Shown here: positions 1 to 64,000 of the stretch, piece by piece | Layout of the letters: the number at the start of each line of letters is the position of its first letter | Position numbering within the stretch: the stretch's first letter is position 1 | Assembly (NCBI GenBank): GCA_018657065.1 | Contig: JABHXU010000011.1 | Location: 22,948-86,947 of the forward strand | Reading direction: 5' to 3' | Source: an archaeon | GTDB taxonomy: Archaea > Nanobdellota > Nanobdellia > Woesearchaeales > GW2011-AR15 | Length of the DNA: 64,000 bases | Program-made: the position numbers and the translations under genes | The notes under the pieces: model-generated | The model's input: the letters and a program-made list of their open reading frames with translations, nothing else | The model's database searches: none | Told to the model about the DNA's origin: nothing

Positions 1-1536
1 TCTCAAGGGAAAAAAATTCCAACACACTCAGTTCTAAAAGATTTGTTTTTTATGACAGAATTAAAGAATTGTGTTATTATGGATGTTCAAGATCTTGCAA
101 AATTAGGTAAAAATCTTCAATTTGATATCACAAAAGGTAATGAAGATTTTATATATATGGATGGAACCAAATTAAAAACAAAAAAAGATGATATTGTTTT
201 AAGAAAAGGCAATCAGATATTAATCACTCATTTATATGGTGCAGGAAAATATTCGCTAGTATCTGAAAAAACCAAGGATGCTAGTTTTATGATTTGGTCT
301 GATGTTAAGCTTACAGATGAAAATGTTGAAAATGTTAAAAATGATTTAAAAAAATATCTCAAATTAATTTCAACCAAAGATACCAAGCTAAATTTCTTTG
401 AAGTTGAAGAAGAAAAGGAAAAAGAGGAAAATTTTATTGTAACTCCTTGGGAAGTTAAAGGTGATGTTGATTATAACAAATTAATAAGAAAATTTGGAAC
501 ATCAAGAATTGATTCAAAACTTCTTAAACGAATTAAAAAACATACAGGGGATCTTCATTATTTCCTAAAAAGAAAAATATTTTTTTCTCATAGAGATTTT
601 GATAAAATTTTAGATCATTATGAAAAAGGTGAAGAATTTGCTCTTTATACTGGAAGAGGCCCATCAGGTAATACTCATATTGGCCATATTATCCCTTGGT
701 TATTTACAAAATGGTTACAAGATAATTTTAATGTTGATTTATACTTTGAACTAACTGATGTAGAAAAGTTTTTAGTAAAAAATATGGAATTAAAAGACGC
801 TATACATTATTCTTATGAAAATATTCTTGATATAATTGCTGTTGGTTTTAATCCTAAAAAAACATTTATATTTTTGGATTCAGAAATGAGTGCAACAAGA
901 TTTAAAATTACAAATCAAATAGCAAAAAAGATTAATTTTTCAACTGCAAAAGCTGTTTTTGGATTTAATAATGAAACTAATATTGGTCTAATATTTCACC
1001 CGGCTGTTCAAGCAGCTCCTTGTTATCTACCTTCTTATCTTAAGAAAAAACAAATTCCAACATTAATTCCAGCAGCTATTGATCAGGACCCATACTGGAG
1101 AGTTACTAGAGATATTGCTGGAAAGGTAGGATTTCCTAAACCTTGTCAATTGCATTGTGGTTTTATGAAAGGATTTGGAAAAGGTGGTAAAATGTCTGCT
1201 TCAGATCCAAAAAGTGCAATCTATACTACAGATGATCCCAAAACTGTTAGGAAAAAGATCATGAAATATGCATTCTCTGGAGGAAGAGAAACTATTGAAG
1301 AACATAGAAAATATGGAGGTAATCCTGATGTTGATTTATCATATCACATGTTAACTTTCCTTGAACCAGATGATAAAAAACTAAAAAAGATTTATGGAGA
1401 TTATAAATCTGGTAAACTTCTATCAGGAGAACTAAAACAAATATGTGTAGACACAATCAATGAGTTTTTAGCTGAGCATCAAAAAAGAAGAGAAAAAGCT
1501 AAAAAAACATTTCATAAATACATGCTAAGAGAATAA
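1..1536 (+). CDS. trpS: Tryptophanyl-tRNA synthetase (archaeal/eukaryal type), 5-prime partial, with N-terminal B3/4-like extension
   Basis: The frame is open to base 1, with no stop upstream of the listed Met at 43. Class I aaRS signatures are present: YTGRGPSGNTHIGH (HIGH) and GKMSASDP (the KMSAS variant typical of TrpRS). The core starts at VTPWEV..DYNKLIRKFG. The first ~125 aa look like a B3/4 domain (LYGAGKYSLVSEKTKD). Confidence 0.9.
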   Translation, partial: SQGKKIPTHSVLKDLFFMTELKNCVIMDVQDLAKLGKNLQFDITKGNEDFIYMDGTKLKTKKDDIVLRKGNQILITHLYGAGKYSLVSEKTKDASFMIWSDVKLTDENVENVKNDLKKYLKLISTKDTKLNFFEVEEEKEKEENFIVTPWEVKGDVDYNKLIRKFGTSRIDSKLLKRIKKHTGDLHYFLKRKIFFSHRDFDKILDHYEKGEEFALYTGRGPSGNTHIGHIIPWLFTKWLQDNFNVDLYFELTDVEKFLVKNMELKDAIHYSYENILDIIAVGFNPKKTFIFLDSEMSATRFKITNQIAKKINFSTAKAVFGFNNETNIGLIFHPAVQAAPCYLPSYLKKKQIPTLIPAAIDQDPYWRVTRDIAGKVGFPKPCQLHCGFMKGFGKGGKMSASDPKSAIYTTDDPKTVRKKIMKYAFSGGRETIEEHRKYGGNPDVDLSYHMLTFLEPDDKKLKKIYGDYKSGKLLSGELKQICVDTINEFLAEHQKRREKAKKTFHKYMLRE

Positions 1537-1584
1537 ATTTATATACTTTTTATATTAAATTATATGTAAAGAGGTGTAACTATT

Positions 1585-1992
1585 ATGGCAAAATCAAGCT
1601 TCGCTCCACTTAATGGAACTTTTATGGGTGTATCTATTGTCGGTCTTTTAATATCAATATACTATGTAATATACCCTACAATTAATATTTCTTCATTTTT
1701 CTCAGCATTTTTTATAATATTATTTATCATGTCAGCACTTAGTAAAGGAAAATCTAGTTTAGGTTACATGATGGTATCAATTCTAGGTATAATCGCCTCA
1801 ATTATATTTTATTACTATATAAATTCTGACAAATTATCAGGTGAACTATTTATTTCACCTCAAACATGGGGATTAACTTTTGCAATATTTTTTGCATATA
1901 TGTTTTTTAATTCAATGGTTTCAATGACTGTTGCAAATCCTGATGATTTTGTTGAAATAGAAGGAGATTTTAAGCCAAAAAAAAATAAATGA
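1585..1992 (+). CDS. Small multi-pass membrane protein, unknown function
   Basis: 135-aa ORF with about four hydrophobic helices. GGTG-like RBS upstream. Its stop overlaps the next start (ATGA). Confidence 0.55.
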   Translation: MAKSSFAPLNGTFMGVSIVGLLISIYYVIYPTINISSFFSAFFIILFIMSALSKGKSSLGYMMVSILGIIASIIFYYYINSDKLSGELFISPQTWGLTFAIFFAYMFFNSMVSMTVANPDDFVEIEGDFKPKKNK

Positions 1993-3548
1993 AAAATAAA
2001 ATTTTTCTTGTTCTTTTTTTTCTTTTAACTATTTCAATTTGCAATGCTCAAAACTATATTCTTCCTACTAAAATCTCTGGTCAAATTTTAGCAAAAAATA
2101 TTCCTATTGAAAATTTTGAAATTACTGTTCATTACCTGGACATATCAGGTGAATTACAAACCCAAACAACTTTTACTCTTGATAAAGAAACTGCAATTAA
2201 AAGAAGAAATCCAAGTCAAAAGGGTTATTATTTTTTTGATGAAATTAGAGCTGTCAAAGGTACAAATATTATTTTAGATTTAAAACAAACTAATCATAAT
2301 TTAATTATTCCTGCAAATCCAGGATATAGTATTGAGGTCACAACAATTTCATTAAATTTTGTCTATCAACCTTCAAGTCCAACAAATGTAACGGAAGAAA
2401 TTAATTATCAAACACAATCACAAAATAATGAAGAAATATTAGCTTTAATTAATTCATCTAATACAAAACTTGAAGAATTAAACCAATATGAAGACTCTCA
2501 AGACAAAACAGAATTAAATTACAATATATCAAAAAATAACCCTGTTTTAATTAACGAATCTGTTCAAAGTCCAACATTTAATAATGTAAAAAAGCAAGGA
2601 TCAAAAGCGGCAAAAGATATTTTCAATATTTTCATTGTTTTATTAATAGTGGGTGTAGGTTTAGTTATTTTATTTTTATTAATTAAATTTTCAACAAAGT
2701 TTTTTAGCAATACTGTTTCAAAAATTACTTTATCACCTACTAAAGCTTCCTCTAGGAATATTTTAAACAAAAAAGTTGGTTTTATCATGAACTCTTGTAA
2801 AAAAATATCAGTTAATGAATCTCTTCATAATATTCTTGCTATGATGTCAGCCACAGGATCTGATATTGTGTTTGTAGTAAATAATAATAGATGTATTGGT
2901 AAAATTGATGAAAAAGATATTTTAAAAATTGATTTAACAAAAAAAGACTTAATGAATATTCAAGCAAAAGAGATTATGTCTAAAAATGTCGTTCTTATCG
3001 AAAATGATAAATCAATTGAAGAAGCATTTTATGTAGTCACTCAAGAAAATGTTGATGTTATTGGTATCACAGATAATAATGTTTTAGAAGGTCAAATTTC
3101 TTCCATAGATTTATTACAACAAGCTTCAAAATTTAAAGGAGATATTTCCAAAAATATAACTGCTAGAACTATTATGAGTAAAAATATTAACCTTATTGAT
3201 AAAAAAGAAACCATTCTTCATGTTAGAGATTTAATGCTATCAAATAACAATCTTTTTTTTATTGTCAATGAAGAAAAAAATCATCTTGGAACTTTTACAG
3301 CAAAAGATTTTATCCACAGTCTAACAAAGTATGGTAATAAAATTCAAAATATGTCTATTGAACAAGTAATGCATAGTTCTATAACCAGTTTAAAACCTGA
3401 TTTAGACATTAATCAAATAACTCAAATTATCTTAGAAAAAAAATTCAAAAATTATCCTTTAAAATTTGAAAAAGAAATTCAAGGAATTTTAAAATTAAAA
3501 TCGGTTTTAGAAATCTATCTAAAATCTATGCAAAAAGAATTAATTTAA
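1989..3548 (+). CDS. Membrane protein with extracellular N-domain and cytoplasmic tandem CBS domains
   Basis: Signal peptide (FLVLFFLLTISICNA) and a central TM helix (IFIVLLIVGVGLVILFLLI). The C-terminal half has repeated CBS-like units (IMS.NV..I....SI.EA......N.D.IGI.D). Confidence 0.7.
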   Translation: MKNKIFLVLFFLLTISICNAQNYILPTKISGQILAKNIPIENFEITVHYLDISGELQTQTTFTLDKETAIKRRNPSQKGYYFFDEIRAVKGTNIILDLKQTNHNLIIPANPGYSIEVTTISLNFVYQPSSPTNVTEEINYQTQSQNNEEILALINSSNTKLEELNQYEDSQDKTELNYNISKNNPVLINESVQSPTFNNVKKQGSKAAKDIFNIFIVLLIVGVGLVILFLLIKFSTKFFSNTVSKITLSPTKASSRNILNKKVGFIMNSCKKISVNESLHNILAMMSATGSDIVFVVNNNRCIGKIDEKDILKIDLTKKDLMNIQAKEIMSKNVVLIENDKSIEEAFYVVTQENVDVIGITDNNVLEGQISSIDLLQQASKFKGDISKNITARTIMSKNINLIDKKETILHVRDLMLSNNNLFFIVNEEKNHLGTFTAKDFIHSLTKYGNKIQNMSIEQVMHSSITSLKPDLDINQITQIILEKKFKNYPLKFEKEIQGILKLKSVLEIYLKSMQKELI

Positions 3549-3847
3549 TTTATTTTGAATTTACTATCAAATTTTTCTTTGGCTTTATTTTCTTTATAAT
3601 AAATTTCATGAGATCCTCTTTTTTCAAAAAGAGCAATTGCTATATTTATCATGTCTGTTTGATAAGGCTTTAAAGAATTTGCTTCAATAATTTTTTTTGC
3701 GTCACTAATGCTTTCACGCATTTTTTCAATATTTTCTTTTCTAGCAAGTGTTTCTTGTTCTTTTTCTTCATTATCACTTAACACAATCTCTTCCCAAATA
3801 GGATAAGAAGATTTGTCAGTTGTTCGAGGAAATGATTTGCTAAACAT
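3545..3847 (-). CDS. Hypothetical small charged protein downstream of the HerA-like ATPase
   Basis: 100-aa ORF, same strand and 54 nt downstream of the ATPase gene. No recognisable motif. Confidence 0.4.
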   Translation of the reverse strand: MFSKSFPRTTDKSSYPIWEEIVLSDNEEKEQETLARKENIEKMRESISDAKKIIEANSLKPYQTDMINIAIALFEKRGSHEIYYKENKAKEKFDSKFKIN

Positions 3848-3901
3848 TATTAATACCTAAAAGAAGGGTAATATAATTGTATTTAAAAATTTAAGTAAAT
3901 A

Positions 3902-5260
3902 TTAAATATCAAATATTTTCTTTTTAGAAGGAACAGCATTAGGTGCTTCTCCACCATGCCAAGTAAATCTAGGTCTAACTCTCATAGGATACATTCTTTC
4001 ATTATTATCATCTAATATTATTGCTGCTCCTTTTTCCCGAGGTAAATTATCTAAATATTGTGAAAGACCTGTTCTCATATAAGATTGCATCAACATTCCT
4101 AAAGCATCAGTATCTAATTTTGCTGTAATTCTATGACTTAAAATAATGTCTGACTGAGTCATAACATCTGTATGGATTTTTCCTGGTTGTTGTGTTGCTA
4201 AAATTAATGAAATCCCTGGTTGTCTACCCTCTCTAAGAATTGTAATTAAAGGATCTGATGCTGCGGTTTTTCCTGAAACTGGTAAAAATTCATGTGCTTC
4301 GTCTATTATTAACCAAACCATTGGATATTCCATCTTTTTTTGTTTTTCTTCTCCAAAAAAATGAACAGATTCATGGACTGCTTGAAATTCTTCATCTTTC
4401 CTAGAAATCATTCTTTGGATAAAAAGTTTTTTTGAAATTAAGCCTATAACTAGAGATTTAATGTTCCATCCTCCTGGAGTAGTTGCATAAATACTTACAT
4501 CTAATACTGTTACTTGCCCACCTTTAACAAGATCATTAATTGGTGTTCCGTCTTTATCAAATAATCCCCAGGTTTTTGCGTTTACAAGTAAATTTAATGC
4601 TTTATCTTTGGCTCTATTTGAAACTTTTTCATCTGTTTTAATTTTTTCTTGAATATCATCTAATGAAAAATTTTCTATTGATACTTTTAAATCTGTTATA
4701 ACACGTTCAAACAATACTCCTTCTTCACTATTTCTATCGATTCCTAAACTAAGTACCCAATCTTCAATATCTAATTCATTTGGTCTAATTGAAAATGGAA
4801 AATCTGTAGGAATCCCTTTTTCTTTAAATTCTTCATAACTTCCTTTTGGTGTAAATATCGTTACATCCAAGCCTTTTGGTTTAATATCCCATAAATCTAA
4901 TAAATCTCGCTCTTTTTGATTAGGAAATTTCATAGACCAATAAATTCCCATTGTATCTAAAATAACAATTGCAATGTTTTGTTTAATATCAGATTCTAAA
5001 TCTGACACTCCTTCGGCAATTACACCCATTGTATAACTTTTTCCACCACCCCTCTTACCACATACAAACACAACATGAGATCGAGTGACATCCAAATACA
5101 TTTTATTTGAAAGAGAAGTTACTTGACCCATCTGAACATAATGCTTTCCAAGCAATACTGTACCTCTTAAACCATACTTTTTAAAATCACTTTGGCTTCT
5201 TCCAACTACGATGTCATACATGTTTAATTTAATAGAAGCGACGTTTATATAATTTTTCAT
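3902..5260 (-). CDS. HerA/FtsK-class P-loop ATPase (DUF87 / COG0433-like)
   Basis: Walker A VCGKRGGGKSYTMG and Walker B WLIIDEAHEF, followed by REGRQPGISLILATQQP. This layout is typical of DUF87 ATPases. Confidence 0.8.
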   Translation of the reverse strand: MKNYINVASIKLNMYDIVVGRSQSDFKKYGLRGTVLLGKHYVQMGQVTSLSNKMYLDVTRSHVVFVCGKRGGGKSYTMGVIAEGVSDLESDIKQNIAIVILDTMGIYWSMKFPNQKERDLLDLWDIKPKGLDVTIFTPKGSYEEFKEKGIPTDFPFSIRPNELDIEDWVLSLGIDRNSEEGVLFERVITDLKVSIENFSLDDIQEKIKTDEKVSNRAKDKALNLLVNAKTWGLFDKDGTPINDLVKGGQVTVLDVSIYATTPGGWNIKSLVIGLISKKLFIQRMISRKDEEFQAVHESVHFFGEEKQKKMEYPMVWLIIDEAHEFLPVSGKTAASDPLITILREGRQPGISLILATQQPGKIHTDVMTQSDIILSHRITAKLDTDALGMLMQSYMRTGLSQYLDNLPREKGAAIILDDNNERMYPMRVRPRFTWHGGEAPNAVPSKKKIFDI

Positions 5261-5361
5261 AATCTATAGGAGGATTTTCAATCCAAAAAAAACTATTAAA
5301 AACCCCATTTCTACATAATCTTTTTATATATTATCAAGTTCTCACCTCCTAATCGGGGGTT

Positions 5362-6459
5362 ATGATTATGGCTAAAAAGATTCCAAAAAAAAAATCTCAA
5401 TCTAAAAATGAGTACAAAGAAAAAGTTATGAAAATTAAGAAAAAAAGACAACTTGTAAATTTAGCGCTAGGTGCTTTACTTGTGTTAATTATTATTTCAA
5501 GTTTAGTAATTTTACTTAAAGGTGACATCGATCTTCCATTTTTTAAGAAGATATCAAGTGTTTTTCCAGAAGAAGAAAAATATGCAGTAATTGTTAATCA
5601 AGAACCTGTAACACTAGATGAATTTAATGAAAGATATGAACAAATCCCACCACAGTATAAAGATTATATAACTAAAGATAATTTACTCGATCAAATTATT
5701 GACGAGAAACTACTTTTAGCTAAAGCCAATGAAATGGGTATTATCATTACTGATGAAGAAATTAATGAATATATGACAAACCTAACTACTGAAGCAGGAG
5801 TTACTATTGAAGATTTTGAAGCAATGTTATCTGAAAATGGTTTAACTTTAGATGACGCAAAAATCGTCTACAAAAGATCTATGACTTTAAATCAAGTTGT
5901 TCAACAATTAGTTTTTTCAGATTTAGAGATAAGTGAAATTGACATTAGTGATTACTATAATAAAAATATTGAAACATTCAAAACACCTGAAAGTATCAAT
6001 GTTTCACATATTCTAGTATGTCATAATGAAAGTGAAAGATGTGAATCTGAATTATCAAAAGAAGAATCTTTAGTAAGAGCTAATGAAATTATCGAATTAA
6101 TAGATGAAGATAATTTTGCTAGTATAGCTTTAGAATATTCAGATGAACCTGCAGCTCAACAAACTCTAGGAAATTTAGGTTGGGTTAATAGAGAAATTCC
6201 TTTTGACCAAGATTTCTTAGATGCTTCCTTTGAACTTGAAGTTGGAGAGATTTCAGAACCTGTTGAAACTATCTTTGGTTATCATATAATCACTGTGTTT
6301 GAAACCAGACCAGAAGAAACTCTTGAACTAGATACTGTCAAAAACGCTATCAACCAAACTCTATTAAATGAATTACAGTCTGGAGCATATATAGTTTATA
6401 TGGAAGGTATGAGAAACAAAACTGAAATAATTTATTTTGATTTAGAAGGAGAAGAATAA
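5362..6459 (+). CDS. Membrane-anchored parvulin-type peptidyl-prolyl isomerase (PpiC/PrsA/SurA-like)
   Basis: N-terminal TM anchor and a SurA-N-like helical region. Parvulin core VSHILV ... LGNLGWV ... FGYHIITV. Confidence 0.8.
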   Translation: MIMAKKIPKKKSQSKNEYKEKVMKIKKKRQLVNLALGALLVLIIISSLVILLKGDIDLPFFKKISSVFPEEEKYAVIVNQEPVTLDEFNERYEQIPPQYKDYITKDNLLDQIIDEKLLLAKANEMGIIITDEEINEYMTNLTTEAGVTIEDFEAMLSENGLTLDDAKIVYKRSMTLNQVVQQLVFSDLEISEIDISDYYNKNIETFKTPESINVSHILVCHNESERCESELSKEESLVRANEIIELIDEDNFASIALEYSDEPAAQQTLGNLGWVNREIPFDQDFLDASFELEVGEISEPVETIFGYHIITVFETRPEETLELDTVKNAINQTLLNELQSGAYIVYMEGMRNKTEIIYFDLEGEE

Positions 6460-6636
6460 CTTTTCTAAACTTATTTTTATTTTCTAAATTTTTTTAATTA
6501 ATTATCTTTACTTTCTAGATTATATTATAAAAAATATAAATAATTTAAATTAAAACTAAAAAAAGTGTAAGATAAAAAAATAAATTAAAAAAAGAAAACA
6601 AAAGATGTTTTTAATTTTAAAATTGAGTTAACAATT

Positions 6637-7842
6637 TTAGAAATCATCAACAGTCATTTGAACAACGCTTGAAGATTTACTTTTAACTTTGTTATCCATT
6701 CCAATAAGGAATGCAACATTTGCTTTCTCAGCAACAGCTACAAGATCTTTATCAATAATCCCATCAAAGATTACAGCATGAACTCCTGTATTTAAGGAAT
6801 TAAGAGTTGATTGAAGTTCTGAGATTGGAACTTTACCTAAAATATTTAGTCCATCATCAAGCACATATGCCCCTCTTGTACCAATTAAATCTTCTAACAT
6901 ATCATTGAATGCTGATTTTTCTTCATCTGTGATTTCTTTAACAACTTTTTTTTCAACAGGTTTTCTTTCTGTTCTTGATGAAGATCTAGATGAAGAAGTT
7001 TTTCTACCTTCTTTAGCATCTAATTTAACTTGTTCAGCTGAAATTCTACTTCTAATTGCTTTATGAATTTCTTTTTTTGTTATTTCTTCAACTTCTTTTC
7101 CATCTGGTGCTTTAGCTACATAATCTACTTCTGTTACACCCATTAATTCTTGAACAATTAAAGTTCCGCCTCTATCTCCATCAACAAAAATTGTTAAAAT
7201 TTTTTGATTTCCTAGTTCAACAATTTCTGGAGGTACTGAGGTTCCATTCATTGCTATTACATTTTTGAACCCATGCTTTAATAAATTTAAGACATCTGCT
7301 CTTCCTTCTACGACAATTACTTCTTCGGATTCATCTACTGCAGGTCCTGCAGGTAGTCTAGATCTTCCAAACTCTTGAATTTCCATAACTCTAACTGAGT
7401 ATGCTACTTCATCACTAATTTCTTGAGAATCAGGCATAACATCTTCCATTAATCTTTTCAAAAGATATTTAGCTCTTTCAATAACTTGATTTCTTTTTGA
7501 GATCCTAATATCTTCAATTTTTTGAACTACAATTTTTGCATTACACGGACCTATTCTTTGAATAATTTCTAAAGCTGCTCCAACAATTGCTGTCTCTGCT
7601 TTATCTAAACTAGAAGGAATAGTTATAGTTCCAGTAGTTTTACCTAATTTAGTTTCTGTTTGAACTTCAATTCTTCCAATTCTACCAGATCTTTGTAATT
7701 CTCTAAGTTCTAAATCTGATCCTAGAAGTCCTTCTGTTTGACCAAAAACTGCTCCAATAACATCAGGTCTATCTACGACTCCTTCAATATCAATATTTGC
7801 GTGAATAATGTATTTTGCTGATATAGGGCTTATTTTTCCCAT
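6637..7842 (-). CDS. dnaG: Archaeal DnaG-type primase (Toprim)
   Basis: Archaeal DnaG N-terminus AKYIIHANIDIEGVVDRPDVIGAVFGQTEGLLG. Toprim motifs VVEGRADVLNL and FVDGDRGG. GGAGG RBS upstream. Confidence 0.92.
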   Translation of the reverse strand: MGKISPISAKYIIHANIDIEGVVDRPDVIGAVFGQTEGLLGSDLELRELQRSGRIGRIEVQTETKLGKTTGTITIPSSLDKAETAIVGAALEIIQRIGPCNAKIVVQKIEDIRISKRNQVIERAKYLLKRLMEDVMPDSQEISDEVAYSVRVMEIQEFGRSRLPAGPAVDESEEVIVVEGRADVLNLLKHGFKNVIAMNGTSVPPEIVELGNQKILTIFVDGDRGGTLIVQELMGVTEVDYVAKAPDGKEVEEITKKEIHKAIRSRISAEQVKLDAKEGRKTSSSRSSSRTERKPVEKKVVKEITDEEKSAFNDMLEDLIGTRGAYVLDDGLNILGKVPISELQSTLNSLNTGVHAVIFDGIIDKDLVAVAEKANVAFLIGMDNKVKSKSSSVVQMTVDDF

Positions 7843-7893
7843 TTTTAATTACCTCCTTATAGAGTTTCTACTATACGTAAAATTCTCTATTAA

Positions 7894-8138
7894 GCCCTAG
7901 AAAAAAGTTCTGCATTTGTTTTATTATATTTGTTATTTTGTGATACAGTGAACATGATGATCTACCTTTTTATCTAGGGCAAGAACAAGTAAACAAATTG
8001 TTTCAATTTATGTGATATATTGTGATATTAGTGAATATTACTTGTTCTCAATGATTATGAATTGTTGCCCGCTCCACTAACCCCTAAGCTCATTGCTTGA
8101 CTTTGTCGTGAGCTCCATTAGGTACTCTCGTGGCGGGC
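7894..8138. ncRNA. Candidate structured non-coding RNA (unclassified) in the 417-nt intergenic region upstream of dnaG
   Basis: Three helices are visible. (1) 7894-7900 gccctag pairs with 7974-7980 ctagggc. (2) 7982-7992 agaacaagtaa pairs with 8038-8048 ttacttgttct. (3) A long, locally GC-enriched irregular hairpin spans 8067-8138 (gcccgc..cac..cctaa..gctca / tgagc..ttagg..gtg..gcgggc). No ORF covers the region. Confidence 0.3.
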
Positions 8139-8259
8139 TGTATTATACAAGAGTGTCTCAAACTCATCAAATTCCTCGTCGAGGATCTCATAAGAGGACC
8201 CATTTATATAACTATATTAGGGATACTGACTAAATTTATAAAAGTTTTGTATTTATCTA

Positions 8260-9099
8260 TTGATTATGAATAAGAGAATAAAATACCTGTTATTACTCTT
8301 TAAAGTGAGTAGACCAGTATTATGGATTGTAGGTCCTTTGATCTTTATATCTGGAATAATTGTAAGTAATTCAACTATCTCTGTTCTTGCATTTATTCAA
8401 TTAATTTTAATGTCATTTCCATTATCTTTAGTCACATTTGGAATAAATGACATACACGACTATAAAACAGATCTAATCAATCCTAGGAAAAAAATTATTG
8501 AAGGAATTATTCTTTCTCCTAAATATCATAAATTTGTTTTAAAATATGTTTATTTGTTCTCTTTACTCATAATTCTAGTTTCCTTTTTTTCAAAAAATCT
8601 AATGAATATAATTTCAACAATCTTAGTTGTTTTTTTTGCTCATATGTATTCAACTCAACCTATTCGCTTTAAAGAATTACCACCATTTGATTCAATCTCA
8701 AATGGTCTTTTAGTTTTTTTTAGTTTTTTAATAGGATTTAGTTATAACAGTTCATTTTCACAATTAACACCTCAAATATATGGAGCAACTATTTGTATAA
8801 TTGGATTTCACTCATATACAACAATTATGGATTACTCAGCAGATAAAAAATCTAAAACAAAAACTTTTGCAGTAGTTTACGGAAAAAGAGTTAGTGCCTT
8901 ATTTTCACTTTTATTAACTCTTTTTACACAGATTTTCATTAATTATTCTCTTATTGTTAGTAATTTTCTGAATTTGTGCATTTTAATTTATTTAATTTCT
9001 GTATTCTATCCAAATGAAAAATTATCAAAAACTCTTGTCAAAGTTATATATCTAACTGGTATTGTTGTTTCTTTAATTTGGATAGGAATTTTTAAATAA
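8260..9099 (+). CDS. UbiA-family prenyltransferase
   Basis: Polytopic membrane protein with the Asp-rich motif NDIHDYKTD. The listed start is TTG; an ATG follows at 8266. Confidence 0.8.
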   Translation: MIMNKRIKYLLLLFKVSRPVLWIVGPLIFISGIIVSNSTISVLAFIQLILMSFPLSLVTFGINDIHDYKTDLINPRKKIIEGIILSPKYHKFVLKYVYLFSLLIILVSFFSKNLMNIISTILVVFFAHMYSTQPIRFKELPPFDSISNGLLVFFSFLIGFSYNSSFSQLTPQIYGATICIIGFHSYTTIMDYSADKKSKTKTFAVVYGKRVSALFSLLLTLFTQIFINYSLIVSNFLNLCILIYLISVFYPNEKLSKTLVKVIYLTGIVVSLIWIGIFK

Positions 9100-9120
9100 T
9101 CATTCTTATTTTCCTCTTTC

Positions 9121-9816
9121 ATGGAAGTTCCTAAACACCTAGGCATAATTATGGACGGAAACAGACGATTTGCGCGTCGTTTAGTAGCTAAACCTTGGAA
9201 AGGCCATGAATGGGGAACAAAAAAACTTGAAAAAGTTTTTGAATGGTGTCAGGAATATAAAATCAAGGAACTAACTCTATACACTTTCTCAATTCAAAAC
9301 TTTGACAGACCTAAAGAAGAATTTAATTATTTAATGGATTTATTTGCAAGAAACTTTGATATTTTAAAAGACGACAAAAGAATTTATGATAATAATATAA
9401 AAATAAATGTTATTGGTAGATTGTGGATGTTTCCAGAAAATATTCAAAAAAAAATCCAAGAAATTATGGACAGAACGAAAAATCATAAAAAACATATTAT
9501 TAATTTTGCTATGGCGTATGGGGGAAGAGAAGAAGTTATTGATGCTGCAACAAAAATAGCAAAAGCTGTTAAGGAAGGTAAATTAGATATTAAAGATATA
9601 AATGAAGAAGTTTTTAAAAATAATTTATATTTAAAAGATGAACCTGAATTAATTATTAGAACTGGTGGAGAACAAAGAACTAGTAATTTTTTAGCGTTTC
9701 AAGGAGTTTATTCTGAATATTTATTTGTTGATAAAATGTGGCCTGAATTTGAAAAAAAAGATTTTATTAATTGCTTAGAAGAATACACAAATAGAAAAAG
9801 AAGATTTGGAAAATAA
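9121..9816 (+). CDS. uppS: cis-Prenyltransferase (undecaprenyl/di-trans,poly-cis-polyprenyl diphosphate synthase)
   Basis: HLGIIMDGNRRFAR, YTFSIQNF and IRTGGEQRTSNFL signatures. Confidence 0.92.
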   Translation: MEVPKHLGIIMDGNRRFARRLVAKPWKGHEWGTKKLEKVFEWCQEYKIKELTLYTFSIQNFDRPKEEFNYLMDLFARNFDILKDDKRIYDNNIKINVIGRLWMFPENIQKKIQEIMDRTKNHKKHIINFAMAYGGREEVIDAATKIAKAVKEGKLDIKDINEEVFKNNLYLKDEPELIIRTGGEQRTSNFLAFQGVYSEYLFVDKMWPEFEKKDFINCLEEYTNRKRRFGK

Positions 9817-9832
9817 AAATTTAAAAAAAATT

Positions 9833-10360
9833 CTAAGATACTGTTGCTCTTATTGTTCCTGTAACTGTTTGATTTATTTTACTTCCTACTGGCCAAACAT
9901 GTAGTGTTATAAGTCCATTAATTTTTCGTCCTGAAGGAACTTGTATATCACAATTATTTAAAGATACAACATCACTAATAACTCCATTAACTAATATGCC
10001 GTTTCCTGCATCAAATTCTCCAGCACCAGTATAAAGATTATCTCCATCTATATCTAATGCCCCATATTGGCCTGGATCACAATTCCAAATTCCAATATCA
10101 TTTCCTTCTCCTTCAATATCAACAACAAATGCTTGAATATTTTTGGATAAAATATTTTTTAACTCTAATTGTACATTAGAACTTCCAACATTATAATTTT
10201 CACAACTTAATGCATTTGAAATATCACATTTATCAGGAAGAAGTCTACCTAAATCAATGACTCCAAATCCAATCAATGCTCCAATAGCTAACATAACAAT
10301 AAAAATTGTAACTCCGTATATCATTAAGGTTTCAACAGCAGCTTGTGCTCTTTTATTCAT
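9833..10360 (-). CDS. Archaeal type IV pilin-like protein (class III signal peptide)
   Basis: The N-terminus MNKRA/QAAVETLMIYGVTIFIVMLAIGALIG fits the prepilin consensus: basic residues, then [GA], Gln at +1, Glu at +5, then a hydrophobic helix. The body is beta-rich with paired Cys. The gene overlaps its upstream neighbour by 4 nt. Confidence 0.75.
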   Translation of the reverse strand: MNKRAQAAVETLMIYGVTIFIVMLAIGALIGFGVIDLGRLLPDKCDISNALSCENYNVGSSNVQLELKNILSKNIQAFVVDIEGEGNDIGIWNCDPGQYGALDIDGDNLYTGAGEFDAGNGILVNGVISDVVSLNNCDIQVPSGRKINGLITLHVWPVGSKINQTVTGTIRATVS

Positions 10361-11097
10361 TTTTTATCTACCTCTTTCATTCTTTTACTAATATCAGATA
10401 ATTCACTAACATTTTCTGTAAAAGCTGGCAAAACTTTTGAAAAAACACGTTCCATAGCTTTAATTTCTGAACCTACTTCCATAATGTGTCTATCGTACTC
10501 TCCTACTTTTCCAACTATAGCTTTTTGTAAATCTGAAAAACTTTCTTTTAAATGATCTATTTTTACTTCCATTTCTGAAATCCTAGATTCGACTTTATTT
10601 TTCCATTTTACAATTTTACTTACATCTCTAAGTAATTCTTCCCATTTTTCTTCAATTATTGTCTCAACTAATTCTTCAATTTTAACTTGGTTTTCTCCGA
10701 ATATATCCCTTACAGAAGGTTGAGGAGATGATGTTGATTCTACTTGACTTGTTTGAAAATTATTTGTTGGTGTACTTGAATCAAATTGCATAGTTTGCAT
10801 TCCGTCTTGAGCTGGTTGCACAGGTGCTGCTGCAGGAACAGCTGCTTGTTGAGGTTGTTCAGGTTGTCCTACTGGAGGTGTTGAAAATAAATCTGAACCT
10901 CCTGTTGTAGCTTGAACAGGTGCATTTGTTACAGGTTGTAATCCTTCAACTGCAACTTTTGTATCTACTTGATTCATAGCATCAAATATTTGAGTATTTG
11001 AATATCCATTTCTTTGCATATTTTGGATTATTTGATTATTTGAAAGGCCTTGTTGCCTCATTTGAATAATCTCATTTATAGGGTTTCCTTGTGCCAT
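10357..11097 (-). CDS. Pilus-locus protein: small helical N-domain, P/Q-rich linker, C-terminal coiled coil
   Basis: The N-terminus IIQMRQQGLSNNQIIQNMQRNGYSNTQIFDAM carries the R..G[LI]....I...[LM]...G[YW]....I..A motif. The same motif occurs twice in the tail of the 61551-64000 protein. A PQQAAVPAAAPVQPAQ linker is followed by a heptad-rich C-terminus. Confidence 0.5.
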   Translation of the reverse strand: MAQGNPINEIIQMRQQGLSNNQIIQNMQRNGYSNTQIFDAMNQVDTKVAVEGLQPVTNAPVQATTGGSDLFSTPPVGQPEQPQQAAVPAAAPVQPAQDGMQTMQFDSSTPTNNFQTSQVESTSSPQPSVRDIFGENQVKIEELVETIIEEKWEELLRDVSKIVKWKNKVESRISEMEVKIDHLKESFSDLQKAIVGKVGEYDRHIMEVGSEIKAMERVFSKVLPAFTENVSELSDISKRMKEVDKK

Positions 11098-11141
11098 TTT
11101 TTATCTTAATTTAAGATTATTAGAGTATAAATAACTTTCGT

Positions 11142-11603
11142 TCATCTCTTTAACAATTCTTCTGCTTGTTTTCTAGTTAAAAATTCTATAGGTTGCCATA
11201 ATTCAACATATTTTGATAAGGTTTGTAATTCTGATTTATTAACTGACATCTCAATTTCTGTTTCAAGTTTAACAATATTTTCATTTAACATAGAAACATC
11301 ATTTTTGATACCTGAAATTGTTTCATTTAATGTCCTAATTTCTAAAAATATGTCTTTAGCATCTTTAAGCATGTTTTGTTCAGTAAATTGAGTTTTTTTT
11401 CGTAGACCTGAATATCTTTCTTCAAGTAATCTTAATCGTCTCATAATTTCTTCAAACTGATTAGAAACTGGCTTAGGCATAACCATTGCAGCTTCTTCCT
11501 TCTTAGAAATAGGTTTAGGAATACTTTTTTCATCCTTTTTTGGCTCAATTCCATTTGGAACTGGTTTTTTTTCTTCTACAGGTGGTTTTTTTAGAAAGCT
11601 CAT
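11142..11603 (-). CDS. Pilus-locus coiled-coil protein
   Basis: 153-aa ORF with a Lys/Pro-rich N-terminus and a long heptad-like helix. It is the first gene of the minus-strand pilin operon and is divergent from the ATPase gene. Confidence 0.45.
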   Translation of the reverse strand: MSFLKKPPVEEKKPVPNGIEPKKDEKSIPKPISKKEEAAMVMPKPVSNQFEEIMRRLRLLEERYSGLRKKTQFTEQNMLKDAKDIFLEIRTLNETISGIKNDVSMLNENIVKLETEIEMSVNKSELQTLSKYVELWQPIEFLTRKQAEELLKR

Positions 11604-11624
11604 TAGTAATTTTTTTAAAGTTGT

Positions 11625-13919
11625 TTGAATATTATAAATTTTTGTATGGATATAGAATTTTCAGTTGAACGGATAGGTGAAGACACAACTCTTAAATGTG
11701 ATTTCTCTAATTCATCCCATGTTCCGTCTATTGAAGATAGTGAATTTACCATGGCTAAAGTCATTGAAAGACTTGCAAAAAGCCACGGAGTAACAAAATT
11801 AGTCTTCTACCAAAAAAGAGAGTATGAATATGATTATCAACAAACTCTCTTAGTAAGTGAAATTGCATCAATATATAGAGATTTATCTAAAGAAGATAAA
11901 ATTTCTCTAGCAAATTTAAGTGCAGGAAGATGTAGTATTTATGCTGAATCTTGGTATAATAAATTAAAAAATATTATCTCTAATCTTTTATTAAAAGATC
12001 CTCTTGGCGCATATGTAGAATTAAAGAGACTTAGAAGACGACAAAAAATATTATTTGAAAAAAGTAACGATGAAAATGAAACTTTTTGCATATCACATTT
12101 TGTTTCTATTATTGATTATTTAGTCCAATTATTAGAAAACACTAAATTAATTATTATTTCTAAACCCTATTTGGCAGGCTATGAATTAGGAAACAGAATC
12201 ATATATCGTAGAATTTTCAACCCTACAATTAAACCAGATTTCATGTACACAAAACTTATGAGTGCTTATCCTAAAGATGGGGAAGAAATTGACAGTTATA
12301 CTGTTGGTGAAGACACTGAAATAACTGTTTTTAGATTAAATGAAAATGTGAAAACTCTCTATCATATAATGCCTCCTGAGTTCAAGTTATCTGAAGAAAA
12401 ATATGAATTATTAGATACTGCTAGAAATATAATGGCAGAACATAAACCTGCAAAAGCAGATTTTGTTGATCCTCAAAGAATGCGAGAAGTATTTTTTAAT
12501 GTTGGAAAAGATTTAATTGAAGAATTATCCTCATATAGAAAAGTAAGAATTAAAGAAAAAGAAATTCTTGAATTAACAAAAATTCTCGTCAGATATACTG
12601 TAGGTTTTGGATTAATTGAAGTCTTACTTCAAGATGAAGAAATTCAAGATATTTCTATTAATAGTCCTATGGGTAGAATTCAAATTTTTATTGTTCATGG
12701 TAAATATGATGATTGTGTAACAAATATTATTCCTACACCTCAAGAAGCTGAGTCTTGGGCATCTAAACTCAGAATGATTTCTGGAAGGCCATTAGACGAA
12801 GCTAATCCAATTTTAGATACAGAATTAGAACTCCCAGGTGTTTCTACTAGGGTTTCTGTAATTAATAAACCACTAAATCCTACAGGACTCGCTTTCTCAT
12901 TTAGAAGACATAGAGACAAACCTTGGACTCTTCCTTTATTTATGAATTATAAGATGATTAATCCACTTGCAGCCGGTCTCTTAAGTTTTTTAATTGATGG
13001 AACAAGAACATTTATGATTTGTGGAACAAGAAGTAGTGGAAAGTCCTCATTTTTATCTTCTGTAATTGTTGAAATTATGAGAAGATATAGAATAATTACT
13101 ATCGAAGATACTCTTGAATTGCCTGTTCCTCAACTTAGAAAATTAGGTTTTAATATTCAATCAATGAAAGTTGCTTCTTCACTTACTCAAACAGGTAGTG
13201 AGGTTGATGCTACAATTGGAATTAGAGCTACATTAAGGTTAGGAGATTCATCTTTAATCGTTGGTGAAGTAAGAAGTACTGAAGCTGTAGCTCTTTACGA
13301 AGCTATGAGGGTTGGAGCTGCTGCAAATGTAGTTGCAGGAACAATTCACGCAGATTCACCATATGGACTATATGATAGAGTTGTAAATGATATTGGTGTT
13401 CCTAAAACTAGTTTTAAAGCTACAGACATTATTGTTATTGCTTCCCCAATAAAATCTGCAGACGGGTTACACAAATATAGAAGAGTAACAAAAATTACTG
13501 AAGTTCAAAAACACTGGGAAGAAGATCCTTTACTTGAACACGGATTTATGGATTTAATGAAATATGATGCTCAAAAAGATGAACTTGTTCCTACTGCAGA
13601 TTTAATTAATGGTGAATCTGAAGTTCTAAAAACAATTGCAGGAAATATTTCAGATTATGCTGGAAATTGGGATGCTGTCTGGCAAGATATTTTAGTTCGT
13701 GCCAAATATAGAGAAACACTTGTTGAAGAAGCTGTTAAAAGAAATGATTTTGACATGTTAGAAGCACCATTTGTTATATTATGTAATGATATGTTTCACA
13801 TATTTAATGAGAAAGTTAAAAAAAGAACCGGTAAACTAGATCATAAATTAATTTATCAAGAGTGGGAAAACTGGTTTAAACAAGAATTAACAAAAAGAAA
13901 AATAAGAAAATCTGGTTAA
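11625..13919 (+). CDS. Type II/IV secretion-family ATPase (archaeal PilB/FlaI(ArlI)-like, T2SSE family) with a long N-terminal extension
   Basis: FSFRRH, Walker A GTRSSGKSS, Walker B/Asp box SSLIVGEVRSTEA and His box AGTIHADSP. The listed start is TTG; an ATG lies at 11646. Confidence 0.88.
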   Translation: MNIINFCMDIEFSVERIGEDTTLKCDFSNSSHVPSIEDSEFTMAKVIERLAKSHGVTKLVFYQKREYEYDYQQTLLVSEIASIYRDLSKEDKISLANLSAGRCSIYAESWYNKLKNIISNLLLKDPLGAYVELKRLRRRQKILFEKSNDENETFCISHFVSIIDYLVQLLENTKLIIISKPYLAGYELGNRIIYRRIFNPTIKPDFMYTKLMSAYPKDGEEIDSYTVGEDTEITVFRLNENVKTLYHIMPPEFKLSEEKYELLDTARNIMAEHKPAKADFVDPQRMREVFFNVGKDLIEELSSYRKVRIKEKEILELTKILVRYTVGFGLIEVLLQDEEIQDISINSPMGRIQIFIVHGKYDDCVTNIIPTPQEAESWASKLRMISGRPLDEANPILDTELELPGVSTRVSVINKPLNPTGLAFSFRRHRDKPWTLPLFMNYKMINPLAAGLLSFLIDGTRTFMICGTRSSGKSSFLSSVIVEIMRRYRIITIEDTLELPVPQLRKLGFNIQSMKVASSLTQTGSEVDATIGIRATLRLGDSSLIVGEVRSTEAVALYEAMRVGAAANVVAGTIHADSPYGLYDRVVNDIGVPKTSFKATDIIVIASPIKSADGLHKYRRVTKITEVQKHWEEDPLLEHGFMDLMKYDAQKDELVPTADLINGESEVLKTIAGNISDYAGNWDAVWQDILVRAKYRETLVEEAVKRNDFDMLEAPFVILCNDMFHIFNEKVKKRTGKLDHKLIYQEWENWFKQELTKRKIRKSG

Positions 13920-13924
13920 TTTAT

Positions 13925-16900
13925 TTACGGACAATCATTTGGACAAGTACATTCTGTTTCATAACTATCACAAACACTATCGCCACAATTTGAACAAACA
14001 TAAGTCCATTCTGTGAGTCCAGCATCATTACAATCCACATCATATGTTTCTGCAGGTTTAATTGCTGTTAAGTCTTCACAACATTCCTTATCAATATTTG
14101 GGTCCTCAGTTCCTAAGTATGGTGATTTTTCATCGTTTCCAACTTCAATACATTCTGTTGGAGCTGGTGGATCAACACATTCTCCTAATTCACAAATTTG
14201 AGGATCTGTACATGGATTTGTTGTATCATCACAAGGTTCTTCAACACATCTTCCTACTTCACATACAAGTGGCTCGGTACATGGATTAGTTGCATCACAT
14301 TCAGGGTCACTACAAACATTTTCAATACAAATTTTATCCGAAGAACAATCTCCATTATCTACACATTCAACACAATTTCCTTCTGTACAAATTAAGTCAT
14401 CAGTACATGCTGGATCACATGGACTTGAACAATCTTCAGGACAGTTACATTCACTTTCCCAATCTTCACATACATTATTTCCACAACTTGAACAAATATA
14501 TGTTATATTTTCTGTTTCAGTTTGTTCACATGAATCATCAAAAATATCTGTAGGTAAAAGAGTATCCAATCCTTCACAACATTCTTTGTCTTTGTTAGGA
14601 TCATCATCACCTAAATCTGGTGTTTTTTCATCTTGTCCTTCAGAAATACACATATCATCTGAAACACATTTTCCATCAATACAACTTGATCCATCTGAAC
14701 AGTCTGATGAATTATTACACCCACTTATACAAGCAGCCCAGAAATTACCATATTCTCCGCCTCTACTACAACAATTGGCAGAATCTCCTCCACATTCTTC
14801 AACTGTTCCACATTTCATAAACCATGGATCTGGCGCACATACTAATAATCCATAGTAATTTTCACCATCAATTTCTTCTTCTAAACAAGCTGCTCCTTCA
14901 TCTATAGTTCCGTCACTTTCAACACATTCAAAATCAGTTTCAAGATCTTTTACATCAAAGCCTTCACTTAATCCTTTATAGATATAGTTTGTGCCTGCAT
15001 TTGAAAAAGTAGTTTTTGTTGATCCAAGCTCAGCCCCTTCACAAGTTTGATATGTAGCTACAAAATTTCCCTTACCTACTTGTTTTCCAAGATTTTGAAA
15101 CAAAATTCTACTATCTGTACAAATTCCAGAACTAAATCCTCCACCTCCACTAGATCCAGAACATGAATCTATTGGATTCTCATTTTTTGATACTTGATTA
15201 AATAAATCTGTTCCAACACAATTATTCGAACACATCTCTTTTGACCATGAATAATCACTTAATTCACTATATCCCTCTCCTACATGGAATGGAATAATAG
15301 CTAATACTCTTTGATCATTTGTCCATTTTTCATATGCTCTAGTTACATCATCAACATAATCGTCAACATTAAAACTTGGTAATTCTTTATACACTTCATA
15401 TGGATGAGGTGCCCAAGCCATTTCAGTAATCAAAATTTTTCCTTCACATAAATCTTGAGCTGGACATTCTTCTGGATTTCTTTGGATTCCTGCAATATTA
15501 GGACATAAATCAAAATCATCTTCATCACAAGGATACCCTTCTCCATCAGAATCATCATCTCTTTGCAAAGGATTAGGATAATTAACACAATTGTCACAAG
15601 CATCTCCAACATCATCTTGATCTTCATCATTTTGATTTGGATTAACTATTGATGGACAATTATCAACAATACAATCTCCTGTTCCTAGTTCTGATTGTTT
15701 ACATATTTTTGAAGCTGGAAAATCTGAAACACTATCTCCATCAATATCTTCACAATCATCTCCAATATCATTATGATCTCTATCTCTCTGATCATAATTT
15801 GCAATATTTACACAATTATCACAGACATCTGGCATACCATCTTCATCTGTATCTGTTTCATCTGTAACAACTTGATTTGATCCAGGACATAAATCTTCTG
15901 AATCCATGATTCCATCTCCATCTGAGTCATCACAAACGTCTCCTTTACCGTCTCCAGTCCAAGCATCCCAATCTTCTTGAAGTGGATTGGCATCATTAGG
16001 ACAATTATCTTCATAATCAATTACACCATCTGCATCTGCATCTGTTACATCAGGTGCAGTACATTTTAAATCTTGAAGATCTGTACAATAAGAAGAAACT
16101 TTAGCAAACCTAGCTTCATATGCTTGCGCTCCAAAAGGATCGTCTCCCCCTGGATAAGTCATATCATCTGGATCTGGATAAGTATGATCTGCATAAAGAT
16201 CTAAATAATTACAAATCTCATTATTATTATATGAATATATTGTTTCAATAAATTCATCAGGATGTACTTCAGTTATTTTTTCAAAACAATAAGTGTTGAA
16301 TGTATCTAAGATTCTTGTTCTTATATTTTTGGCAACTGTAAATGCTTTAGAATTATCTGATGCTTTGTTTTTATCAGGAATACTATCAACATTACAATAA
16401 GTGCTTGGATCTAGTTCTAATAAATGATCTATATCAATATCTTCAAACACATATCTATAGTCAAATCCTAGATAAAATGATAACCAACTTTTCATTTCCA
16501 TAAAAAATGGTTTTTCTACTCTTAAACAATCCAAATATGCTTCTTCTTTGTCAGTTATATCATGAGTTCCTGGTGTTGGTCCACAAATTTTATCATCTTG
16601 TACCGTACATGTAGAATCACAACACCCAGGACAATAATCTTTCCCTTTGTCATTCAATGCACTTCCATCAAAACAAAGACCATAATCTCCATGATCTGGC
16701 ACTTCAGGTAATTCTTCAGCTGTGCAATAATTATTATCATCAACTAAATAATTATACATTTCATAAAGGGCATCACAACTTTTCTTCATGAAAAATCCGT
16801 CACCCCAATCTTCAATTTTATAAGTAAAAGCTTCATCATGATATTCTTTAGAAGATGCCGGAGTTAATCTACATTCTTTCATTCCTAAAGTTGGTGCTAA

Positions 16901-18415
16901 TCCTGCAGGAAGCAATTTAATTGATCCTGAATGATCTACACCTGAAAAACTATCAAGTTCTTCTTTTACTGCTTTTCCTACTTCTACATAATATTTTGCA
17001 TATTCAATTATTTCATAATTTGTTAAAGAAATATTATGCCATTCAACTGCTAAATTTGGTTCATCTCCTATTTCTATATATATAGGCCATTGAGGTTTAT
17101 CTTTATGAATTTTATCAAGTAAACTTAAAATGTACCAAACAGGTGTTTCATCTGTTGATGAATCTCCATAATCATAAGACGGTAGTGCTCCACCATCTTC
17201 ATTTTCACCATAATAACAATCTAATGAATAGGAATCACATGATGAATCTTCTCCAATATATTCTTCATGTTTACAAAATGATTTTGCATTATTACAGATA
17301 CCTGGATGTGTCCAATACTCTGTAACTCTATTTTCTTTAGGAGGTAATACTTCTCTTAAATTAATTATTGGAGTCAATTCCATATCATATAATTTATCAA
17401 AAATTTCTTTGTAAAAATCTAATTCATTATCGGTAAATGCTTCATTATGAACAACTACTTTAACAAATCCACATGCACCTGAAAAATTATATGCACAATT
17501 AAGATTTTTATCAACTCTACCGACAACACCAGTTTCAACAAGTTCATCCCACATAACTTGCATACCATATTTATTAGCCCCATGACAAGTTGCTCCCCAT
17601 TCAGACAGATGAGTTGTTGCTGCAATAACTTTATTTTTTTCAACATCTGCAGAGCTAGGTAATGTTTCCCAGTGATCATTATCTAAAAATACTATTTTAA
17701 ATGCTTGCTCTTTTGCTAAATGTGAAACATGTTCATCTTCATATCTAATAGTTAAAAATGCATTTGGACTAAATGTAACGTGTGGACTAAATTCATACTT
17801 TACTCTTCCTAGAATTGCTGGATCATCTGGACACATTTCTTTTAAGTATAAACTTATCTTATTTCCACCTTCAACAGTTGTGCCTTTAGGAATTTTAAGT
17901 TCCAAATCTAAATCTGATGAAATTAAAGATTGTTCTCTTTGAAGAACTCCATCACTCAAATCTAAAGACAATGTTTTAGTTCTTGGCAATTTGAAAGTTC
18001 TATCAAAAAATTCAATTCTAGTGTCTTTTTTCAAGATAATTGGATAGTAAACATAGGCATAAATCTCATCATCTCTTATCTCAACTTCAACTTCGTCTGG
18101 CTTATCTTCTGCTGTAACAATATATTTTTGTTCTTCAAAATTAGAAAAATTCATACACCCATATATTTCAGACTCTATGTTTTGTTTAAATGGTTTTGAA
18201 TCACATATACCTTCTTCATCTATTGTTCGTAGAACAATTGAATAAATACAATCATCCATTGATTTTTCTAGATAATCAGATGAAAACTCGAGTAAAGGAG
18301 GTTTATTATTGACTATATTATCTATAGGATTTTGACTTATATAAATAAGACTTCCTACTAGTGCTACTAATACCAAACCGAGAATAACATATACAGTAAT
18401 TTGAGATTTTGCCAT
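13925..18415 (-). CDS. Giant (1496 aa) cysteine-rich surface protein: pilin-like N-terminus, ZU5-like module, GH clan-A-like motifs interrupted by thrombospondin type-3 repeats, duplicated Cys-knot C-terminus
   Basis: Uninterrupted 4.5-kb ORF. N-terminus MAKSQITVYVILGLVLVALVG; the ZU5-like module ends in THLSEW. GH-A-like motifs are VVHNEAF, IEIGDEPNL, ADHTYP and ILITEMAW. Residues ~788-975 hold D.D.DG..D..DNCP...NP.Q.D repeats. The C-terminus has two copies of a ~75-aa Cys-rich module. Confidence 0.85.
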   Translation of the reverse strand: MAKSQITVYVILGLVLVALVGSLIYISQNPIDNIVNNKPPLLEFSSDYLEKSMDDCIYSIVLRTIDEEGICDSKPFKQNIESEIYGCMNFSNFEEQKYIVTAEDKPDEVEVEIRDDEIYAYVYYPIILKKDTRIEFFDRTFKLPRTKTLSLDLSDGVLQREQSLISSDLDLELKIPKGTTVEGGNKISLYLKEMCPDDPAILGRVKYEFSPHVTFSPNAFLTIRYEDEHVSHLAKEQAFKIVFLDNDHWETLPSSADVEKNKVIAATTHLSEWGATCHGANKYGMQVMWDELVETGVVGRVDKNLNCAYNFSGACGFVKVVVHNEAFTDNELDFYKEIFDKLYDMELTPIINLREVLPPKENRVTEYWTHPGICNNAKSFCKHEEYIGEDSSCDSYSLDCYYGENEDGGALPSYDYGDSSTDETPVWYILSLLDKIHKDKPQWPIYIEIGDEPNLAVEWHNISLTNYEIIEYAKYYVEVGKAVKEELDSFSGVDHSGSIKLLPAGLAPTLGMKECRLTPASSKEYHDEAFTYKIEDWGDGFFMKKSCDALYEMYNYLVDDNNYCTAEELPEVPDHGDYGLCFDGSALNDKGKDYCPGCCDSTCTVQDDKICGPTPGTHDITDKEEAYLDCLRVEKPFFMEMKSWLSFYLGFDYRYVFEDIDIDHLLELDPSTYCNVDSIPDKNKASDNSKAFTVAKNIRTRILDTFNTYCFEKITEVHPDEFIETIYSYNNNEICNYLDLYADHTYPDPDDMTYPGGDDPFGAQAYEARFAKVSSYCTDLQDLKCTAPDVTDADADGVIDYEDNCPNDANPLQEDWDAWTGDGKGDVCDDSDGDGIMDSEDLCPGSNQVVTDETDTDEDGMPDVCDNCVNIANYDQRDRDHNDIGDDCEDIDGDSVSDFPASKICKQSELGTGDCIVDNCPSIVNPNQNDEDQDDVGDACDNCVNYPNPLQRDDDSDGEGYPCDEDDFDLCPNIAGIQRNPEECPAQDLCEGKILITEMAWAPHPYEVYKELPSFNVDDYVDDVTRAYEKWTNDQRVLAIIPFHVGEGYSELSDYSWSKEMCSNNCVGTDLFNQVSKNENPIDSCSGSSGGGGFSSGICTDSRILFQNLGKQVGKGNFVATYQTCEGAELGSTKTTFSNAGTNYIYKGLSEGFDVKDLETDFECVESDGTIDEGAACLEEEIDGENYYGLLVCAPDPWFMKCGTVEECGGDSANCCSRGGEYGNFWAACISGCNNSSDCSDGSSCIDGKCVSDDMCISEGQDEKTPDLGDDDPNKDKECCEGLDTLLPTDIFDDSCEQTETENITYICSSCGNNVCEDWESECNCPEDCSSPCDPACTDDLICTEGNCVECVDNGDCSSDKICIENVCSDPECDATNPCTEPLVCEVGRCVEEPCDDTTNPCTDPQICELGECVDPPAPTECIEVGNDEKSPYLGTEDPNIDKECCEDLTAIKPAETYDVDCNDAGLTEWTYVCSNCGDSVCDSYETECTCPNDCP
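15491..16054 (-). repeat. Thrombospondin type-3-like Ca-binding repeat array (coding, within the 1496-aa protein)
   Basis: DADADGVIDYEDNCPNDANPLQED, DSDGDGIMDSEDLCP, DTDEDGMPDVCDNCVNIANYDQRDRD, DNCPSIVNPNQNDEDQDDVGDACDNCVNYPNPLQRDDDSDG. Confidence 0.75.
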
Positions 18416-18439
18416 TTTAGGTAATTTTAACGAATGATG

Positions 18440-19129
18440 CTATTTAAATTTTTCCAGAATTAGTATGTTTCCACGACCTTTTTTTATTTTTTTAAGTTTT
18501 CCTTCAGTTTCAAGTTCTGTTATCATCAAACTAATTTTTGCTTCTGATAATGCAAAATGTTTTCTTAACTCTCTTTGTGACATTCTTCCTTGATTTTTTT
18601 TAAGAAGTTGAATTATTTTATTCAAATCATCATCCATAAGGTTTAAATGTTTTTTTAGTCTAATTGTTTGGATTTTTTTATTTATTTGAATAATAATAAA
18701 AGAAAAAACTCCCATCAAAAAAATAATTAAAAAAAACAAATTCAAATATTTTATTTCTCTATCATCAAGCCCTTCTATTTCTAAATCTAAGTTATTATAA
18801 ATTGATTCTTCTTCACTTAAATCTTGAAATAAAAATAAATCAATAACATATATTCCTTCATCAATTATAGAAATATTTTCAATTGCCTTAAGTTCATTTT
18901 TCTGAGCAGAAAGTTTATAGTCTCCAATAGGAATTTCAAATTCATAACTCCCATCTTTTGATAAAAATTTTTGAGATGGATTTGAGTCAATAATAATTAG
19001 AACATCTTTCGTTTTTGATAATGTTGAATCATAAATTGATCCATATAATGTTGCCCCATAGGTAATATTTACAAGAAGAATTGCCAAAATAAAAGACAAT
19101 AATTTTTTCATTATTAAAAAGTCAGACAT
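18440..19129 (-). CDS. Membrane-anchored winged-helix regulator with extracellular prealbumin/carboxypeptidase-regulatory-like domain
   Basis: Signal peptide, then a beta-sandwich-like segment (LYGSIYD...DGSYEFEIPIGDYKL). A TM helix follows (LFFLIIFLMGVFSFIIIQI). The C-terminal wHTH is MSQRELRKHFALSEAKISLMITELETEGKLKK. Confidence 0.65.
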   Translation of the reverse strand: MSDFLIMKKLLSFILAILLVNITYGATLYGSIYDSTLSKTKDVLIIIDSNPSQKFLSKDGSYEFEIPIGDYKLSAQKNELKAIENISIIDEGIYVIDLFLFQDLSEEESIYNNLDLEIEGLDDREIKYLNLFFLIIFLMGVFSFIIIQINKKIQTIRLKKHLNLMDDDLNKIIQLLKKNQGRMSQRELRKHFALSEAKISLMITELETEGKLKKIKKGRGNILILEKFK

Positions 19130-19161
19130 TAACTTATAAAAATCTTTCTTTCAAAATTTAA

Positions 19162-20457
19162 TTATGAGAGTTTTATTGAATCTAAATATACTAAAAGTTC
19201 GTTTAAACTTGTAAACACTTCAAATAATGTTTCTTGCTTAGAAAAATTATTTTTATAAATATTATCGTATTGAGCTAAAAGTGGGTTATAAAACCCGTCT
19301 AAATTCAAAAGCAATATTGGTTTTTTAGTTTTACTTGTTTGATTAATTAATATCGAATTATGAAGTTCTTCTAATGTTCCAAAACCTCCAGGTAAACAAA
19401 CAATGATGTCAGATCTATTAATTAATACTCTTGTTCTTCTTCTTGAATTCATAACTGAAATTGTTCTACATTTTTTAAAAACATTTTTATCTGTTTTTGC
19501 AAACACAGAAATTAGTTTTCCATTATATTTTAATACTGAATCTGCTAAATTTTTCATCATTCCTGAATCTTGTCCTCCAAAAAATATTTTAGCATCTCTT
19601 GCAACTAATTCTTTCCCTAGTGCATTTGCCAAATCCAAATATTTTTCATCAATATTATTTTGAGATGAACAAAACACACTAACTCTTTTTCCTAGAATCT
19701 TTCTAATAAACATAAGTACTCTTTTCTTTTTTTGAACTTTTGGATGATAATAGTAATAATTATACCCTTCAAAACTACCTTTTTTCATAGATTTTTTTAA
19801 AATTTTATTATCTTCATTAATTAATTTCATAGAAAAAGCAACAACTTTTTTTTCTATTTTTTCTATCCACCAACCACATATAACAATTTTGTATTTTTGA
19901 CTAATTAATCCTACTGTTCCTTTAGTATGTCCTGGAAGATGAATAATTTTGAAATCTGTATCTTTAATTGTTTCTCCTTCTTTAACAAATGAACCTAGTT
20001 TCCACTCCTTATAACCCGCTTCTTTATAGACCTTTTCTATCCCATGTTCATATACATTTAGAATTTTTTTTGATCCTGAGTCCATTTTATGGAGTCTTAT
20101 TGGAGGAATATTTCCAAACTTCTTTTTTATTCTAATTTGAAGTTCTGGAGCTAATTCAGAATGATCGTAATGAAAATGTGAAAAAATAATCTCTCTAACT
20201 GTTTTACCTGGAAAATATTTTTCTAAAGTTTGCATAATTAAATCATCATTATTTAGATTTTTTGAAAACTTCCTAAACATTGGTCTAAATGCTTTAAATT
20301 TTGGACCAGTATCAAATACAACAATTTTTTTTTTTGCATTAATTAAATAACACCAAGTTCCAAATTCAGGATATTTACTAACAGGAAGATTATATTTTAA
20401 AAGAACTCTAGCTACCTTAATTTCTCCTTTATCTTCTAATATAATCTCTGAAATCAT
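19162..20457 (-). CDS. Fusion protein: metallo-beta-lactamase-fold hydrolase (N) + LOG/TIGR00730-family domain (C)
   Basis: MBL motifs SHFHYDHS and LPGHTKG. LOG-family motifs GGQDSGMMKNLAD and PGGFGTLEEL. Confidence 0.75.
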   Translation of the reverse strand: MISEIILEDKGEIKVARVLLKYNLPVSKYPEFGTWCYLINAKKKIVVFDTGPKFKAFRPMFRKFSKNLNNDDLIMQTLEKYFPGKTVREIIFSHFHYDHSELAPELQIRIKKKFGNIPPIRLHKMDSGSKKILNVYEHGIEKVYKEAGYKEWKLGSFVKEGETIKDTDFKIIHLPGHTKGTVGLISQKYKIVICGWWIEKIEKKVVAFSMKLINEDNKILKKSMKKGSFEGYNYYYYHPKVQKKKRVLMFIRKILGKRVSVFCSSQNNIDEKYLDLANALGKELVARDAKIFFGGQDSGMMKNLADSVLKYNGKLISVFAKTDKNVFKKCRTISVMNSRRRTRVLINRSDIIVCLPGGFGTLEELHNSILINQTSKTKKPILLLNLDGFYNPLLAQYDNIYKNNFSKQETLFEVFTSLNELLVYLDSIKLS

Positions 20458-20479
20458 TTTAAAAAAAAGAAAAAAATAA

Positions 20480-23400
20480 TTAATTTAAAAGTATAGTTGT
20501 GCTATCAACAAAATCTGAATCTAAAGTTAAAAAATCTGCTGACGCTCTTCTTTCAACACCACCATCATTAATTGTAACAAAGAGTACACCATAATTAAAA
20601 GCATTATTAATTGTAGTTGTACAATCTTTTACAACCTCTGTTTCATCTCTTAAATAATAGTTTTCAGTGAAAATTGTTGACCACCAAGTATCTGTATCAT
20701 GAAGTGCACAATCATACATATCATTACCTACACCACCTAAACCAGACATAAATATCATTGTTTTTCCTGGTTCAAGTAATTCAGTAACAATTGGTGTTAT
20801 TGGATTTAAGCTGCTTAACATTTTTGTTCTAGCATATGCTTTATCATATCCTGTAACAATTAATGCTCCTGCTTCTCTACATAAATCATAATAACTAACT
20901 CCTAAATTGTCTACCTCTTCTTTGTTACTAATTCTTAGATCTTTATTTGCTTTATTCCAGATACAAAATTTCCAATCATGGTCTGTTTGCAATGAATCAT
21001 TAATAAAATCATCATGGTCTTGTGTTCCATATGTTGTTCCTACACCAGAAACCACAAATGAAATTCCTTTAAATTCACAAGTCATTTGATCTCCTGTTTC
21101 ACCTGTACAAACTAAATCATCATCAAAACTACTTTCAATGTCTGATTTATAATCTTCCCACTCAGCCACATCATAAATTCCAATTGAAGAAATAAACGGA
21201 ATTTCTAAATAACTCATCATGTCGGACCAATCATCATATGAATCAAATCCTAAGTTTCCATTTAATACAATTAAATCTGGACTTTCATCCATTAATAATT
21301 GAACAACATCTTCACTTGTTTGATTATATCCTTGATTACCTAAGAAAGCAATTACAATTTCTTCAGGTAATACTGATTCGTAATTACAATCATTATTATT
21401 GAATTTTTCATCAGCTTCACATAATGCTTCACCATATGCATTGATATGAGGATATTCAACTCTATTTGTTTCATTATATGGATAAAAGATCATACCATGA
21501 TAATCTTGAGATAAGATATCCTTAGCTGTTAAATTAATCCAATCTGCATCCTTTCCAGTTATATCAACCATTGGAATAATTTTTACAGTTGTATTAATGT
21601 CAAGTAATTCATCTCCTCCATAATAATCAAATAAAACAATATCTGTGAATGTTTCATTTTCTGCAAGTTTTTGAGCAGCACATTCTTTTGTCATGTATGT
21701 AATTAACGGAATTTCTGTTAGTTCATGATATTCATCATATAGTGCTGTTAAATTAGTGTCTTCACTACAATCTAAATCAAGTAACCAGTAACCAATAATT
21801 TCACTCAAATCAACAATTGTTTCTGTTAAATTTGTATCTTGATCATAGTCTAGTTTAATAAACCAATCATAATCACTAGTTGTAACTATTGTATTATCTT
21901 CTGCATAGTATCCTAGTGCTGGTGCATCAAATTCAACAGTCATATCTGGAGTTACTCCATAGAATCCTACAATAGGTTTAACATCATATGTTGGTTCTAA
22001 TTCTTCGCAGACATTATCTTCATTACACATATATCCTTCTTCACAATCTTCGTCTGTTTCACAGGTCTCAATTTCCTCACAAAGATCATCTTCATTACAT
22101 ATATAACCTTCTTCACAGTCTTCATCTGTTTCACAAGATTCATTAACACCTAAAAGATCTTTGATTTTTTCATATGGAATAAAAATATCAGGTTTAAATC
22201 CATCTGTTTGTGTTTGACTTTCCACAAATACCCAACATCTTCCTGATAGCATTTGAGCGTCATCCATAATAAGAACTTCTGTTCCACCAGGTAAATCTCC
22301 AAATGAATCACAATATTTCTTATCTCTTGTATCAAGGGTTTCTTTTGTTGTAACTCTTTGCCCTACAAATTCACTTACATCAAATTCTGTACATGCTCCA
22401 CTTGATTCACTACACGGAGCACCCCTACCTCCTCCACCTTCACCTGCTGCACATACTCCTTCTTTACATGTTTGACCTTCTGGACAAGTACTATCATCTG
22501 TGCAAGTAACAGTGCCTCCTCCGCCACCACCATTTCCTAAAGGATCTTCAGGATCAAAATCATCTAAACATAGTCCTTCATTTGTTGGATCAACTCCACC
22601 AATCATTCCGGTTATTCCCACTACTTTTCCTGATAAAAGTCCTTTTCCTTGTCTACATGGACAATCATCACCTGAAGAAATTTGAAATGTTCCGTCTACA
22701 CAATGTAAACAATCTTCCTTACCAAAACTTACATAACAACCTTCAATTGCACATTTTCCACCCTCAGTTTTATCAAAACAAGCAGCAGGATCTGAGACTG
22801 GATCATCTCCTTCTTTTTCAGCTGGTTTAGTTGCAAGACTATATACTGGATGTGTTAACCCTTCTTTTTCACCACATAAAAAACATTCTCCACCCATATA
22901 TAATGGATCTTCTAAATTTTCACAATTATATTCCATTTTAACACTTCCTACACCAGCAAGTGCTACTTCTGCTCCACCATTAATACACACTTCTTCTGTT
23001 GATTCTTCTGAATTAACAACATATAAATTAAAATCTAATGTTGGACTATTTGCTTCACCTGGTTTTAATTGTCCTTTTGGAATCATACAATTATCTGCTT
23101 CACAAATAGGTGTAATTAAAATTGCTGGACCATCATCATCTGAAATTATTTCACATGTTTCACCTAGTGCAGAAGTTAAACATTCAATATTAGTAAATGT
23201 TTTTTCAGAAGTTTTTCCTCCATCAGGATCATAAATACATGAATCTCCACTATCCTGAAATAAAATTTCAACATTAAAAATTGCATTTGGTTTATTTAGT
23301 AATGTTCCTGGTAATGACCCATCATTTTCCTTAAATCCAAAATATATTGCTTCACAAGTAATTTTTTCAGCAACAGAATCATCAAGGCAATACCTAGCAC

Positions 23401-24697
23401 TTTCTAAAGGACATTCCTCTTTGCAAAGAGTCATAATTTCATCAAAGTTACCTGGGTCTGGTGTTGGTAATGCACTTGGATCTTCAGGATCATAATCATA
23501 TTTTTTTATACAATCTTTATAATATGCTCCAGCATATTTTTCTGTTAAATCAAGATTACCAAGATCTGAAGGAAGTATATATGCACTCATTGGTTCAGGA
23601 TCATCTGCTTTTCCTATTACTTCACTTAAACTCTTAGCTTTTTTATATATTGACCAGACTACACTTGGCCCATTACCAAAACCCTCACATTCAAATCCAT
23701 CAGGAATTTCTACATTTGGTCCTCCACTTGTTTTTGCAGGCATCCATTCAGTTTTTTCCATAGTCCAGCCTTCGCATCCAATAACATGAGGATAAATAAC
23801 ATTATCTAGTGTAATTGTTCCGCCAGTTCCTTTTCCACATTCAGTAACAGTAGCAAAAGGTGTAAAATGTTTAATCTCTGCAGTTAATTTTCTTTTTTCA
23901 AGATCAACTTCAGTAGGTATACCTATCCAAACATCTAGTAAATCATCATAGTAACCTATATTAACATCATCTCCTTGATGAAATAAACCTAAATCTTCTT
24001 CTCTAAAATACTTAATAATTTTAACAGGTTGACTAAAAACAGTATTATGAGGAATTCCATTAAAAGCAAGCATTCCTGCTACAACAGAATTACTTAATGC
24101 ATTAAATTCTCTATCAAGTTGTTTGATTCCAATTTTATCAACTGGTTGACCATTAACTGTTGCTGTTGTTCCAGGTGGAACTTCCAAAATCATAGAACCA
24201 TCAGCACTGACAACTCTAGTTGTTTTAGATGGGTCAAGAGTTTCCATTACAGTTCTAGGTAATCTATATGTTTGTCCTTCAAATCTAAGAAGGGTATCTT
24301 TTTTCTTAAATTCCATGGGATATTCAATTACAGCTACTAATGCTTCTTGTTCGATAACAACTTCAATATTTAGCACTCCATATTTTGCTTTATAACTTCG
24401 TTCTTTAGCAAAAGAATCAATACAAGGTTGTAAATTTTGTCTTATATGTTCCTCAATATAATAAGGAGAATAATCTCTTCTAAGCCCATACTTAAGCTCA
24501 GCATCAATTATATTTTGTTTTACACATTCGTAAATCAAAGACTGAAGTGAACTTTGTTTAGGTCCCATTTCAAAAACGTATTCTGAATCTGAAAGAATTG
24601 AATCTTGTGTTGTTTGTCTAATAATAAAAAAACTACCAAGAATTATTACAACTAATATTCCAATAATAACATATAAACTAACTTGTGCTTTCCTCAT
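20480..24697 (-). CDS. Giant (1405 aa) cysteine-rich surface protein: pilin-like N-terminus, ZU5-like module (HFT), Cys-rich mosaics, degenerate purple-acid-phosphatase-like C-terminal domain
   Basis: N-terminus MRKAQVSLYVIIGILVVIILG. ZU5-like segment LEVPPGTTATV...FSQPVKI...IGYYDD..DVW...KHFTPFATV. A Gly run and tandem CETDEDCEEGY.CNED..CEE units are present. The C-terminal motifs are FLGNQG, LNGNLGF, CIWNKAN and VTGYDKAYAR. Confidence 0.85.
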   Translation of the reverse strand: MRKAQVSLYVIIGILVVIILGSFFIIRQTTQDSILSDSEYVFEMGPKQSSLQSLIYECVKQNIIDAELKYGLRRDYSPYYIEEHIRQNLQPCIDSFAKERSYKAKYGVLNIEVVIEQEALVAVIEYPMEFKKKDTLLRFEGQTYRLPRTVMETLDPSKTTRVVSADGSMILEVPPGTTATVNGQPVDKIGIKQLDREFNALSNSVVAGMLAFNGIPHNTVFSQPVKIIKYFREEDLGLFHQGDDVNIGYYDDLLDVWIGIPTEVDLEKRKLTAEIKHFTPFATVTECGKGTGGTITLDNVIYPHVIGCEGWTMEKTEWMPAKTSGGPNVEIPDGFECEGFGNGPSVVWSIYKKAKSLSEVIGKADDPEPMSAYILPSDLGNLDLTEKYAGAYYKDCIKKYDYDPEDPSALPTPDPGNFDEIMTLCKEECPLESARYCLDDSVAEKITCEAIYFGFKENDGSLPGTLLNKPNAIFNVEILFQDSGDSCIYDPDGGKTSEKTFTNIECLTSALGETCEIISDDDGPAILITPICEADNCMIPKGQLKPGEANSPTLDFNLYVVNSEESTEEVCINGGAEVALAGVGSVKMEYNCENLEDPLYMGGECFLCGEKEGLTHPVYSLATKPAEKEGDDPVSDPAACFDKTEGGKCAIEGCYVSFGKEDCLHCVDGTFQISSGDDCPCRQGKGLLSGKVVGITGMIGGVDPTNEGLCLDDFDPEDPLGNGGGGGGTVTCTDDSTCPEGQTCKEGVCAAGEGGGGRGAPCSESSGACTEFDVSEFVGQRVTTKETLDTRDKKYCDSFGDLPGGTEVLIMDDAQMLSGRCWVFVESQTQTDGFKPDIFIPYEKIKDLLGVNESCETDEDCEEGYICNEDDLCEEIETCETDEDCEEGYMCNEDNVCEELEPTYDVKPIVGFYGVTPDMTVEFDAPALGYYAEDNTIVTTSDYDWFIKLDYDQDTNLTETIVDLSEIIGYWLLDLDCSEDTNLTALYDEYHELTEIPLITYMTKECAAQKLAENETFTDIVLFDYYGGDELLDINTTVKIIPMVDITGKDADWINLTAKDILSQDYHGMIFYPYNETNRVEYPHINAYGEALCEADEKFNNNDCNYESVLPEEIVIAFLGNQGYNQTSEDVVQLLMDESPDLIVLNGNLGFDSYDDWSDMMSYLEIPFISSIGIYDVAEWEDYKSDIESSFDDDLVCTGETGDQMTCEFKGISFVVSGVGTTYGTQDHDDFINDSLQTDHDWKFCIWNKANKDLRISNKEEVDNLGVSYYDLCREAGALIVTGYDKAYARTKMLSSLNPITPIVTELLEPGKTMIFMSGLGGVGNDMYDCALHDTDTWWSTIFTENYYLRDETEVVKDCTTTINNAFNYGVLFVTINDGGVERRASADFLTLDSDFVDSTTILLN
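21995..22138 (-). repeat. Two tandem 72-nt (24-codon) coding repeats
   Basis: SCETDEDCEEGYICNEDDLCEEIE / TCETDEDCEEGYMCNEDNVCEELE. At the DNA level cattac recurs at 22021 and 22093, giving a 72-nt period. Confidence 0.8.
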
Positions 24698-24831
24698 TAA
24701 ATACCCACCTAGAAACTACATCAGTATATGACCTATATAAATTTAATGAAAATCTAAAAAAAGATTTTCAAAAGTTTAGAAATATAACTCTTCAAAACTT
24801 ATTATAAAAATAAAAAATTAAGAAAAAAAAA

Positions 24832-27800
24832 CTATTTTGTTATTTCAAAAGTATCAATTATTTCATTGTTAATTGTAATGAATTCTCCTTTTGCAATATT
24901 AGGATCATCATCATAATTAAAAGTTATAAATAACGCTCCAGGTACAAAACTCGGAACTACATCATTTTCACAATGTTTTAAATTGGAATCTTTTGTAATG
25001 AATGCGTTTGATGTGTAAATAGCATCCCACCAATTATCTGTATCATGAAGTGTACAATCATATTGAGTTGCACCATGTCCACCTAAACCAGATATTAATG
25101 ACACTGTTCCTTTACTTAGATCTAAGTTATCTTGCGTAGTTATTGGATCTAATGTTGCAAGAAGTTTTGTTCTTGTATAAGCTTCATCATATCCACTTAC
25201 AATAATGGCTCCTGCATTTTTACATAAATCATAATATTTCATTCCTAGATCATCATTATCATCTTTTGCACTAATTCTTAGATCTTTGTTTGATTTATGC
25301 CAATTACAAATAACCCATTCATTTCCTTCTTGCAATGAATCAGTAATAAATGCTTCATGTCCTTGTGTCATGAAATCAGTTCCAACACCTGAAAGAATAA
25401 AAGAAACACTATCATAAACACATGTTTGTTTATTTCCATAAATTCCTTTACATTCTAATTCATTTGTCCATGGTTCAAGAACTACTGAATAATCTCCCCA
25501 ACTTTCATTTAGAAATTCTTCTTGTCCTATAACTGCAACAAATGAAATATCTTCTGAAAGATTATTTTTTAACATTTGTTCAAATTCTACAGGTCTTGCT
25601 TTGTAACCTAAATTACCTAGGTGTACTACAACGTCAGCATCTTCTTCTGTAATTAATTCTAACACTTTTTGAGCATATGCTTCTGTTCCTGAATTACCTA
25701 TAAATGCAACTCTAATTTCATCAACATCAATTGGTTCAAATTCACATTCTTCGCCTAAATAATATTGTTCAGCTTCACAAAAGAATTCTAAAAATGTATT
25801 TTTATAATCAATCTTATTAATTACTTTATCAAGTTCATCATAAGGATAAAAAATAACTCCATGATATTTTTTATTTAATGTTTCCATTGCTAGATCTTTA
25901 ATTTCATCAGGTTCCATTACTTTTGAACCAGATTCCATTACATTAACCATTGGAATAAATTTGATATAATGACTTGTCATTTTTAAGATATCTTTTACTT
26001 GATCAACATCATTATCTGGACTATCTGATTCAAATAACACAACATCTACAAATTGTTCATCTGTGTCATCAAAAAATTCTTCAGCACATCCGAGTGTTCT
26101 AAAGTTAATCATCACTGGAATTTCTTCATTTGATATAACAAACATATTGTATAATTCAACTAAATCTTTAGCACTTATATCCCATTTATCTTCATTACAA
26201 GGATCATCTAAAATTAAATATCCTTTAACTGAACTATCATCATAAATAATATCATCAAATTGAATGTCATCAAAATCAATTTCTTCATGCCTTTCAAATT
26301 TAGTATCATCTAACGCTATAAATAATTCAAGTCCTTCATCATCCAAATTTAAGTCTTCTGAATTATCTTCGTCATAATAACCTGCGGTTACTGCACCTAG
26401 ATCATCTACTTGTCTAAATTGTTCTTCTAGAACAGGATAAAAACCAAGCATGACTGAAATTTCTCTAGGGTCTTCTCCTGTAAATTCTGTAACACATTTT
26501 CCTTCTTGACATAAACAATTTCCTTGTCCACAGTCTAAAGTATCTGGAACACATTCTTGTGTGCAATCGACTGCTGAACAATCTGGCGCAGCGTCAACAT
26601 GTGTGCATGAATCTGCATGACAACAAGTTGCAGGAACACAATCCTCATCACTTGTACATTCTGGAATTTCTATACAAATCCCTTCTTCACCACAATAATA
26701 ATCTTCTTCACAATCATCACTTGATTCACATGTTTGTGATAAATCTATAAACTCTTCAATGTCACTAAACATTGCATAAAATTCAGGTTCATCTCCATCA
26801 TAAATTTCTAATGCTCTTAAAAAAAACCAACAAATTTCTTCTCTATAAGCTGAATCTAAAATTTCAAGTTCAACATCATAACTAAATTCAAATGCATCTG
26901 GATATTTTCCTTTTTCTTCACTTGCCCCAAAACTATCTCTAAATTGTCTATCTCTAATAATAAATGATTCTCCTTCAAGAACTTTAAAAATTGCCCCCAT
27001 ATAATTATCAAAGTCATCAGGACATTGATCATATTCTTTAGGTTCATCATCTCCATCTGGAACACATGCACCATCCTTACATTTTTCATCTGCTGCGCAA
27101 TCTTCGTTAGTTGTACATCCAATTGGTTCAGGTTCTCCTGGTAAAGGAGTTTCAATTGGTGGAATAGGTTCAACTGGTGTTAATGGTGATAATGGTGCAA
27201 TTGGAAATCCTCCTGTATTAGGAAATTGAGGTGTTGTATCAATCGCAGAGCCATCTGAAGTCAATGTTGCTTCCCATAAACATTGTGTTTCAAAAGAATC
27301 ATAAGGTCCACTTGAGCCTGTTGTACCTCCACTTCCATCTGAAGGCACACATTTCTTCTCTTTTAATTCACATCCTGGTGCACTATCACAACCATCTAAA
27401 TTATCAAACTCTTTTGTAAATTGATTACAATCTTCTTCAACTGCTACTTCGGGTTCTTCTCCTGATTCATCTGGATCTATTTTGGCTATCCTATCACAGT
27501 ATGCAAATCCTGAATCTCCTTTGCAAACAGTCCCGATAGGACAGATTTTACATTGTCCATCTGGATTTGTTTTACCATTTTTTTTATCACATATTTTTCC
27601 ATTTGAACTTTTACATACTGAATCAGTATAAAGCAGAGTTTCACAATATGCAAATTTATATTCTCCTAAACATTTACACACATTGTCTTGTGAGGTATCA
27701 ATGTGCTCAATATTAGTTGATGCCGCACACTCAGACCAAGTCATTTCCTTACCAGGGTCAAATTTATCTACTTCAGCATTTACTGATACCAAAAAAATAG

Positions 27801-27846
27801 TGAAAATTAAAACAAAAATATAGCTCTTAAGTGTTCTCGATTTCAT
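24832..27846 (-). CDS. Giant (1004 aa) secreted cysteine-rich protein with Sec-type signal peptide and degenerate purple-acid-phosphatase-like C-terminal domain
   Basis: Signal peptide IFVLIFTIFLVSVNAEV, Cys-rich N-terminal half and a Pro-rich linker. The C-terminal ~540 aa are collinear with the 1405-aa protein (YHGVIFYPY, AFIGNSG, HLGNLGY, VIGQEEF, CNWHKSNKDLRIS, VSGYDEAYTR). Confidence 0.85.
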   Translation of the reverse strand: MKSRTLKSYIFVLIFTIFLVSVNAEVDKFDPGKEMTWSECAASTNIEHIDTSQDNVCKCLGEYKFAYCETLLYTDSVCKSSNGKICDKKNGKTNPDGQCKICPIGTVCKGDSGFAYCDRIAKIDPDESGEEPEVAVEEDCNQFTKEFDNLDGCDSAPGCELKEKKCVPSDGSGGTTGSSGPYDSFETQCLWEATLTSDGSAIDTTPQFPNTGGFPIAPLSPLTPVEPIPPIETPLPGEPEPIGCTTNEDCAADEKCKDGACVPDGDDEPKEYDQCPDDFDNYMGAIFKVLEGESFIIRDRQFRDSFGASEEKGKYPDAFEFSYDVELEILDSAYREEICWFFLRALEIYDGDEPEFYAMFSDIEEFIDLSQTCESSDDCEEDYYCGEEGICIEIPECTSDEDCVPATCCHADSCTHVDAAPDCSAVDCTQECVPDTLDCGQGNCLCQEGKCVTEFTGEDPREISVMLGFYPVLEEQFRQVDDLGAVTAGYYDEDNSEDLNLDDEGLELFIALDDTKFERHEEIDFDDIQFDDIIYDDSSVKGYLILDDPCNEDKWDISAKDLVELYNMFVISNEEIPVMINFRTLGCAEEFFDDTDEQFVDVVLFESDSPDNDVDQVKDILKMTSHYIKFIPMVNVMESGSKVMEPDEIKDLAMETLNKKYHGVIFYPYDELDKVINKIDYKNTFLEFFCEAEQYYLGEECEFEPIDVDEIRVAFIGNSGTEAYAQKVLELITEEDADVVVHLGNLGYKARPVEFEQMLKNNLSEDISFVAVIGQEEFLNESWGDYSVVLEPWTNELECKGIYGNKQTCVYDSVSFILSGVGTDFMTQGHEAFITDSLQEGNEWVICNWHKSNKDLRISAKDDNDDLGMKYYDLCKNAGAIIVSGYDEAYTRTKLLATLDPITTQDNLDLSKGTVSLISGLGGHGATQYDCTLHDTDNWWDAIYTSNAFITKDSNLKHCENDVVPSFVPGALFITFNYDDDPNIAKGEFITINNEIIDTFEITK

Positions 27847-27847
27847 T

Positions 27848-30313
27848 TTATGGCACCTCCTCAGTTGTAGGTGGATTTAAATTATCAGTCACCGCTGTAG
27901 GAAATCCATTATTTTCTGTTGTTGCAGGTAATGTTGCTTTAGATAAACAATCACAATTATCTGCATCAATTATTTCAACTTCACCATATAACGGGTTGCT
28001 TCCAGGTTTACAAAATACACAATTAGGTTCATTTGTAGGATTTGGATAAGTTTTACCTATAACTGATGCTGCACAAATTTGATTATTATAATTTAAACAA
28101 GTTGTTGAATCTGTTGTAGGTCTCCAAATATATTTAACTATTTCTTCTTTTGCCGCATCTGGTGCATTAGCTGCATCATCTTTACAACTACTTCCTGCTT
28201 TATTACAAATTTGTCTTAAACAGCTACTACAAAAACCTTTTACATAATCGATTTTTCCAACTAATTCTGCATTACAAAGCAAACTATGATCTGCTTTAAC
28301 TCCTGTCCCCATAAAATTTATCTCTGCACTTCCCTGAATACATGCATCAGGATCAGATCCATTATTTTCTACTTCTAAAAAGAAATATATACGAGGATTT
28401 CCTGCACCTGTTTCATCAAAATACGCGCTTCTAATAGCACAATCATCTTCACTTAAACATTTTGGAACAATTTCTACATTAAAAGTATCTTTATAATTTC
28501 CATCTGTTTGATTTAAACGTTTAACAGGAACTATTTGAGGAAACCTATCTCCTTTTTCTACTGAACTTGATTCTGTAGAAGGAATTTGAGAAGTCCAATC
28601 ACTATAACTTAAAGATGTACCTGTTGGTGGTTGCTGTGAATTTGTTCCCTGACTAGCTACACAAGCATTTCCATTTTTTTCAAATTCTATTTGATAATAA
28701 CCTCTTCCCATAAGCCCAACTTCTGGTTCCGAAGGATCTGGTCGTTTCCAAGTTCCATCTATATTTTTATTTGTCTTTGCATATTTATATGCTTTTAAAC
28801 TTCCTAAATAACAAAATGAAACTTCTCTACTATCTTTCTCTGCAAAAGCATAACATGTTCCTTCACAAACTGATTCACAATCACTTGTTTTTGCAAATAT
28901 TTTTTTGTTATCTGGAGTTATTAAATCTTTAATTTTAAGATATGTAACTATATTTTCAACATAAGTACAGTCAGTCACAGTAGAGTCATCAACGATTGAT
29001 CCATCTGGACACTCAATAGTGCCTTCATCAACTTCACTTAAACTATATCCTTCATCAAAAATTGTTAAATCATCTAAGGTTAATTCTCTTTCAACAACTT
29101 CGCAAGTTAATATATGCTGCTTTATTATTTTTTCATTCCACAATGTTTTAGCAGCTTCATCATCTTCATCCCATTTCACATCTGAACCATCAACATCTAT
29201 TAATTTTTCAATTTCATTGTCTGTACTTTCTTTAAAAACAAGCTCTATCATTTCATTTCTTTTAGCTGCATACTCAACAAAATCAATATCATCTTTAATA
29301 TCATCTTCATTTTTATATAATTCACCTAGACCTTCTGCGGTTCCTTCATTCCAACCTTCACAACCACCACCAACTTTGTTATCACAAATTTGTTTAACAA
29401 TTGTAGGTGTTGCTACACTTGTTATAGGTTCATCTTTTCCACCACAATTAATAGTTATTCCGTAAACAGAAAAGTGATTTGTATATGCAGTCATTTTATT
29501 TACTTCTGAATCAACAACTGTAGGAAGACCAACCCAAATTCCAATTGTATCATGGTAATAACCAATCTTCAAATTTTCTTCATTAATAAAAGGTGGAACA
29601 TCTATATCATCATAATATGCTATAACTTTTACCGGTTTAGAAAATGAGACTCCATGAGGTGCAGCGTAAAACGCTCTTCTTCCTAGAAGTACAGAATTAG
29701 ATAGGCCATTAAAGTGTTTATCAAGATTTTTTAAAGTTATTTCCTCAACTTCTTCATCACCTACATATGCCTTTGTTCCAGGTTCAATTTCAATCACAAA
29801 TCCTCCATCAGTTGAAGTAATTAGAGTTGTTTTGTCTGGATTAATATCTTCAGTCACAGATCTAGGTAAAGTATAAGTTGTATCATCATGATTAAGTTTT
29901 AATGTTCCTCTTGACATTCTAACTTCATAGTTTAATTCAACAATAAGTGCGTTATTTGTAAGAATAGCGTTAGCCTTTGGGTCTTTAGATGTCACGTCAA
30001 AATTTTGTTCTTCAAATGCATTAAAATTATCTAAACATTCTGGCATAGAATACTCAACATATGCAGCAATAGGTGCTATTGAAGCTTTTTTATCTAAACC
30101 AAACCGTTTTTCCGCTTCAATAGTAGATATCTCAATACAATGTTCTACATATGCATCAAGAAAATCTTGATCAAGTTTTGCGTCTCCAGATCTTATACGC
30201 TCAATATCAAATTCTGTTTTTGAATTATCCATCCTAAGAAGGATTAGTGTTCCAACAATAATAACTATAATCAACCCAATTATTACAAATAGACTTACTT
30301 GTGACTTTTTCAT
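27848..30313 (-). CDS. Giant (821 aa) cysteine-rich surface protein: pilin-like N-terminus, ZU5-like module (HFS), Cys-rich C-terminal region
   Basis: N-terminus MKKSQVSLFVIIGLIIVIIVG. The first ~330 aa are collinear with the 1405-aa protein (YTLPRS..., IEIEPGTKAYV, FSKPVKVIAYY, IGYYHD.IGIW, NHFSVYGI, GCEGWNEG). Confidence 0.85.
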   Translation of the reverse strand: MKKSQVSLFVIIGLIIVIIVGTLILLRMDNSKTEFDIERIRSGDAKLDQDFLDAYVEHCIEISTIEAEKRFGLDKKASIAPIAAYVEYSMPECLDNFNAFEEQNFDVTSKDPKANAILTNNALIVELNYEVRMSRGTLKLNHDDTTYTLPRSVTEDINPDKTTLITSTDGGFVIEIEPGTKAYVGDEEVEEITLKNLDKHFNGLSNSVLLGRRAFYAAPHGVSFSKPVKVIAYYDDIDVPPFINEENLKIGYYHDTIGIWVGLPTVVDSEVNKMTAYTNHFSVYGITINCGGKDEPITSVATPTIVKQICDNKVGGGCEGWNEGTAEGLGELYKNEDDIKDDIDFVEYAAKRNEMIELVFKESTDNEIEKLIDVDGSDVKWDEDDEAAKTLWNEKIIKQHILTCEVVERELTLDDLTIFDEGYSLSEVDEGTIECPDGSIVDDSTVTDCTYVENIVTYLKIKDLITPDNKKIFAKTSDCESVCEGTCYAFAEKDSREVSFCYLGSLKAYKYAKTNKNIDGTWKRPDPSEPEVGLMGRGYYQIEFEKNGNACVASQGTNSQQPPTGTSLSYSDWTSQIPSTESSSVEKGDRFPQIVPVKRLNQTDGNYKDTFNVEIVPKCLSEDDCAIRSAYFDETGAGNPRIYFFLEVENNGSDPDACIQGSAEINFMGTGVKADHSLLCNAELVGKIDYVKGFCSSCLRQICNKAGSSCKDDAANAPDAAKEEIVKYIWRPTTDSTTCLNYNNQICAASVIGKTYPNPTNEPNCVFCKPGSNPLYGEVEIIDADNCDCLSKATLPATTENNGFPTAVTDNLNPPTTEEVP

Positions 30314-30423
30314 GCATATTTTTGAGATTTACTCCTATATATATTTTACTTTATTATTATTGAATAAAAAATAATTCTTTTTTTACCAAAATTTTATATA
30401 TTATTTAATTGCTAAATTATTAA

Positions 30424-31746
30424 ATGAAGATTTACGCAGTTTCTGGTTACAGTGAAGTTGGTAGAAACATGACTTGTATTGAAAGTAATAATGAAGCAGT
30501 TATTTTAGATATGGGAATTGATCTAGAAAATTATATTACCCTACAAGGACATGATGATCTAGAATTTATTAGTACTAAACAAATGACTGTTGCTAAAGCA
30601 ATTCCGGATATTTCAGTTTTAAAAAATATTAAAAAAAATGTTTTAGCAATTATTCCTAGTCACGGTCATCTTGATCATATTGGCGCAATTCCTTTTTTAT
30701 CTGCTAAATTTAATTGTCCAATAATTGCGTCACCTTATACAGCTTCAGTAATTAAAGCTATTATGAAAGACAAAAGACAAGATCTTAAAAATGATCTTGT
30801 TTCATTAAAATTGAATAAAAAAATCAAATTATCTGATAATTTTTCAATTGAACTTGTAAACATGACTCATAGCATTCCTCAAGCTTCAACTATTATTGTT
30901 CATACTCCTGAAGGTAAGGTTGCATATGCTAATGATTTCAAATTGGATAATAATCCTACACTAGGTGATAAACCTAATTATAAAAGATTAAAACAATTAG
31001 GTAAAGAAGGAATTAAAGCACTAATCATTGATTCATTATATGCTGATGAACATAGAAAAACACCTTCTGAATCTATTGCTAAAGAAATGCTTAGAGATGT
31101 AATGCTCAACATAGATTCAAAAGGAAGAGCAGTTATTGTTTCAACTTTTTCTTCGCATATTGCTAGACTAAAATCAATTATTGAATTTGGTAAAAAAATG
31201 AAAAGAAAAATTGTTTTTTTAGGTAGAAGTTTAGCAAAATATACTTATGCTGCAGAGGATATTGGACTTGTTAAATTTTCAAAAAAAGTAGAGATTTGTA
31301 CTTATGGTAAACAAATTCAAAAAAAATTAGATGAAATTGAAAAAAATAGAGAAAAATATCTAATTGTTTGTACAGGCCATCAAGCAGAACCTAAAGCAGT
31401 TTTATCAAAAATTGCAACAGGAAAATATAGATTTAATTTACTCCCTGAAGATCATATAATTTTTTCTTGTTCAGTTATACCTAGTGAGATTAACATAAAA
31501 AATAGAAAGGTTCTTGAAAAACTTCTTTTACAAAAAAAAGTTAGAATCTTTAAAGATATTCATCAATCCGGACATGGAGCTAGAGAAGATCATAGAGAAC
31601 TTATTAAAATGCTAAACCCTGAATATGTTTTACCATCTCATGCAAAATTAGACAAAAAACAAGCTCTCCAAAATTTGGCTCTTGAAATGGGTTATCATAA
31701 ATACAATGTTCCAATTTTAAAAAATGGCGATATTCTAGAATTATAA
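30424..31746 (+). CDS. rnj: Archaeal RNase J-like beta-CASP metallo-beta-lactamase ribonuclease
   Basis: SHGHLDHIGAIP (HxHxDH) and beta-CASP motifs including HQSGHGAREDH. The ~440-aa size is typical of aRNase J. Confidence 0.85.
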   Translation: MKIYAVSGYSEVGRNMTCIESNNEAVILDMGIDLENYITLQGHDDLEFISTKQMTVAKAIPDISVLKNIKKNVLAIIPSHGHLDHIGAIPFLSAKFNCPIIASPYTASVIKAIMKDKRQDLKNDLVSLKLNKKIKLSDNFSIELVNMTHSIPQASTIIVHTPEGKVAYANDFKLDNNPTLGDKPNYKRLKQLGKEGIKALIIDSLYADEHRKTPSESIAKEMLRDVMLNIDSKGRAVIVSTFSSHIARLKSIIEFGKKMKRKIVFLGRSLAKYTYAAEDIGLVKFSKKVEICTYGKQIQKKLDEIEKNREKYLIVCTGHQAEPKAVLSKIATGKYRFNLLPEDHIIFSCSVIPSEINIKNRKVLEKLLLQKKVRIFKDIHQSGHGAREDHRELIKMLNPEYVLPSHAKLDKKQALQNLALEMGYHKYNVPILKNGDILEL

Positions 31747-31765
31747 TTTCTTTTTTTAAGGGATC

Positions 31766-31785
31766 CTAAGGGACTTTTCCCTTAG
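31766..31785 (+). terminator. Perfect 8-bp hairpin just after the RNase J stop codon and a T-run
   Basis: ctaaggga-cttt-tcccttag, preceded by tttcttttttt (31748-31758). Function is not proven; archaeal termination mainly uses oligo-T. Confidence 0.3.
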
Positions 31786-31833
31786 ATAAAAATTACAAAA
31801 TAATTCTTTATTAAATATTTAGAAAAGTAAAAA

Positions 31834-31889
31834 GGGGAGAGTAGTTTTTTGTGGGGGGGTTGGTTAGAAAGCCGCTCTCCACCTTTTTT
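31834..31889. terminator. GC-enriched hairpin flanked by T/A runs (possible bidirectional terminator or small RNA)
   Basis: ggggagag (31834-31841) pairs imperfectly with ctctccacc (31875-31883). The loop contains gtgggggggttgg. tttttt follows on the plus strand and an equivalent U-run follows on the minus strand. Confidence 0.25.
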
Positions 31890-31916
31890 ATTTTAAAACA
31901 CGAAGGGTGTTTAAAA

Positions 31917-32009
31917 TTATGAGGTGTAATAATCTTCTGTCTCAGCTTTTTTGGCTTCGTCAGCAACGTCTTTGGAAATTTGTTCTTGAGCTAATTCTTC
32001 GAGTATCAT
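31917..32009 (-). CDS. Possible 30-aa acidic micro-ORF (not in the supplied track)
   Basis: ATG at 32009 is preceded by a GGTGAT RBS-like sequence. Translation: MILEELAQEQISKDVADEAKKAETEDYYTS. A hairpin plus U-run lies downstream. No homology is recognised. Confidence 0.2.
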   Translation of the reverse strand: MILEELAQEQISKDVADEAKKAETEDYYTS

Positions 32010-32315
32010 CTTGAATTATCACCTTTTTTATAACTGTATAGTAGTACTACTATTTAAACTTTTCGATTTTAGTTATCTCTTAGTAGTAACATCGTTTTGA
32101 TAACCTTTTTATATAAAGAAAGGCTATAATACTTCCATGTACCATAAAGTAATTGAAACAGAATTCCAGATCTTTGCCTTTCTAATGGGAAATGGGAACT
32201 AATTCTTTATAGAAAAGACACAACATGTCTTTGATTATTACAAAAAGTTGTGTCTTTGAGTATAGTTAAATATTTATTAATAATTATAAATCTATAAAAC
32301 TATAAAGGTGATTAC

Positions 32316-33800
32316 ATGATATCAATCGAAGATTTTGCAATATTTGCAAAGAAAAAAGCATTTGTTTATCCTAGTACTGAAATATACGGAGGTATGGCTG
32401 GATTTTTTGACTATGGACCTCTAGGTGTTGAACTAAAAAATAATATTAAAAATAATTGGTGGCACTCCTTTGTTAAAAATAGAGAAGATACTGTTGGAAT
32501 TGATGGAAGTATTATAAGTTCACAAAAAGTCTGGGAAGCTTCTGGACATATGAACTCTTTTTTTGACATGCTTAGTGAATGTGAAAAATGCAAAAAAAAT
32601 CATAGAGCAGATCATTTGATTGAAGATTCCTTAAAACTTAGTGTTGAAGGTCTTGAATCAGATGCTCTAGATAAAATAATTGTTGATAATAAATTAAAAT
32701 GCCCAAATTGTGAAGGAAATCTTAATAAAATTAAAAAATTTAATTTAATGTTTCCTGTATCTTTAGGAGCTGATGAGAAAACCGGTCAAAAGGCTTTTTT
32801 ACGAGGAGAAACAGCTCAATTAATTTTTGTTGCATACAAAAGTGTTGTTGATACTGCTCGAGTAAAAATTCCTTTTGGGATTGCTCAAATCGGTAAAGCA
32901 TTTAGAAATGAAATTAGTCCTAGAAATTTCCTTTTTAGGACAAGAGAATTTGGACAAATGGAGATTGAATATTTTGTTCATCCTGAAGAAAAAAAATGTT
33001 CTCTTTTAGATAAAAGCCATCTTGATTTAGAATTTTTATTCTTCTCAAAAGAAAATCAAGAAAAAAATAAAGAACAAACAAAGGTCAAACTAAAAGACAT
33101 AATTAAAAATAAAATTCTTGGAGAATGGCATGCTTATTGGCTTGCGGAAAGTTATTTATGGTATGTTAATTTAGGAATTAGATCTGAAAACCTTAGAATT
33201 AGAGAACATACAAGTGATGAACTTAGTTTTTATTCAACTGGAACATTTGATATTGATTATAATTTTCCTTTTGGATGGAAAGAAATTTATGGAAACGCTA
33301 ATAGAGGACAATATGATCTTACTCAACATCAAAAACATTCAGGAAAATCAATGGAAATATTTGATGAAGAAACTAGAACAAGATTTATTCCTAGAGTTAT
33401 TGAACCTAGTTTTGGTGTTGATAGAGCATTTTTATCATTTTTATATGATGCATATTCTACTAGAAAAGACGAAAAAGGAAAAGAGGTCGTTGTTTTAAAA
33501 CTTCATCCTAAAATTGCACCTATGCAAATCGCAGTATTTCCTCTTGTAAATAAATTACAAGATAAAGCGAGAGTTGTATTTAGTGAAATAAAATCTTGTT
33601 TCACTACAACATATGATAAAAGTGGTAGTATAGGAAGAAGATATGCTAGAGCAGATGAACAAGGAATTCCATATTGTATAACTATTGATTTTGATTCATT
33701 AGAGGATCACAGTGTTACAATTAGAGAAAGAGATTCAGCTAAACAACATAGAGTTAAAATAAGTGAATTAAAAAACGAACTTTTTAAATTAATTAATTGA
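32316..33800 (+). CDS. glyS: Glycyl-tRNA synthetase (class II, archaeal/eukaryal dimeric type)
   Basis: [57 protein letters not shown] and the anticodon-binding C-terminus. Confidence 0.92.
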
Positions 33801-34815
33801 AGAGTTCCAAATACTCTTCATAACCTTTTTCTTTTAATTTTTCTTTAGGAATAAATTTTAATGATGCAGAATTAACACAATATCTATCTCCTCCATTAGG
33901 ACCATCATCAAAAACATGACCTAAATGAGAATCACTATCTTTACTCTTAATTTCAGTTCTAGTTATTCCTAAACTCGTATCATCAACTTCAGATATCATA
34001 TCCATATTAATTGGTTTAGTAAAACTAGGCCAACCTGTTCCACTATCAAATTTATCTAATGAAGAAAAAAGAGGTTCTCCTGTTAAAACATCAACATAAA
34101 TTCCATCTTCATGATTATCCCAATATTCATTTTTAAAAGGAGGTTCAGTATATCCTTCTTTTGTTACTTTATATTGAATCTCTGTTAAATCATTATTTTC
34201 ACTTTCAAATATATCTCCACAGTTATTTTCCTCTATATAATCTTTTCTTCCTGAACCTTTTTTATATAATTCATACTGAAAACTATTTTTATTTGAATAA
34301 TTTTGATGATATTCTTCAGCTAAGAAAAATTCTGTTTGGGGCAAAACTTCTGTAGCTATTTCTTCTCCAAGCTTTTCTTTAACCAATTTTTTTGTTTCTT
34401 CAATAATATTTTTTTGATCTTCATTAAAATAATAAATAGCTGTTGTATATTGATGTCCTCTATCTGAAAATTGTCCACCTGAATCTGTTGGATCAATTTG
34501 AGTCCAATATATTTCTACTAGAGCTCGATAAGAAATAATACTAGGATCAAAATAAACAATAACTCCTTCTCTATGATCTGTTTTTCCACTTGTTACTAAA
34601 TCATATTTTGCATTTTTTTTTGTTCCACCAATATAACCTGAATGTGCTTCAATTACTCCTTCATAATCTTCATATGCTGCTTCAATACACCAAAAACATC
34701 CTCCAGCAAAAATTGCCTTATCATATTTTGATAAATCAATTTCTTTTTTAGTCTGAGTTTTTGTACTACACCCTATTATTAATGCTGCAAGCAATAATGG
34801 AATTAAATATTTCAT
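33793..34815 (-). CDS. msrAB: Secreted/lipoprotein bifunctional methionine sulfoxide reductase MsrA-MsrB
   Basis: Lipobox-like [10 protein letters not shown]. MsrA motif AGGCFWCIE. MsrB motifs GTGWPSF and [10 protein letters not shown]. Confidence 0.88.
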
Positions 34816-34860
34816 ATAGTTAAAACATACTACTTGTTTTATAAAGATGATGTTGAAGTG

Positions 34861-35610
34861 CTAGAGATTAATATCTGCAATAAGCATTCTATGATCTGAT
34901 GTAAACCTATTCTTTACAACTTCTTTAGAATTAACTTTAATTTTATTAGGAATTAACATATGGTCTATTTGAAGTCTAGCACCTAATAATGGCCAAGTTA
35001 CATGCCCTTTAAATATATCTTGAAAATTATGTTTTTTAAATATCTTATAGAGTCCTTTTTTTTCATTTATTTTTAATTCATTTAAGGGCATATTAATTGC
35101 AGGAAATAATAAAGAATTAAAAAAAAGATTCCCATAAGAATTAAAATCACCACAAACAATATTATGTTTTTCTGGGTGAAATTCGTTAGTTACCGCTTCA
35201 AATTGTTCTATCCTTTTTTTAGGACCTGCATATGCATCTTGATGCAAATTAAATATTCTCAAATTATTTCCCAAATCTACATAATGAGCATTATGAAATA
35301 GTTCACTTATCCCTAACGTTTTAAGAATTATTTTTCTTATAGTTGTGCGTTTAATATTTTTATTAAATGTTATAAATGTTTGGTGATTTTTTGATGCATT
35401 TTTTGTTAAAATTACTTTATGCATTTTTTGGTTTTTTCCAATTGCATTACAAACATTATGAACTTTAAATTTTGTGTTTTTCAAATAATCTAATCCTTGA
35501 TTACTAACTTCTTGCAAACAAACAACATCGGGATTTTGATTAAAAATATACTCAAACCCTTGTTTGAAATGTTTGTTTGTTACTTCCATATTCCACGTTA
35601 CTATTTTCAT
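34861..35610 (-). CDS. Endonuclease/exonuclease/phosphatase (EEP) family protein
   Basis: MKIVTWNM, DVVCLQEV, CGDFNS and SDHRML motifs. Confidence 0.8.
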   Translation of the reverse strand: MKIVTWNMEVTNKHFKQGFEYIFNQNPDVVCLQEVSNQGLDYLKNTKFKVHNVCNAIGKNQKMHKVILTKNASKNHQTFITFNKNIKRTTIRKIILKTLGISELFHNAHYVDLGNNLRIFNLHQDAYAGPKKRIEQFEAVTNEFHPEKHNIVCGDFNSYGNLFFNSLLFPAINMPLNELKINEKKGLYKIFKKHNFQDIFKGHVTWPLLGARLQIDHMLIPNKIKVNSKEVVKNRFTSDHRMLIADINL

Positions 35611-36109
35611 TTTTTATTTTCCTTACTTTATAAATTTCAACTTTATCTGTATTAAAATATAGTCTAAACTTTCTAGGCATATTTTCAACATTATATCTTT
35701 TATTAAGAAATGTTTTCTTTAATTCAGAAATAATTTTTGCTGGTTTTTTAGCTAAAAATTTTGTCTCTTTTGATTTTGTTTTTACAAATACTCCTTGGCC
35801 TCTTTTACCAAACCTAATTAATCCAAACTCTTGTATTGCATCAATATTTACTCTCCTATTCCCATTATTATCTTTCAAAGTCAAGGTTGTTGAATCTAAA
35901 TGAATTTCTTGATTAAACATTCCTGGATACAAAACTTTTCTTAAAACATAACCTAAAAATGCAAGAACCATAATTCCTAAATATATGTAAGACCTAGTTC
36001 CATAATAAAAATTCTTATTAAAAACAAAAATAAAAACTACGCCCATGAAAATTAAACTAAGAAATTCATACACTCCAAAAGCTTTAACCCCCTCAAACTT
36101 CATAGTCAA
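35552..36109 (-). CDS. Hypothetical membrane protein (two N-terminal TM helices)
   Basis: 185-aa ORF whose 3-prime end overlaps the EEP gene start by 59 nt. No recognised motif. Confidence 0.4.
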   Translation of the reverse strand: MTMKFEGVKAFGVYEFLSLIFMGVVFIFVFNKNFYYGTRSYIYLGIMVLAFLGYVLRKVLYPGMFNQEIHLDSTTLTLKDNNGNRRVNIDAIQEFGLIRFGKRGQGVFVKTKSKETKFLAKKPAKIISELKKTFLNKRYNVENMPRKFRLYFNTDKVEIYKVRKIKNENSNVEYGSNKQTFQTRV

Positions 36110-36198
36110 AAAAATATTTGATTAACTTATTAAAGTTTGGATTCATCACTGGACTTTATCTTGTGAGATATATAAACTCAAATTACATAATTTCTTAA

Positions 36199-37284
36199 AT
36201 GAATATTTTAGAAAAAGCTTCTGTATTAAGTAAAGCTGGACATTTTGACAGTTGTGGCCCAAAAATGTGCGAAGTTAATGTAAACAAAGGACTTGGTGGA
36301 ATTTACCACGCAAAAGCTGAGCATAAAACTTGTAAAATTTTTAAAACTTTAATGGATAATAATTGTAGTTTTGATTGTAAATATTGTTCTAATTCCAATC
36401 ATTGTAAAAAAAAGAAAGCTCAATATGAACCCAAAGAACTTGCAAATTTGTTTAATTTTATGCATAAAAAATTAGATGTGAATGGTTTATTTATCAGTTC
36501 GGCAGTGAATGGTAATCCGGATAAAGTTACGCGAAAAATGATTGATGCTGTAACAATAGTTAGAAAAAAATATCATTACAAAGGGTATGTACATTTCAAA
36601 GCATTACCAGGAACTTCATACGAACTCATGAAACAAGCATCTGAATTAAGTAATCGAATGAGCATTAATATTGAAGCTCCTAACAAATCCGTTCTAAAAG
36701 AACTTTCAAGTTGTAAAGATTATAAAAATGATTTACTAAAAAGACAAAGATGGATTAAAAATTTTAAACTAGGAAGTGGACAAGTAACACAAATGATTAT
36801 TAACAATATGTCAACTGATAAAGAAGTTCTTAAAACAATGAACTATGAATATAATGAAATGAAACTAAAACGCGTTTATTATTCTGCATTTCAACCTATA
36901 AAGGGAACTCCTCTAGAAAATTATTCTGCGTGTGATAAAAAAAGAGAAACGCATCTTTATAATGTTGATTTTTTAGTTCGAGGTTATAATTATAAAATAA
37001 AAGAATTTGACTCAATTTTTGACAATGGAATGTTACCAAAAATTGACCCTAAACTTGCATTAGCAAAGGCAAATTTTGATTCTCCACTTGATATTAATGA
37101 AGCTAATTTTAAAGACCTTATTAAAATTCCAGGTATCGGACCAAAAACTGCAGTTAAAATTGTACATCATAAAACAAAAATCTCAAGTTATAATGAATTA
37201 AATAAATTTGGTGTTTTCATTAAAAGAGCAAAACCCTTTATAAAAGTTAATGGAAAAAGACAAAAAATGCTTACTGAATTTTAA
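36199..37284 (+). CDS. Putative DNA modification/repair radical SAM protein with C-terminal helix-hairpin-helix
   Basis: CSFDCKYC (CxxxCxxC) cluster motif and C-terminal LIKIPGIGPKTAVKIV HhH. The architecture matches the rSAM family usually linked to UDG-family proteins. Confidence 0.8.
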   Translation: MNILEKASVLSKAGHFDSCGPKMCEVNVNKGLGGIYHAKAEHKTCKIFKTLMDNNCSFDCKYCSNSNHCKKKKAQYEPKELANLFNFMHKKLDVNGLFISSAVNGNPDKVTRKMIDAVTIVRKKYHYKGYVHFKALPGTSYELMKQASELSNRMSINIEAPNKSVLKELSSCKDYKNDLLKRQRWIKNFKLGSGQVTQMIINNMSTDKEVLKTMNYEYNEMKLKRVYYSAFQPIKGTPLENYSACDKKRETHLYNVDFLVRGYNYKIKEFDSIFDNGMLPKIDPKLALAKANFDSPLDINEANFKDLIKIPGIGPKTAVKIVHHKTKISSYNELNKFGVFIKRAKPFIKVNGKRQKMLTEF

Positions 37285-37328
37285 AAATTTTAATAAAGTT
37301 TAATTATAAAAAAAATATCTATTAATAA

Positions 37329-38327
37329 ATGAAAAAAGTTAATTACCCTCTTATTGCTATATTAGCACTTTTTATTGCAATGCTAGTTTCAACTATAGAT
37401 CTTAGCAAAACTATTAGAATTTCTAGTTCTGTAATTTGTGAAGATTCTCTTTCAGTTGATGCATATTATAACTTGCCAAGTAAAGTAAATGGAGAAAAAA
37501 GAAACATATCAAATGATTTGAATAAATTAAAAAATTTGGAATTTACACAAAAAGAATTATTGTATTTAGAATTGAGAAAAGAAATTATAACTAACTTAAA
37601 CATAGATGAACTTTATAATAATTTAGAAAAAAAATCATTAGATGTCAGAACAATAAATAGTAAAAAATATGAAAATTATACTGAACATGAATTGCTTGTC
37701 TTTGATGAGTATATTGGATGTTATAATGTTTTATTGTTGACACCGAGTATAATAAATAAAAAACTTCCCGCAATTATTGGACTCCATGGTCATGATGATA
37801 CAAATCAAATTTTTAAAGAGAAATATATGGGAAAAGATTTAGCAAATTTAGGATATGTTGTAATTATGCCTCAATTTAGAGCAATGGAAGGGAAAGATTG
37901 GGGAGCAAAAGAAGTTAATGTTTCAACTTATTTATACAACAACGGATTTTCTTTGATGGGAATAAGAATGTATGAAAGTCTACTCCTAATTAAATATTTA
38001 AAATCATTAGACTATGTTGACCAAAATAACATTGGAATTATTGGACATTCAGGAGGCAGTACAACTGCCAATTTACTTGTTAGAACTACTAAACACATCA
38101 AAGCATTAGTAACTGATAATACTTGGAATTTTGATGAACTCATAACAAATTTTGTTAAAGAAGAAGAGGTTGGAATAATTCACTGCAAAATTTATCCTGA
38201 ACTCTATGAATATCATAAAAACATTGATGATTGGAGTACTCTAGAAATACCTTTTATGCATGTACCTTATGCATTTGAAAAAAACAGGTCAGAAATAATA
38301 AACTTCTTTGACAAACATTTGAAATAA
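37329..38327 (+). CDS. Secreted/membrane-anchored alpha/beta hydrolase (dienelactone hydrolase / esterase-like)
   Basis: N-terminal hydrophobic helix, nucleophile elbow IIGHSGGS and an LHGHDD segment. Confidence 0.65.
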   Translation: MKKVNYPLIAILALFIAMLVSTIDLSKTIRISSSVICEDSLSVDAYYNLPSKVNGEKRNISNDLNKLKNLEFTQKELLYLELRKEIITNLNIDELYNNLEKKSLDVRTINSKKYENYTEHELLVFDEYIGCYNVLLLTPSIINKKLPAIIGLHGHDDTNQIFKEKYMGKDLANLGYVVIMPQFRAMEGKDWGAKEVNVSTYLYNNGFSLMGIRMYESLLLIKYLKSLDYVDQNNIGIIGHSGGSTTANLLVRTTKHIKALVTDNTWNFDELITNFVKEEEVGIIHCKIYPELYEYHKNIDDWSTLEIPFMHVPYAFEKNRSEIINFFDKHLK

Positions 38328-38332
38328 AAATG

Positions 38333-38350
38333 CGAAGGGCAAGATTCCCT
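38333..38350 (-). repeat. Partial copy of the tRNA-Leu 3-prime end (17 of 18 nt identical)
   Basis: tgcgaagggcaagattcc compared with tgcgaagggcaggattcg at 38444-38461. Like the tRNA, it is followed on the minus strand by a U-run. Confidence 0.7.
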
Positions 38351-38443
38351 AATGAGTGAAACAAATGGGTGCAGGAAATCTAGTTTACTATTCAGTTAAT
38401 TTCCTAGCACGTTCGAATCAGAAACAAGAATTTTTGAAAAAAA

Positions 38444-38527
38444 TGCGAAGGGCAGGATTCGAACCTGCGAACTCACTAAGAGATTGGCTCTTGAGGCCAG
38501 CACGTTTGACCGCTTCGCTACCTTCGC
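38444..38527 (-). tRNA. tRNA-Leu (anticodon CAA), type II with long variable arm, no encoded CCA
   Basis: Folded manually. Acceptor GCGAAGG/CCUUCGC, anticodon loop CUCAAGA, variable arm CUC-UUAGU-GAG, T arm GCAGG-UUCGAAU-CCUGC, discriminator A. Confidence 0.9.
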
Positions 38528-38566
38528 TTAAGACACTAGGAAGAATAAGATTGTTTTAAATCTTAC

Positions 38567-39271
38567 TTATTTCAAAATCTGACCATTTTTCATTGACCAT
38601 AAAAGCAAATCAAGCTCATCTGAATTAATTTTCAAATTCCTACTTAATTGAAAATATTTTTTTTCTAAATCTAAATAATTTTTTTGAGTTATTGTTTTAG
38701 GAATTTGACCTATAACTCCAAATTCTTGCATTGATCTTATAATATGTTTATCTAATATTGAAAGCCCAAAAACTCCAATATTTCTTAAAAAATGACTTGA
38801 TTCTTTAAATCCTAATCCTTTTACATTTAAAGCTAAAAATTCTCTAAGTTTAAATTTTTCATTTGATAAAACCAATTCTTTTAAATTTAGTTTTTTATCT
38901 CTTGCTTCAATAATATACTTAGCTCTAATATTAGGAAATCTATATCCTGATTCATTTAATTTTCTTTGTAACTTCTCTAGATTTCCTACTTCTAAAATTG
39001 GCCTTAAATTATCAATTGATTTTGCACTCATTGCTGCAGAGGTATTAGCTGTGAGTAAACAAAATGAAAGTTCTTCAAATAATCGCTCATTATGATTTTT
39101 TTTAGATTCTACTAAAACAATATTATTATCTGTAAAATTCCAGCAAACATTATTAGAAAAAAAAGTTTTAAACTCATTAAGTCTACATAAAATTCTTTGT
39201 TTTCTTAACTTATATAAATTGTATAGTTGATTTTTCATTTTCTGATTTAGTTTTTTTAAATAATCCTTCAA
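38567..39271 (-). CDS. ogg: N-glycosylase/DNA lyase (archaeal Ogg2-type 8-oxoguanine DNA glycosylase, HhH-GPD)
   Basis: VKGLGFKESSHFLRNIG followed by ILDKHI, as in archaeal Ogg. The start overlaps the upstream gene end. Confidence 0.8.
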   Translation of the reverse strand: MKDYLKKLNQKMKNQLYNLYKLRKQRILCRLNEFKTFFSNNVCWNFTDNNIVLVESKKNHNERLFEELSFCLLTANTSAAMSAKSIDNLRPILEVGNLEKLQRKLNESGYRFPNIRAKYIIEARDKKLNLKELVLSNEKFKLREFLALNVKGLGFKESSHFLRNIGVFGLSILDKHIIRSMQEFGVIGQIPKTITQKNYLDLEKKYFQLSRNLKINSDELDLLLWSMKNGQILK

Positions 39272-40238
39272 TCACTCCAAAATATAATAATGCTAAACCT
39301 CCAATTAATGTCCTAAGTAAATCCTTTGCTCTAACAAGTAAACTAATTGAAAGACCTATAGCTCTTTCCATATTTAACATACTTAGTGCAGAAACTTGAG
39401 ATGTTTCTAAGACGCCTAGTGCCATTGGTACAGGCATTGAATAAGAAATTGCAACAGCCCCCATTAACATAAATACTACAAAAGGATTTGGTGCAAAATT
39501 AAATAATGCTAAAGCAAAATAATATTCTAAAAACATTAGTAAATACATAATCATCTGAATTGCTACAACAACAAAAAAATATCTAAAATGTTTTTTATAA
39601 AATGTATGAATTGTATGTTCAATTTCTTCAATTTCTTTTCTGATTTTTTTGATTTTTTTATTATGTCTCCAAAATGTGATATTAAATATAGCACTAAAAA
39701 ATGGTTTTTTTGTAAACATACAATGAAAATAAGTCCCTACTAAAATAATTACACCTGTAAGTATTACAGAAAAAATAATTTTAATATTATTTGAAATTGA
39801 ATAGTGCAAAAACATCATAATTGCTGCTGTTAAAATAAATACAATATCTGTTACAAGAAGCATTGTCTTATCAATTAGAATTGTACTAATTCCTTGTTTA
39901 AAATTTATTCCATTTCTTTTAAGAAGTAATGCTCTAACTGGTTCTCCTCCAATATGTGCTTGTGGACTTAAGTAACCTACGGCATAACCACTCATCCTAT
40001 AAAAAAATAAATTAAAATAAGGTACTTTAAATTTAAATGCTTTAATTACAATAGACCATCTAAAGGTTCCTAAAAGTTCTAAACAAACTATGACACCCAA
40101 ATAATATGGTAGAATACTTAAATTAAAATTTCTAAAAGAATCAATTACCTCATTAATTCCAAATTTTTTATAATTTAAATATATCAAAAAAAAACCTACT
40201 AGTAAACTAATAACCATAATCTTTGTTTTTTTCTTCAT
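39210..40238 (-). CDS. Polytopic membrane protein, UPF0104 / lysylphosphatidylglycerol-synthase-TM (flippase-like) family
   Basis: About eight TM helices. The N-terminal pattern (basic residues, TM, FRWSIVIK) and overall layout are typical of this family. Confidence 0.65.
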   Translation of the reverse strand: MKKKTKIMVISLLVGFFLIYLNYKKFGINEVIDSFRNFNLSILPYYLGVIVCLELLGTFRWSIVIKAFKFKVPYFNLFFYRMSGYAVGYLSPQAHIGGEPVRALLLKRNGINFKQGISTILIDKTMLLVTDIVFILTAAIMMFLHYSISNNIKIIFSVILTGVIILVGTYFHCMFTKKPFFSAIFNITFWRHNKKIKKIRKEIEEIEHTIHTFYKKHFRYFFVVVAIQMIMYLLMFLEYYFALALFNFAPNPFVVFMLMGAVAISYSMPVPMALGVLETSQVSALSMLNMERAIGLSISLLVRAKDLLRTLIGGLALLYFGVIEGLFKKTKSENEKSTIQFI

Positions 40239-40291
40239 TACAACCCATGCAAAAAGTTCATATTTAAAATTGTTTAGATAAAAATTAAAAA

Positions 40292-40307
40292 CGCGCCAGA
40301 GAAGATT
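40292..40307 (-). repeat. Partial copy of the tRNA-Arg 3-prime end (16 nt identical; 20 nt counting the shared aaaa)
   Basis: aaaacgcgccagagaagatt occurs at 40288-40307 and again at 40367-40386, which is the 3-prime end of the tRNA. Confidence 0.75.
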
Positions 40308-40370
40308 ACCACCAACTGATACCAGTTGACAGCTAACGTTGGCTAGGTATAAAACCTAGCGTAGATAAAA

Positions 40371-40445
40371 CGCGCCAGAGAAGATTTGAACTCCCGACCT
40401 AATGCTTAGGAGGCATTCGCTCTATCCAAGCTGAGCTACTGGCGC
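40371..40445 (-). tRNA. tRNA-Arg (anticodon CCU), no encoded CCA
   Basis: Folded manually. Acceptor GCGCCAG/CUGGCGC, D arm GCUC-AGCUUGGAUA-GAGC, anticodon arm AAUGC-CUCCUAA-GCAUU, T arm GGGAG-UUCAAAU-CUUCU, discriminator G. Confidence 0.9.
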
Positions 40446-40515
40446 ATGTGCTGCAAGAATCTATTTTATATTAAATAATTATTGGGATTAAATATAGAAA
40501 AAAAATAAGAAAAAA

Positions 40516-40965
40516 TTAATTATCTAATCTTTTCCAAGAAGTACCATCACAACCAAAGAAATGCTTATTATTTTTGTTATAATATATTGATCCTTCTTTG
40601 TTTGCATTACAACCTGGTTGTGTTGATGGCCTCGTTCTAATTGGACCATCAACATCTAATTTTGTTTGAGGAACTACACCTATACCAACATTACCTCCAG
40701 CATTAATTCGAACAGCCATAGTGTCAAATTCCTTTGCTTTAGAAGTTTTTATAACTAGTCCTGATCCCATTTTCTTCGACATAATAGTGGGAGTACCTAC
40801 TTCTTTGTTCAATACAATTCCACCTGGCCACATTCGTGTAAAAGTTTTTCCTGAAATTGTAGAAATTACCTTATGTGAAGTCAAACCTTCATTAACAATT
40901 ACATCTCCTGAGGATTTTATTCTCATTGCTGTCAAATCTGTCCTTGTTGAATTACTCATCCTCAT
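40516..40965 (-). CDS. Hypothetical protein with tail-fibre-like C-terminal motif
   Basis: GGNVGIGVVPQTKLDVDGPIR followed by C-terminal CNANKEGSIYYNKNNKHFFGCDGTSWKRL. This pattern recurs at the ends of many fibre/adhesin-like proteins. No signal peptide is seen. Confidence 0.45.
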   Translation of the reverse strand: MRMSNSTRTDLTAMRIKSSGDVIVNEGLTSHKVISTISGKTFTRMWPGGIVLNKEVGTPTIMSKKMGSGLVIKTSKAKEFDTMAVRINAGGNVGIGVVPQTKLDVDGPIRTRPSTQPGCNANKEGSIYYNKNNKHFFGCDGTSWKRLDN

Positions 40966-41159
40966 CTTATTCCTCCTTTAAAAACATATTTAATTATTTA
41001 AAATAAAATTGAGATATATAAAATTTTATAAAAAAATAGCATGCCTCTGCTAACTTTATTTATCCAATAATGGACTACTCCAAAAGTATCATCATTGACA
41101 TGCTGACTTTAAGAATAAGAGGTTATTTTAAATATCTTTGCTGATTTTAAAAAAAGAGT

Positions 41160-42023
41160 ATGGTAAAGGTTATAGAACTCATAGATTTGACCAAATCACA
41201 ACTTGATAAACTTAATAGAAATAAAACAATATTTGTAAGTGCAATTTCTCCTATTGAAGTACATGGTCCTCATCTTCCTTTAGGTTCTGATTTAATGGCT
41301 GCTAGAGAAATTATGAAAAGAACATGTCAAAAAATTAAAAATTATGATTTAATCCATATTGAAGATTTAGCTATGGGTGCACATGTTATGCCTGCTGGTG
41401 GTTCATTTCCAGTTCACTATAGAACCTTAAAAAAAATTATTGTTATGTGGGCAACAAAACTCCAAGAAATGGGATTTAAGCATTGGCTAATTTTTAATGG
41501 TCATGGAGCCGCCAATCAAATTCTTGCTCTTTGTGAAGCTTCAACAATAATGAAGAAAAAAGGATTTAATTTGATTATCCCTTTTTTAACAATATTTCAT
41601 GAATCAAAAAAATTAAATGAAGATTTAAAACTCTCTAAAGAATTTTCTGGCGGCATGATAGATTATCATGCAGGAACAAATGAAACCTCTTTGTTGCTTG
41701 CTATTGATGAAAAAAAAGTAGCCAAAGATTATAAGAAATATAAAAAATATTTTCCAAAATTTAAATCAAAACTAGGAAATTTTATTAGATTATTTGGAGA
41801 AAAAGATATGGGAACAGTATGTGATTGGGTAGAAGACCCTAAATCTAGATTTTATTTGGGAGATCCTTCAAAAGCAAACAAAAAAATTGGTGAAAAATTC
41901 TTAGAATATAACGCTATAAGAAGTTATGAAATTTTTAATGATAGTATAAAAAAAGGTTATGTGCCTCCAAAATACTTTTCACCTTTTATGAAGTTTATGC
42001 TTAAAATAACCCCTGAATGGTAA
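41160..42023 (+). CDS. Creatininase-family amidohydrolase
   Basis: SPIEVHGPHLPLGSD motif and the family-typical NGHG segment. Confidence 0.8.
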   Translation: MVKVIELIDLTKSQLDKLNRNKTIFVSAISPIEVHGPHLPLGSDLMAAREIMKRTCQKIKNYDLIHIEDLAMGAHVMPAGGSFPVHYRTLKKIIVMWATKLQEMGFKHWLIFNGHGAANQILALCEASTIMKKKGFNLIIPFLTIFHESKKLNEDLKLSKEFSGGMIDYHAGTNETSLLLAIDEKKVAKDYKKYKKYFPKFKSKLGNFIRLFGEKDMGTVCDWVEDPKSRFYLGDPSKANKKIGEKFLEYNAIRSYEIFNDSIKKGYVPPKYFSPFMKFMLKITPEW

Positions 42024-42024
42024 C

Positions 42025-42831
42025 TCAAGGAAGATACATTTTTTCTACTATTTTTTCTATTAAACTATCACTCATAAATCTTTTTGCAAACATTAAAAAT
42101 TTATATTTTGGTTCAATAAAATATTTGGGTTTCAAATTTCTTTGATCTACCAAATTACAAACAAATTTGGCAACATCATTTGGATCTAATCCTGCTCTTT
42201 CATCTTTTTTCATAGTGTTTATACTATTCATACATTCATTATAATAAGGTGTTCCTTTAGTACAAGCTTTTGCCACTTTTCTATTAATTGTAAATTTTGA
42301 TTTTACATCTCCAGGATGAACCGTAGTTGAATCTATTCCAAATTTTTTACATTCAGACCTTATTGCACCCATCATTCCAGTTAAAGCCATCTTGCTAGTT
42401 GAATAAAAACTTTGAAAAGGAATAATTACTTCTGATGCTAATGAACTAATTGTTATTATTCTTCCAAATTTTTGTTTTCGCATAATTGGTAAAACATTCT
42501 TTACAATTCTATGAGTTCCAAAAAAATTTACTTCAAATTGATGTCTGGCCTCTTCAATCGATGTATCTTCAACACCTCCGCCTAAACCATATCCTGCACA
42601 ATTAATTAAAACATCTATTCTATTTTCTTTTGACAAAATCTTTTTAAAAAATACATCTACAGATTTATCATTTGTTATGTCACAAGGAATTAAATTATAT
42701 TTTGTTTTAAGATTATTTTTTTCATCATCTCCAAATGTTGTACCGTAGATTTTATACTCTTTTGATAATATTTCAGCACATTTTTTTCCTATACCAGAAT
42801 TAGCTCCTGTAATAACAATTATTTTTTTCAT
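42025..42831 (-). CDS. Short-chain dehydrogenase/reductase (SDR)
   Basis: VITGANSGIGK cofactor motif and YSTSK catalytic motif. Confidence 0.85.
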   Translation of the reverse strand: MKKIIVITGANSGIGKKCAEILSKEYKIYGTTFGDDEKNNLKTKYNLIPCDITNDKSVDVFFKKILSKENRIDVLINCAGYGLGGGVEDTSIEEARHQFEVNFFGTHRIVKNVLPIMRKQKFGRIITISSLASEVIIPFQSFYSTSKMALTGMMGAIRSECKKFGIDSTTVHPGDVKSKFTINRKVAKACTKGTPYYNECMNSINTMKKDERAGLDPNDVAKFVCNLVDQRNLKPKYFIEPKYKFLMFAKRFMSDSLIEKIVEKMYLP

Positions 42832-43949
42832 TCTTCAACACCTACTTTACATACAAGCCTTTCACCTTGGCCAGTTATAACTTTTACATATCCTGACAAT
42901 TCTTTATCAAGTTCAGGATCTCCTGAATCCACTAAAAGAGGTTCTCCCTTTAAATTTAATATTTTTTTTTTTGTTGCTACAATGTAAATATTTTCTTTTC
43001 CAATTTTTCTAATTACTTTTGCACTAATTTGCTGATTTCCTCTTCCAAAAATATATCCCTGATTTCCAATAATTGTTACAATTATCTTTGCCTTATTATT
43101 CTTGATTTTTTCCAATATTTGTTTTTCGTTTACGTCTTTTAATAATATTTTTTTATTTTGGATTAAATCTACGCCAATAAGTGTTTTTTCCAATTTTAAT
43201 TCATTAAATATTTGTTTTGTTGTAGATCCACCTCCAACTATATAAATAATATTTTGATCTAGTAAATTAATAATTTCATGCGCAATTAGTTTTTGATCTT
43301 CTTTAGAACTAATACTTCCTGCTTTTATATTTTGAACATATTTTTTATCAAAAAGAATTTTTAGATATCCATATAATTTTGATTTAATTCTTTCATTTCG
43401 ATACTCTTCTTCATCAATATCCATAACTTCTCGTAGTTCAGTTGAATATGTTTTATTTAAAATAAATCTTGATATGATTTCTGAAGCTAATTTAGGTGAT
43501 TTTGCATATACTGCGGATTGAATTTTTACTCCTGTTGGAATTCCTATACACAAAATTTCATCTTTTACAATTTCATAAATATCTTTTGCAGTTCCATCTC
43601 CTCCTGCAAAAATAAGTAGATCAATATTTTCTTTTAACAATTCTTTTACAGCTTTCTTTGTATCCTTAGAGGTTGTATTTTTTTTGAAAGTTTGTTCAAA
43701 TAATTTATAATTAATATCTAAATTTTTTATTGCTTCCTCTCCCATCTCACCTGGACAAGTAATAATTTCAAATTTATTAAAAAGAGATAAAATATTTTCA
43801 AATACATATCTTGTTTTACTAATAGACTCAGAAGAATATCCCATTTTTAGAGCTTGGTTTTTAATTTCAATATTATCTGTACCTTTAAATCCAGATTTTC
43901 CACCTAATCCTGCAATAGGATTAATGATGAGACCAATTTTTTTTTTCAT
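42828..43949 (-). CDS. ATP-NAD kinase-like protein (COG3199 / AcoX-like)
   Basis: GLIINPIAGLGG N-terminus and FAGGDGTAKD (GGDGT) motif. Confidence 0.7.
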   Translation of the reverse strand: MKKKIGLIINPIAGLGGKSGFKGTDNIEIKNQALKMGYSSESISKTRYVFENILSLFNKFEIITCPGEMGEEAIKNLDINYKLFEQTFKKNTTSKDTKKAVKELLKENIDLLIFAGGDGTAKDIYEIVKDEILCIGIPTGVKIQSAVYAKSPKLASEIISRFILNKTYSTELREVMDIDEEEYRNERIKSKLYGYLKILFDKKYVQNIKAGSISSKEDQKLIAHEIINLLDQNIIYIVGGGSTTKQIFNELKLEKTLIGVDLIQNKKILLKDVNEKQILEKIKNNKAKIIVTIIGNQGYIFGRGNQQISAKVIRKIGKENIYIVATKKKILNLKGEPLLVDSGDPELDKELSGYVKVITGQGERLVCKVGVEE

Positions 43950-44356
43950 TAGTTATTTTTTAACCATTGCTTAGATTGTTCTTTACTTTCCCAATTTAAC
44001 AACCATTTTTGTGCTTTATTTTTATCTAAAAAAAACTGGATATCAGTATCATCCTCTGCAGTAATTTGAGTCAATAAAAATTTCAATGTAATACTTGGGA
44101 CCACTATTGCAGACGCAACAACCCAATCAGATTCATATTTTGAAGCTTCTGCCCATAATTTTTGAAAATTTCTTCCAAGTAAATTTGCTTCTTTTCTAAT
44201 AATTAATAAACTTTTTTTCATTCCTTTTTCATTAAGCCCTTTTTGATATGCTGCTGCTGCTTTTTGAGCTGTTTCAATATCCATTTTCCCAAATTCAATT
44301 GTTAGTGTATCTCCTTCAAATTCATCCTTAAAACCTTGCATAATTTCTTTTTCCAT
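43949..44356 (-). CDS. Hypothetical protein, possibly STAS/SpoIIAA-like
   Basis: 135-aa ORF with weak resemblance to this fold (AIVVPS...QFFLDKNKAQKWL). It is packed tightly in the operon (stop/start overlap). Confidence 0.35.
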   Translation of the reverse strand: MEKEIMQGFKDEFEGDTLTIEFGKMDIETAQKAAAAYQKGLNEKGMKKSLLIIRKEANLLGRNFQKLWAEASKYESDWVVASAIVVPSITLKFLLTQITAEDDTDIQFFLDKNKAQKWLLNWESKEQSKQWLKNN

Positions 44357-44365
44357 TTTTTTACC

Positions 44366-45151
44366 TCACTCTTCCAAACCTACAAGACCTGCACTTTCAG
44401 GAATTGTACTTCCCCCATCAACAATTATTGGACTTCCAGTTATATAACTAGCTTCATTTGATGCTAAAAAAGCTACAACTTCTCCTATTTCTTCAGGTTT
44501 TCCTAGCCTTCCTAAAGCAATACCATTTGACATCATTTGCATAAGTAGTTCTGGATTATCTGGAAAACTTTCTTTACATGCATTTCTAACCATAGGAGTA
44601 TCAATCATTCCAGGAAGAACAGCGTTCACAGTTATTCCATGTTTTGCTACTTCATACGCTAAAGTTCTTGTAAATCCCCAAACAGCTCCCTTAGCTGCAC
44701 CATAAGCAGTCTCACCTTTATCTGCAACTAAAACTCCTGTAACTGAAGAAATATTAACAATTCTACCATATTTTTTCTCAACCATAATAGGAAGAATTTC
44801 TTTTGTACAATTCCAAACTCCTTTAATATCCACATCAAACATTTTATCTCTAACTTCGTCACTCATTTCTAGAAAAGGAATAAGCTGAACAATTCCCGCA
44901 TTATTGACTAAAATATCTATAGTATTGTGAGTTTCAATTATTTGTTTTACAACTTCACTAATTTGTTTTTTATTTGTTACATCCATAACAAAGCCAATTC
45001 CTCCAACTTCCTTTGCAGTTTTTATTACTGTTTGATCTACATCAGTTAGAATCACAGTTGCACCATGCTTAACAAATACTTTTGCTATTCCTTTTCCATT
45101 TCCCTTTGCTGCACCTGTTATAATTGCAATTTTACCTTCAAGTTTTTTCAT
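44366..45151 (-). CDS. SDR, FabG/glucose-dehydrogenase-like oxidoreductase
   Basis: ITGAAKGNGKG, NNAG and YGAAK motifs. Confidence 0.85.
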   Translation of the reverse strand: MKKLEGKIAIITGAAKGNGKGIAKVFVKHGATVILTDVDQTVIKTAKEVGGIGFVMDVTNKKQISEVVKQIIETHNTIDILVNNAGIVQLIPFLEMSDEVRDKMFDVDIKGVWNCTKEILPIMVEKKYGRIVNISSVTGVLVADKGETAYGAAKGAVWGFTRTLAYEVAKHGITVNAVLPGMIDTPMVRNACKESFPDNPELLMQMMSNGIALGRLGKPEEIGEVVAFLASNEASYITGSPIIVDGGSTIPESAGLVGLEE

Positions 45152-46700
45152 TTTCTTTACCTTTTTTTCTTAAATATTGTTTGTAAGTCAATGCTGTTTT
45201 AGAAGCATCTAACATAACAGATTCATCAATTCTTGAAATTGGTGAATTATGTGGTGAAGTCTTAACTAATTCTGGATTTTCATACGCTTCTTTTGAAATT
45301 TGTTCCATAACACTTGCAAAATATTCAATATCTCTAAGTGAGTAAGACTCACAAGGTTCTGGAGTAAACGGTTCAGGAACAATCCAAGGATAATGACTCG
45401 TCCAATAACTTTGAAGACCAAAATCTGTCATCCTTCTTTCTACATCATAACTACCTACACCTGTGTCATCAGTCATTTTTTCCCAACTAAATCTAATTTG
45501 GTCTAATCTTTTTTTATCTGTTTTATAAGGTACACTAACACCTTTTATTTTTTTTAATAGTTTTTCCAAATAGTTATTATTAAGAACAGATATTTCTGCA
45601 ACTTCTTTAAGCCCTTTTGCACCTAAACTCATTACCCAAGAATATGCTCTAAGAACAACACCAATATTTCCAAAAAAGCCTTTTATTTTTCCAACACTAT
45701 CTGGTCTATTATAATCTAGTTTATACTTATCTCCATCAAAAGTAATTATTGGACTAGGTAAAAATTTTGCAATTTCTTTAGTACATGCAACAACTCCACA
45801 TGCAGGACCCATACTTCCATGAGGTGAAGAAAAAGTTTTATGTAAATTAAAATGACACATATCAAATCCAATATCCCTTGCCCTAAATTTTCCTAAAATT
45901 CCATTAGCATTTGCTTGATCATAAATACAAAGTCCTCCAGCATTATGAACAGTATCAACAAATTCTTTAATTTTTGGATTAAATATACCTGTATCTTCTG
46001 GATTTGTTATTAATAGTCCTGCTGTATTTTCACTTACCATTTCTTTAAGAGCTTCTAAACTAGGAAGACCGTTTTCTTCAGGCATTAGAGTTAATACATC
46101 ATACCCTGCTGTTGCTGGACAAGCTGCATTTGTTGGATGAGAAAACATTGTAGTAATTATTTCCTTTCTACTTGGATCCTTATTTTTTTCATGATAAGCT
46201 CTCATCATACTAGTATTTAAAAAAATAGATTGCGCTCCACTCCCAGGTTGAAAACTTACTGCGTCCATACCTGAAATTTCTTTGATAATTTCTCCGAATT
46301 TATATAAAATTTCTAGAATTCCTTGAATAGTTTCTTCATTTTGGTTTGGATGAATTTCTGTTAATTTTGATGAAGCTGCTATTTGCTCATGAATTTTTGG
46401 ACTATATTTCATAGTGCAAGTTCCTAGACCAATATCAATTGTAACATCTGTTCCTAAAACCATTTGTGATAAATGGAGATAATGTCTTAAAACTTGAGGT
46501 TGTGAAAGTTCTGGAAGATTTGGTTTTTTTTCTCGTACAATTTTTTCAGGAATAAGATCTTTTATATCTCCAATTAATTCTTTAATTTCTTTTTCTGCTT
46601 TAATAACATGAATTCCTCTTTCACCTGATGTTGAAAGTTCCATTAAAAGGGGTTCATCCCATTTATGAGCTTGATATTTTCTTAATTTAGGACGGTTCAT
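45138..46700 (-). CDS. gcvPB: Glycine dehydrogenase (aminomethyl-transferring) subunit 2
   Basis: PLP-lysine region CHFNLHKTFSSPHGSMGP. Size and order relative to gcvPA fit. Confidence 0.92.
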   Translation of the reverse strand: MNRPKLRKYQAHKWDEPLLMELSTSGERGIHVIKAEKEIKELIGDIKDLIPEKIVREKKPNLPELSQPQVLRHYLHLSQMVLGTDVTIDIGLGTCTMKYSPKIHEQIAASSKLTEIHPNQNEETIQGILEILYKFGEIIKEISGMDAVSFQPGSGAQSIFLNTSMMRAYHEKNKDPSRKEIITTMFSHPTNAACPATAGYDVLTLMPEENGLPSLEALKEMVSENTAGLLITNPEDTGIFNPKIKEFVDTVHNAGGLCIYDQANANGILGKFRARDIGFDMCHFNLHKTFSSPHGSMGPACGVVACTKEIAKFLPSPIITFDGDKYKLDYNRPDSVGKIKGFFGNIGVVLRAYSWVMSLGAKGLKEVAEISVLNNNYLEKLLKKIKGVSVPYKTDKKRLDQIRFSWEKMTDDTGVGSYDVERRMTDFGLQSYWTSHYPWIVPEPFTPEPCESYSLRDIEYFASVMEQISKEAYENPELVKTSPHNSPISRIDESVMLDASKTALTYKQYLRKKGKENEKT

Positions 46701-48088
46701 TTTAACACCTCCTTTAAAGCTATTATTAAATTATCAATTTCTTCTTTTGAATGTATTTCAGTAACACAATAAGTTGCCACTTCACCCAGTTCTGGAAATT
46801 CTTTACTTAAATCCTTGCCTCCAAAAATTTTATATTGCTTTAACTCTCTATTTATTTCTGAAACTATTTTTTTAGAATCATTAAAATCAACAATAAACTC
46901 ATTGAAATGTTGTGAAGAAAATCTTATATTTACTCCATCAATTTTTGAAATCATATTTTTTGCATATTGTGAATTTAAAATATTTGTTTCACCCACTTCC
47001 TCTAATCCTTTAGGACCCATTAGTGCCATATAAACAGCATTATGAATTGCATACAAACCTGTTGCTGTTCCTGTAAATTCTCTAGCAAATTCTCTTGCAG
47101 CGTAGGATGTTCTTTCTGCCCTTGCTTGAGCAAATCCAAAACCTTCTTTTCCATTTTCTAGATCTGCAATGGTAATTAATAATGTAGGTAATTCACCTAT
47201 AAACTCTTCATCGTCTTTTACAGCAACAAATCCTGTTGCACCACCACCACAATTCATTGGAACTCCGAGTGTTTGAGCGTCACCACAAACAATATCTGCA
47301 CCATAATTTCCAGGAGCATCTAAAACACCTAATGAAATGGGATTTACTCCCACAATTACAATTGAATCATTATTATGCATTATTTTTGATATTTCTTTTC
47401 CATTTGTTTCAATTACTCCAAAATAATTTGGATTTTCAAAATAAATTCCTGCTGTTTTTTTAGATATTTTTTTTCTTAAATCTTCTAAACTAATTTCTCC
47501 TGTTTTTTTATCATAATCTACAAAAACCAAATTTATATTTTTGCAATAATTTTTCATATGCAATATTTTTTGTGGATGTATACTTTTACAAACTAAAATT
47601 TCATTTCGTTCATCTGTTAATCTTACTGCCATTCGAATAGCTGTACTTGCAGCAGCTAAAGAATCATAAGTAGGTGCACCAACAACACCCATTCCAAGAA
47701 GTTCTGTTAACATACTTGCATACTCAAAAACTGCTTGAAATTTTCCTAGGTCTGAATATGTTTCTCCGCCATACGCAGTTAAAAATTCTCCTCTATTAGC
47801 AATTTCTTTTACAACTGCAGGAATGTAATGTTGATAGCATCCTGAACCTAAAAAACTACAATATTCTTCACAATCTTTATTTTTATTTAGAATTTTATTG
47901 ACATGTTTTTTTAATTCTTGTTCAGATTCAATTGGCAATGGTAACTTTAATTCTCCTTTAAACCTTAATTCTTTTGGAATTGATTCATATAAGTCTTCAG
48001 CACTAGTTACACCAACTTCATTTAGCATAAATTCTTTAATTTTTGGAACACTATTTGGAATATAAGAATAAATTTTATTATTTGTCAT
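46697..48088 (-). CDS. gcvPA: Glycine dehydrogenase (aminomethyl-transferring) subunit 1
   Basis: N-terminus YIPNSVP...MLNEVGV, FLGSGCYQHYIP and EFLTAYGGETYSDLG segments. 4-nt overlap with gcvPB. Confidence 0.9.
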   Translation of the reverse strand: MTNNKIYSYIPNSVPKIKEFMLNEVGVTSAEDLYESIPKELRFKGELKLPLPIESEQELKKHVNKILNKNKDCEEYCSFLGSGCYQHYIPAVVKEIANRGEFLTAYGGETYSDLGKFQAVFEYASMLTELLGMGVVGAPTYDSLAAASTAIRMAVRLTDERNEILVCKSIHPQKILHMKNYCKNINLVFVDYDKKTGEISLEDLRKKISKKTAGIYFENPNYFGVIETNGKEISKIMHNNDSIVIVGVNPISLGVLDAPGNYGADIVCGDAQTLGVPMNCGGGATGFVAVKDDEEFIGELPTLLITIADLENGKEGFGFAQARAERTSYAAREFAREFTGTATGLYAIHNAVYMALMGPKGLEEVGETNILNSQYAKNMISKIDGVNIRFSSQHFNEFIVDFNDSKKIVSEINRELKQYKIFGGKDLSKEFPELGEVATYCVTEIHSKEEIDNLIIALKEVLK

Positions 48089-48140
48089 TACATAACTCCC
48101 CCTAAATTCATTACTTAAAAAATAAAAAGATTATAAAAAT

Positions 48141-49214
48141 TTATACTATTCCTTCAATAACATAGGTATGCTTAATTCTATCAAAAATTTCATTTATTTT
48201 TTCACTTAAAAGATATCTTTCATTTGGACTTATTTGTTCAGATTCTAAAAATAATTTATAGATATTTCTATAAAATGTATTAATATTACTATAATCTTGA
48301 TTATTTAATTTAAAATTAAGTTTATCTAACAAATACTCAATTTTTTCAGTATCTTTTGAAACATTTGTTGGGATGTTTGATGTAACAACTGGTGTTTGAG
48401 TTGGTTTAGCAAAAGAAGAATCATTACTCATAAAAACAGGAGTTGTAGAATTATTACCTGGTTCAGGTATGGCCATATCAAAATGTGGTTTATCTGGATT
48501 TAAAGGATCAAATTCTGAACTATTTTGTGTTCTGTTAATTTCATCATTAATATTTAATGGTGCTGGACGACTTGATTTAAGTAATTCATGCATTGGAGTA
48601 TTTGCATAATCTAAGTTTGTATTCTTTTGAACAATTGGTTGAGGAAGTTTTGTATGACTTTGAATTAAACTTTGAGGTCTTGGCGGTGGAGGTAAATTAG
48701 GATTATTAATCACAGCAGAAACTTGAGGACTTGGGCTTTGCGTTGAAACAGGTGCCACAGGTGCCGTAGGTAATTGTCCTGGCTGTCCTTGAACTAAAGT
48801 TATATTTTGAGCTTGTAATTGGATAGATGCTTGTGGAGCTGTTGGTGCTCCTTGTTGATTTAAAGAAGGTGACTGATTTTGAATATTTCTATTTAATGGT
48901 GCTTGCATAGGTGGCAAAGGCTGATCTTGTTTAGGTTGCTCAACTTTTAATTGTTCTTTTGGTTCCTCTTTTGCTTCTTGAGCTGGTGGTGTAGGTAGTC
49001 CTTCCTTTCCTTGTGTTGTTTCATCTTTTACTAATGTTAAAACTACTTTAGGCCATTTATGTTCTATTTTAATAATCCCATCTTGTTCAAGATACTCTGC
49101 AGATTTTTGAATGTCTTCTTTTTTAAGTTTTAACCCAGATGCTAATTTTGAAATTGAAACAGATTTATTTTGTTTTAATTCATCAAGTATTCTATCAACA
49201 TTAGCCTTAACCAT
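48141..49214 (-). CDS. Hypothetical protein: N-terminal wHTH, long P/Q-rich linker, helical C-terminal domain
   Basis: DRILDELKQNKSVSISKLASGLKLKKEDIQKSAEYLEQDGIIKIE is wHTH-like. It is followed by about 200 aa of P/Q/N-rich low complexity. Confidence 0.5.
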   Translation of the reverse strand: MVKANVDRILDELKQNKSVSISKLASGLKLKKEDIQKSAEYLEQDGIIKIEHKWPKVVLTLVKDETTQGKEGLPTPPAQEAKEEPKEQLKVEQPKQDQPLPPMQAPLNRNIQNQSPSLNQQGAPTAPQASIQLQAQNITLVQGQPGQLPTAPVAPVSTQSPSPQVSAVINNPNLPPPPRPQSLIQSHTKLPQPIVQKNTNLDYANTPMHELLKSSRPAPLNINDEINRTQNSSEFDPLNPDKPHFDMAIPEPGNNSTTPVFMSNDSSFAKPTQTPVVTSNIPTNVSKDTEKIEYLLDKLNFKLNNQDYSNINTFYRNIYKLFLESEQISPNERYLLSEKINEIFDRIKHTYVIEGIV

Positions 49215-49304
49215 GATAATAAATTAAGAAATAAAAACTATATAAATATATCGTCAAAAAAAAAGAGATAAAGATTAGTTACCTAATCTCAATTTAAAAA
49301 AAAA

Positions 49305-49457
49305 TTAAGCGTCAGCTTTTCCTAGAATTTTATACATTCCAGTGCCACAAGTTGGACATTTTCCTTTCATAGCTTTTCTACCATTTTTCATAGTAGTCTT
49401 TTCAGCTTCAGACATTTCTCTTTTTGCTTTACATTTAACACAATATGCTTCTGTCAT
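49305..49457 (-). CDS. Small zinc-ribbon protein (DUF5679-like), not in the supplied ORF track
   Basis: 50 codons: MTEAYCVKCKAKREMSEAEKTTMKNGRKAMKGKCPTCGTGMYKILGKADA. Two CxxC pairs and a GGTGA RBS 7 nt upstream. Confidence 0.7.
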   Translation of the reverse strand: MTEAYCVKCKAKREMSEAEKTTMKNGRKAMKGKCPTCGTGMYKILGKADA

Positions 49458-49573
49458 AATAAATCACCTTATCTGTACTAAAAAAATACGTCTTTAAAAA
49501 TATTTCTTAGATTTACACGTATTTTTACGTATATCTTAAGGTAAAAATTGAATAAATAGACTTTTTATTATGT

Positions 49574-50785
49574 TTATTCATATCTAAGTGCATCAACAGG
49601 TTTTAATTTTGAAGCCTGAATAGCAGGTAATATTCCAGATACTGCACCAATAATTGTTGAAAATAATAAACAACCAATAATTAATGATAATGGAAATATT
49701 GGATATAAAGATGAGTAACCACTTATTGCTGCAAATTTCCCGCCTGTACTAGATATAAAATAACCTAATAGTATTCCTAGAGTCCCTCCAATTAAACCTA
49801 AAGTTCCTGATTCAAATACAAAAATAAAAATTATATCACTGTTTTTTGCTCCAATTGCTTTCATTACTCCAATTTCCCTAGTTCTTTCAAGAACTGCAGT
49901 ATACATTGTATTCATAACATTAACAGATGCAACAACAACAGAAATTAACGAAATTAAAATTAAAATACCATTTATAACATCAATAAATGTTCCAAAGGTT
50001 TCTAGTAAATCTTCAAAAGATTCAACAGAAAAATCTTCTTCACCTTCTTTTTGATCTCTTCTTTTTCTTAATTTTTCTTCAATTTTTTCAGCCAGATCTT
50101 TAGGACTAATGGATTTATCTGAAGAAGCCATAACATATCCAAATTTATCCTTATTATCTGGATATAAACTTTCAAAAGCTTCTTCAGTTACATATACATT
50201 AGAATCATCTGCAGGATTACCAACTTCTTCAATAAAACCAACAACATCAAAATCTTCACCATTTATTTCAATTGTTTCTCCAAGTGTTAAAGGTTTTTTA
50301 AAAATTTTCTCAGGCATTTGATAATTATAACCTAATAAAACTTTATTTTGCTCATCTTTTTTTAATTCTCTACCACTTAATATTGCGGTATTAAATGATT
50401 CAAAAACAAATTCAAATTTTTTTGTATCATAACCTACCATATAAGAATACTTAATTTTTTCTTTAAACTTTATTTGAGCTGGATTCATATACATTCCAGA
50501 TATTTCATTAACTCCCTTTATTTTCTCAACAAATTCTATATCTTCTCTTGATATATAAAAATTAGAATCCGATCCAGGTAGGCCAAATCCTTTTGCTTGA
50601 ATAAATAATTTATCTGCTCCTGCTTCATCAGCTAAAACATCCATATAACTTTGAATCCCCTTACCAAAACTAATTAAAGCAAAAATTGCAGCTATTCCTA
50701 TTAAAATTGAAAGAATCGTTAATACTGATCTAGTCTTTCTATGAATAACATTCTTTAATGCATATTTTATTTGCTCTATTCTCAT
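49574..50785 (-). CDS. ABC transporter permease, MacB/FtsX-like
   Basis: N-terminal TM helix, a large extracytoplasmic domain and a C-terminal FtsX 3-TM bundle (ERTREIGVMKAIGA). Confidence 0.85.
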   Translation of the reverse strand: MRIEQIKYALKNVIHRKTRSVLTILSILIGIAAIFALISFGKGIQSYMDVLADEAGADKLFIQAKGFGLPGSDSNFYISREDIEFVEKIKGVNEISGMYMNPAQIKFKEKIKYSYMVGYDTKKFEFVFESFNTAILSGRELKKDEQNKVLLGYNYQMPEKIFKKPLTLGETIEINGEDFDVVGFIEEVGNPADDSNVYVTEEAFESLYPDNKDKFGYVMASSDKSISPKDLAEKIEEKLRKRRDQKEGEEDFSVESFEDLLETFGTFIDVINGILILISLISVVVASVNVMNTMYTAVLERTREIGVMKAIGAKNSDIIFIFVFESGTLGLIGGTLGILLGYFISSTGGKFAAISGYSSLYPIFPLSLIIGCLLFSTIIGAVSGILPAIQASKLKPVDALRYE

Positions 50786-52017
50786 TTTGATCTTAAACTA
50801 TCTACTGGTTGTAACTTTGCTGCTTTCATCGCAGGCATAACTCCAAAAAGTGTACCTAAAACAAATGAAAAAACAAGTGTTCCAATAATTAATGATAAAG
50901 AAACATTTGCTTGAATAAGATTAACTCCTAAAACTAGTCTACCTATAAATGCTCCTCCATATGCTAATACTAATCCAATTAGTACACCAATTAATCCTCC
51001 AACCATTCCTAAAAATCCAGATTCTATAAAAAACAAAGTAAATATTGTACTATTTTTTGCTCCTATTGCTTTCATTATTCCAACTTCTTTTGTTCTTTCA
51101 AGGACAGATGTATACATTGTATTCATAATTCCAATTCCACCAACTAATAATGAAATTCCTGCAATAACTGCAACAAAAATATTAATCCCCGCAAGGGTAC
51201 TATCTAATGCATTTAATATATTTTGAGGGCTACTAACTTCAAAATCTTCTTCACCTATATCAACATCTCTTTCTTTTCTTAATAATTTTTCAAGATTTTC
51301 TTTTGTTTTAGCCATTTCTTTTTCATTACGAACCTTAACAGCAATAAGATCAGTAGTGCCATCATCACCAAAAATATCTAACAAAATATTTTCATTTAAT
51401 ATTATTGCACCATCCAACATAAAATTTCCTTTTTTCTCAAGAACCCCTGCAACTTCAAATTTTATTTCATCAATATAAACTGTGTCTCCTACATGAATTG
51501 GTCTTTTAAAAACTGTTTTTTCTTCAGTATCTTCATTTTCTGCATAATTACCACCTACAACAATTTTATATGTGTCTGAGTCTCGCAACATTCTACCTTC
51601 CTTTACCTTAAAATTAAGCATTGTTTCAAACATCCTTCTCTTATCTCCTTCAGGTGTTGAAGTTACTAAAAGAAGCGACTGAATAGAATTAAATTCAAAT
51701 ATTGCAGACTCTATCCAACGATTATAGGTTGATTCTACACCATCAACTTTTGCAATTTTTTCAATAAGTTCATCACTTAATGGCGTGACAACACCAGACC
51801 CTGGTGGACCAAATGCAATTCCAGATGCTTGAACAGAAAGAATATCACTTCCTAAAAAATCAAATTGTGAAATAATGGCTACTCGAAGTCCTGAACCTAA
51901 ACCCATTAATGCTATTACTGAAGCTATTCCAATGAAAATTCCAATCATTGTAAGCCAGGATCTTAGTTTTCTACTAGATATGTTTACAAATGCCAAATTA
52001 AAATATTCTTTTAACAT
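50782..52017 (-). CDS. ABC transporter permease, MacB/FtsX-like (paralogue)
   Basis: Same architecture (ERTKEVGIMKAIGA). 4-nt overlap with the next gene. Confidence 0.85.
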   Translation of the reverse strand: MLKEYFNLAFVNISSRKLRSWLTMIGIFIGIASVIALMGLGSGLRVAIISQFDFLGSDILSVQASGIAFGPPGSGVVTPLSDELIEKIAKVDGVESTYNRWIESAIFEFNSIQSLLLVTSTPEGDKRRMFETMLNFKVKEGRMLRDSDTYKIVVGGNYAENEDTEEKTVFKRPIHVGDTVYIDEIKFEVAGVLEKKGNFMLDGAIILNENILLDIFGDDGTTDLIAVKVRNEKEMAKTKENLEKLLRKERDVDIGEEDFEVSSPQNILNALDSTLAGINIFVAVIAGISLLVGGIGIMNTMYTSVLERTKEVGIMKAIGAKNSTIFTLFFIESGFLGMVGGLIGVLIGLVLAYGGAFIGRLVLGVNLIQANVSLSLIIGTLVFSFVLGTLFGVMPAMKAAKLQPVDSLRSK

Positions 52018-52055
52018 TCTTCAATTAATTTTTAAAAAAAATAAAAAACAAAAAT

Positions 52056-53339
52056 TCATTTCTTTTTATTGTTTCTTGATCTCCTATAAAGAACAACACC
52101 AACAATAATGACTATAATTAATAGTAACATTACTGTACCATTTGAACTAGTTTTAATACCTAATTTTTCTGCACTAAGTACTTTCATTTCTAATTCTAAT
52201 TTTTCTTCATACAAGTTATTGTTTGTATCTCTATATTCAACATTTAAAGGCAAAACAATTGTTTTTTCTTCTTTTGTTGCTCCATTTGTTAAATACAATT
52301 CAAAATCAACAGTTTCATAGTCATCACTATCAACATTACCAACATACACTTCTTCTGCTGATAAAATTTCAAATTCTTCAGTTTCATCAAGAATAACATC
52401 TAAAAATTTAACATCTGAAAATCCTTTGTTAATAAACCTAATTGTAACTGTTCCCATTTTATTTCCAACATATAACTCAGACTCATCTACAATAACAGAC
52501 AAATCTGGTTTTGTTCCTACAACAAGTCCAATAACATCTTCTTTTACATACTGTGTCTCAAGTTCATCATAGTAACTAAGTTCAATAGGAATTTTATAAA
52601 TTCTAGATTCCGCATCTGAAAATGCAATTAAATTATATTCAAATTCATATTCTTTTCCTGCGCCTAAACTAGAGATTTTTTGTTCTGTTGCACTTCCTAT
52701 TGGTGCAAAAGGTAAAGAATCAAACGCTGCAATTTTATCAGATGCTGTAGTAGCAGATAAACTATCAATTATATCTGAATAAGTTAAATCTAATTTTAAA
52801 GTAACATCTCTTAATGTTGAATCTGCCATGTTTTTAACTTTAATTTTCACAACTGCTTCATCACCAGGTTTAATCTTATCTGGATCTGAAACCACAGAAA
52901 CAATTGCTAAATTAGAATCTAATGTTTGAACTTGTACATCATACTCTGTTGAAACCCAAGAAATTGTTTTATGTTTGTATCTTACTTTAACTGGAACATT
53001 TCCTTGAATAGCATCATCTTCTACTCTTACTTTAAATTTTACAACAAAAACATTATTACCTGGTCCTAAGGCAGGTAAATCACCTAGACTTTTTAATGTA
53101 CTTTCACCCTTGTCAATTGCAAAAGGATATCCTGGAATTAATTCCACTTGAAAATCCTCAGCAACACTTCCTCCATTAGTATTTTGAATAGAAAATCTTA
53201 ATTCAACATATTCTCCTGGACCAGCGGGATCAGGATCCTGATTCATAAGAGAAATATTTATTGCTGGAATTTCAGCAGCAATAGCTGCGGACAGTGTAAT
53301 CATCATAATTAAAAAACTTAATAACATTATTTTTTTCAT
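52056..53339 (-). CDS. Surface protein with COG1361/CARDB-like repeated beta domains and C-terminal TM anchor
   Basis: Signal peptide, then repeated PG(D/E)..V.(I/L).V.N.G....D. units. C-terminal VMLLLIIVIIVGVVLY plus a basic tail. Confidence 0.6.
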   Translation of the reverse strand: MKKIMLLSFLIMMITLSAAIAAEIPAINISLMNQDPDPAGPGEYVELRFSIQNTNGGSVAEDFQVELIPGYPFAIDKGESTLKSLGDLPALGPGNNVFVVKFKVRVEDDAIQGNVPVKVRYKHKTISWVSTEYDVQVQTLDSNLAIVSVVSDPDKIKPGDEAVVKIKVKNMADSTLRDVTLKLDLTYSDIIDSLSATTASDKIAAFDSLPFAPIGSATEQKISSLGAGKEYEFEYNLIAFSDAESRIYKIPIELSYYDELETQYVKEDVIGLVVGTKPDLSVIVDESELYVGNKMGTVTIRFINKGFSDVKFLDVILDETEEFEILSAEEVYVGNVDSDDYETVDFELYLTNGATKEEKTIVLPLNVEYRDTNNNLYEEKLELEMKVLSAEKLGIKTSSNGTVMLLLIIVIIVGVVLYRRSRNNKKK

Positions 53340-53341
53340 TT

Positions 53342-54043
53342 TTACATCCTCTTAATTTCTGATTTTGTTACTACTTTTCCATCTTTTAGATAAGTAATTT
53401 TTTGAGCTTGTTTAGCTAAAACATCATCATGTGTAACCATAATAATTGTCTTACCTTCTTCTTTATTTAATTTCTTTAAAAAATCCATAACAGTAATACC
53501 TGTTTTTGAGTCCAAATTTCCAGTAGGTTCATCTCCTAAAATAACATCAGGATCTACTGAGAGAGATCTTGCAATAGCAACTCTTTGCTGTTGACCACCA
53601 GATAATTCTTTAGGTTTATGATGCATTCTCTCTCCTAAATCAACCATTTTAAGTAATTTTTCTGCTCTAGCTCTTCTGATAGCTTCAGGAACATCTTGAA
53701 ACATCATAGGAAGCATAACGTTTTCTAAAGCAGACAAAGTATTTATCAAATTAAACTGTTGAAAAATAAATCCAATTTTTTTCCCTCTAATTTGTGCAAG
53801 ATCTGATTCTTCTAATTTTGAAATATCTTGCCCACTTAGATAAACACTTCCTTTTGAAGGAATATCCAAACAACCTATAAGATTCATTGCCGTACTTTTT
53901 CCTGATCCAGATGGACCTTGAATAGCTAAAAAATCTCCTTCATACACATCCAAATCCAATCCTCTTAAAGCATGTACTTTAATGTCTCCCATTTCATAGG
54001 TTTTCCAAACATCTTTTAATTTAATTATTGGTTTTTTATTCAT
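53342..54043 (-). CDS. ABC transporter ATP-binding protein (MacB/LolD-type)
   Basis: Walker A GPSGSGKST, signature LSGGQQQRVAIARS and Walker B ILGDEPTGNLD. Confidence 0.93.
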   Translation of the reverse strand: MNKKPIIKLKDVWKTYEMGDIKVHALRGLDLDVYEGDFLAIQGPSGSGKSTAMNLIGCLDIPSKGSVYLSGQDISKLEESDLAQIRGKKIGFIFQQFNLINTLSALENVMLPMMFQDVPEAIRRARAEKLLKMVDLGERMHHKPKELSGGQQQRVAIARSLSVDPDVILGDEPTGNLDSKTGITVMDFLKKLNKEEGKTIIMVTHDDVLAKQAQKITYLKDGKVVTKSEIKRM

Positions 54044-54522
54044 TTTAATTTATCCAGTTTTTGTATCATATCAATCATAATTTCTTCCACACCCAACATT
54101 TGTTTGTAATAGTTTTTAATTATTCCTAATTTTGTTTTATCTTTTTTGTTTAATTTTTTTGTCTTAAATTTTGTTATTAATTCTGGCATCATTTGTTTAG
54201 CTGGTTCAATTTCTGCTTGAATTATTTTTTCAAAATGCATTTTTGTTAATTTAATAACATCTTTTTCCATATAATAAAATACTTTCTTACTACCCGGTTT
54301 TTTTATTCTTTGAACCATTCCAAAAGACTCCAAAAGCCTCATTTTATTTGAAACAGATGCCAAACTATAACCAGTTATTTTTGCAAGTTGATCTAATGCA
54401 ATTTCAGAAGATTCCAAATAAATTATGCTAAATAATTTTGAACTTAAAGAGTCTAATCCATATCCTTTTCCAGAAGTTATACAAAATTTTGTAAATTCTG
54501 ATTCAATTGATTCCATTTTCAT
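54040..54522 (-). CDS. MarR/GbsR-like winged-helix transcriptional regulator
   Basis: wHTH segment LDQLAKITGYSLASVSNKMRLLESFGMVQR. It is the first gene of the ABC operon (4-nt overlap). Confidence 0.6.
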   Translation of the reverse strand: MKMESIESEFTKFCITSGKGYGLDSLSSKLFSIIYLESSEIALDQLAKITGYSLASVSNKMRLLESFGMVQRIKKPGSKKVFYYMEKDVIKLTKMHFEKIIQAEIEPAKQMMPELITKFKTKKLNKKDKTKLGIIKNYYKQMLGVEEIMIDMIQKLDKLK

Positions 54523-54531
54523 TTCTTTTAC

Positions 54532-54555
54532 AACTTTTAATATTCCTTAAAAGTT
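54532..54555. promoter_or_regulatory. Perfect 9-bp inverted repeat (candidate operator) 10 nt upstream of the regulator start codon
   Basis: aacttttaa-tattcc-ttaaaagtt. Confidence 0.3.
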
Positions 54556-54743
54556 ATAAATCTTTATAAATATTATGTTTAAAATATATATCAACAGAAT
54601 TTCAACTAGAATAATTGTTGTTTTCTTTTTTGTTTTAATTCACGTCAGTAATAGCAAGCTTTTTAAATACATAAAGTTTTAATTTTATAGAGGAGAACTT
54701 AGTGGAAAATTATTGAATTTTCTAATAAACAATTGATGTTAAA

Positions 54744-57188
54744 ATGGATAATGAAGATACTCAAAATAATCAACAAGAAAATGACAGAATCATACCTGCT
54801 GTAATTGAAGACGAGCTAAAGCAAGATTTCCTAGATTACGCTATGTCTGTTATAGTTTCAAGAGCTCTACCAGATGTTAGAGACGGACTTAAACCAGTTC
54901 ATAGAAGAGTGCTTTTCACTATGATGGAACTTGGTTTAGATTTTGGAAAACCTTATAAAAAATGTGCAAGAATTGTAGGAGATTGTTTAGGTAAATGGCA
55001 TCCACATGGTGATAGTTCTGTATATGATGCCCTTGTTAGACTAGCCCAACCTTGGTCAATGCGTTATCCATTAATTCAGGGACAAGGTAACTTTGGTAGT
55101 ATAGATGGTGATAGTGCTGCAGCTATGAGATACACTGAAGCAAGACTTAGTAAAATTTCAGATGAATTACTACAAGATATTCAAAAAGACACTGTTGATA
55201 AACGAGAAAACTTTGATGGATCCTTAGAAGAACCTGTTATTCTTCCAAGTAAAATTCCATCATTATTAGTTAATGGTTCTTCTGGAATTGCTGTAGGTAT
55301 GGCAACAAATATTCCACCACATAATTTAAAAGATGTTTGTAGAGCTGTTATTTTAAATATTGAAAATCCTGAAACTTCTATTCAAGAATTAATTGATATA
55401 ATTAAAGGTCCAGATTATCCAACTGGTGGACTCCTTTGTGGTCAAAACGGAGTTATTCAAGCATATAACACTGGAAGAGGAAAAAGTAGACTTAGAGCAA
55501 GAATTGAACTTGAAGAAAAAAAGAATAGAGTCTCATTAATTGTAAATGAAATCCCATATATGGTAAATAAATCAATGCTACTTCAAGATATTGCCTCACT
55601 AGTTAAAAGAAAAATTATCACAGATATTTCTGAACTTAGAGATGAGTCTGATAGAGATGGTATGAGAATTGTAATAACATTAAAAAAAGATTCAAATCCC
55701 GAAATTGTTAAAAATTTATTATTTAAACATACAAGACTTGAAACAAGTTATGGTGTTCAATTTTTAGCCCTTGTCAATAATGTTCCTAAAACTCTAAATC
55801 TAAAAGTAATGATAGAACATCATATTGAACATAGAGTAGATATAATAACTAGAAGAACTCAATATGATTTAAGAAAAGCGAAAGCTAGAGCTCATATTCT
55901 TGATGGTTTATTAATTGCGTTACAAAATATTGATCAAGTAATTGCTAAAATAAAAAAATCTGATAATGCTGAAGAAGCTAAAAATACATTAATTCAAGAT
56001 TATGACTTAAGCGAAGAACAAGCAAAAGCAATTCTTGATATGAAATTACAAAAATTAGCTGCATTAGAACAACAAAAAATCAAAGATGAGCATAAAGAAT
56101 TACAAAATCTTATTGAAAAATTAGAAGAAATTCTAGCTAATAGAAATAATATTTTAAACATCATAATTAAAGAACAAGAAGAGTTAATTGAAAAATATGG
56201 TGACGAAAGAAAAACAGATATTATTGATTATGAAGAAGACATTGATATTGAAGATTTAATTGAAGAAGAAGATGTTGTAGTAACTATATCTCATTCTGGA
56301 TACATTAAAAGAATGCAACTTGAAGAATATAAACAACAACATAGAGGGGGAAAAGGTATTAGAGGAGCTGAAACAAAAGAAGAAGATTTCTTGGATCATC
56401 TCTTTATTGCAAATACTCACTCATATCTATTAACTTTCACCAATAAAGGAAAAGTTTATTGGACAAAAGTTTACAAAATACCTGAAACTGGTAGATATTC
56501 TAAAGGTAAAGCGATTGTAAATCTTGTAGGATTAGATAAAGATGAAAAAATTTCGACAGTTATTCCTGTTAGAGAATTTACTGATGACCATTATTTAGTT
56601 TTTGCTACTAAAAAAGGTTTAGTTAAAAAAACAAGTTTAAAATTATATTCTCGACCTAGACAAGGCGGAATTTGGGCAATTAAAGTAATGGAAAATGATG
56701 ATGTTATTGATGTAATTAAAACTGATGGAACACAACAAATTATTTTAGCAACTAAAGAAGGAATGGCTGTTAGATTTAATGAAACAGATGTTAGGCCTGT
56801 AAGTAGACATTCGCAAGGAGTTAGAGGAATAAAATTAAAGAAAAAAGACGACCAAGTTGTTGGAATGGTAGTTGCGCAGCCTGAAAGAACACTTTTAACT
56901 ATAACTGAAAATGGTTTTGGTAAACGAACTTTAATTGCAGATTATAGATTAATTAATAGAGGGGGAAGTGGAGTTATTAATATCAAAACAGACCATAGAA
57001 ATGGTGGAGTTGTTGCAATCAAATCTGTAATGGATGAAGATGAACTCATGTTTATTAGTGTTAATGGACAAGTCATTCGAACAAGTGCAAAATATGTTTC
57101 AGTTATTGGTAGAAACACTAAAGGAGTTACATTAATGAGACTTAATGATAGTGATAAAGTAGCTGATGCTGCTAAAATTATTGGATAA
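54744..57188 (+). CDS. gyrA: DNA gyrase subunit A
   Basis: [14 protein letters not shown] and [10 protein letters not shown] (catalytic Tyr), plus C-terminal beta-pinwheel repeats. Confidence 0.95.
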
Positions 57189-57234
57189 AAAAATAGAAAC
57201 AAATATAAAAAATTGATACCCTCATGAAAACATT

Positions 57235-57978
57235 ATGTCTAAAATATTTAGATTATTCAAGAAGTATATTTCATTACTTATTTTTTTTGTAGCAATTAAA
57301 AATGCTGTCTCTTTTATTGGAAACCCACTAATTTCCACAATAGGGCCTTCTATTGGTCCTTGGATCCAACACCTTATTATTGTTGTCTTATCAAGTATAA
57401 TAATTTTTTTTACAAAAATAAAGAAAAAAATCAAAATTCTAATGGCAATTCTCTTAATCTTCCTGCTTAGCTCTATTGCAATTAATCAATATAAAACAAG
57501 GGGACTAGTTACTCTCACTCCGCGAGATCTTTTGATAAAAAACTATCCGGATTGGGACTTAAAAGATACAAAAAAGACACCAATATCCAATTTGAGTCAT
57601 AAAACTGTTAAAGAAGTTTACAAAATGCATGAAGCTAATTTAATTGAATATGATATTGATTTCTTAAAGAAAAGATACATTGATTTAAAGGATTTATCAA
57701 ATGAGGAATTTTTTAAGTATGATAAAATTTTTTTCTCAAATAGATCAGTTATGATCTTAATTAATACGACTACTTCTTCATTTGAAACATTTTGGGAAGA
57801 AGTATTACCTAATATAGACCGAGATAATGAACTAGAATTTAATGGAATGACTAAAAATAGTAAGTTATTGTTCATATGTGATGGAGGAGTCAAAGCGCAG
57901 ATTATAGCATATAGATTTTTTCTTGAGGGTTATGATTCATATTATTCTTCTGTAATTGATTATGTTGCCTCCTATTAA
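57235..57978 (+). CDS. Membrane-anchored rhodanese-like protein (degenerate active-site loop)
   Basis: N-terminal TM helices. The C-terminal segment LLFICDGGVKAQIIAYRFFLEGY resembles a rhodanese CxxGxR[ST] loop, with R changed to K and S to A. Confidence 0.5.
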   Translation: MSKIFRLFKKYISLLIFFVAIKNAVSFIGNPLISTIGPSIGPWIQHLIIVVLSSIIIFFTKIKKKIKILMAILLIFLLSSIAINQYKTRGLVTLTPRDLLIKNYPDWDLKDTKKTPISNLSHKTVKEVYKMHEANLIEYDIDFLKKRYIDLKDLSNEEFFKYDKIFFSNRSVMILINTTTSSFETFWEEVLPNIDRDNELEFNGMTKNSKLLFICDGGVKAQIIAYRFFLEGYDSYYSSVIDYVASY

Positions 57979-58054
57979 CAATTAAAAGTAGAAAAAGATC
58001 ATTTCTAAACATTGAAAAAGAAAGATTTTAATAATCTGAAAAGAGAGTTATTAT

Positions 58055-58786
58055 ATGTTTAAAAAATATTTGTCTTTGTTATTTTTTTTTCTATCTCTCA
58101 ATAAAGGATATGCATTTTTAAGCAATACTAGAATTTATTCGTTAAGTTCTGCTATACTCTCAGTCATCCCATATTTGTTAATAATATTTGTTTCTCTTAC
58201 AACTCTATATATTCTGCAGACAAAAAAAATTAAGAAGTACAAAAAAAGTTATTTGATATTTTACACCATTATTTTTTGCGTTTCCATAGTTCTTTCATTT
58301 ACTAATTTTAAAAAAAATTACTACACACATAATAATCTATTGAAGTTTCGCAATATGAACTATAGTCCTAAACCCAATGCAACACACATTTCAAAGCTAA
58401 TGAATCTATCTTTTGAAGAATTTAAAAGTTTAGTTCATCAAAGATTAGTAATTCTAGATAGGAGATTTATGCGAGAGAGATTAATTAATCTAGATCAAAT
58501 AACTGCTGATCAATACAATTCTTTTAAAATTGTTTCTCTTACATCTAATCAAAGTTATTTATATTTAGAAAGTGAAATAAAATTATCATTTACAGATATT
58601 TGGAATAATTCCAATAAGAATAACTCTTTAGAGGTTTTGCATTCAAATAATATTTCTAAAAATGATAAATTGTTATTTGTTTGTTTGAGTGGATGGAGAA
58701 GTCATTTAATTGCTTACAAATTGTATAATGAAGGTTATAGTTCATACTATACAACTCTTCTTGATCACATCGTAGTATCTTCTTAA
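58055..58786 (+). CDS. Membrane-anchored rhodanese-like protein (paralogue with an intact-looking loop)
   Basis: Same architecture; LLFVCLSGWRSHLIAYKLYNEGY fits CxxGxRS. Confidence 0.55.
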   Translation: MFKKYLSLLFFFLSLNKGYAFLSNTRIYSLSSAILSVIPYLLIIFVSLTTLYILQTKKIKKYKKSYLIFYTIIFCVSIVLSFTNFKKNYYTHNNLLKFRNMNYSPKPNATHISKLMNLSFEEFKSLVHQRLVILDRRFMRERLINLDQITADQYNSFKIVSLTSNQSYLYLESEIKLSFTDIWNNSNKNNSLEVLHSNNISKNDKLLFVCLSGWRSHLIAYKLYNEGYSSYYTTLLDHIVVSS

Positions 58787-58830
58787 TAAACACAAAACAT
58801 TAAAGAACTATAATTTTATTTCCTATATAT

Positions 58831-59547
58831 ATGAAAGAATATCCCGAATTTATTATTAATCCTTCAACTTTATCCAAAGAAATCCTTAAAATTGTTAAAA
58901 AATCAGAAGAGAGTGTCCATAACAACTTTTCAAGGCTTTCTTTTTTTGGAAAAGTTAATTTTAGAATTAAATACTTGACTAATTATACAAATACATTTAA
59001 TTTTATAAGAAGTTTTCAGTTTGAAAAAAATGATGAAATTGAAGAGTTCTTCGAGTCATTTCAAAAAATAAGTTATTTTATTGCATTAAACAATTTTCTC
59101 TTGGTCTATGCATATAAGGTTGAGAAAAAGCACATAAACCCAATAATAACAAAGGAAGATCAAAAAATTCTTGCTTTGCAAAAATTAAAAAAGAAAACAA
59201 TTTCAAGAAAAGAATTTAATAAATTATTTGGCCACTATGCTTTAAATGCATATGAACTTTCTTCAAAAAGATTTAGTGAATATTCAAATAAAGAGTTGCT
59301 CGAAATTATTAAATTTACAGATAATTTCAAAATGACAAAAACCTATTCTTTAAAAGATTATATTAATAAAAAAGGAAATAAAAATTTATATGCAATCTAT
59401 TCTACTTTAAGAGAAGAATTAAAATATATTGCTCTAAAAAACATAGCTCAAATTCGTTTAGTTTTATTAAAATACCAAAAAGAAAAAAAAGTAAAGAAAA
59501 TATTTGATTTAACATATGATGAAATTAAAAGGAAAATTAATTGTTAA
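58831..59547 (+). CDS. PEP synthase/rifampicin-phosphotransferase-like central helical domain (no ATP-grasp domain)
   Basis: FNKLFGHYALNAYELSSKRFSE resembles the F..FGHRg..E.D...PRW.E segment of this family. It is followed by LREELKY...IFDLTYDEI. The ORF ends in an A-rich tract where the next ORF starts in another frame. Confidence 0.5.
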   Translation: MKEYPEFIINPSTLSKEILKIVKKSEESVHNNFSRLSFFGKVNFRIKYLTNYTNTFNFIRSFQFEKNDEIEEFFESFQKISYFIALNNFLLVYAYKVEKKHINPIITKEDQKILALQKLKKKTISRKEFNKLFGHYALNAYELSSKRFSEYSNKELLEIIKFTDNFKMTKTYSLKDYINKKGNKNLYAIYSTLREELKYIALKNIAQIRLVLLKYQKEKKVKKIFDLTYDEIKRKINC

Positions 59548-59836
59548 GGGTATTCTGAAAAACACCAATCTTAGCTATGAATTAGTTAATTCTATTTTTG
59601 ACTACAAAAACAGTAATACTATAATTATTCCTTTCTTGAACCCTGATTACACAATAATACTAAATAAATTAGATGTTATTATCTCAAATTCTGGTTCTGC
59701 TTTATCTCATCTTGCTGTTGTTGCGAGAGAATATAACAAGTCTGTTATAATTTTAGAAAAAGATTTTCCTAAAATCAAAAAATATGGAAATTTAAAATTA
59801 AGTATTAAAGGAGATCAAGTCCAGATCCTGCTATAA
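59516..59836 (+). CDS. PEP-utilizing enzyme mobile (phospho-His) domain
   Basis: VIISNSGSALSHLAVVAREYNKSVII matches the GG..SHaAivARE..iP core. The ORF overlaps the previous one by 32 nt in a different frame. Confidence 0.7.
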   Translation: MMKLKGKLIVKGILKNTNLSYELVNSIFDYKNSNTIIIPFLNPDYTIILNKLDVIISNSGSALSHLAVVAREYNKSVIILEKDFPKIKKYGNLKLSIKGDQVQILL

Positions 59837-59897
59837 TTATTGTTATTCTAAGATATTATTAGTTTATTTTAAAAACCATTTCAAGTTTCTCTAAATT

Positions 59898-61028
59898 ATG
59901 AATGGTTTTGTACTTGTTAACAAAGGAACTGAAAACGTCGCTAGTTGTGAACTGATTGAATTAATAAAAACAAAACCTGATGTTAAAGAAACCATAATCA
60001 AATTTCCAATTAAATCAAATTTGGATTTATGCTCTGTTTGCTATAAATCTCAATCTATTAGTAAAGTTGTTTTGCTTTTATCAGAATTTGATGTAGAAAA
60101 AACTCTTAAAAAAACTCTTGAAAATTTCAATATTAATTCGAAAATAAAACAATGGTCCAAAAAAAAAATAAGAGTTGATTGTAAGAGAGTTGGAGAACAC
60201 AAGTTTAATAGTGTTGATATAAGTGCAGGAATTTCAAAAAAATTAATTAAAGAAACAAAAGTAGAAATTGACTATGATTCTCCTGACATAATATTTTTTA
60301 TTTATGTATACAAAAATTTAGCTTATTTTGGAGTAGATTTTTCGGGAATTGATTTGTCAAAAAGACAGTATAAAATTTTTCAGCATCCCGAATCATTAAA
60401 AGGCACAACAGCGTATTCCCTACTAAGAATGTCAGAATATAATAAAAAAGATATGATCATTGATCCTTTTATGGGATCGGGTATGATTATTATTGAAGCT
60501 GCACTTTATAATCTTAATTTTCCTGTTCATTATTATAGTAAAGAAAGATTAGCATTTACAAATTATGAATTTTTTAAAAAAGACTCATTAAAATTTTTTG
60601 AGAAACATGATAAATTAATTAAAAAAAACACAACCAAAATATATGGTTATGATAATCAATTAAGATTTCTAAAAGCCACACAAAAAAATGCTAAGATGGC
60701 AGGAATTGACAAATCATTAATTTTAAGTAAAATCGATGTAGAATGGCTTGATACAAAATTTGAAAAAAATTCAGTTGATAAAATCATAACAGATGCACCT
60801 AGAGTTTCTAAACATAAAGACTTAAAAAAATTAGGAAAAATTTATCATGAGTTTTTTTATCAATCAGCGTATGTTTTAAAAAAACAAGGAACTATAAGTG
60901 TTTTAACTAGAGATTTCAAACTTTTAGAAGAAAATGCTAAAAAACATAAATTTAAAATAACTAAAAAATATTTAATAAATCAAGGAAAAGATGAATTCAA
61001 TTTTATTATTTTTAAACAGGTGGAATAA
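59898..61028 (+). CDS. THUMP-domain class I SAM-dependent RNA (tRNA m2G-type) methyltransferase
   Basis: N-terminal ferredoxin-like/THUMP region. SAM motif I IDPFMGSGMIIIEAA and motif IV-like IITDAPR. Confidence 0.8.
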   Translation: MNGFVLVNKGTENVASCELIELIKTKPDVKETIIKFPIKSNLDLCSVCYKSQSISKVVLLLSEFDVEKTLKKTLENFNINSKIKQWSKKKIRVDCKRVGEHKFNSVDISAGISKKLIKETKVEIDYDSPDIIFFIYVYKNLAYFGVDFSGIDLSKRQYKIFQHPESLKGTTAYSLLRMSEYNKKDMIIDPFMGSGMIIIEAALYNLNFPVHYYSKERLAFTNYEFFKKDSLKFFEKHDKLIKKNTTKIYGYDNQLRFLKATQKNAKMAGIDKSLILSKIDVEWLDTKFEKNSVDKIITDAPRVSKHKDLKKLGKIYHEFFYQSAYVLKKQGTISVLTRDFKLLEENAKKHKFKITKKYLINQGKDEFNFIIFKQVE

Positions 61029-61475
61029 ATGAATTGTGAAATGTGTGGTACAGAAACTTCGCTAATAAATGCTATGGTAGAAGATGTTGAATTAAAAGTA
61101 TGTAAAACTTGTTCTTCATTTGGTAAAGTACTAAAAAGACCACCTAAATCATTATTTAGAAAAAATAGACCAATTATTAAAAAACAACAAAAAGAACTCC
61201 TTGAACTAATTGTAAAAGACTATTTTAAAATTATTAAAGAAAAAAGAGAAAAAATGGGTCTTAAACAAAAAGAATTTGCAAAATTTCTAGCAGAAAGAGA
61301 ATCATTAATCCATAAAATGGAATCAGGAAGTTACAAACCTTCCATTGAATTAGCTCGAAAATTAGAAAAACAACTTGGAATTACAATTGTTGAACAAAAA
61401 GAACTTGAACCTCAACAAATTCAAACAAAAAAACAAACATATACAATTGGAGATATGATTAAGATCAAGAAGTAA
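61029..61475 (+). CDS. mbf1: Archaeal multiprotein bridging factor 1 (zinc ribbon + XRE-type HTH)
   Basis: CEMCG...CKTC zinc ribbon. HTH segment LKQKEFAKFLAERESLIHKMESGSYKPSIELARKLEKQLGI. Confidence 0.85.
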   Translation: MNCEMCGTETSLINAMVEDVELKVCKTCSSFGKVLKRPPKSLFRKNRPIIKKQQKELLELIVKDYFKIIKEKREKMGLKQKEFAKFLAERESLIHKMESGSYKPSIELARKLEKQLGITIVEQKELEPQQIQTKKQTYTIGDMIKIKK

Positions 61476-61550
61476 TCTTAAGCAGACCAAAAAATTTCTA
61501 ATTTTTTTTAACAACAATTAAAAAATAAATTAACTAATTCTTTTTTATAC

Positions 61551-64000
61551 TCAAATAAACATGTCATTATTATCATTATTTGTTGGAGGCTGTTGATTAA
61601 CAGGTTCTGAAAAATCTTGTACTTGTGTTTTAGATCTTTGCTCTTTTTCTAAACTGCTAAAAGCTTCTTCAATTGCATAACCCTGCCATCCTGCTTCCTT
61701 TAAATTTTGTCTAATTTCATAATCTTGAATATTATTGTTTCTTAATGTAATAATATATGTTGTAATCATTTGAATATCTTCAGCAGGCATATGTTCTGTT
61801 GACATAATTTTGTTAATTATTTCTTCGTTCCATCCTGTATGTATTAAGACTTCCTTAATAGAATGTTCTTCAATTCCTTGACTTCTACATTGAGACACAT
61901 AATCAACTAAACCTTGTAATTCTGGATCTATCCCTTGTGAATCCAATGCAAAATCCATTGGTTGTTTTTCTTGTGTTTGTTGCAAAGGTTGTGATGCTTG
62001 CTGTGATAATGATTGGTCTGATAAAACCATACCAGATGGTTGCTGACCTAATGCATTTTGAGACTGTTGTCCTTGTTGTAAAGGTTGAATTGGTTTCTCA
62101 ACACTCTTTTTACCTGTCAATAGTATAACTCCTATAACAATTATTACTAAAATCACTATAATTATTGGAATAATAATAGCTAACGGTGAAAGTGAACTAT
62201 CTGAATCATCATTGTTTTTAGGATCTGTTGGTACTTCTTGAGTATCATCAGGATCAATATCATCAATAACATTTGCAGTAATTTCTGAATCATCATCAGT
62301 TTCATTTTGATTAATTTCTGTTTCTGTTTGCTCACTTGCTTTTTCTCCTTTTATTCCAAAATAACTAAATCCTGTTGTAACAGATTCATAATATGTATAT
62401 TTTGAATCATGAGATAATTTTTCTGTAGGAAGTTCATTCCACTTTGTTGTATATCTATAAAGTTTAATTGTATCTTTATCTATCCCATTAGTTTCTATCC
62501 AATCATTCTCAACTCTAAATCTAATTGATGCAGACAAGATATCTTCATTTGTTAAAACGGTTTTATCAATGGAAACATATTGATATGGATCAATTAACCC
62601 AGGATAAATTGCAGGTAAATCTTTTCTATGAACAGTGAAAAGAATTGTTCCATTAACTGTATGTTTTAAATCAAGTGAAATTCTTGTTATTGCTATCTCA
62701 GTGCTAGCTATATTTATTGCATGATTTCCTTTTGCTAAACTAAAGAAAACAGTATTATAAACATAATTTTCAGTTGTGCTTCCAGATCCTGATGAACCTC
62801 CGCCACCACCACCGCCACCATCATTAGATCCTCCAGTTCCTCCTACTGAATCTGTTTCAACTATTTTTAATTCTGAATAACAGTTGTCAAGCCAATCACA
62901 AATAGTAATATTAAATGTATATTCTGTATCTTCAGTTAAATTAGTAAAAGATTTCCTATGTGAAAACTCATAATCTGTAATTGTTTTGGTTTCGTTTCCA
63001 AGTCTTTCAATAGTTGAATTTGCAGGATCATCAGTAGTAAAATATATTTCAATTTCATCAGGTTCATTTGTTGGTGAATAAGTTACAATTGCCGGAGCAG
63101 TTGTATCACTAACTGTATAAAATATTTGACTAGTAACTGAATTTGAACTAGCATCTGTACAACTAATTGTTAAATTCATATACTTATTTTCTGTATAATT
63201 AAGCATCTTTCTAAATGATGTTTCTGTTCCTAAAGAAGCAAATAAAGTTTCATCAAATGAATAAGTGCAAGTTGACTCTTCGTTTGTTGTAAATGAAAAA
63301 TTTTGATTGTATGATTCAGTTACAATTGAATTATTTGTTGGAAGTGTAAAGGTTATTGTTGGTGATATACTATCATTTATCCCTAAAACAGATCCAAAAG
63401 CAGGAACATACACATTCACGTTTTCAGTGTCTGTTAAATAACAGGCACTTGTATTCAACTTAGTATAATTATAAGTACATACGCTTACTTGAACGCAGTC
63501 TGATAGATCATCTTCTGAACAATAATAAATTAGGTCATATCCACTTATATTTGATGGTAAAGCAACCTTCCCATAATATGCACTTTCATTTGAAAAGAAT
63601 TTACTAAAATTCTTTACATGTAAATAATCAATTGGCTGTTTTCCATATAATGTATTGATTTGTGATACTACATAAGAACTATTATCTTCTATTCCAAAAA
63701 AGAATTCCCACATTGTTTCTAATGCTGAGAAATTATAAACATATGCTGTAATATTTGTCATGTTTATTTCTAATGTTAAATTTTGGTTCATAGTGATATT
63801 AATATTATAAACCTCATCAGAATCATTTAAGATATTAAGACCTGTAATATTTGACTGATACAACATAAAATTTGTTTTCCACTGTGTTGTGTTTAAATAA
63901 TCATTTACATATAATGTAACTGTGTCTGTTGCAGTATTTCCAAAAGTATCATTAACAAAAATTGATAAGAGATGTTTGCCTGGATAATCAAAAGTAATAT
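61551..64000 (-). CDS. Large N-glycosylation-sequon-rich surface protein with PGF-pre-PGF-like domain, TM helix and cytoplasmic tail (5-prime partial; frame open to the window edge)
   Basis: The frame stays open upstream of the listed Met (63866) to base 64000. Many N-x-S/T sequons and a Gly/Ser run GGTGGSNDGGGGGGGGSSGSGS. PGF-pre-PGF-like segment IRFRVENDWIETNGIDKDTIKLYRYTTKWNELPTEK...TTGFSYFGI. TM helix IIIPIIIVILVIIVIGVILL. The Q-rich tail carries two helical repeats. Confidence 0.8.
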   Translation of the reverse strand, partial: ITFDYPGKHLLSIFVNDTFGNTATDTVTLYVNDYLNTTQWKTNFMLYQSNITGLNILNDSDEVYNINITMNQNLTLEINMTNITAYVYNFSALETMWEFFFGIEDNSSYVVSQINTLYGKQPIDYLHVKNFSKFFSNESAYYGKVALPSNISGYDLIYYCSEDDLSDCVQVSVCTYNYTKLNTSACYLTDTENVNVYVPAFGSVLGINDSISPTITFTLPTNNSIVTESYNQNFSFTTNEESTCTYSFDETLFASLGTETSFRKMLNYTENKYMNLTISCTDASSNSVTSQIFYTVSDTTAPAIVTYSPTNEPDEIEIYFTTDDPANSTIERLGNETKTITDYEFSHRKSFTNLTEDTEYTFNITICDWLDNCYSELKIVETDSVGGTGGSNDGGGGGGGGSSGSGSTTENYVYNTVFFSLAKGNHAINIASTEIAITRISLDLKHTVNGTILFTVHRKDLPAIYPGLIDPYQYVSIDKTVLTNEDILSASIRFRVENDWIETNGIDKDTIKLYRYTTKWNELPTEKLSHDSKYTYYESVTTGFSYFGIKGEKASEQTETEINQNETDDDSEITANVIDDIDPDDTQEVPTDPKNNDDSDSSLSPLAIIIPIIIVILVIIVIGVILLTGKKSVEKPIQPLQQGQQSQNALGQQPSGMVLSDQSLSQQASQPLQQTQEKQPMDFALDSQGIDPELQGLVDYVSQCRSQGIEEHSIKEVLIHTGWNEEIINKIMSTEHMPAEDIQMITTYIITLRNNNIQDYEIRQNLKEAGWQGYAIEEAFSSLEKEQRSKTQVQDFSEPVNQQPPTNNDNNDMFI

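Follow-up and report, generated by a model that had tools for sequence, protein, structure and literature searches.

The region described here lies in a 64,000-nucleotide window (the whole stretch of DNA analysed) from a Woesearchaeota (DPANN) archaeon. We favour, with some reserve, a joint reading in which a lineage-specific rearrangement has set two Woesearchaeal gene clusters side by side and in which three of the four giant proteins encoded there are self-cleaving modular pilins. Cluster A has at its core a secretion-ATPase unit of wide conservation (153-aa coiled coil, 246-aa protein and 764-aa ATPase), to which the close clade adds a small pilin with Glu at +5 (Glu5) upstream, and the giant g1496 and a membrane-bound winged-helix (wHTH) regulator downstream. 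The genes for g821, g1004, g1405 and MBL-LOG make up cluster B, a variable surface-protein island beside RNase J. The ten open reading frames are:

9833–10360, minus strand: 175-aa small pilin candidate, class III signal MNKRA/QAAVETLMIYG, Glu at +5
10357–11097, minus strand: 246-aa protein, conserved ATPase partner (tblastn: beside the ATPase in most of 67 loci)
11142–11603, minus strand: 153-aa coiled-coil protein, divergent from the ATPase and its conserved partner
11625–13919, plus strand: 764-aa PilB/FlaI/GspE-family secretion ATPase (PF00437 T2SSE, E = 3.5e-14)
13925–18415, minus strand: g1496, 1496-aa giant; class III signal, N-module, possible TIM barrel, TSP3, Cys-rich C-terminus
18440–19129, minus strand: 229-aa membrane-anchored regulator of cluster A (DUF7343 wHTH, E = 4e-16)
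19162–20457, minus strand: MBL-LOG, 431-aa fusion of a metallo-beta-lactamase fold and LOG (Lactamase_B + LOG), last gene of cluster B
20480–24697, minus strand: g1405, 1405-aa giant; class III signal MRKA/QVSLYVIIG, N-module, Cys/Gly-rich middle, C-module
24832–27846, minus strand: g1004, 1004-aa giant; ordinary Sec-type signal peptide (aa 1–24), Cys-rich N-terminal third, C-module
27848–30313, minus strand: g821, 821-aa giant; class III signal MKKS/QVSLFVIIG, N-module, Cys-rich C-terminal region

All ten were recovered with the coordinates and strands given in the first-pass annotation, and its domain calls (T2SSE ATPase, Lactamase_B + LOG, TM-anchored wHTH, class III pilin) were reproduced. 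Recomputed spacings also agree: the convergent ATPase and g1496 genes have stops 5 nt apart, g821 and g1004 are separated by 1 nt, and the later gaps are 134, 22, 32 and 24 nt. The four giants sum to 4,726 codons, as claimed. Their acidic, Cys-rich character is confirmed by a Cys fraction of 3.3–6.3% (0.84% for the window's remaining ORFs of 150 aa or more) and a pI of 4.05–4.44. Their mosaic paralogy is likewise confirmed by a ~300-aa N-module common to g821, g1405 and g1496 (E from 1e-49 to 4e-13) and a ~700-aa C-module common to g1004 and g1405 (E = 1.6e-101). The strict C....C..G.C motif occurs in only one to four copies in each giant; describing the giants as built of such repeats suits g1496 and g1004 but goes too far for g821 and g1405. 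The N-module is absent from g1004, a Sec-secreted paralogue that has the C-module alone in common.

The gene layout and synteny of both clusters were observed directly. Among the genomes compared, the junction between the wHTH and MBL-LOG genes occurs in this window only. At loci L001, L002, L003, L005 and L006, cluster B adjoins RNase J and the ATPase is absent within 10 kb; the order of cluster A is present at L009–L015, L019, L020 and L060; and one assembly has the two clusters (L011 and L002) on separate contigs, with a distance of 58 kb or more between them. Cluster B opens with g821, which is divergent from RNase J and whose orthologues adjoin RNase J at L003, L005 and L006; MBL-LOG follows the g1405 orthologue at L001 and L003/L004. 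MBL-LOG is cytoplasmic, scores 97.8 against TIGR00730 (cut-off, 96.35) and has no demonstrated tie to the giants; neither MBL-LOG nor the C-module has a match in any ATPase locus examined.

The 764-aa ATPase carries an N-terminal extension of ~220–300 aa. Its nearest solved relatives are A. fulgidus GspE (2oap, 1.6e-26), CpaF (1e-22) and FlaI (5e-19), and its match to the NCBIfam FlaI model (1.2e-41) is under the cut-off. Orthologues occur at 67 loci with 51–82% identity, some interrupted by inteins. Across 67 species-level genomes the ATPase keeps its two coiled-coil partners, in most cases with no N-module gene nearby. The 246-aa partner, which gave only coiled-coil noise against Pfam and NCBIfam, has a small helical domain at its N-terminus that a Pro/Gln-rich linker joins to a C-terminal coiled coil, and is predicted to be cytoplasmic because it has no transmembrane segment. 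Its gene overlaps that of the 175-aa pilin candidate by 4 nt. The candidate has no Pfam or NCBIfam match, and its orthologues (KAQ[AL]AVETL[LM]IYG) follow the 246-aa gene at 8 of 43 ATPase loci, all from the close clade. In the regulator, an outside domain of ~100 aa lies between a signal/TM segment and a second TM segment, and the DUF7343 winged helix that follows is cytoplasmic; its orthologues come after g1496 at L011 and L020, and directly after the ATPase at L009, L010 and L014.

The first-pass annotation had proposed a single dedicated apparatus, in which the adjacent ATPase and pilin operon assemble or display all four giants and MBL-LOG and the wHTH regulator are integral parts. We consider this improbable. 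The neighbourhood is conserved in part: in 8 of the 11 closest genomes, window counted, the gene next after the ATPase encodes a g1496-type giant (orthologues at L011, L012, L013, L015, L019, L020 and L060), with the wHTH adjoining, and the class III signals on three giants and the Glu5 pilin gene in the same neighbourhood also fit such an apparatus. However, the ATPase and g1496 genes are convergent and are therefore not co-transcribed, and the same close clade is also collinear for the unrelated housekeeping genes DnaG, UbiA and UPPS, so the adjacency of giant and ATPase may reflect inherited gene order rather than a functional link. The window encodes neither a platform protein (T2SSF) nor an A24 prepilin (class III signal) peptidase, and relatives have a separate canonical PilB gene and two PilC genes 4–6 kb away. 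The ATPase triad is present in ~60 species without an N-module gene within 10 kb, and cluster B never adjoins the ATPase in other sampled genomes. Because the two clusters abut in this genome only, and the ATPase mostly occurs without a giant in Woesearchaeota, the proposal of one apparatus of this gene composition was not borne out. What does stand is that the giants are exported surface proteins; a functional link with type IV filament machinery at large is plausible, given the strongly conserved class III signal and helix-plus-sheet head in three of the four giants.

A ~290-aa N-terminal module places these three giants, g821, g1405 and g1496, in the very large unnamed family of DPANN proteins that it defines. 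The first-pass annotation contained neither the class III signals on the giants nor the ZU5/GAIN-like module with its predicted self-cleavage. The modules and motifs in the window are:

17546–18415, minus strand: N-module of g1496 (aa 1–290); MAKS/QITVYVILG signal, pilin-like head, ZU5-like domain
17603–17611, minus strand: H269-L-S271 motif of g1496, in the N-module
15161–17548, minus strand: middle region of g1496 (aa 290–1085), candidate clan GH-A-like (beta/alpha) barrel, from alignment invariants
15506–16048, minus strand: thrombospondin type 3 (TSP3) repeats of g1496 (PF02412, E = 1.4e-11)
23828–24697, minus strand: N-module of g1405; H277-F-T279 at 23861–23869
20492–22357, minus strand: C-module of g1405, common to g1004
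24841–26985, minus strand: C-module of g1004, including a degenerate calcineurin-like phosphoesterase-like part
29429–30313, minus strand: N-module of g821; H280-F-S282 at 29468–29476

An exhaustive HMM search with the N-module without its signal as query recovered at least 3,723 cluster representatives at E ≤ 1e-3, all unnamed, and 146 at E ≤ 1e-30. Among the best 150 representatives, the match nearly always starts near the N-terminus (typically residue 30–55) and most proteins are 600–1,700 aa long. In the module, a class III signal ([KR][GAS]-Q-x-[ST]) is followed by a head of helix and sheet, in which two Cys residues are invariant, and by a ZU5/GAIN-like beta-sandwich. In an alignment of 154 family members, the signal has K/R at position −2 (127/135), G/S/A at −1 (133/135), Q at +1 (125/136), S/T at +3 (123/138) and F/Y at +5 (133/140), and 145 of 148 members have a second motif, H-[FL]-[ST].

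The AF2 model of g1405 residues 1–315 (38-sequence alignment; pLDDT 87.4, pTM 0.74) has helices at 2–70 and 77–99, a sheet at 103–153 and a second beta-sandwich at 160–285. In Foldseek, the sandwich matched the ZU5 domains of ankyrin (3kbu, 3f59; probability 1.0, target TM-scores 0.57–0.61). The Pfam ZU5, GPS and Nup98 profiles gave no match to it even at E ≤ 10, so the homology to ZU5/GAIN domains is argued from fold and motif. For the head, Foldseek did not return pilins, and ‘pilin-like’ therefore refers to its architecture and signal motif. In the model, H-[FL]-[ST] falls at the end of strand 270–277, in the turn before the last strand (281–285), a predicted position that is that of the known autoproteolytic HFS site: each ZU5 domain of PIDD is followed directly by a cleavage at HF/S, Nup98 is cleaved at HFS (PMC3210808), and microbial GAIN (MAIN) domains are cut at HX(S/T) in a beta-turn (bioRxiv 10.64898/2026.05.12.724683).

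These motifs bear on whether the giants could be ordinary N-terminally membrane-anchored (type II) surface or S-layer-like glycoproteins, with a signal-anchor and a spacer sandwich and no processing, filament or self-cleavage. This would account for the lack of a nearby peptidase or platform gene in the window, for best structural matches (ankyrin ZU5 domains) that are themselves non-proteolytic and for a sandwich that matches no profile of autoproteolytic families. It is nevertheless unlikely, as [KR][GAS]-Q-x-[ST]-x-[FY], which a plain anchor does not need, is kept in >90% of 150 divergent representatives, and the near-invariant H-[FL]-[ST], needless in a spacer, sits at the exact turn used in PIDD, Nup98, GAIN and MAIN.

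Behind the N-module, the cargo in the window includes TSP3 repeats, a possible TIM barrel (glycosidase-like) and a degenerate phosphoesterase-like module, with folds that are poorly defined. The TSP3 calcium-binding repeats of g1496 match COMP and thrombospondin-2 structures (4e-15 to 8e-12; orthologue profile, 2e-48) and interrupt the possible barrel, and the Cys-rich C-terminus contains a duplicated module of ~100 aa. We tentatively assign the middle region to a clan GH-A-like (beta/alpha) barrel: xEPN (17054–17062) and ITEMAW (15413–15430) are invariant, strands and helices alternate in an AF2 model with a pLDDT of just 53.9, the match to the GH39 beta-xylosidase profile is weak (E = 0.014–2) and Foldseek returned only weak TIM-barrel matches. 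For g1004, matches to Metallophos stay below threshold (E = 0.012; 2 of 7 family members, best 1.4e-4) and no PDB sequence matched, and the Cys-rich C-terminal region of g821 (~500 aa) has no recognisable fold.

Cargo varies across the family, with lysozyme, M23 and C39 peptidases and lipase in other N-module members. A Pfam scan of 52 members found Glyco_hydro_25 (3), Peptidase_C39_2 (3) and TSP_3 (2), and NAGPA, Peptidase_M23, DUF2341, GDSL lipase and DSPc once each. Such hypervariable C-termini that include lytic enzymes (GH25, M23, C39 and lipase), together with the mosaic paralogy of the giants and the N-terminal ZU5 domains known from polymorphic toxins (PMC3482391), could indicate polymorphic-toxin-like, contact-dependent weapons, with a ZU5-like releasing peptidase and C-terminal toxins directed at competitors, rather than adhesion or host-interaction modules. 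We regard this as very unlikely: profile scans of the window found neither a recognisable toxin domain nor an immunity gene alongside, its cargo is either adhesive- or structural-looking (TSP3, Cys-rich modules) or enzymatically degenerate, and RHS or filamentous repeats are absent.

Self-cleaving modular pilins, our preferred reading of g821, g1405 and g1496, have partial counterparts in several known systems. Bacterial modular type IV pilins, such as Streptococcus sanguinis PilB and PilC, have bulky functional modules grafted behind a small N-terminal pilin module that carries a class III signal, are likely to be located at the filament tip and have very diverse architectures (PMC8179133). 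Unlike these, the giants are archaeal, much larger (0.8–1.5 thousand aa) and have F/Y rather than Glu at +5, with a ZU5/GAIN-like predicted self-cleavage domain between the pilin module, the fold of which is unconfirmed by structure search, and the cargo. MAIN proteins (for example, B. subtilis YfkN; bioRxiv 10.64898/2026.05.12.724683) and ZU5-superfamily autopeptidases (PMC3482391) share the beta-sandwich with H-hydrophobic-S/T in the turn that precedes the last strand, and are likewise large, surface-anchored proteins with adhesive and hydrolytic cargo. The ZU5-superfamily domains are N-terminal in large bacterial surface proteins with glycohydrolase, lipase or phosphodiesterase cargo, and MAIN fragments remain non-covalently bound before the proposed release of adhesive or enzymatic cargo. 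The sandwich of the giants differs from ZU5 autopeptidases in having no sequence-profile match to ZU5 or GPS, its cleavage being predicted from motif and model. Whereas MAIN proteins usually run from signal peptide through cargo and MAIN to a C-terminal anchor (sortase or SLH), the giants have the reverse order (N-terminal class III/pilin anchor, ZU5-like domain, cargo), and the C-terminal fragment would thus be the one released.

Among archaea, sugar-binding proteins of the Sulfolobus bindosome and PilY/DUF2341-type adhesins of type IV pilus loci are also large and extracellular with prepilin-type signals, often with Cys-rich components, and probably depend on type IV filament machinery or are displayed by it (PMC4858521; bioRxiv 10.64898/2026.04.22.720090); non-pilin class III signal proteins are thought to ‘functionalise’ such machineries (bioRxiv 10.64898/2026.04.22.720090). 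One N-module family member has DUF2341, but the N-module is a different conserved domain, with no Pfam or NCBIfam model and with a self-cleavage motif, and the family is found in Woesearchaeota-type DPANN, mostly at loci that are not beside a complete ATPase-plus-platform locus. The same organisms, Woesearchaeota and Pacearchaeota, encode very large secreted proteins with bacterial-cell-wall-degrading domains, for which host attachment has been proposed (PMC8204110). The GH25 or M23 domains of some N-module members are akin to these, although that family is defined by a lytic transglycosylase domain and the giants in the window have no recognisable murein hydrolase.

From their sequences and the one predicted structure (g1405, residues 1–315), we infer that g821, g1405 and g1496 are archaeal modular pilins with a built-in release joint, which would be processed, incorporated into a filament, self-cleaved and released. 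The N-terminal hydrophobic helix would insert the giant through Sec, and class III signal peptidase would cleave after [KR][GAS], making Gln the +1 residue. The mature helix and small sheet, as a pilin-like head with one disulfide, would then hold the giant in the membrane or in a type IV filament, in the latter case probably at the tip, as Phe/Tyr replaces Glu at +5. The ZU5/GAIN-like sandwich would cut itself between [FL] and [ST], and the last beta-strand, as the new N-terminus of the cargo fragment, would remain held in the sandwich by non-covalent contacts. The cargo, which is acidic, Cys-rich and stabilised by disulfides, would be displayed on the cell, and mechanical force or contact with a partner cell could release it.

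An ORF scan reproduced every gene and spacing of the first-pass annotation, which had drawn this locus as one dedicated surface system, a type IV pilus-like module joined to a string of giant cysteine-rich proteins. The ORFs of the pilus-like side are as follows:

9833–10360, minus strand, 175-aa small pilin
10357–11097, minus strand, 246-aa protein, overlapping the 175-aa gene by 4 nt
11142–11603, minus strand, 153-aa coiled-coil protein
11625–13919, plus strand, 764-aa ATPase

The end of the ATPase gene is separated by 5 nt from the stop of a series of minus-strand genes encoding, in transcription order, proteins of 821, 1004, 1405, 431, 229 and 1496 aa; the four giants among them are named here by length (g821, g1004, g1405 and g1496). 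The domain calls were correct: the 764-aa protein belongs to the PilB/FlaI/GspE family of ATPases, the 431-aa protein combines metallo-beta-lactamase and LOG domains (MBL-LOG) and passes the curated thresholds (TIGR00730, 97.8 versus a cut-off of 96.35; PF03641, 65.6 versus 27; PF00753, 41.2 versus 22.7), and the 229-aa protein is a winged-helix protein (wHTH; DUF7343) with two transmembrane segments. The giants are acidic (pI close to 4) and contain 3.3–6.3% cysteine, compared with 0.84% in the other window ORFs of at least 150 aa. The ‘C....C..G.C’ motif is present but less repetitive than described, with one to four strict copies per protein. BLASTP upheld the mosaic paralogy, with an N-terminal module of approximately 300 aa (N-module) in g821, g1405 and g1496 and a module of approximately 700 aa (C-module) in g1004 and g1405.

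The surrounding sequence (approximately 28% GC) carries archaeal housekeeping genes, including DnaG-type primase, UbiA, UPP synthase, RNase J, a class II aminoacyl-tRNA synthetase, MsrAB and GyrA. An Rfam scan of the window returned two tRNAs and one borderline match, to ‘6A RNA’ (RF02925; 36367–36428, plus strand; 41.3 bits versus a gathering score of 41.2), which lies inside a radical-SAM/HhH ORF (36199–37284) and is therefore probably a chance match. At 5362–6459 (plus strand), this archaeal genome encodes a chaperone of bacterial type, SurA-N plus PpiC rotamase, which could assist the folding of exported proteins. A 771-aa ORF (61551–63866, minus strand) without a Pfam match is rich in N-x-S/T sequons towards the N-terminus, has a single hydrophobic segment around residues 554–590, and may encode an S-layer-like or other surface glycoprotein. 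Two neighbouring membrane proteins of approximately 245 aa (57235–57978 and 58055–58786, plus strand) resemble each other in the hydrophobic layout of their N-termini, lack a Pfam match and may be tandem paralogues. A 357-aa wHTH/low-complexity protein (48141–49214) was considered as a paralogue of the 246-aa protein and rejected, as no similarity between the two was found.

The 764-aa protein matches PF00437 (E = 3.5e-14) and 2oap (1.6e-26), as well as FlaI and CpaF, and supplies the window with the PilB/FlaI-family secretion ATPase of an archaeal type IV filament (TFF/T4P) locus. Its orthologues occur at 67 species-level loci (51–82% identity), one of them on the closed chromosome of archaeon GW2011_AR15. 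Nearly all of the records are titled as Woesearchaeota or Nanoarchaeota metagenome-assembled genomes, and some Methanosarcinales titles look mislabelled. Five orthologues among the loci fetched (L066–L070) contain in-frame inserts of approximately 500 aa with LAGLIDADG blocks, for example:

L066, 10001–13740, insert-bearing ATPase orthologue
L068, 10001–13800, insert-bearing ATPase orthologue

The inserts begin with Ser, end with HN followed by Thr and occupy two different conserved positions, after ‘..IITIED’ and after ‘..GEIRS’, features that point to two intein insertion sites within a single ATPase family. This strong conservation, together with the inteins, suggests that the function of the ATPase is important, although that function is not necessarily the assembly of the neighbouring giant.

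The rest of the module is incomplete. The 175-aa protein is recognizable as a class III filament subunit by motif only (MNKRA↓QAAVETL followed by a hydrophobic helix); this start is conserved in eight close relatives and places Glu at position +5. No window ORF of at least 100 aa matched the platform protein (T2SSF, PF00482), a tblastn search of the window with the PilC proteins of relatives found nothing, and no class III signal peptidase (Peptidase_A24) was matched within the 64 kb. The T2SSF pair of the relatives accompanies a different, 495-aa ATPase. Two loci (L014, 16856–20139; L012, 18605–21904) show this canonical type IV pilus core, with the 495-aa PilB and two split T2SSF/PilC genes. 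In relatives, the core lies 4–6 kb beyond the 764-aa ATPase, and the operon is absent from the 64-kb window. The ATPase adjacent to the giants is thus without the partners expected of a pilus assembly machine.

Gene order in related genomes resolves the locus into two clusters. Around the ATPase (cluster A), the 153-aa and 246-aa genes diverge from it in most of the 67 loci, and the small pilin gene, beyond which lie UPP synthase and DnaG, occurs only in the closest clade. A 1496-type giant, convergent after the ATPase and followed by the wHTH gene, is found in 8 of the 11 closest genomes (the window counted), and at L009, L010 and L014 the wHTH gene directly follows the ATPase. Neither MBL-LOG nor the C-module was found at any of the ATPase loci scanned. 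Cluster B was surveyed by looking up contigs that encode g1405 homologues and scanning them by tblastn. One of these (L003) has RNase J, the 821-like, 1004-like and 1405-like giants and MBL-LOG in order, then Ogg; in another (L001), the 1405-like giant and MBL-LOG are retained, and Ogg and LPG synthase come next. In three more distant genomes (L002, L005 and L006), two N-module giants adjoin RNase J with other large secreted proteins between them, including a subtilisin. A DsbB gene directly follows the two giants of L002 (19250–19765), consistent with a need to oxidize cysteine-rich proteins; none was seen in the window. At all five of these cluster B loci, no secretion ATPase was found within 10 kb. 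A single assembly carries both arrangements on different contigs, with ATPase, giant and wHTH at L011 and RNase J and giants at L002, where both contig ends are at least 58 kb away from these genes.

In addition, the window segment at approximately 19.2–38.4 kb is inverted relative to L001 and L003. A search for inverted repeats at the presumed breakpoints (approximately 19.15 and 38.4 kb) yielded only AT-rich chance matches. A tRNA-Leu (38444–38527, minus strand) is located at one presumed breakpoint of this ~19-kb inversion, and the other falls at approximately 19130–19161. At the equivalent junction of L003, LAGLIDADG endonuclease-like ORFs flank Ogg. From the separate gene orders and the inversion, it follows that the contiguous ‘16-kb string’ arose in this lineage specifically, when the end of cluster A came to lie against cluster B. 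The neighbourhood of the ATPase and the island of giant proteins are distinct units in evolution, not one machine. The proposed synteny between giants and ATPase holds for one giant type in a small clade, whereas the cluster B giants of the five related loci have no ATPase within 10 kb. It is tempting to see one new machine in the window, but the gene orders correct that reading: the system as drawn is a product of rearrangement, and its ATPase lacks the expected assembly partners. What survives is that the giants are surface proteins, linked to type IV filament biology by their signals.

The finding of value is the N-module family, which would be a variation on modular pilins and on ZU5/GAIN-type autoproteolytic surface proteins. 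The N-termini of N-module proteins in the window and the loci share the pattern M..[KR][AS]Q[IV][ST].[FY].I.G. A word-indexed homologue search with the N-module alignment gave only three matches, probably owing to crowding of the candidates by hydrophobic signal words. An exhaustive HMM/profile search with the signal-less N-module recovered 3,723 cluster representatives (50% identity clusters) at E ≤ 1e-3, and 146 at E ≤ 1e-30. Among the best 150 representatives, which are mostly 600–1,700 aa long, the match nearly always starts near the N-terminus, typically at residue 30–55. Every named member carries the title ‘hypothetical protein [archaeon / Nanoarchaeota archaeon]’.

Across 154 aligned members, the residues around the putative cleavage site are strongly constrained: K/R at −2 (127 of 135), G/S/A at −1 (133 of 135), Q at +1 (125 of 136), S/T at +3 (123 of 138) and F/Y at +5 (133 of 140). 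More than 90% of approximately 135–140 representatives retain the consensus [KR][GAS]↓Q-x-[ST]-x-[FY]-x-I-x-G, and g821, g1405 and g1496 carry it with a hydrophobic segment over residues 1–30. Judged by sequence, this pattern is an archaeal class III (prepilin) signal. The N-module giants do not have the typical pilin Glu at +5. This residue is typical of bacterial pilins and is absent from the tip pseudopilin GspK. We also considered the giants as S-layer proteins, a reading set aside because their anchor is N-terminal, not C-terminal, and because they carry the conserved prepilin motif.

An AlphaFold2 model of g1405 residues 1–315 (38-sequence alignment, pLDDT 87.4) predicts, with high confidence, a head composed of a helix (2–70), a second helix (77–99) and a small antiparallel sheet (103–153), with two invariant cysteines placed to link the helices, and a separate beta-sandwich (160–285). 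Foldseek matches to the N-module model fell mostly on this second domain, and no pilin structure was returned. Against the PDB, the modelled sandwich matched ankyrin ZU5 domains (3kbu_C/D and 3f59; probability 1.0, target TM-score 0.57–0.61, E 3e-4 to 3e-3), which indicates a predicted ZU5/GAIN-B-type fold. Neither ten sandwich segments scanned in isolation (hmmscan, E ≤ 10) nor the full-length giants gave a match to the ZU5 (PF00791), GPS or Nup98 autopeptidase profiles.

Within the sandwich, an H-[FL]-[ST] triad is present in 145 of 148 members (HFT 75, HFS 54, HLS 11 and HLT 5) and is placed by the model in the turn between strand 270–277 and the last strand (281–285). The window copies are:

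29468–29476, HFS
23861–23869, HFT
17603–17611, HLS

We took the definition of the H-hydrophobic-S/T motif from previous studies (PMC3210808; bioRxiv 10.64898/2026.05.12.724683). PIDD ZU5 and Nup98 are cleaved at HF/S (PMC3210808), and GAIN/MAIN domains at HX(S/T) (bioRxiv 10.64898/2026.05.12.724683). In the model, the N-module triad has the geometry and motif of these self-cleaving domains, and cleavage is predicted. An earlier study predicted that large bacterial surface proteins bearing hydrolytic cargo have N-terminal autopeptidases of the ZU5 superfamily (PMC3482391).

The regions beyond the N-module vary. The middle region of g1496 is common to only 8 of the best 150 representatives and the C-module to only 5. 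A Pfam scan of 52 members identified GH25 lysozyme, C39-like and M23 peptidases, NAGPA, GDSL lipase, DUF2341, dual-specificity phosphatase and TSP3 repeats; the majority had no Pfam match. In g1496, bona fide thrombospondin type 3 calcium-binding repeats interrupt a region whose xEPN motif is invariant in ten orthologues (the residue before the Glu being D, E or N) and which also has a mostly conserved [IL]TE..W (8 of 10, the Glu being replaced by Q or S in L011 and L013). Enzymes of clan GH-A are (beta/alpha)8 barrels whose acid/base Glu lies in an N-E-P motif and whose nucleophile Glu follows strand 7. This middle region gave weak GH39 profile matches (E = 0.014–2) and a poor AlphaFold2 model (pLDDT 54, eight sequences) with alternating strands and helices, for which Foldseek returned generic TIM barrels (old yellow enzymes and one GH53), none below E = 1e-3. 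A clan GH-A, GH39-like glycosidase is a tentative reading that falls short of an assignment. The C-terminus of g1496 (approximately residues 1234–1496; 13928–14700) contains a duplicated Cys-rich module of approximately 100 aa (43% identity, E = 3e-25), which also ends the 1004-like giant of L003 and has therefore been shuffled between paralogues.

The C-module resembles calcineurin-like metallophosphoesterases below threshold (best 16–18 bits versus a cut-off of 21.5), and in only two of seven members. Its aligned motifs are F-I-x-N-x-G, G-N-[LM]-G and I-G-x-x-D, whereas DxH, GD, GNH[DE] and GHxH are expected. The metal ligands are therefore replaced. PDB sequence and profile searches returned nothing for g1405 or the C-module. 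g1004 has an ordinary Sec signal and no N-module.

From these features we infer a path of peptidase processing, retention, self-cleavage and release. An N-module giant would be exported through Sec, cleaved before Gln by a class III peptidase and retained by its hydrophobic helix, which would sit either in the membrane or within a filament. The filament tip is the likely position by analogy with GspK, because Glu5 is missing. Self-cleavage at [FL]↓[ST] would leave the last strand holding the cargo non-covalently, so that cargo could be displayed and yet shed under force. This arrangement matches the bacterial ‘modular pilin’ concept (PMC8179133), to which the giants would add a MAIN/ZU5-type release joint. 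It is also consistent with the idea that class III signal proteins functionalize archaeal type IV filament machineries (bioRxiv 10.64898/2026.04.22.720090; PMC4858521). We found no description of a combined prepilin-type anchor, ZU5/GAIN-type module and cargo in the literature searched.

DPANN archaea have tiny genomes and depend on partner cells; to our knowledge, how they attach to and exploit these partners is largely unknown, and most of their large surface proteins are ‘hypothetical’. We offer, as a speculative proposal that is less likely than not, that the giant proteins of this very large family in Woesearchaeota-type DPANN (at least 3,700 clusters) are modular pilins with a ZU5/GAIN-like break point, whose tip cargo is held only by a single clamped strand after self-cleavage and is freed under tension on contact with host or prey. 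If so, type IV filaments or pilin-like stalks would bear lytic, adhesive or enzymatic tip cargo, these episymbionts would interact with their hosts mainly through the N-module family, and the window loci, one beside the conserved ATPase and the other beside RNase J, would form its hypervariable arsenal. For three of the giants and thousands of relatives, the analysis provides a testable domain logic of prepilin-type anchor, predicted self-cleaving hinge and exchangeable cargo. This logic joins two recent ideas, bacterial modular pilins and microbial GAIN/ZU5 release domains, and would carry both, newly arranged, over to archaea.

Follow-up and report, generated by a model that had tools for sequence, protein, structure and literature searches.

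Prepilin-type signals and predicted self-cleaving domains

Substrates of EppA carry the motif QXSXEXXXL, with Gln at position +1 (PMC2910488). Bacteria have well-established modular pilins at the filament tip (PMC8179133), and DUF2341 occurs in large proteins, encoded in archaeal pilus loci, that are predicted to be tip adhesins (PMC4858521). Published work shows that ZU5 and ZU5-like domains can cut themselves at an HFS motif (PMC3482391, PMC3210808), and in the microbial GAIN-like MAIN domains HFS autoproteolysis is described by Edman sequencing (bioRxiv 10.64898/2026.05.12.724683).

The locus presented here belongs to a tiny DPANN archaeon of symbiotic type and encodes three giant surface proteins on the minus strand of the window (the whole 64-kb stretch of DNA that was analysed). 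The open reading frames specify precursors of 1496 aa (g1496, 13925..18415), 1405 aa (g1405, 20480..24697) and 821 aa (g821, 27848..30313). Each consists of an N-terminal module followed by a payload, which in g1496 is acidic and Cys-rich with thrombospondin type 3 Ca-binding repeats, in g1405 shares its end with the 1004-aa neighbour g1004, and in g821 is an unannotated region of 540 aa. As every ATG is the earliest start codon downstream of the preceding stop, longer N-termini are impossible.

The initial annotation pointed to basic residues, Ala or Ser, Gln and a hydrophobic helix at the start of the three giants, and all of these elements are present. The N-termini are MAKSQITVYVILGLVLVALVG in g1496 (MAKS/Q), MRKAQVSLYVIIGILVVIILG in g1405 (MRKA/Q) and MKKSQVSLFVIIGLIIVIIVG in g821 (MKKS/Q), with a 23-residue hydrophobic helix in each. 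In BLASTP comparisons of the ~300 N-terminal residues, g1405 matches g821 at E = 9e-50 and g1496 at E = 8e-24, while g1496 and g821 match at E = 3e-13; judged by these alignments, the likeness is homology and not chance. The homologous module of ~285 aa comprises a class III Q+1 signal with a hydrophobic helix of ~24 residues, a polar linker with a disulfide-braced alpha/beta head, and a ZU5-like sandwich that ends in H-[FL]-[ST]. A six-frame scan of the window for [KR][GAS]Q followed by a long hydrophobic pattern recovers only the three giants and a 175-aa small pilin candidate. Under a looser rule, the scan also picks up a 4-TM protein at 1585-1992 (+), through two starts that overlap; this protein has no Gln at +1.

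The predicted class III signal

The family-wide motif places the predicted class III leaders at MAKS in g1496 (18404..18415), MRKA in g1405 (24686..24697) and MKKS in g821 (30302..30313), all on the minus strand and all with a predicted cut before Q5. The hydrophobic helix runs from Q5 to S27 in g1496 (18335..18403, minus strand) and from Q5 to R27 in g1405 (24617..24685, minus strand). Signal statistics were drawn from 136 family representatives with intact N-termini. Position -2 is K/R in 128, position -1 is G/S/A in 134 and position +1 is Gln in 126 of these; S/T occupies +3 (121/136), F/Y occupies +5 (130/136) and Gly occupies +9 (122/136). The pattern [KR]-[GSA]-Q-x-[ST]-x-[FY]-x-x-x-G ranks with the best-conserved features of the module: Q5 and G13 lie within the 12 most conserved of ~300 columns, with Q+1 at rank 10. 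Across the family the leader can be as short as 3 or as long as 22 residues, and the motif keeps its register with the helix. The uncharged run after the Gln has a median of 24 residues, too long for a Sec h-region. Neither the signal nor the module has a significant match in Pfam or NCBIfam.

The residues at -2, -1, +1, +3 and +9, the variable leader, the long uncharged run, and a nearby ATPase and small pilin with the same [KR]A/Q site support the proposal that the N-termini of the three giants behave like class III (prepilin-type) signals, and this part of the initial annotation stands. The signal resembles the archaeal EppA/DUF361-like class III type with Gln at +1 and differs from it by an aromatic residue that replaces Glu at +5; Phe or Tyr occupies this position in the giants, whereas the 175-aa small pilin has Glu. 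It is quite improbable that the segments are instead uncleaved signal anchors of type II membrane proteins, in which [KR][GSA]Q is kept for topology or insertion and not for recognition by a peptidase. A basic N-terminus followed by a hydrophobic segment of 21-29 residues would also fit an anchor, and no A24 peptidase gene is found in the 64-kb window or its flanks, which add about 3.3 kb on the left and 7 kb on the right. Topology, however, requires positive charge only and leaves unexplained why a near-invariant Gln at +1, a small -1 residue, Ser/Thr at +3 and Gly at +9 keep their register whether the leader has 3 or 22 residues, among proteins of only 20-30% mutual identity. The same Q+1 site in the neighbouring small pilin also argues against an anchor.

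The 1004-aa paralogue, g1004 (24832..27846, minus strand), carries the same C-terminal payload as g1405: its last ~700 aa match the 1405-aa protein at 32% identity (E = 1e-101), and in g1405 the final ~620 aa are the part in common. It has a Sec-type signal (...FLVSVNAEV), as first reported, and lacks both the N-terminal module and a C-terminal anchor. Neighbouring giants without the module use Sec signals too, and the signal, head and ZU5-like domain thus travel as a single unit.

The head domain

An AlphaFold2 model of the g1405 module, built from a 42-sequence input, reaches pLDDT 91.1 and pTM 0.78. It consists of a helix at residues 3-70, a second helix at 77-99 and a sheet at 103-153, followed by the sandwich at 160-285. 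The linker and alpha/beta head of g1405 (24236..24616, minus strand; pLDDT 91) thus include the end of the first helix to aa 70, the helix 77-99, a beta-meander at 103-153 and the invariant C58 and C92. The equivalent region of g1496 (17963..18334, minus strand) has a polar linker, the conserved Cys and an F-K-L-P-R-T motif. The initial annotation had described a ~120-aa alpha/beta region with two conserved Cys and an LPR motif. Both features are invariant in all three giants; across 150 family representatives the two Cys are retained in 149/149 and 149/150, and LPR is more weakly conserved.

The suggestion that this region could be a pilin head domain finds no support among solved structures. 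The head (~aa 46-155) has zero pilins among its top 50 Foldseek matches and no match covering it at E < 1e-3; its best neighbours are weak NTF2-like domains and the PBP2a N-domain (probability <= 0.2), and such echoes of TM-anchored N-domains would suit a signal anchor. Profile similarity between the head module and the 175-aa pilin of the locus ends after the first 18 N-terminal columns. These results count against true giant or modular type IV pilins, a reading that we regard as unlikely. In that reading the leader would be cut, the ATPase machinery of FlaI/TadA-like type next to the gene would pull the helix out of the membrane, and the helix would polymerise together with the small Glu+5 pilin. 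The giant would then most probably be the first, tip-located subunit and display its payload at the filament end. Points in its favour are an N-terminal helix that is predicted to be long and to pack its C-terminal part against a beta-sheet, a class III-type motif in common with the pilin of the locus, and the median of 52.5 residues between Q+1 and the first Cys across the family, which is close to the ~53 residues of bacterial pilin alpha-1. Against it, the segment that links helix and head is polar, with Gly or Pro present in 72% of members and a length range of 14 residues, and coincides with a fall in model confidence to pLDDT 59, so a continuous, pilin-like alpha-1 is uncertain.

The ZU5-like domain and its predicted cleavage site

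Residues ~158-286, overlooked in the proposal of giant pilins, form a ZU5-like beta-sandwich in g1405 (23843..24235, minus strand). Foldseek matches the g1405 module to the ankyrin ZU5 domains 3kbu, 3f59 and 3ud1 (probability 1.00, best E = 5e-4, target TM-score 0.55-0.59). The sandwich lies at 17585..17962 in g1496, where the assignment follows from homology with g1405 as modelled, and at 29450..29842 in g821 (both minus strand). Predicted self-cleavage sites on the same strand are H277-F-T279 in g1405 (F/T, 23861..23869), H269-L-S271 in g1496 (L/S, 17603..17611) and H280-F-S282 in g821 (F/S, 29468..29476). The H-[FL]-[ST] motif is near-invariant in 143 sequences, with His in 140, Phe/Leu in 141 and Ser/Thr in all 143; the third position holds 74 Thr and 69 Ser and nothing else. 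It corresponds to the HFS autoproteolytic motif of ZU5, GAIN, Nup98 and MAIN domains.

The top structural matches are ankyrin ZU5 domains, which are not known to be autoproteolytic, and Pfam ZU5 similarity is marginal (1/42 members, E = 0.003). Both points would suit an ankyrin-like structural or binding sandwich that leaves the proteins as single chains. Such a non-cleaving domain is nevertheless distinctly unlikely, given the near-invariant motif, whose third residue is always a hydroxyl nucleophile, and its place in the g1405 model, in the beta-turn that joins the final two strands, as in the cleaving ZU5, GAIN and MAIN domains. A bacterial homologue also retains HFT within a MAIN-like architecture. 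The ZU5-like domain with its H-[FL]-[ST] motif shifts the picture from a giant pilin to a carrier of normal size with a detachable giant passenger.

The gene neighbourhood

Convergent with g1496 lies a 764-aa FlaI/TadA-like secretion ATPase (11625..13919, plus strand; T2SSE E = 3.5e-14; FlaI model E = 1.2e-41, under that model's cut-off). The ATPase/pilin cluster continues on the minus strand with a 153-aa coiled-coil protein (11142..11603), a 246-aa Q/P-rich coiled-coil protein (10357..11097) and the small pilin candidate (9833..10360; N-terminus MNKRAQAAVETLMIYG, MNKRA/QAAVE, Gln+1 and Glu+5), which has orthologues in the two related genomes L013 and L014. Immediately upstream of g1496 is a 229-aa membrane-spanning winged-helix (DUF7343) protein (18440..19129, minus strand), possibly an envelope-linked regulator. 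A DUF7343 gene directly precedes the g1496-type giant in L013 and lies near such a giant in the P0038 contig; none is called in L014. A fusion of a metallo-beta-lactamase fold with a LOG/SLOG domain (431 aa, 19162..20457, minus strand) sits inside the co-directional giant gene cluster.

In the window, L013 and L014 alike, a g1496-type giant lies convergent with a FlaI/TadA-like ATPase of ~760 aa, a pair of coiled-coil proteins and a small pilin with Glu+5. This conserved adjacency would be expected of giant pilins, for which the bacterial modular tip pilins serve as precedent. GspK is a tip pseudopilin without Glu5, unlike the major pseudopilins, and the Phe/Tyr+5 of the giants against the Glu+5 of the small pilin may parallel this pair. 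One g1496-type relative carries DUF2341, again in keeping with giant pilins. The synteny is nevertheless weak evidence for a functional link, because the same block holds syntenic housekeeping genes of 70-76% identity. Only the g1496 type is syntenic with the ATPase and the small pilin; around relatives of the g1405/g821 type, arranged as tandem pairs, type IV pilus genes are absent to a distance of 10 kb. L013 and L014 also encode a second T2SSE gene close to two T2SSF genes. No T2SSF platform gene lies beside the ATPase or elsewhere in the 64-kb window and the same flanks.

The family and its payloads

In an exhaustive profile search, the module family comprises 5,880 clusters at 50% identity (E <= 1e-3), of which 204 remain at E <= 1e-30; by this measure the module defines a very large family without annotation. 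The members are surface proteins of DPANN archaea, about 600-1,700 aa long and always with the module at the N-terminus. Among the 150 listed, the profile match begins within the first 10 residues in 133; the remaining 17 either have longer leaders, so that the match starts at residue 11-19, or are devoid of signal and helix, their sequences starting within the module. The payloads, of 500-1,400 aa, are fast-evolving, acidic and Cys-rich. Most are unannotated, and the domains recognised to date comprise thrombospondin type 3 repeats, GH25 muramidase, C25 peptidase, DUF2341, CARDB and fn3. The repeat region of g1496 spans about aa 790-970 (15506..16048, minus strand; TSP_3 E = 1.4e-11), with PDB matches to COMP and thrombospondin; the protein contains 6.3% Cys and 21% D+E.

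A probable carrier with a detachable passenger

On balance, the three giants are likely to be precursors in which a self-cleaved carrier of ~275 aa with a prepilin signal holds its payload non-covalently. From the sequence features and the modelled fold we infer the following processing steps. The precursor would enter the membrane via its N-terminal helix, and an A24-family prepilin peptidase would cut the leader of 3-22 residues after G/S/A to expose Gln+1. The ZU5-like domain may then cut itself between [F/L] and [S/T] through an N-O acyl shift, as in PIDD, NLRP1/CARD8, Nup98, GAIN and MAIN domains. The first beta-strand of the payload would remain in the sandwich and so provide the non-covalent hold on the carrier, from which the payload could detach, for instance under load. 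The carrier itself would be helix-anchored in the membrane or, less certainly, raised to become part of a type IV pilus-like filament or to sit on one.

The proposal of giant pilins thus survives in its class III signals, and is weakened by a head unlike solved pilins, the replacement of Glu+5, g1405/g821 relatives without nearby pilus genes, and the absence of A24 peptidase and T2SSF genes from the window and its short flanks. Each giant is probably not one giant pilin but a pilin-like carrier joined to a passenger. If this is true, the pilin-like N-terminal part would have the size of an ordinary minor pilin, and the giant part would be its passenger.

A common N-terminal module in three giant surface proteins

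The giant surface proteins g1496, g1405 and g821 (1496, 1405 and 821 residues) are homologous across their ~285–300 N-terminal residues, with BLASTP E-values of 3e-13 to 9e-50. This N-module, or carrier, consists of a prepilin-like class III signal and helix, an alpha/beta head and a ZU5-like domain; the rest of each protein is referred to as the payload. The proteins begin with MAKS/Q, MRKA/Q and MKKS/Q, respectively (the slash marks the predicted cleavage site). These N-termini, the Sec signal of the 1004-residue paralogue g1004 and the 175-residue small pilin candidate (9833–10360, minus strand) are exactly as the initial annotation described them, and the conserved cysteine pair and LPR motif are invariant among g1496, g1405 and g821. 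The paralogue g1004 lacks the N-module and has ~700 C-terminal residues in common with g1405 (E = 1e-101). Two further giants encoded just past the right end of the window are also without the module and begin with ordinary Sec signals, so that signal, head and ZU5-like domain go together as one unit. The module-bearing giants are better described as predicted self-cleaving carrier–passenger precursors than as giant pilins.

The giant genes lie in a minus-strand cluster of six tightly spaced genes running from 30313 to 13925, in the order g821, g1004, g1405, a 431-residue fusion protein, a 229-residue DUF7343 protein and g1496; the start of g1004 is 1 nt past the end of g821. The fusion (19162–20457, minus strand) joins a metallo-beta-lactamase fold to a LOG/SLOG ('lysine decarboxylase-like') part. 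The 229-residue winged-helix protein (18440–19129, minus strand), encoded directly upstream of g1496, has a signal or transmembrane segment, an extracellular domain and a second transmembrane segment, with the DUF7343 winged helix in the cytoplasm; it may regulate the giant genes as an envelope sensor. In the compared locus L013 a DUF7343 protein is also encoded directly upstream of a g1496-type giant, and in the contig of family member P0038 near one; it is not found in locus L014.

The G+C content of the window is 25–35%, and its genes include an archaeal DnaG-type primase, UppS, RNase J, aminoacyl-tRNA synthetases and gyrase A. NCBI assemblies GCA_018649325.1 and GCA_018651755.1, as well as many metagenome assemblies, contain the identical contig, and the named copies of the four giants are all labelled 'hypothetical protein [archaeon]'. 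With one relative in a Woesearchaeota genome, the organism is presumably a DPANN-type archaeon. Elsewhere in the window, an Rfam match to '6A RNA' (36367–36428, plus strand; 41.3 bits against a gathering threshold of 41.2) falls inside a radical-SAM/HhH open reading frame (36199–37284) and is probably a false positive, being at threshold and within a coding region. A 149-residue open reading frame (40516–40965, minus strand) adjoins tRNA-Arg, has no family match and ends in a Cys-containing motif, CNANKEGSIYYNKNNKHFFGCDGTSWKRLD. Tandem paralogous membrane proteins of ~245 residues (57235–57978 and 58055–58786, plus strand) have no family assignment; one of them has a weak rhodanese-like match at its C-terminus (E = 0.003).

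A conserved class III-type signal

Conservation of the signal was counted in 150 listed representatives aligned to the family profile, 136 of which have an intact N-terminus. Among these 136, position −2 is Lys or Arg in 128 and position −1 is Gly, Ser or Ala in 134; downstream of the predicted cleavage site, Gln occupies +1 in 126, Ser or Thr +3 in 121, Phe or Tyr +5 in 130 and Gly +9 in 122. The leader varies from 3 to 22 residues in length while the motif keeps its register with the helix, and Gln+1 and Gly+9 rank 10th and 12th in conservation among the ~300 columns of the module. As a plain topology signal would not need such conservation, cleavage of the leader at this class III-type site is likely on sequence grounds.

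The uncharged run that follows the Gln spans 21–34 residues (median 24; at most 29 in 146 of 150), which is the length of a membrane helix and not of a Sec h-region. A Sec signal peptide was considered for the giants and rejected on account of the excessive length of the run and the absence of a cleavage-site pattern behind it. The published motif of EppA substrates is QXSXEXXXL, with the Gln at +1 (PMC2910488). Set against this EppA/DUF361 motif, the family has Gln+1 and Ser/Thr+3, with Phe or Tyr in place of Glu+5 and Gly in place of Leu+9. The small pilin has the same [KR]A/Q site as the giants but keeps Glu+5. Glu at +5 is typical of bacterial pilins and of the archaeal DUF361 type and is not universal in archaea. 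The aromatic +5 of the giants beside the Glu+5 of the small pilin presumably parallels the difference between the tip pseudopilin GspK and the major pseudopilins, as an analogy only.

No gene for an A24 peptidase (PF01478-like, a GxGD multi-transmembrane protein) or a T2SSF platform protein is present in the window together with ~3.3 kb to its left and ~7 kb to its right, and the GxGD motif is absent from the unannotated multi-transmembrane proteins of the window. Makarova et al. (PMC4858521) report an A24 peptidase in most archaea that have a secretion ATPase, two nanoarchaea being among the exceptions.

The head domain matches no solved pilin

An AlphaFold2 model of the g1405 module built from an alignment of 42 diverse family members (pLDDT 91.1, pTM 0.78) replaced a poor model from three sequences only (pLDDT 66), the Foldseek matches of which were meaningless. 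The model consists of two helices (residues 3–70 and 77–99), a five-strand meander (103–153) and a beta-sandwich (160–285). The invariant cysteines C58 and C92 lie one on each head helix in the model and may pair with each other. That the first helix forms a continuous pilin-like alpha-1 is possible rather than secure, as residues 31–40 have a pLDDT of 59 and correspond in the family to a polar stretch that varies in length by 14 residues and includes Gly or Pro in 72% of sequences.

The initial annotation had proposed that the giants begin like prepilins, carry a region consistent in size with a pilin head domain and may be giant pilins. The prepilin-like start is well supported by its conservation in the family; a pilin head and giant pilins in a filament were not supported. 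A Foldseek search of the AlphaFold2 model against the PDB returned no solved pilin among its top 50 matches. The only matches to the head are weak ones to NTF2-like proteins and to the N-domain of PBP2a, at a probability of 0.2 or less. Homology of the head to the pilin of the same locus was rejected: when the profiles of the module and the small pilin family were compared, only the first 18 columns aligned, with a probability of 7%.

A ZU5-like domain with a predicted self-cleavage site

The sole significant Foldseek matches of the model are the ZU5 domains of ankyrins (3kbu (3kbu_D), 3f59, 3ud1 and 4d8o; probability 1.00, E-values of 5e-4 to 3e-3), with target TM-scores of 0.55–0.59 for the single-domain chains 3kbu and 3f59. 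These matches would correspond to the sandwich at residues 160–285, for which the model thus predicts a ZU5-like beta-sandwich fold. By sequence profile the relationship is barely visible: the Pfam ZU5 model matched one of the 42 members (E = 0.0032) and none of the window proteins.

The domain ends in a highly conserved motif. Among 143 family sequences, His is present in 140, Phe or Leu follows in 141, and the third position is Ser or Thr in all 143 (74 Thr and 69 Ser). In the g1405 module model the motif occupies a turn at residues 278–280, between the strands 270–277 and 281–285. This H-[FL]-[ST] motif is predicted to be an 'HFS' autoproteolysis site, cut at H269-L/S in g1496 (17603–17611), H277-F/T in g1405 (23861–23869) and H280-F/S in g821 (29468–29476). 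Autoproteolysis at HFS is known from the ZU5 domain of PIDD and the ZU5-like FIIND of NLRP1 and CARD8, which Zhang et al. unite with the GPS/GAIN and Nup98 domains (PMC3482391, PMC3210808). It is also known from the microbial GAIN-like (MAIN) domains, whose cleavage was mapped by Edman sequencing to the Phe–Ser bond and leaves the products bound to each other (bioRxiv 10.64898/2026.05.12.724683).

A homologous ZU5-like domain (...LKIGYYD...W..LPTTVD...SHFTTFG) is present in a 496-residue protein of a Chloroflexia metagenome-assembled genome (locus L002, 9296–10786, plus strand). The protein runs from a signal peptide through the payload, the HFT domain and a CARDB-like region to a C-terminal transmembrane segment, an order that is MAIN-like and opposite to that of the archaeal family.

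A large and rapidly diverging family

A profile of the three modules searched against 1.84 billion representative proteins, clustered at 50% identity, retrieved 5,880 clusters at E <= 1e-3, of which 843 reach E <= 1e-10 and 204 reach E <= 1e-30. Of the 150 listed representatives, 133 have a match that starts within 10 residues of the protein start; the remaining 17 either have a later match start or themselves start within the module. Full-length members are mostly ~600–1,700 residues long, with the longest precursor in the representative set at 1,691 residues; entries below that size range probably represent fragments. Members come in tandem pairs or triples at the loci examined.

The mean pairwise identity of the modules is ~20–35%. 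Pfam and NCBIfam returned only noise for the N-modules and for their 38–44-residue N-termini, and sequence and profile searches of the PDB with the module gave nothing significant, the only match being to a 70-residue fimbrial protein over the helix (E = 0.096). A word-indexed protein search with one N-module or the 42-sequence alignment found no match and so failed to return even the protein of the query; in effect, such an indexed search does not see the family, for which the exhaustive search of representatives finds 5,880 clusters. A scan of a genome collection with the three paralogues gave only two loci, one from a Woesearchaeota genome and one the Chloroflexia ZU5-like domain.

Diverse payloads behind one carrier

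The payload of g1496 contains thrombospondin type 3 Ca-binding repeats and Cys-rich C-terminal repeats. Neither g1405 nor g821 has an annotated payload, and a PDB search with their payloads gave no match. In a Pfam search of 40 relatives, TSP_3 was found in seven and GH25 muramidase in three (best E = 3.5e-44), with single cases of DUF2341, CARDB, fn3 and peptidase C25. In the GH25-bearing members (among P0004–P0144), an archaeal surface protein carries an enzyme that hydrolyzes bacterial cell walls. The giants of the window are rich in acidic residues (17–22% Asp plus Glu) and in Cys (3.3–6.3%). In locus L008 two family members stand in tandem, and ~0.4 kb downstream of them lies a DsbB gene (19250–19765, minus strand), a position that fits disulfide formation in such Cys-rich extracellular proteins.

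At the right window edge, a 771-residue open reading frame (61551–63866, minus strand) is the C-terminal part of a 1686-residue Laminin_G_3 giant with a Sec signal. This giant is followed by a 1244-residue S8 peptidase in a second cluster of giant surface proteins (locus L016, 11654–20705), which lacks the prepilin-type module.

A possible association with filament machinery

The g1496 gene is convergent with that of a 764-residue FlaI/TadA-like secretion ATPase (11625–13919, plus strand), which has an N-terminal extension of ~300 residues and no platform (T2SSF) gene beside it. On the other side of the ATPase lie genes for two coiled-coil proteins and the small pilin. This four-gene set of ATPase, two coiled-coil proteins and Glu+5 pilin (11625–13919, plus strand; 9833–11603, minus strand) is conserved in L013 and L014, where the arrangement recurs around g1496-type relatives; it is probably the same in the P0038 contig, which is incomplete. 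Identity between the window and its relatives is ~80% for the ATPase and 69–76% for the housekeeping proteins UppS and DnaG, compared with 36–47% for the small pilin and 37–44% for the giants, so that the members examined diverge quickly. The adjacency of giant and ATPase is weak evidence of a functional link because the surrounding UppS, UbiA, DnaG, SurA-like and HerA-like genes are syntenic too. No type IV pilus genes were found within 10 kb of the g1405- and g821-type relatives.

Both L013 and L014 harbor a second T2SSE gene with two T2SSF genes ~3 to 7 kb away, and the lineage therefore has a complete filament machine. A 327-residue protein in L014 (2618–3601, plus strand), encoded beside two T2SSF genes and a 495-residue T2SSE gene, has the class III-like start MKNKKG/VFFTFISIFLIIL... 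and may be a pilin of this second system. Makarova et al. (PMC4858521) noted a clade of nanoarchaeal ATPases for which no pilins could be identified; the four-gene ATPase/pilin cluster may be relevant to it.

Comparison with known systems

Several known systems share features with the family. Class III proteins that do not form filaments, such as the sugar-binding proteins of the Sulfolobus bindosome and the proteases and redox proteins predicted by FlaFind, and the EppA/DUF361 substrates have a short basic leader with a small residue at −1, a helix of ~20–24 residues, a linker and a functional extracellular domain, as in the family. Gln+1 and Ser/Thr+3 are common to the family and the EppA substrates (PMC2910488; bioRxiv 10.64898/2026.04.22.720090). 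The family differs from class III non-filament proteins in its Phe or Tyr at +5, in payloads of 500–1,400 residues rather than substrate-binding proteins, and in the conserved head and ZU5-like domain between helix and payload. No Bas-like genes were seen, and no substrate-binding-protein family was found in the window proteins or the 40 relatives; the match of the ATPase to the BasE model is weak (E = 4.7e-15, 55 bits against a cut-off of 1000).

In bacterial modular type IV pilins, such as PilB and PilC of S. sanguinis, CofB of ETEC and GspK, a pilin-type signal and helix carry grafted modules, as here. Their functional modules are predicted to lie at the filament tip, and the largest catalogued protein has 860 residues (PMC8179133). 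Modular pilins are covalent single chains for which the canonical pilin fold has been demonstrated, whereas the head of the archaeal family matches no pilin, its payload is predicted to be split off and its signal is of a different type.

The bacterial ZU5 autopeptidase domains of Zhang et al. 2012 are N-terminal in polymorphic toxins and large surface proteins and also occur with glycohydrolase and adhesion modules (PMC3482391). The toxins use Sec or SpvB/TcdB-type export and carry RHS repeats and toxin tips, in contrast with the prepilin-type signal and head found here in archaea. The reading of the giants as polymorphic toxins was rejected, as no RHS, toxin or immunity features were found in the window proteins or the 40 relatives.

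MAIN proteins share with the family large adhesive or enzymatic ectodomains on anchored surface proteins and an HFS or HX(S/T) cut in a beta-turn, which is predicted for the family; a role in force-triggered release has been proposed for them (bioRxiv 10.64898/2026.05.12.724683). Their order of signal peptide, payload, MAIN domain and C-terminal anchor is inverted in the family, in which N-terminal helix, head, ZU5-like domain and payload follow one another and the giants lack a C-terminal transmembrane segment. Given this inversion, the sandwich would stay with the anchor and not, as in MAIN, with the payload. The top structural matches of the family are also to ZU5 and not to GAIN.

DUF2341/PilY-like adhesins are large, are encoded beside archaeal pilus ATPases and are predicted at the pilus tip (PMC4858521; bioRxiv 10.64898/2026.04.22.720090). 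DUF2341 is present in one g1496-type relative, and g1496 itself has no DUF2341 match. The available portions of Makarova et al. 2016 and of the 2026 TFF census contain no description of such adhesins with a class III signal and a ZU5-like module. Class III non-filament proteins, pilus-locus adhesins and ZU5/MAIN release joints are each known already, and a full-text literature search found no paper in which ZU5 and pilin occur together. As far as could be established, it is therefore a new combination of known elements that thousands of DPANN proteins should join, in the inverted anchor-first order, a prepilin-type signal to a predicted ZU5-like self-cleavage domain.

Proposed processing and biological meaning

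For the predicted self-cleaving precursor, we infer the following order of processing. The N-terminal helix would insert in the membrane, and an A24 peptidase would remove the leader and expose Gln+1. The ZU5-like domain would then cut between Phe or Leu and Ser or Thr; the first strand of the payload would keep it attached, in a way that allows shedding. The remaining carrier of ~275 residues would either stay as a membrane anchor or be used by the pilus machinery. This processing would explain how proteins of 800–1,500 residues can have a pilin-like start, as the pilin-like part would be only ~275 residues long after self-cleavage.

One extension of the second alternative, which we consider doubtful, is that the carrier is a genuine subunit at the tip of a type IV pilus-like filament in DPANN archaea, with the ZU5-like joint as a force-sensitive break point. 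If so, the filament tip would bear interchangeable giant adhesins and lytic enzymes, with thrombospondin type 3, GH25 muramidase and C25 peptidase payloads, each held by one inserted beta-strand only, so that it could be left behind on a host cell. Such a pilin–ZU5 'harpoon with a detachable head' would be the first autoproteolytic joint built into a pilin.

The carrier–passenger description extends two ideas, the modular-pilin carrier and the ZU5/GAIN/MAIN release joint, to archaea and would join them in one protein. For DPANN archaea, whose way of life is attachment to other cells, the common carrier module, with two precise predicted processing sites per protein, would provide a single handle on the surface display repertoire.

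Follow-up and report, generated by a model that had tools for sequence, protein, structure and literature searches.

The question raised by this locus is what the C-terminal parts of two giant archaeal surface proteins do. Their genes are adjacent, intact open reading frames on the minus strand of the 64,000-nucleotide stretch of DNA analyzed here (the window), and encode proteins of 1405 aa (positions 20480..24697) and 1004 aa (24832..27846). To our knowledge, host recognition and attachment by DPANN-type archaea and other ultrasmall episymbionts are largely unknown, and the giant surface proteins of these organisms mostly lack annotation. Our analysis identifies the most conserved part of the two giants as a phosphatase-derived and probably non-catalytic module. 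We consider it probable that the C-terminal ~295 residues are a catalytically dead descendant of purple acid phosphatase (PAP)-like enzymes, most likely serving as an extracellular non-catalytic recognition module.

The 1004-aa protein begins with a hydrophobic, Sec-signal-like N-terminus (MKSRTLKSYIFVLIFTIFLVSVNA), followed by Cys-rich modules and a C-terminal cassette described below. The 1405-aa protein starts with a prepilin-like sequence (MRKAQVSLYVIIGILVVIILG), carries a ~310-aa head common to its 821-aa and 1496-aa neighbors, and continues through a variable middle and Cys-rich repeats into the same cassette. The two giants can be aligned over ~770 residues (BLASTP E 2e-102). Their C-terminal ends, which the first-pass annotation had described as collinear over ~290 residues, are indeed paralogous, with 40% identity over 300 residues, and tblastn located only these two copies of the domain within the window. 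The signal- or prepilin-like N-termini together with the Cys pairs indicate a predicted extracellular setting for both proteins. At least 20 metagenome runs of marine origin contain exactly matching words, and four metatranscriptome runs contain mismatch-free pieces when compared to the 1405-aa gene, although DNA carry-over is possible in such contigs. The gene is thus real and probably transcribed in situ. The giants come from marine archaea, probably of the DPANN type.

Both C-terminal domains are members of the calcineurin-like metallophosphoesterase superfamily (PF00149) by descent. They are homologous to a large family of secreted metallophosphoesterases (30% identity, E down to 1e-38) for which a cut-off of E <= 1e-3 yields 1110 representatives. 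From the 1004-aa protein, residues 696-1004 match three intact relatives, P0007-P0009, with E values of 8.5e-38 to 6e-25 and 30% identity, and these relatives in turn score 25-30 bits against Pfam Metallophos (30.2 bits for P0007), above the gathering score of 21.5. The direct match of the 1004-aa protein to PF00149 stays below this cut-off (16.4 bits, E 0.012), the 1405-aa protein has no PF00149 match at all in the Pfam scan, and NCBIfam holds no model for the degenerate domain or for its intact relatives. The direct homologues, collinear over their full length at 28-36% identity, form a secreted PF00149 subfamily that includes the Sorangium 'DNRLRE domain-containing protein', the Nannocystis/Enhygromyxa 'metallophosphoesterase', and proteins from Nanoarchaeota and Candidatus Gottesmanbacteria MAGs. 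This subfamily and the clade of the window domains have four Cys, W, G, Y.RT, SGLGG and DTWW in common. While the subfamily keeps all nine motif residues, the window clade is without the ligands. The architectures differ as well: the enzymes are mostly 300-560 aa long with other N-terminal parts (CBM96/DNRLRE), whereas in the window clade the domain sits at the end of ~1000 to 1570-aa proteins (a record of 844 aa is truncated N-terminally).

The degenerate PAP-like domain spans residues 708-1004 of the 1004-aa protein (24835..25725, minus strand; alignment, AF2 and Foldseek) and residues 1113-1405 of the 1405-aa protein (20483..21361, minus strand; alignment). All of the motifs quoted earlier for them are present, namely AFIGNSG, HLGNLGY, VIGQEEF, CNWHKS and SGYDEAYTR in the 1004-aa protein, and AFLGNQG, LNGNLGF, SIGIYDV, CIWNKAN and TGYDKAYAR in the 1405-aa protein. 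Because the intact homologues align without gaps at each of the five motifs and the family HMM columns agree, the PAP motif order that had been proposed is real and its register is not a chance likeness; a placement of the true ligands in another register was ruled out by the same gapless alignments. In the HMM alignment, 227 of 247 family domains carry DDYNH[DE]HHH in the very columns of the window motifs. These nine residues represent the seven PAP metal ligands, scored as D of GDxG, D and Y of GDxxY, N of GNH[DE], H of motif IV and both H of GHxH, plus the His and Asp/Glu of motif III. In exact register, the window domains read NNYQEEHYE (1004-aa) and NNFIYDNYK (1405-aa). The ligand columns are thus occupied by N718, N745, Y748, Q775 (then E776, E777), H850, Y886 (then D887) and E888 in the former, and by N1121, N1148, F1151, I1174 (then Y1175, D1176), N1248, Y1284 (then D1285) and K1286 in the latter. 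With the canonical columns set by hundreds of intact relatives, the claim that most metal ligands are substituted is borne out: two of the seven are kept in the 1004-aa protein (Y748 and H850) and none in the 1405-aa protein. The general-acid/transition-state His of GNH[DE] is replaced by E776 and Y1175, respectively, in a column that is variable throughout the clade. Judged by ligands and general-acid His, both domains appear to fall outside the catalytic PAP-like enzymes. The 1004-aa domain contains six Cys (799, 809, 847, 875, 931 and 959); four Cys are found family-wide, and a third pair is enriched in the degenerate clade.

A metallophosphoesterase fold, which the first-pass annotation had called for, was recovered by two routes. 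The AF2 model, built from an 84-sequence alignment, has a mean pLDDT of 83.5 and a pTM of 0.79, with pLDDT values of 90-98 in the domain. In Foldseek it best matches the PAPs of wheat, pig and human, together with GAP50 and PhoD (E 1.9e-11 to 1.7e-7), and the Foldseek probability is 1.00 to PAPs, PhoD, aSMase, GpdQ and others. The match to wheat purple acid phytase has an E value of 1.9e-11, and the TM score normalized to pig PAP is 0.65. Independently of the model, a deep family profile matched PAPs among PDB sequences with the motifs in register (E 1.3e-4), an 8-sequence profile gave a marginal PAP match (E 0.077), and phmmer with each C-terminal piece alone returned only chance-level matches to PDB sequences. 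In the predicted structure, the alpha-beta-beta-alpha sandwich is retained. The fold is common to PAPs and purple acid phytases (wheat PAPhy 6git/6gj9, pig PAP 7ov2, human ACP5 2bq8 and sweet potato PAP 1xzw; Foldseek E 1.9e-11 to 2.9e-10), which have the five motifs in the same order and whose GDxxY Tyr and GHxHxY.R also occur in the intact relatives of the window domains. Sequence identity to PAPs is only 11-16%, and the window proteins carry a beta/alpha module in place of the FN3-like N-terminal domain. Compared to PAPs, the degenerate clade shows D to N twice, N to variable, H to H/N/S, H to Y and H to variable, with the Tyr retained in most members.

The beta/alpha module covers residues 462-707 of the 1004-aa protein (25726..26463, minus strand; GFYPV ... 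YHGVIFYPY), as delimited by alignment and predicted structure, and residues 905-1112 of the 1405-aa protein (21362..21985, minus strand; GFYGV ... YHGMIFYPY), as delimited by alignment. That both giants share an upstream module with GFY, YY.ED, W.LD and YHG.IFYPY had been noticed before, and holds with tblastn E values of 1e-14 to 1e-16. Strands and helices alternate in its predicted structure. Neither scanning nine members against Pfam nor searching PDB sequences with a profile gave anything significant, and Foldseek returned only weak TIM-barrel matches; the module appears to be novel and without a sequence family. The degenerate domain always follows it, so that the two form a cassette, which is found on two adjacent genes in three genomes: the window, L001 (1142 and 1261 aa) and L003 (1573 and 1379 aa). 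It is conceivable that no ligand is bound by the domain itself, which acts as a structural cap or protein-protein interface, through which adjacent giants pair or dock onto a filament. The three genomes with the cassette on both neighboring genes, the fact that module and domain never occur apart, and the pTM of 0.79 for the two-domain model would all fit such a role, as would the use of known inactive members of this fold as scaffolds. Vps29 of retromer is a non-catalytic scaffold protein with a metallophosphoesterase fold. The B subunits of the eukaryotic DNA polymerases alpha and delta as well as epsilon contain a non-catalytic calcineurin-like domain (PMC2528186), and Plasmodium GAP50 (3tgh), a PAP-fold protein, serves the glideosome as a membrane anchor and has also been reported as an active acid phosphatase (PMC8949495). 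In all three cases the fold has been reused for binding or scaffolding instead of, or besides, hydrolysis, and one of the best structural matches of the window domain is GAP50 (E 1.3e-9). They are, however, eukaryotic, located intracellularly or in the inner membrane complex, and of independent origins, and extracellular modules of archaeal giant surface proteins are not among them; the window domains add to what is already a known class of inactive domains. Since the conserved changes gather in former active-site columns and not across a surface, we regard a pure cap or interface as quite unlikely and favor a recognition module.

The degenerate forms are monophyletic, first as a clade of 10 (support 0.999) and then with 12 sequences (support 0.998), which points to a single origin of ligand loss. 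All 12 members belong to giant surface proteins from uncultured archaea that are related to each other. Few examples of the clade exist in public data: a scan of genome contigs found the degenerate form in only one other species (L003), and a further protein search found only two close orthologues. Its consensus at the nine motif residues is NN[YFT]xx[DE][HNS]Yx. The Asn column of motif III contains Q, I, S, K, A, N, L, D or E, and the column of the second His of motif V contains E, K, Q, M, N or R. Could the domain nevertheless still be an enzyme? A remodeled site of Asn, Asn, Tyr, Tyr, Asp, Arg and Lys, with or without His/Glu, might bind one metal or none and catalyze a slower hydrolysis or one of another kind, with phosphoesters or glycans on the host surface as conceivable substrates. 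Eight residues at or near the former active-site columns are invariant among nine aligned clade members (N26, N53, G55, R165, S167, Y194, D195 and K202), and clade-wide invariance, here of all of these except G55, is expected of a functional pocket; moreover, the 1004-aa subtype retains the Tyr and one His along with extra carboxylates. Against this, the two carboxylates among the ligands have been lost along with three or four of the remaining five, the remaining ligand columns vary among close relatives, unlike a catalytic site, and the general-acid His of GNH[DE] is gone from every member. All metallophosphoesterase chemistry known to us requires a two-metal center. Continued catalysis therefore seems very unlikely.

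The degenerate domain is among the best-conserved stretches of these giants. Compared to the orthologue P0006, identity is 55-72% in the domain and 12-25% in the variable middle, and Nei-Gojobori dN/dS is 0.29/1.05 (~0.28) in the domain versus 0.90/0.98 (~0.9) in the middle, ratios that are only approximate because dS is near saturation. These values point to purifying selection. The idea of a functionless remnant heading for loss, for which the long stem of the clade (0.48), its faster rate (root-to-tip 2.04 vs 1.14 in the rest of the family) and the several ligand columns that are now variable could be cited, is hardly credible and already contradicted by 12 diverged sequences that are all full-length and gap-poor, 46 invariant columns among the nine aligned, the lower dN/dS relative to the variable region of the same gene, and identical sequence across many marine samples. 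Since the degenerate clade is single, the domain is conserved, and former ligand positions now hold new invariant residues (Asn, Asn, Tyr and Asp), the domain appears to be a maintained pseudo-enzyme and not a product of decay, in line with the earlier reading of a pseudo-enzyme that retains its fold.

We propose that, in an ancestor of these archaea, an intact, secreted, disulfide-bonded, PAP-like enzyme was fused once to the far end of a giant surface protein, behind the beta/alpha module. After fusion, the binuclear metal center would have been lost: both ligand Asp would have turned into Asn and the first His of GHxH into Tyr, the second His of that motif would have become variable, as would Asn and His in GNH[DE], with the sandwich, disulfides and core all retained. 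The new invariant residues probably cluster in the old active-site cleft, which might be re-lined by polar side chains (N718, N745, Y886, D887, R857, S859 and K894 in the 1004-aa protein). The domain would be presented on giants that are pilin-like or secreted, at their distal end, and could hold a ligand of another cell or surface in the former substrate cleft. Loss of activity, a role in binding and the kind of ligand are all inferred; with the fold kept, the cleft apparently re-lined and the domain under purifying selection, a non-catalytic recognition module is the most likely reading. The PAP-like ancestry and a lining of Asn/Tyr/Asp/Arg make a phosphorylated group or a carbohydrate the most plausible candidate ligand. 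Metal can still be bound by Asn, Tyr, His, Asp and Glu, and the 1004-aa subtype, which keeps Y748 and H850 next to the acidic E776, E777, D887 and E888, may conceivably form a mononuclear or Ca-type site. More speculatively, the cassette might serve giant pilin-like adhesins of marine archaea of the DPANN type as a head for host recognition, its cleft gripping a phosphorylated glycan or lipid head-group of the host envelope and the adjacent paralogues, one pilin-anchored and one secreted, working as a pair. We consider this unlikely, if possible; were it so, a lectin derived from a phosphatase would help to determine which host an episymbiont chooses.

For binding and structural work, the cassette offers a defined, expressible unit of ~550 residues in which candidate contact residues are named. 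It would also be a clean natural example of the conversion of an enzyme into a binding module in the metallophosphoesterase superfamily, with intact sister proteins available as controls. In addition, our analysis flags a large family, with more than 1000 representatives, of secreted four-cysteine PAP-like enzymes, for which curated resources say only 'Metallophos'. Its intact members occur in myxobacteria, candidate-phyla bacteria (Candidatus Gottesmanbacteria) and archaea.

The genes for the two giant surface proteins, P0001 (1405 aa) and P0002 (1004 aa), are intact open reading frames on the minus strand (20480-24697 and 24832-27846, respectively). Their last ~770 residues can be aligned (BLASTP E 2e-102), with 40% identity over the C-terminal ~300 residues and about 30% over the ~200-245 residues ahead of them. 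This bears out the likeness of the two C-terminal ends and the shared ~200-aa upstream module claimed in the first-pass annotation, whose motif strings were all found at the quoted places in both giants. Within the 64-kb window, tblastn detected no copies of this cassette (upstream module plus C-terminal domain) beyond these two. Both genes belong to a series of similarly oriented genes for giant proteins (821, 1004, 1405 and 1496 aa), adjoined by a gene for a type II/IV secretion (T2SSE-type) ATPase (11625-13919). Between the 1405- and 1496-aa giants there are genes for a metallo-beta-lactamase (MBL)/LOG fusion and a membrane wHTH regulator. The related contig L001 keeps the order RNase J - giant - giant - giant - MBL/LOG.

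Pfam alone would not give a metallophosphoesterase reading, since P0002 scores a sub-threshold 16.4 bits against Metallophos (cut-off 21.5) and P0001 has no match. Single-sequence searches of PDB sequences with the C-terminal pieces were likewise empty. The reading is settled by homologues. With P0002 residues 696-1004 as query and its identical copy set aside, we recovered three close relatives with equally odd motifs, together with P0007-P0009, intact relatives of ~570 aa with 30% identity (E 8.5e-38 to 6e-25) that pass the Pfam Metallophos threshold and read FIGDQG / HNGDFDY / VGNHDA / CNWHKNQHD / TGHEHSY. An exhaustive profile search yielded 1110 family representatives at E <= 1e-3 (319 of them at E <= 1e-30), and a word-indexed search 938 at E <= 1e-5. 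The few named members ('metallophosphoesterase' or 'DNRLRE domain-containing protein') come from Sorangium, Nannocystis, Enhygromyxa, Anaerolineae and Nanoarchaeota.

The cassette of P0002 (residues 456-1004, 84-sequence alignment) was modelled with AlphaFold at a mean pLDDT of 83.5 and a pTM of 0.79, the C-terminal domain reaching pLDDT 90-98. When a metallophosphoesterase fold was looked for, as the first-pass annotation had asked, purple acid phosphatases (PAPs) topped the Foldseek list against the PDB: wheat purple acid phytase (E 1.9e-11) was followed by the pig and human enzymes (TM 0.64-0.65 normalised to target), then by Plasmodium GAP50, and then by PhoD, acid sphingomyelinase and GpdQ. 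The family profile also matches PAP sequences directly (6gja, E 1.3e-4; 1xzw, 1.9e-3; 3zk4, 4e-3), with GDxG, GDxxY, GNH[DE], WH and GHxHxY.R all in register. Fold and sequence matches together thus identify the family as PAP-like, as had been proposed. The upstream module (25726-26463 in P0002, 21362-21985 in P0001) is modelled in P0002 as five to six alternating beta-alpha units (pLDDT 76-88), and it is probably the source of the weaker matches of the cassette model to TIM barrels (E 1e-4 to 5e-3). Neither Pfam nor PDB sequences gave a match to it.

In PAPs the metals are held by seven ligands, two of them carboxylates (Asp) that neutralise the dimetal centre. When 247 full-length domains were aligned with a single HMM, 227 showed DDYNH[DE]HHH in the nine motif columns. 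These columns read NNYQEEHYE in P0002, which keeps two of the seven ligands, and NNFIYDNYK in P0001, which keeps none; both carboxylates are absent from both proteins. The alignment is gapless around each of the five motifs, so there is no other register in which the ligands survive; alternative conserved positions are thereby ruled out, and the claimed substitution holds. Across the degenerate clade, both ligand Asp are replaced by Asn in every member and the general-acid His of GNH[DE] is lost. Most members keep the ligand Tyr (Phe in P0001, Thr in one). The motif IV His column holds H, N or S, that of the first His of GHxH holds Tyr or, in one member, Phe, and the Asn of GNH and second His of GHxH vary. 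Motif-adjacent positions with 86-98% conservation among the intact proteins are changed as well (N to S, M to L, Q to R, G to S, W to L, E to D, S to A and R to D). Landmarks that persist are the four family-wide Cys, Gly and Trp positions, Y.RT, SGLGG and WW. Forty-six columns are invariant among the nine aligned clade members, including a further Cys pair and N26, N53, G55, R165, S167, Y194, D195 and K202 (N718, N745, G747, R857, S859, Y886, D887 and K894 of P0002).

Maximum-likelihood analysis places the degenerate sequences in one clade (support 0.999 with 10 members, 0.998 with 12) on a long stem. This clade falls inside an intact subgroup with the same third Cys pair, which includes a protein of an uncultured archaeon (L005) and bacterial proteins; the metal site was thus lost in a single event. 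Every full-length degenerate member is a giant (about 1000-1570 aa), and the majority have a prepilin-like N-terminus or a signal peptide. The upstream module described above directly precedes the domain in all of them and is present in no intact relative.

The giants end in an extracellular, conserved domain of PAP fold and enzymatic ancestry that lacks the metal-ligand set. We infer that it no longer hydrolyses anything, and that its cleft, now lined by Asn, Asn, Tyr, Tyr, Asp, Arg, Ser and Lys, most probably holds a ligand presented by another cell or surface. Such a set of residues is typical of sugar- or phosphate-binding sites. Adjacent giants both ending in the cassette occur in three genomes: the window (1004 + 1405 aa, 20480-27846), L001 (1142 + 1261 aa, 6499-13786) and L003 (1573 + 1379 aa, 2110-10945). 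The first two pairs each combine a Sec-type signal in one protein with a prepilin-like head in the other; the L003 proteins are both prepilin-like, and each is the other's closest relative in the tree. It is conceivable that the domain acts as a scaffold or lets the two giants pair, though we consider this improbable. Residual or altered catalysis, in a site stripped of both carboxylates, is more doubtful still. Neutral decay is scarcely credible and runs counter to the selection data, which show a domain that is not decaying: identity to the orthologue P0006 is 55-72% in the domain and 12-25% in the variable middle of the same protein. Nei-Gojobori estimates are dN 0.29 / dS 1.05 and dN 0.90 / dS 0.98, respectively, with dS near saturation and the ratio approximate.

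Environmental sequence data likewise speak against decay. Exact words of the gene recur in at least 20 metagenome runs of marine or seawater samples across many studies, which confirms the marine origin of the genome, and mismatch-free pieces of it, domain included, occur in four marine metatranscriptome runs. A low-depth metatranscriptome contig (run X23, depth 2) lacks one base at window position 21391, outside any homopolymer, probably through error.

Inactive domains of metallophosphoesterase fold are known, for example from Vps29 and the B subunits of eukaryotic replicative polymerases (PMC2528186), and GAP50 uses the PAP fold as an anchor, though it is also reported to be active (PMC8949495). 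Compared with these, the giants' domain is an independent, prokaryotic and extracellular instance, with a conserved remodelling of its own and a new partner module. Searches turned up neither a curated family (NCBIfam has no model for it) nor a paper that describes it.

The intact relatives (P0007-P0009, P0160-P0176 and about 1000 more) make up a large, uncharacterised family of PAP-like metallophosphoesterases that are secreted, have four cysteines and keep all ligands; there is no NCBIfam model and no specific Pfam family for it. Sorangium members are often fused to CBM96/DNRLRE domains, and others come from MAGs assigned to Candidatus Gottesmanbacteria, Nanoarchaeota and Anaerolineae. In some 1004-aa-type orthologues the degenerate domain is followed by an additional acidic linker and Cys-rich tail (CSDCGN.VCD..E..C.C..DC), at residues ~1015-1109 of P0004 and in the last ~95 residues of the 1142-aa protein of L001; P0002 is without both. 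The first ~310 residues of P0001, a prepilin-like N-terminus and head domain, recur in the 821-aa (E 9e-49) and 1496-aa (E 4e-23) proteins, the three window copies lying at 23768-24697, 29351-30313 and 17519-18415. A further module common to the whole clade, at residues ~700-830 of P0001 (22200-22600) and ~240-360 of P0002 (26760-27130), reads TLDTRDKKYCDSFGD ... CWVFVE ... GFKPD.. ..Y..IKDLLG; it lies upstream of Cys-rich repeats and is flanked by DUF7107-like CxxDxDC mini-repeats.
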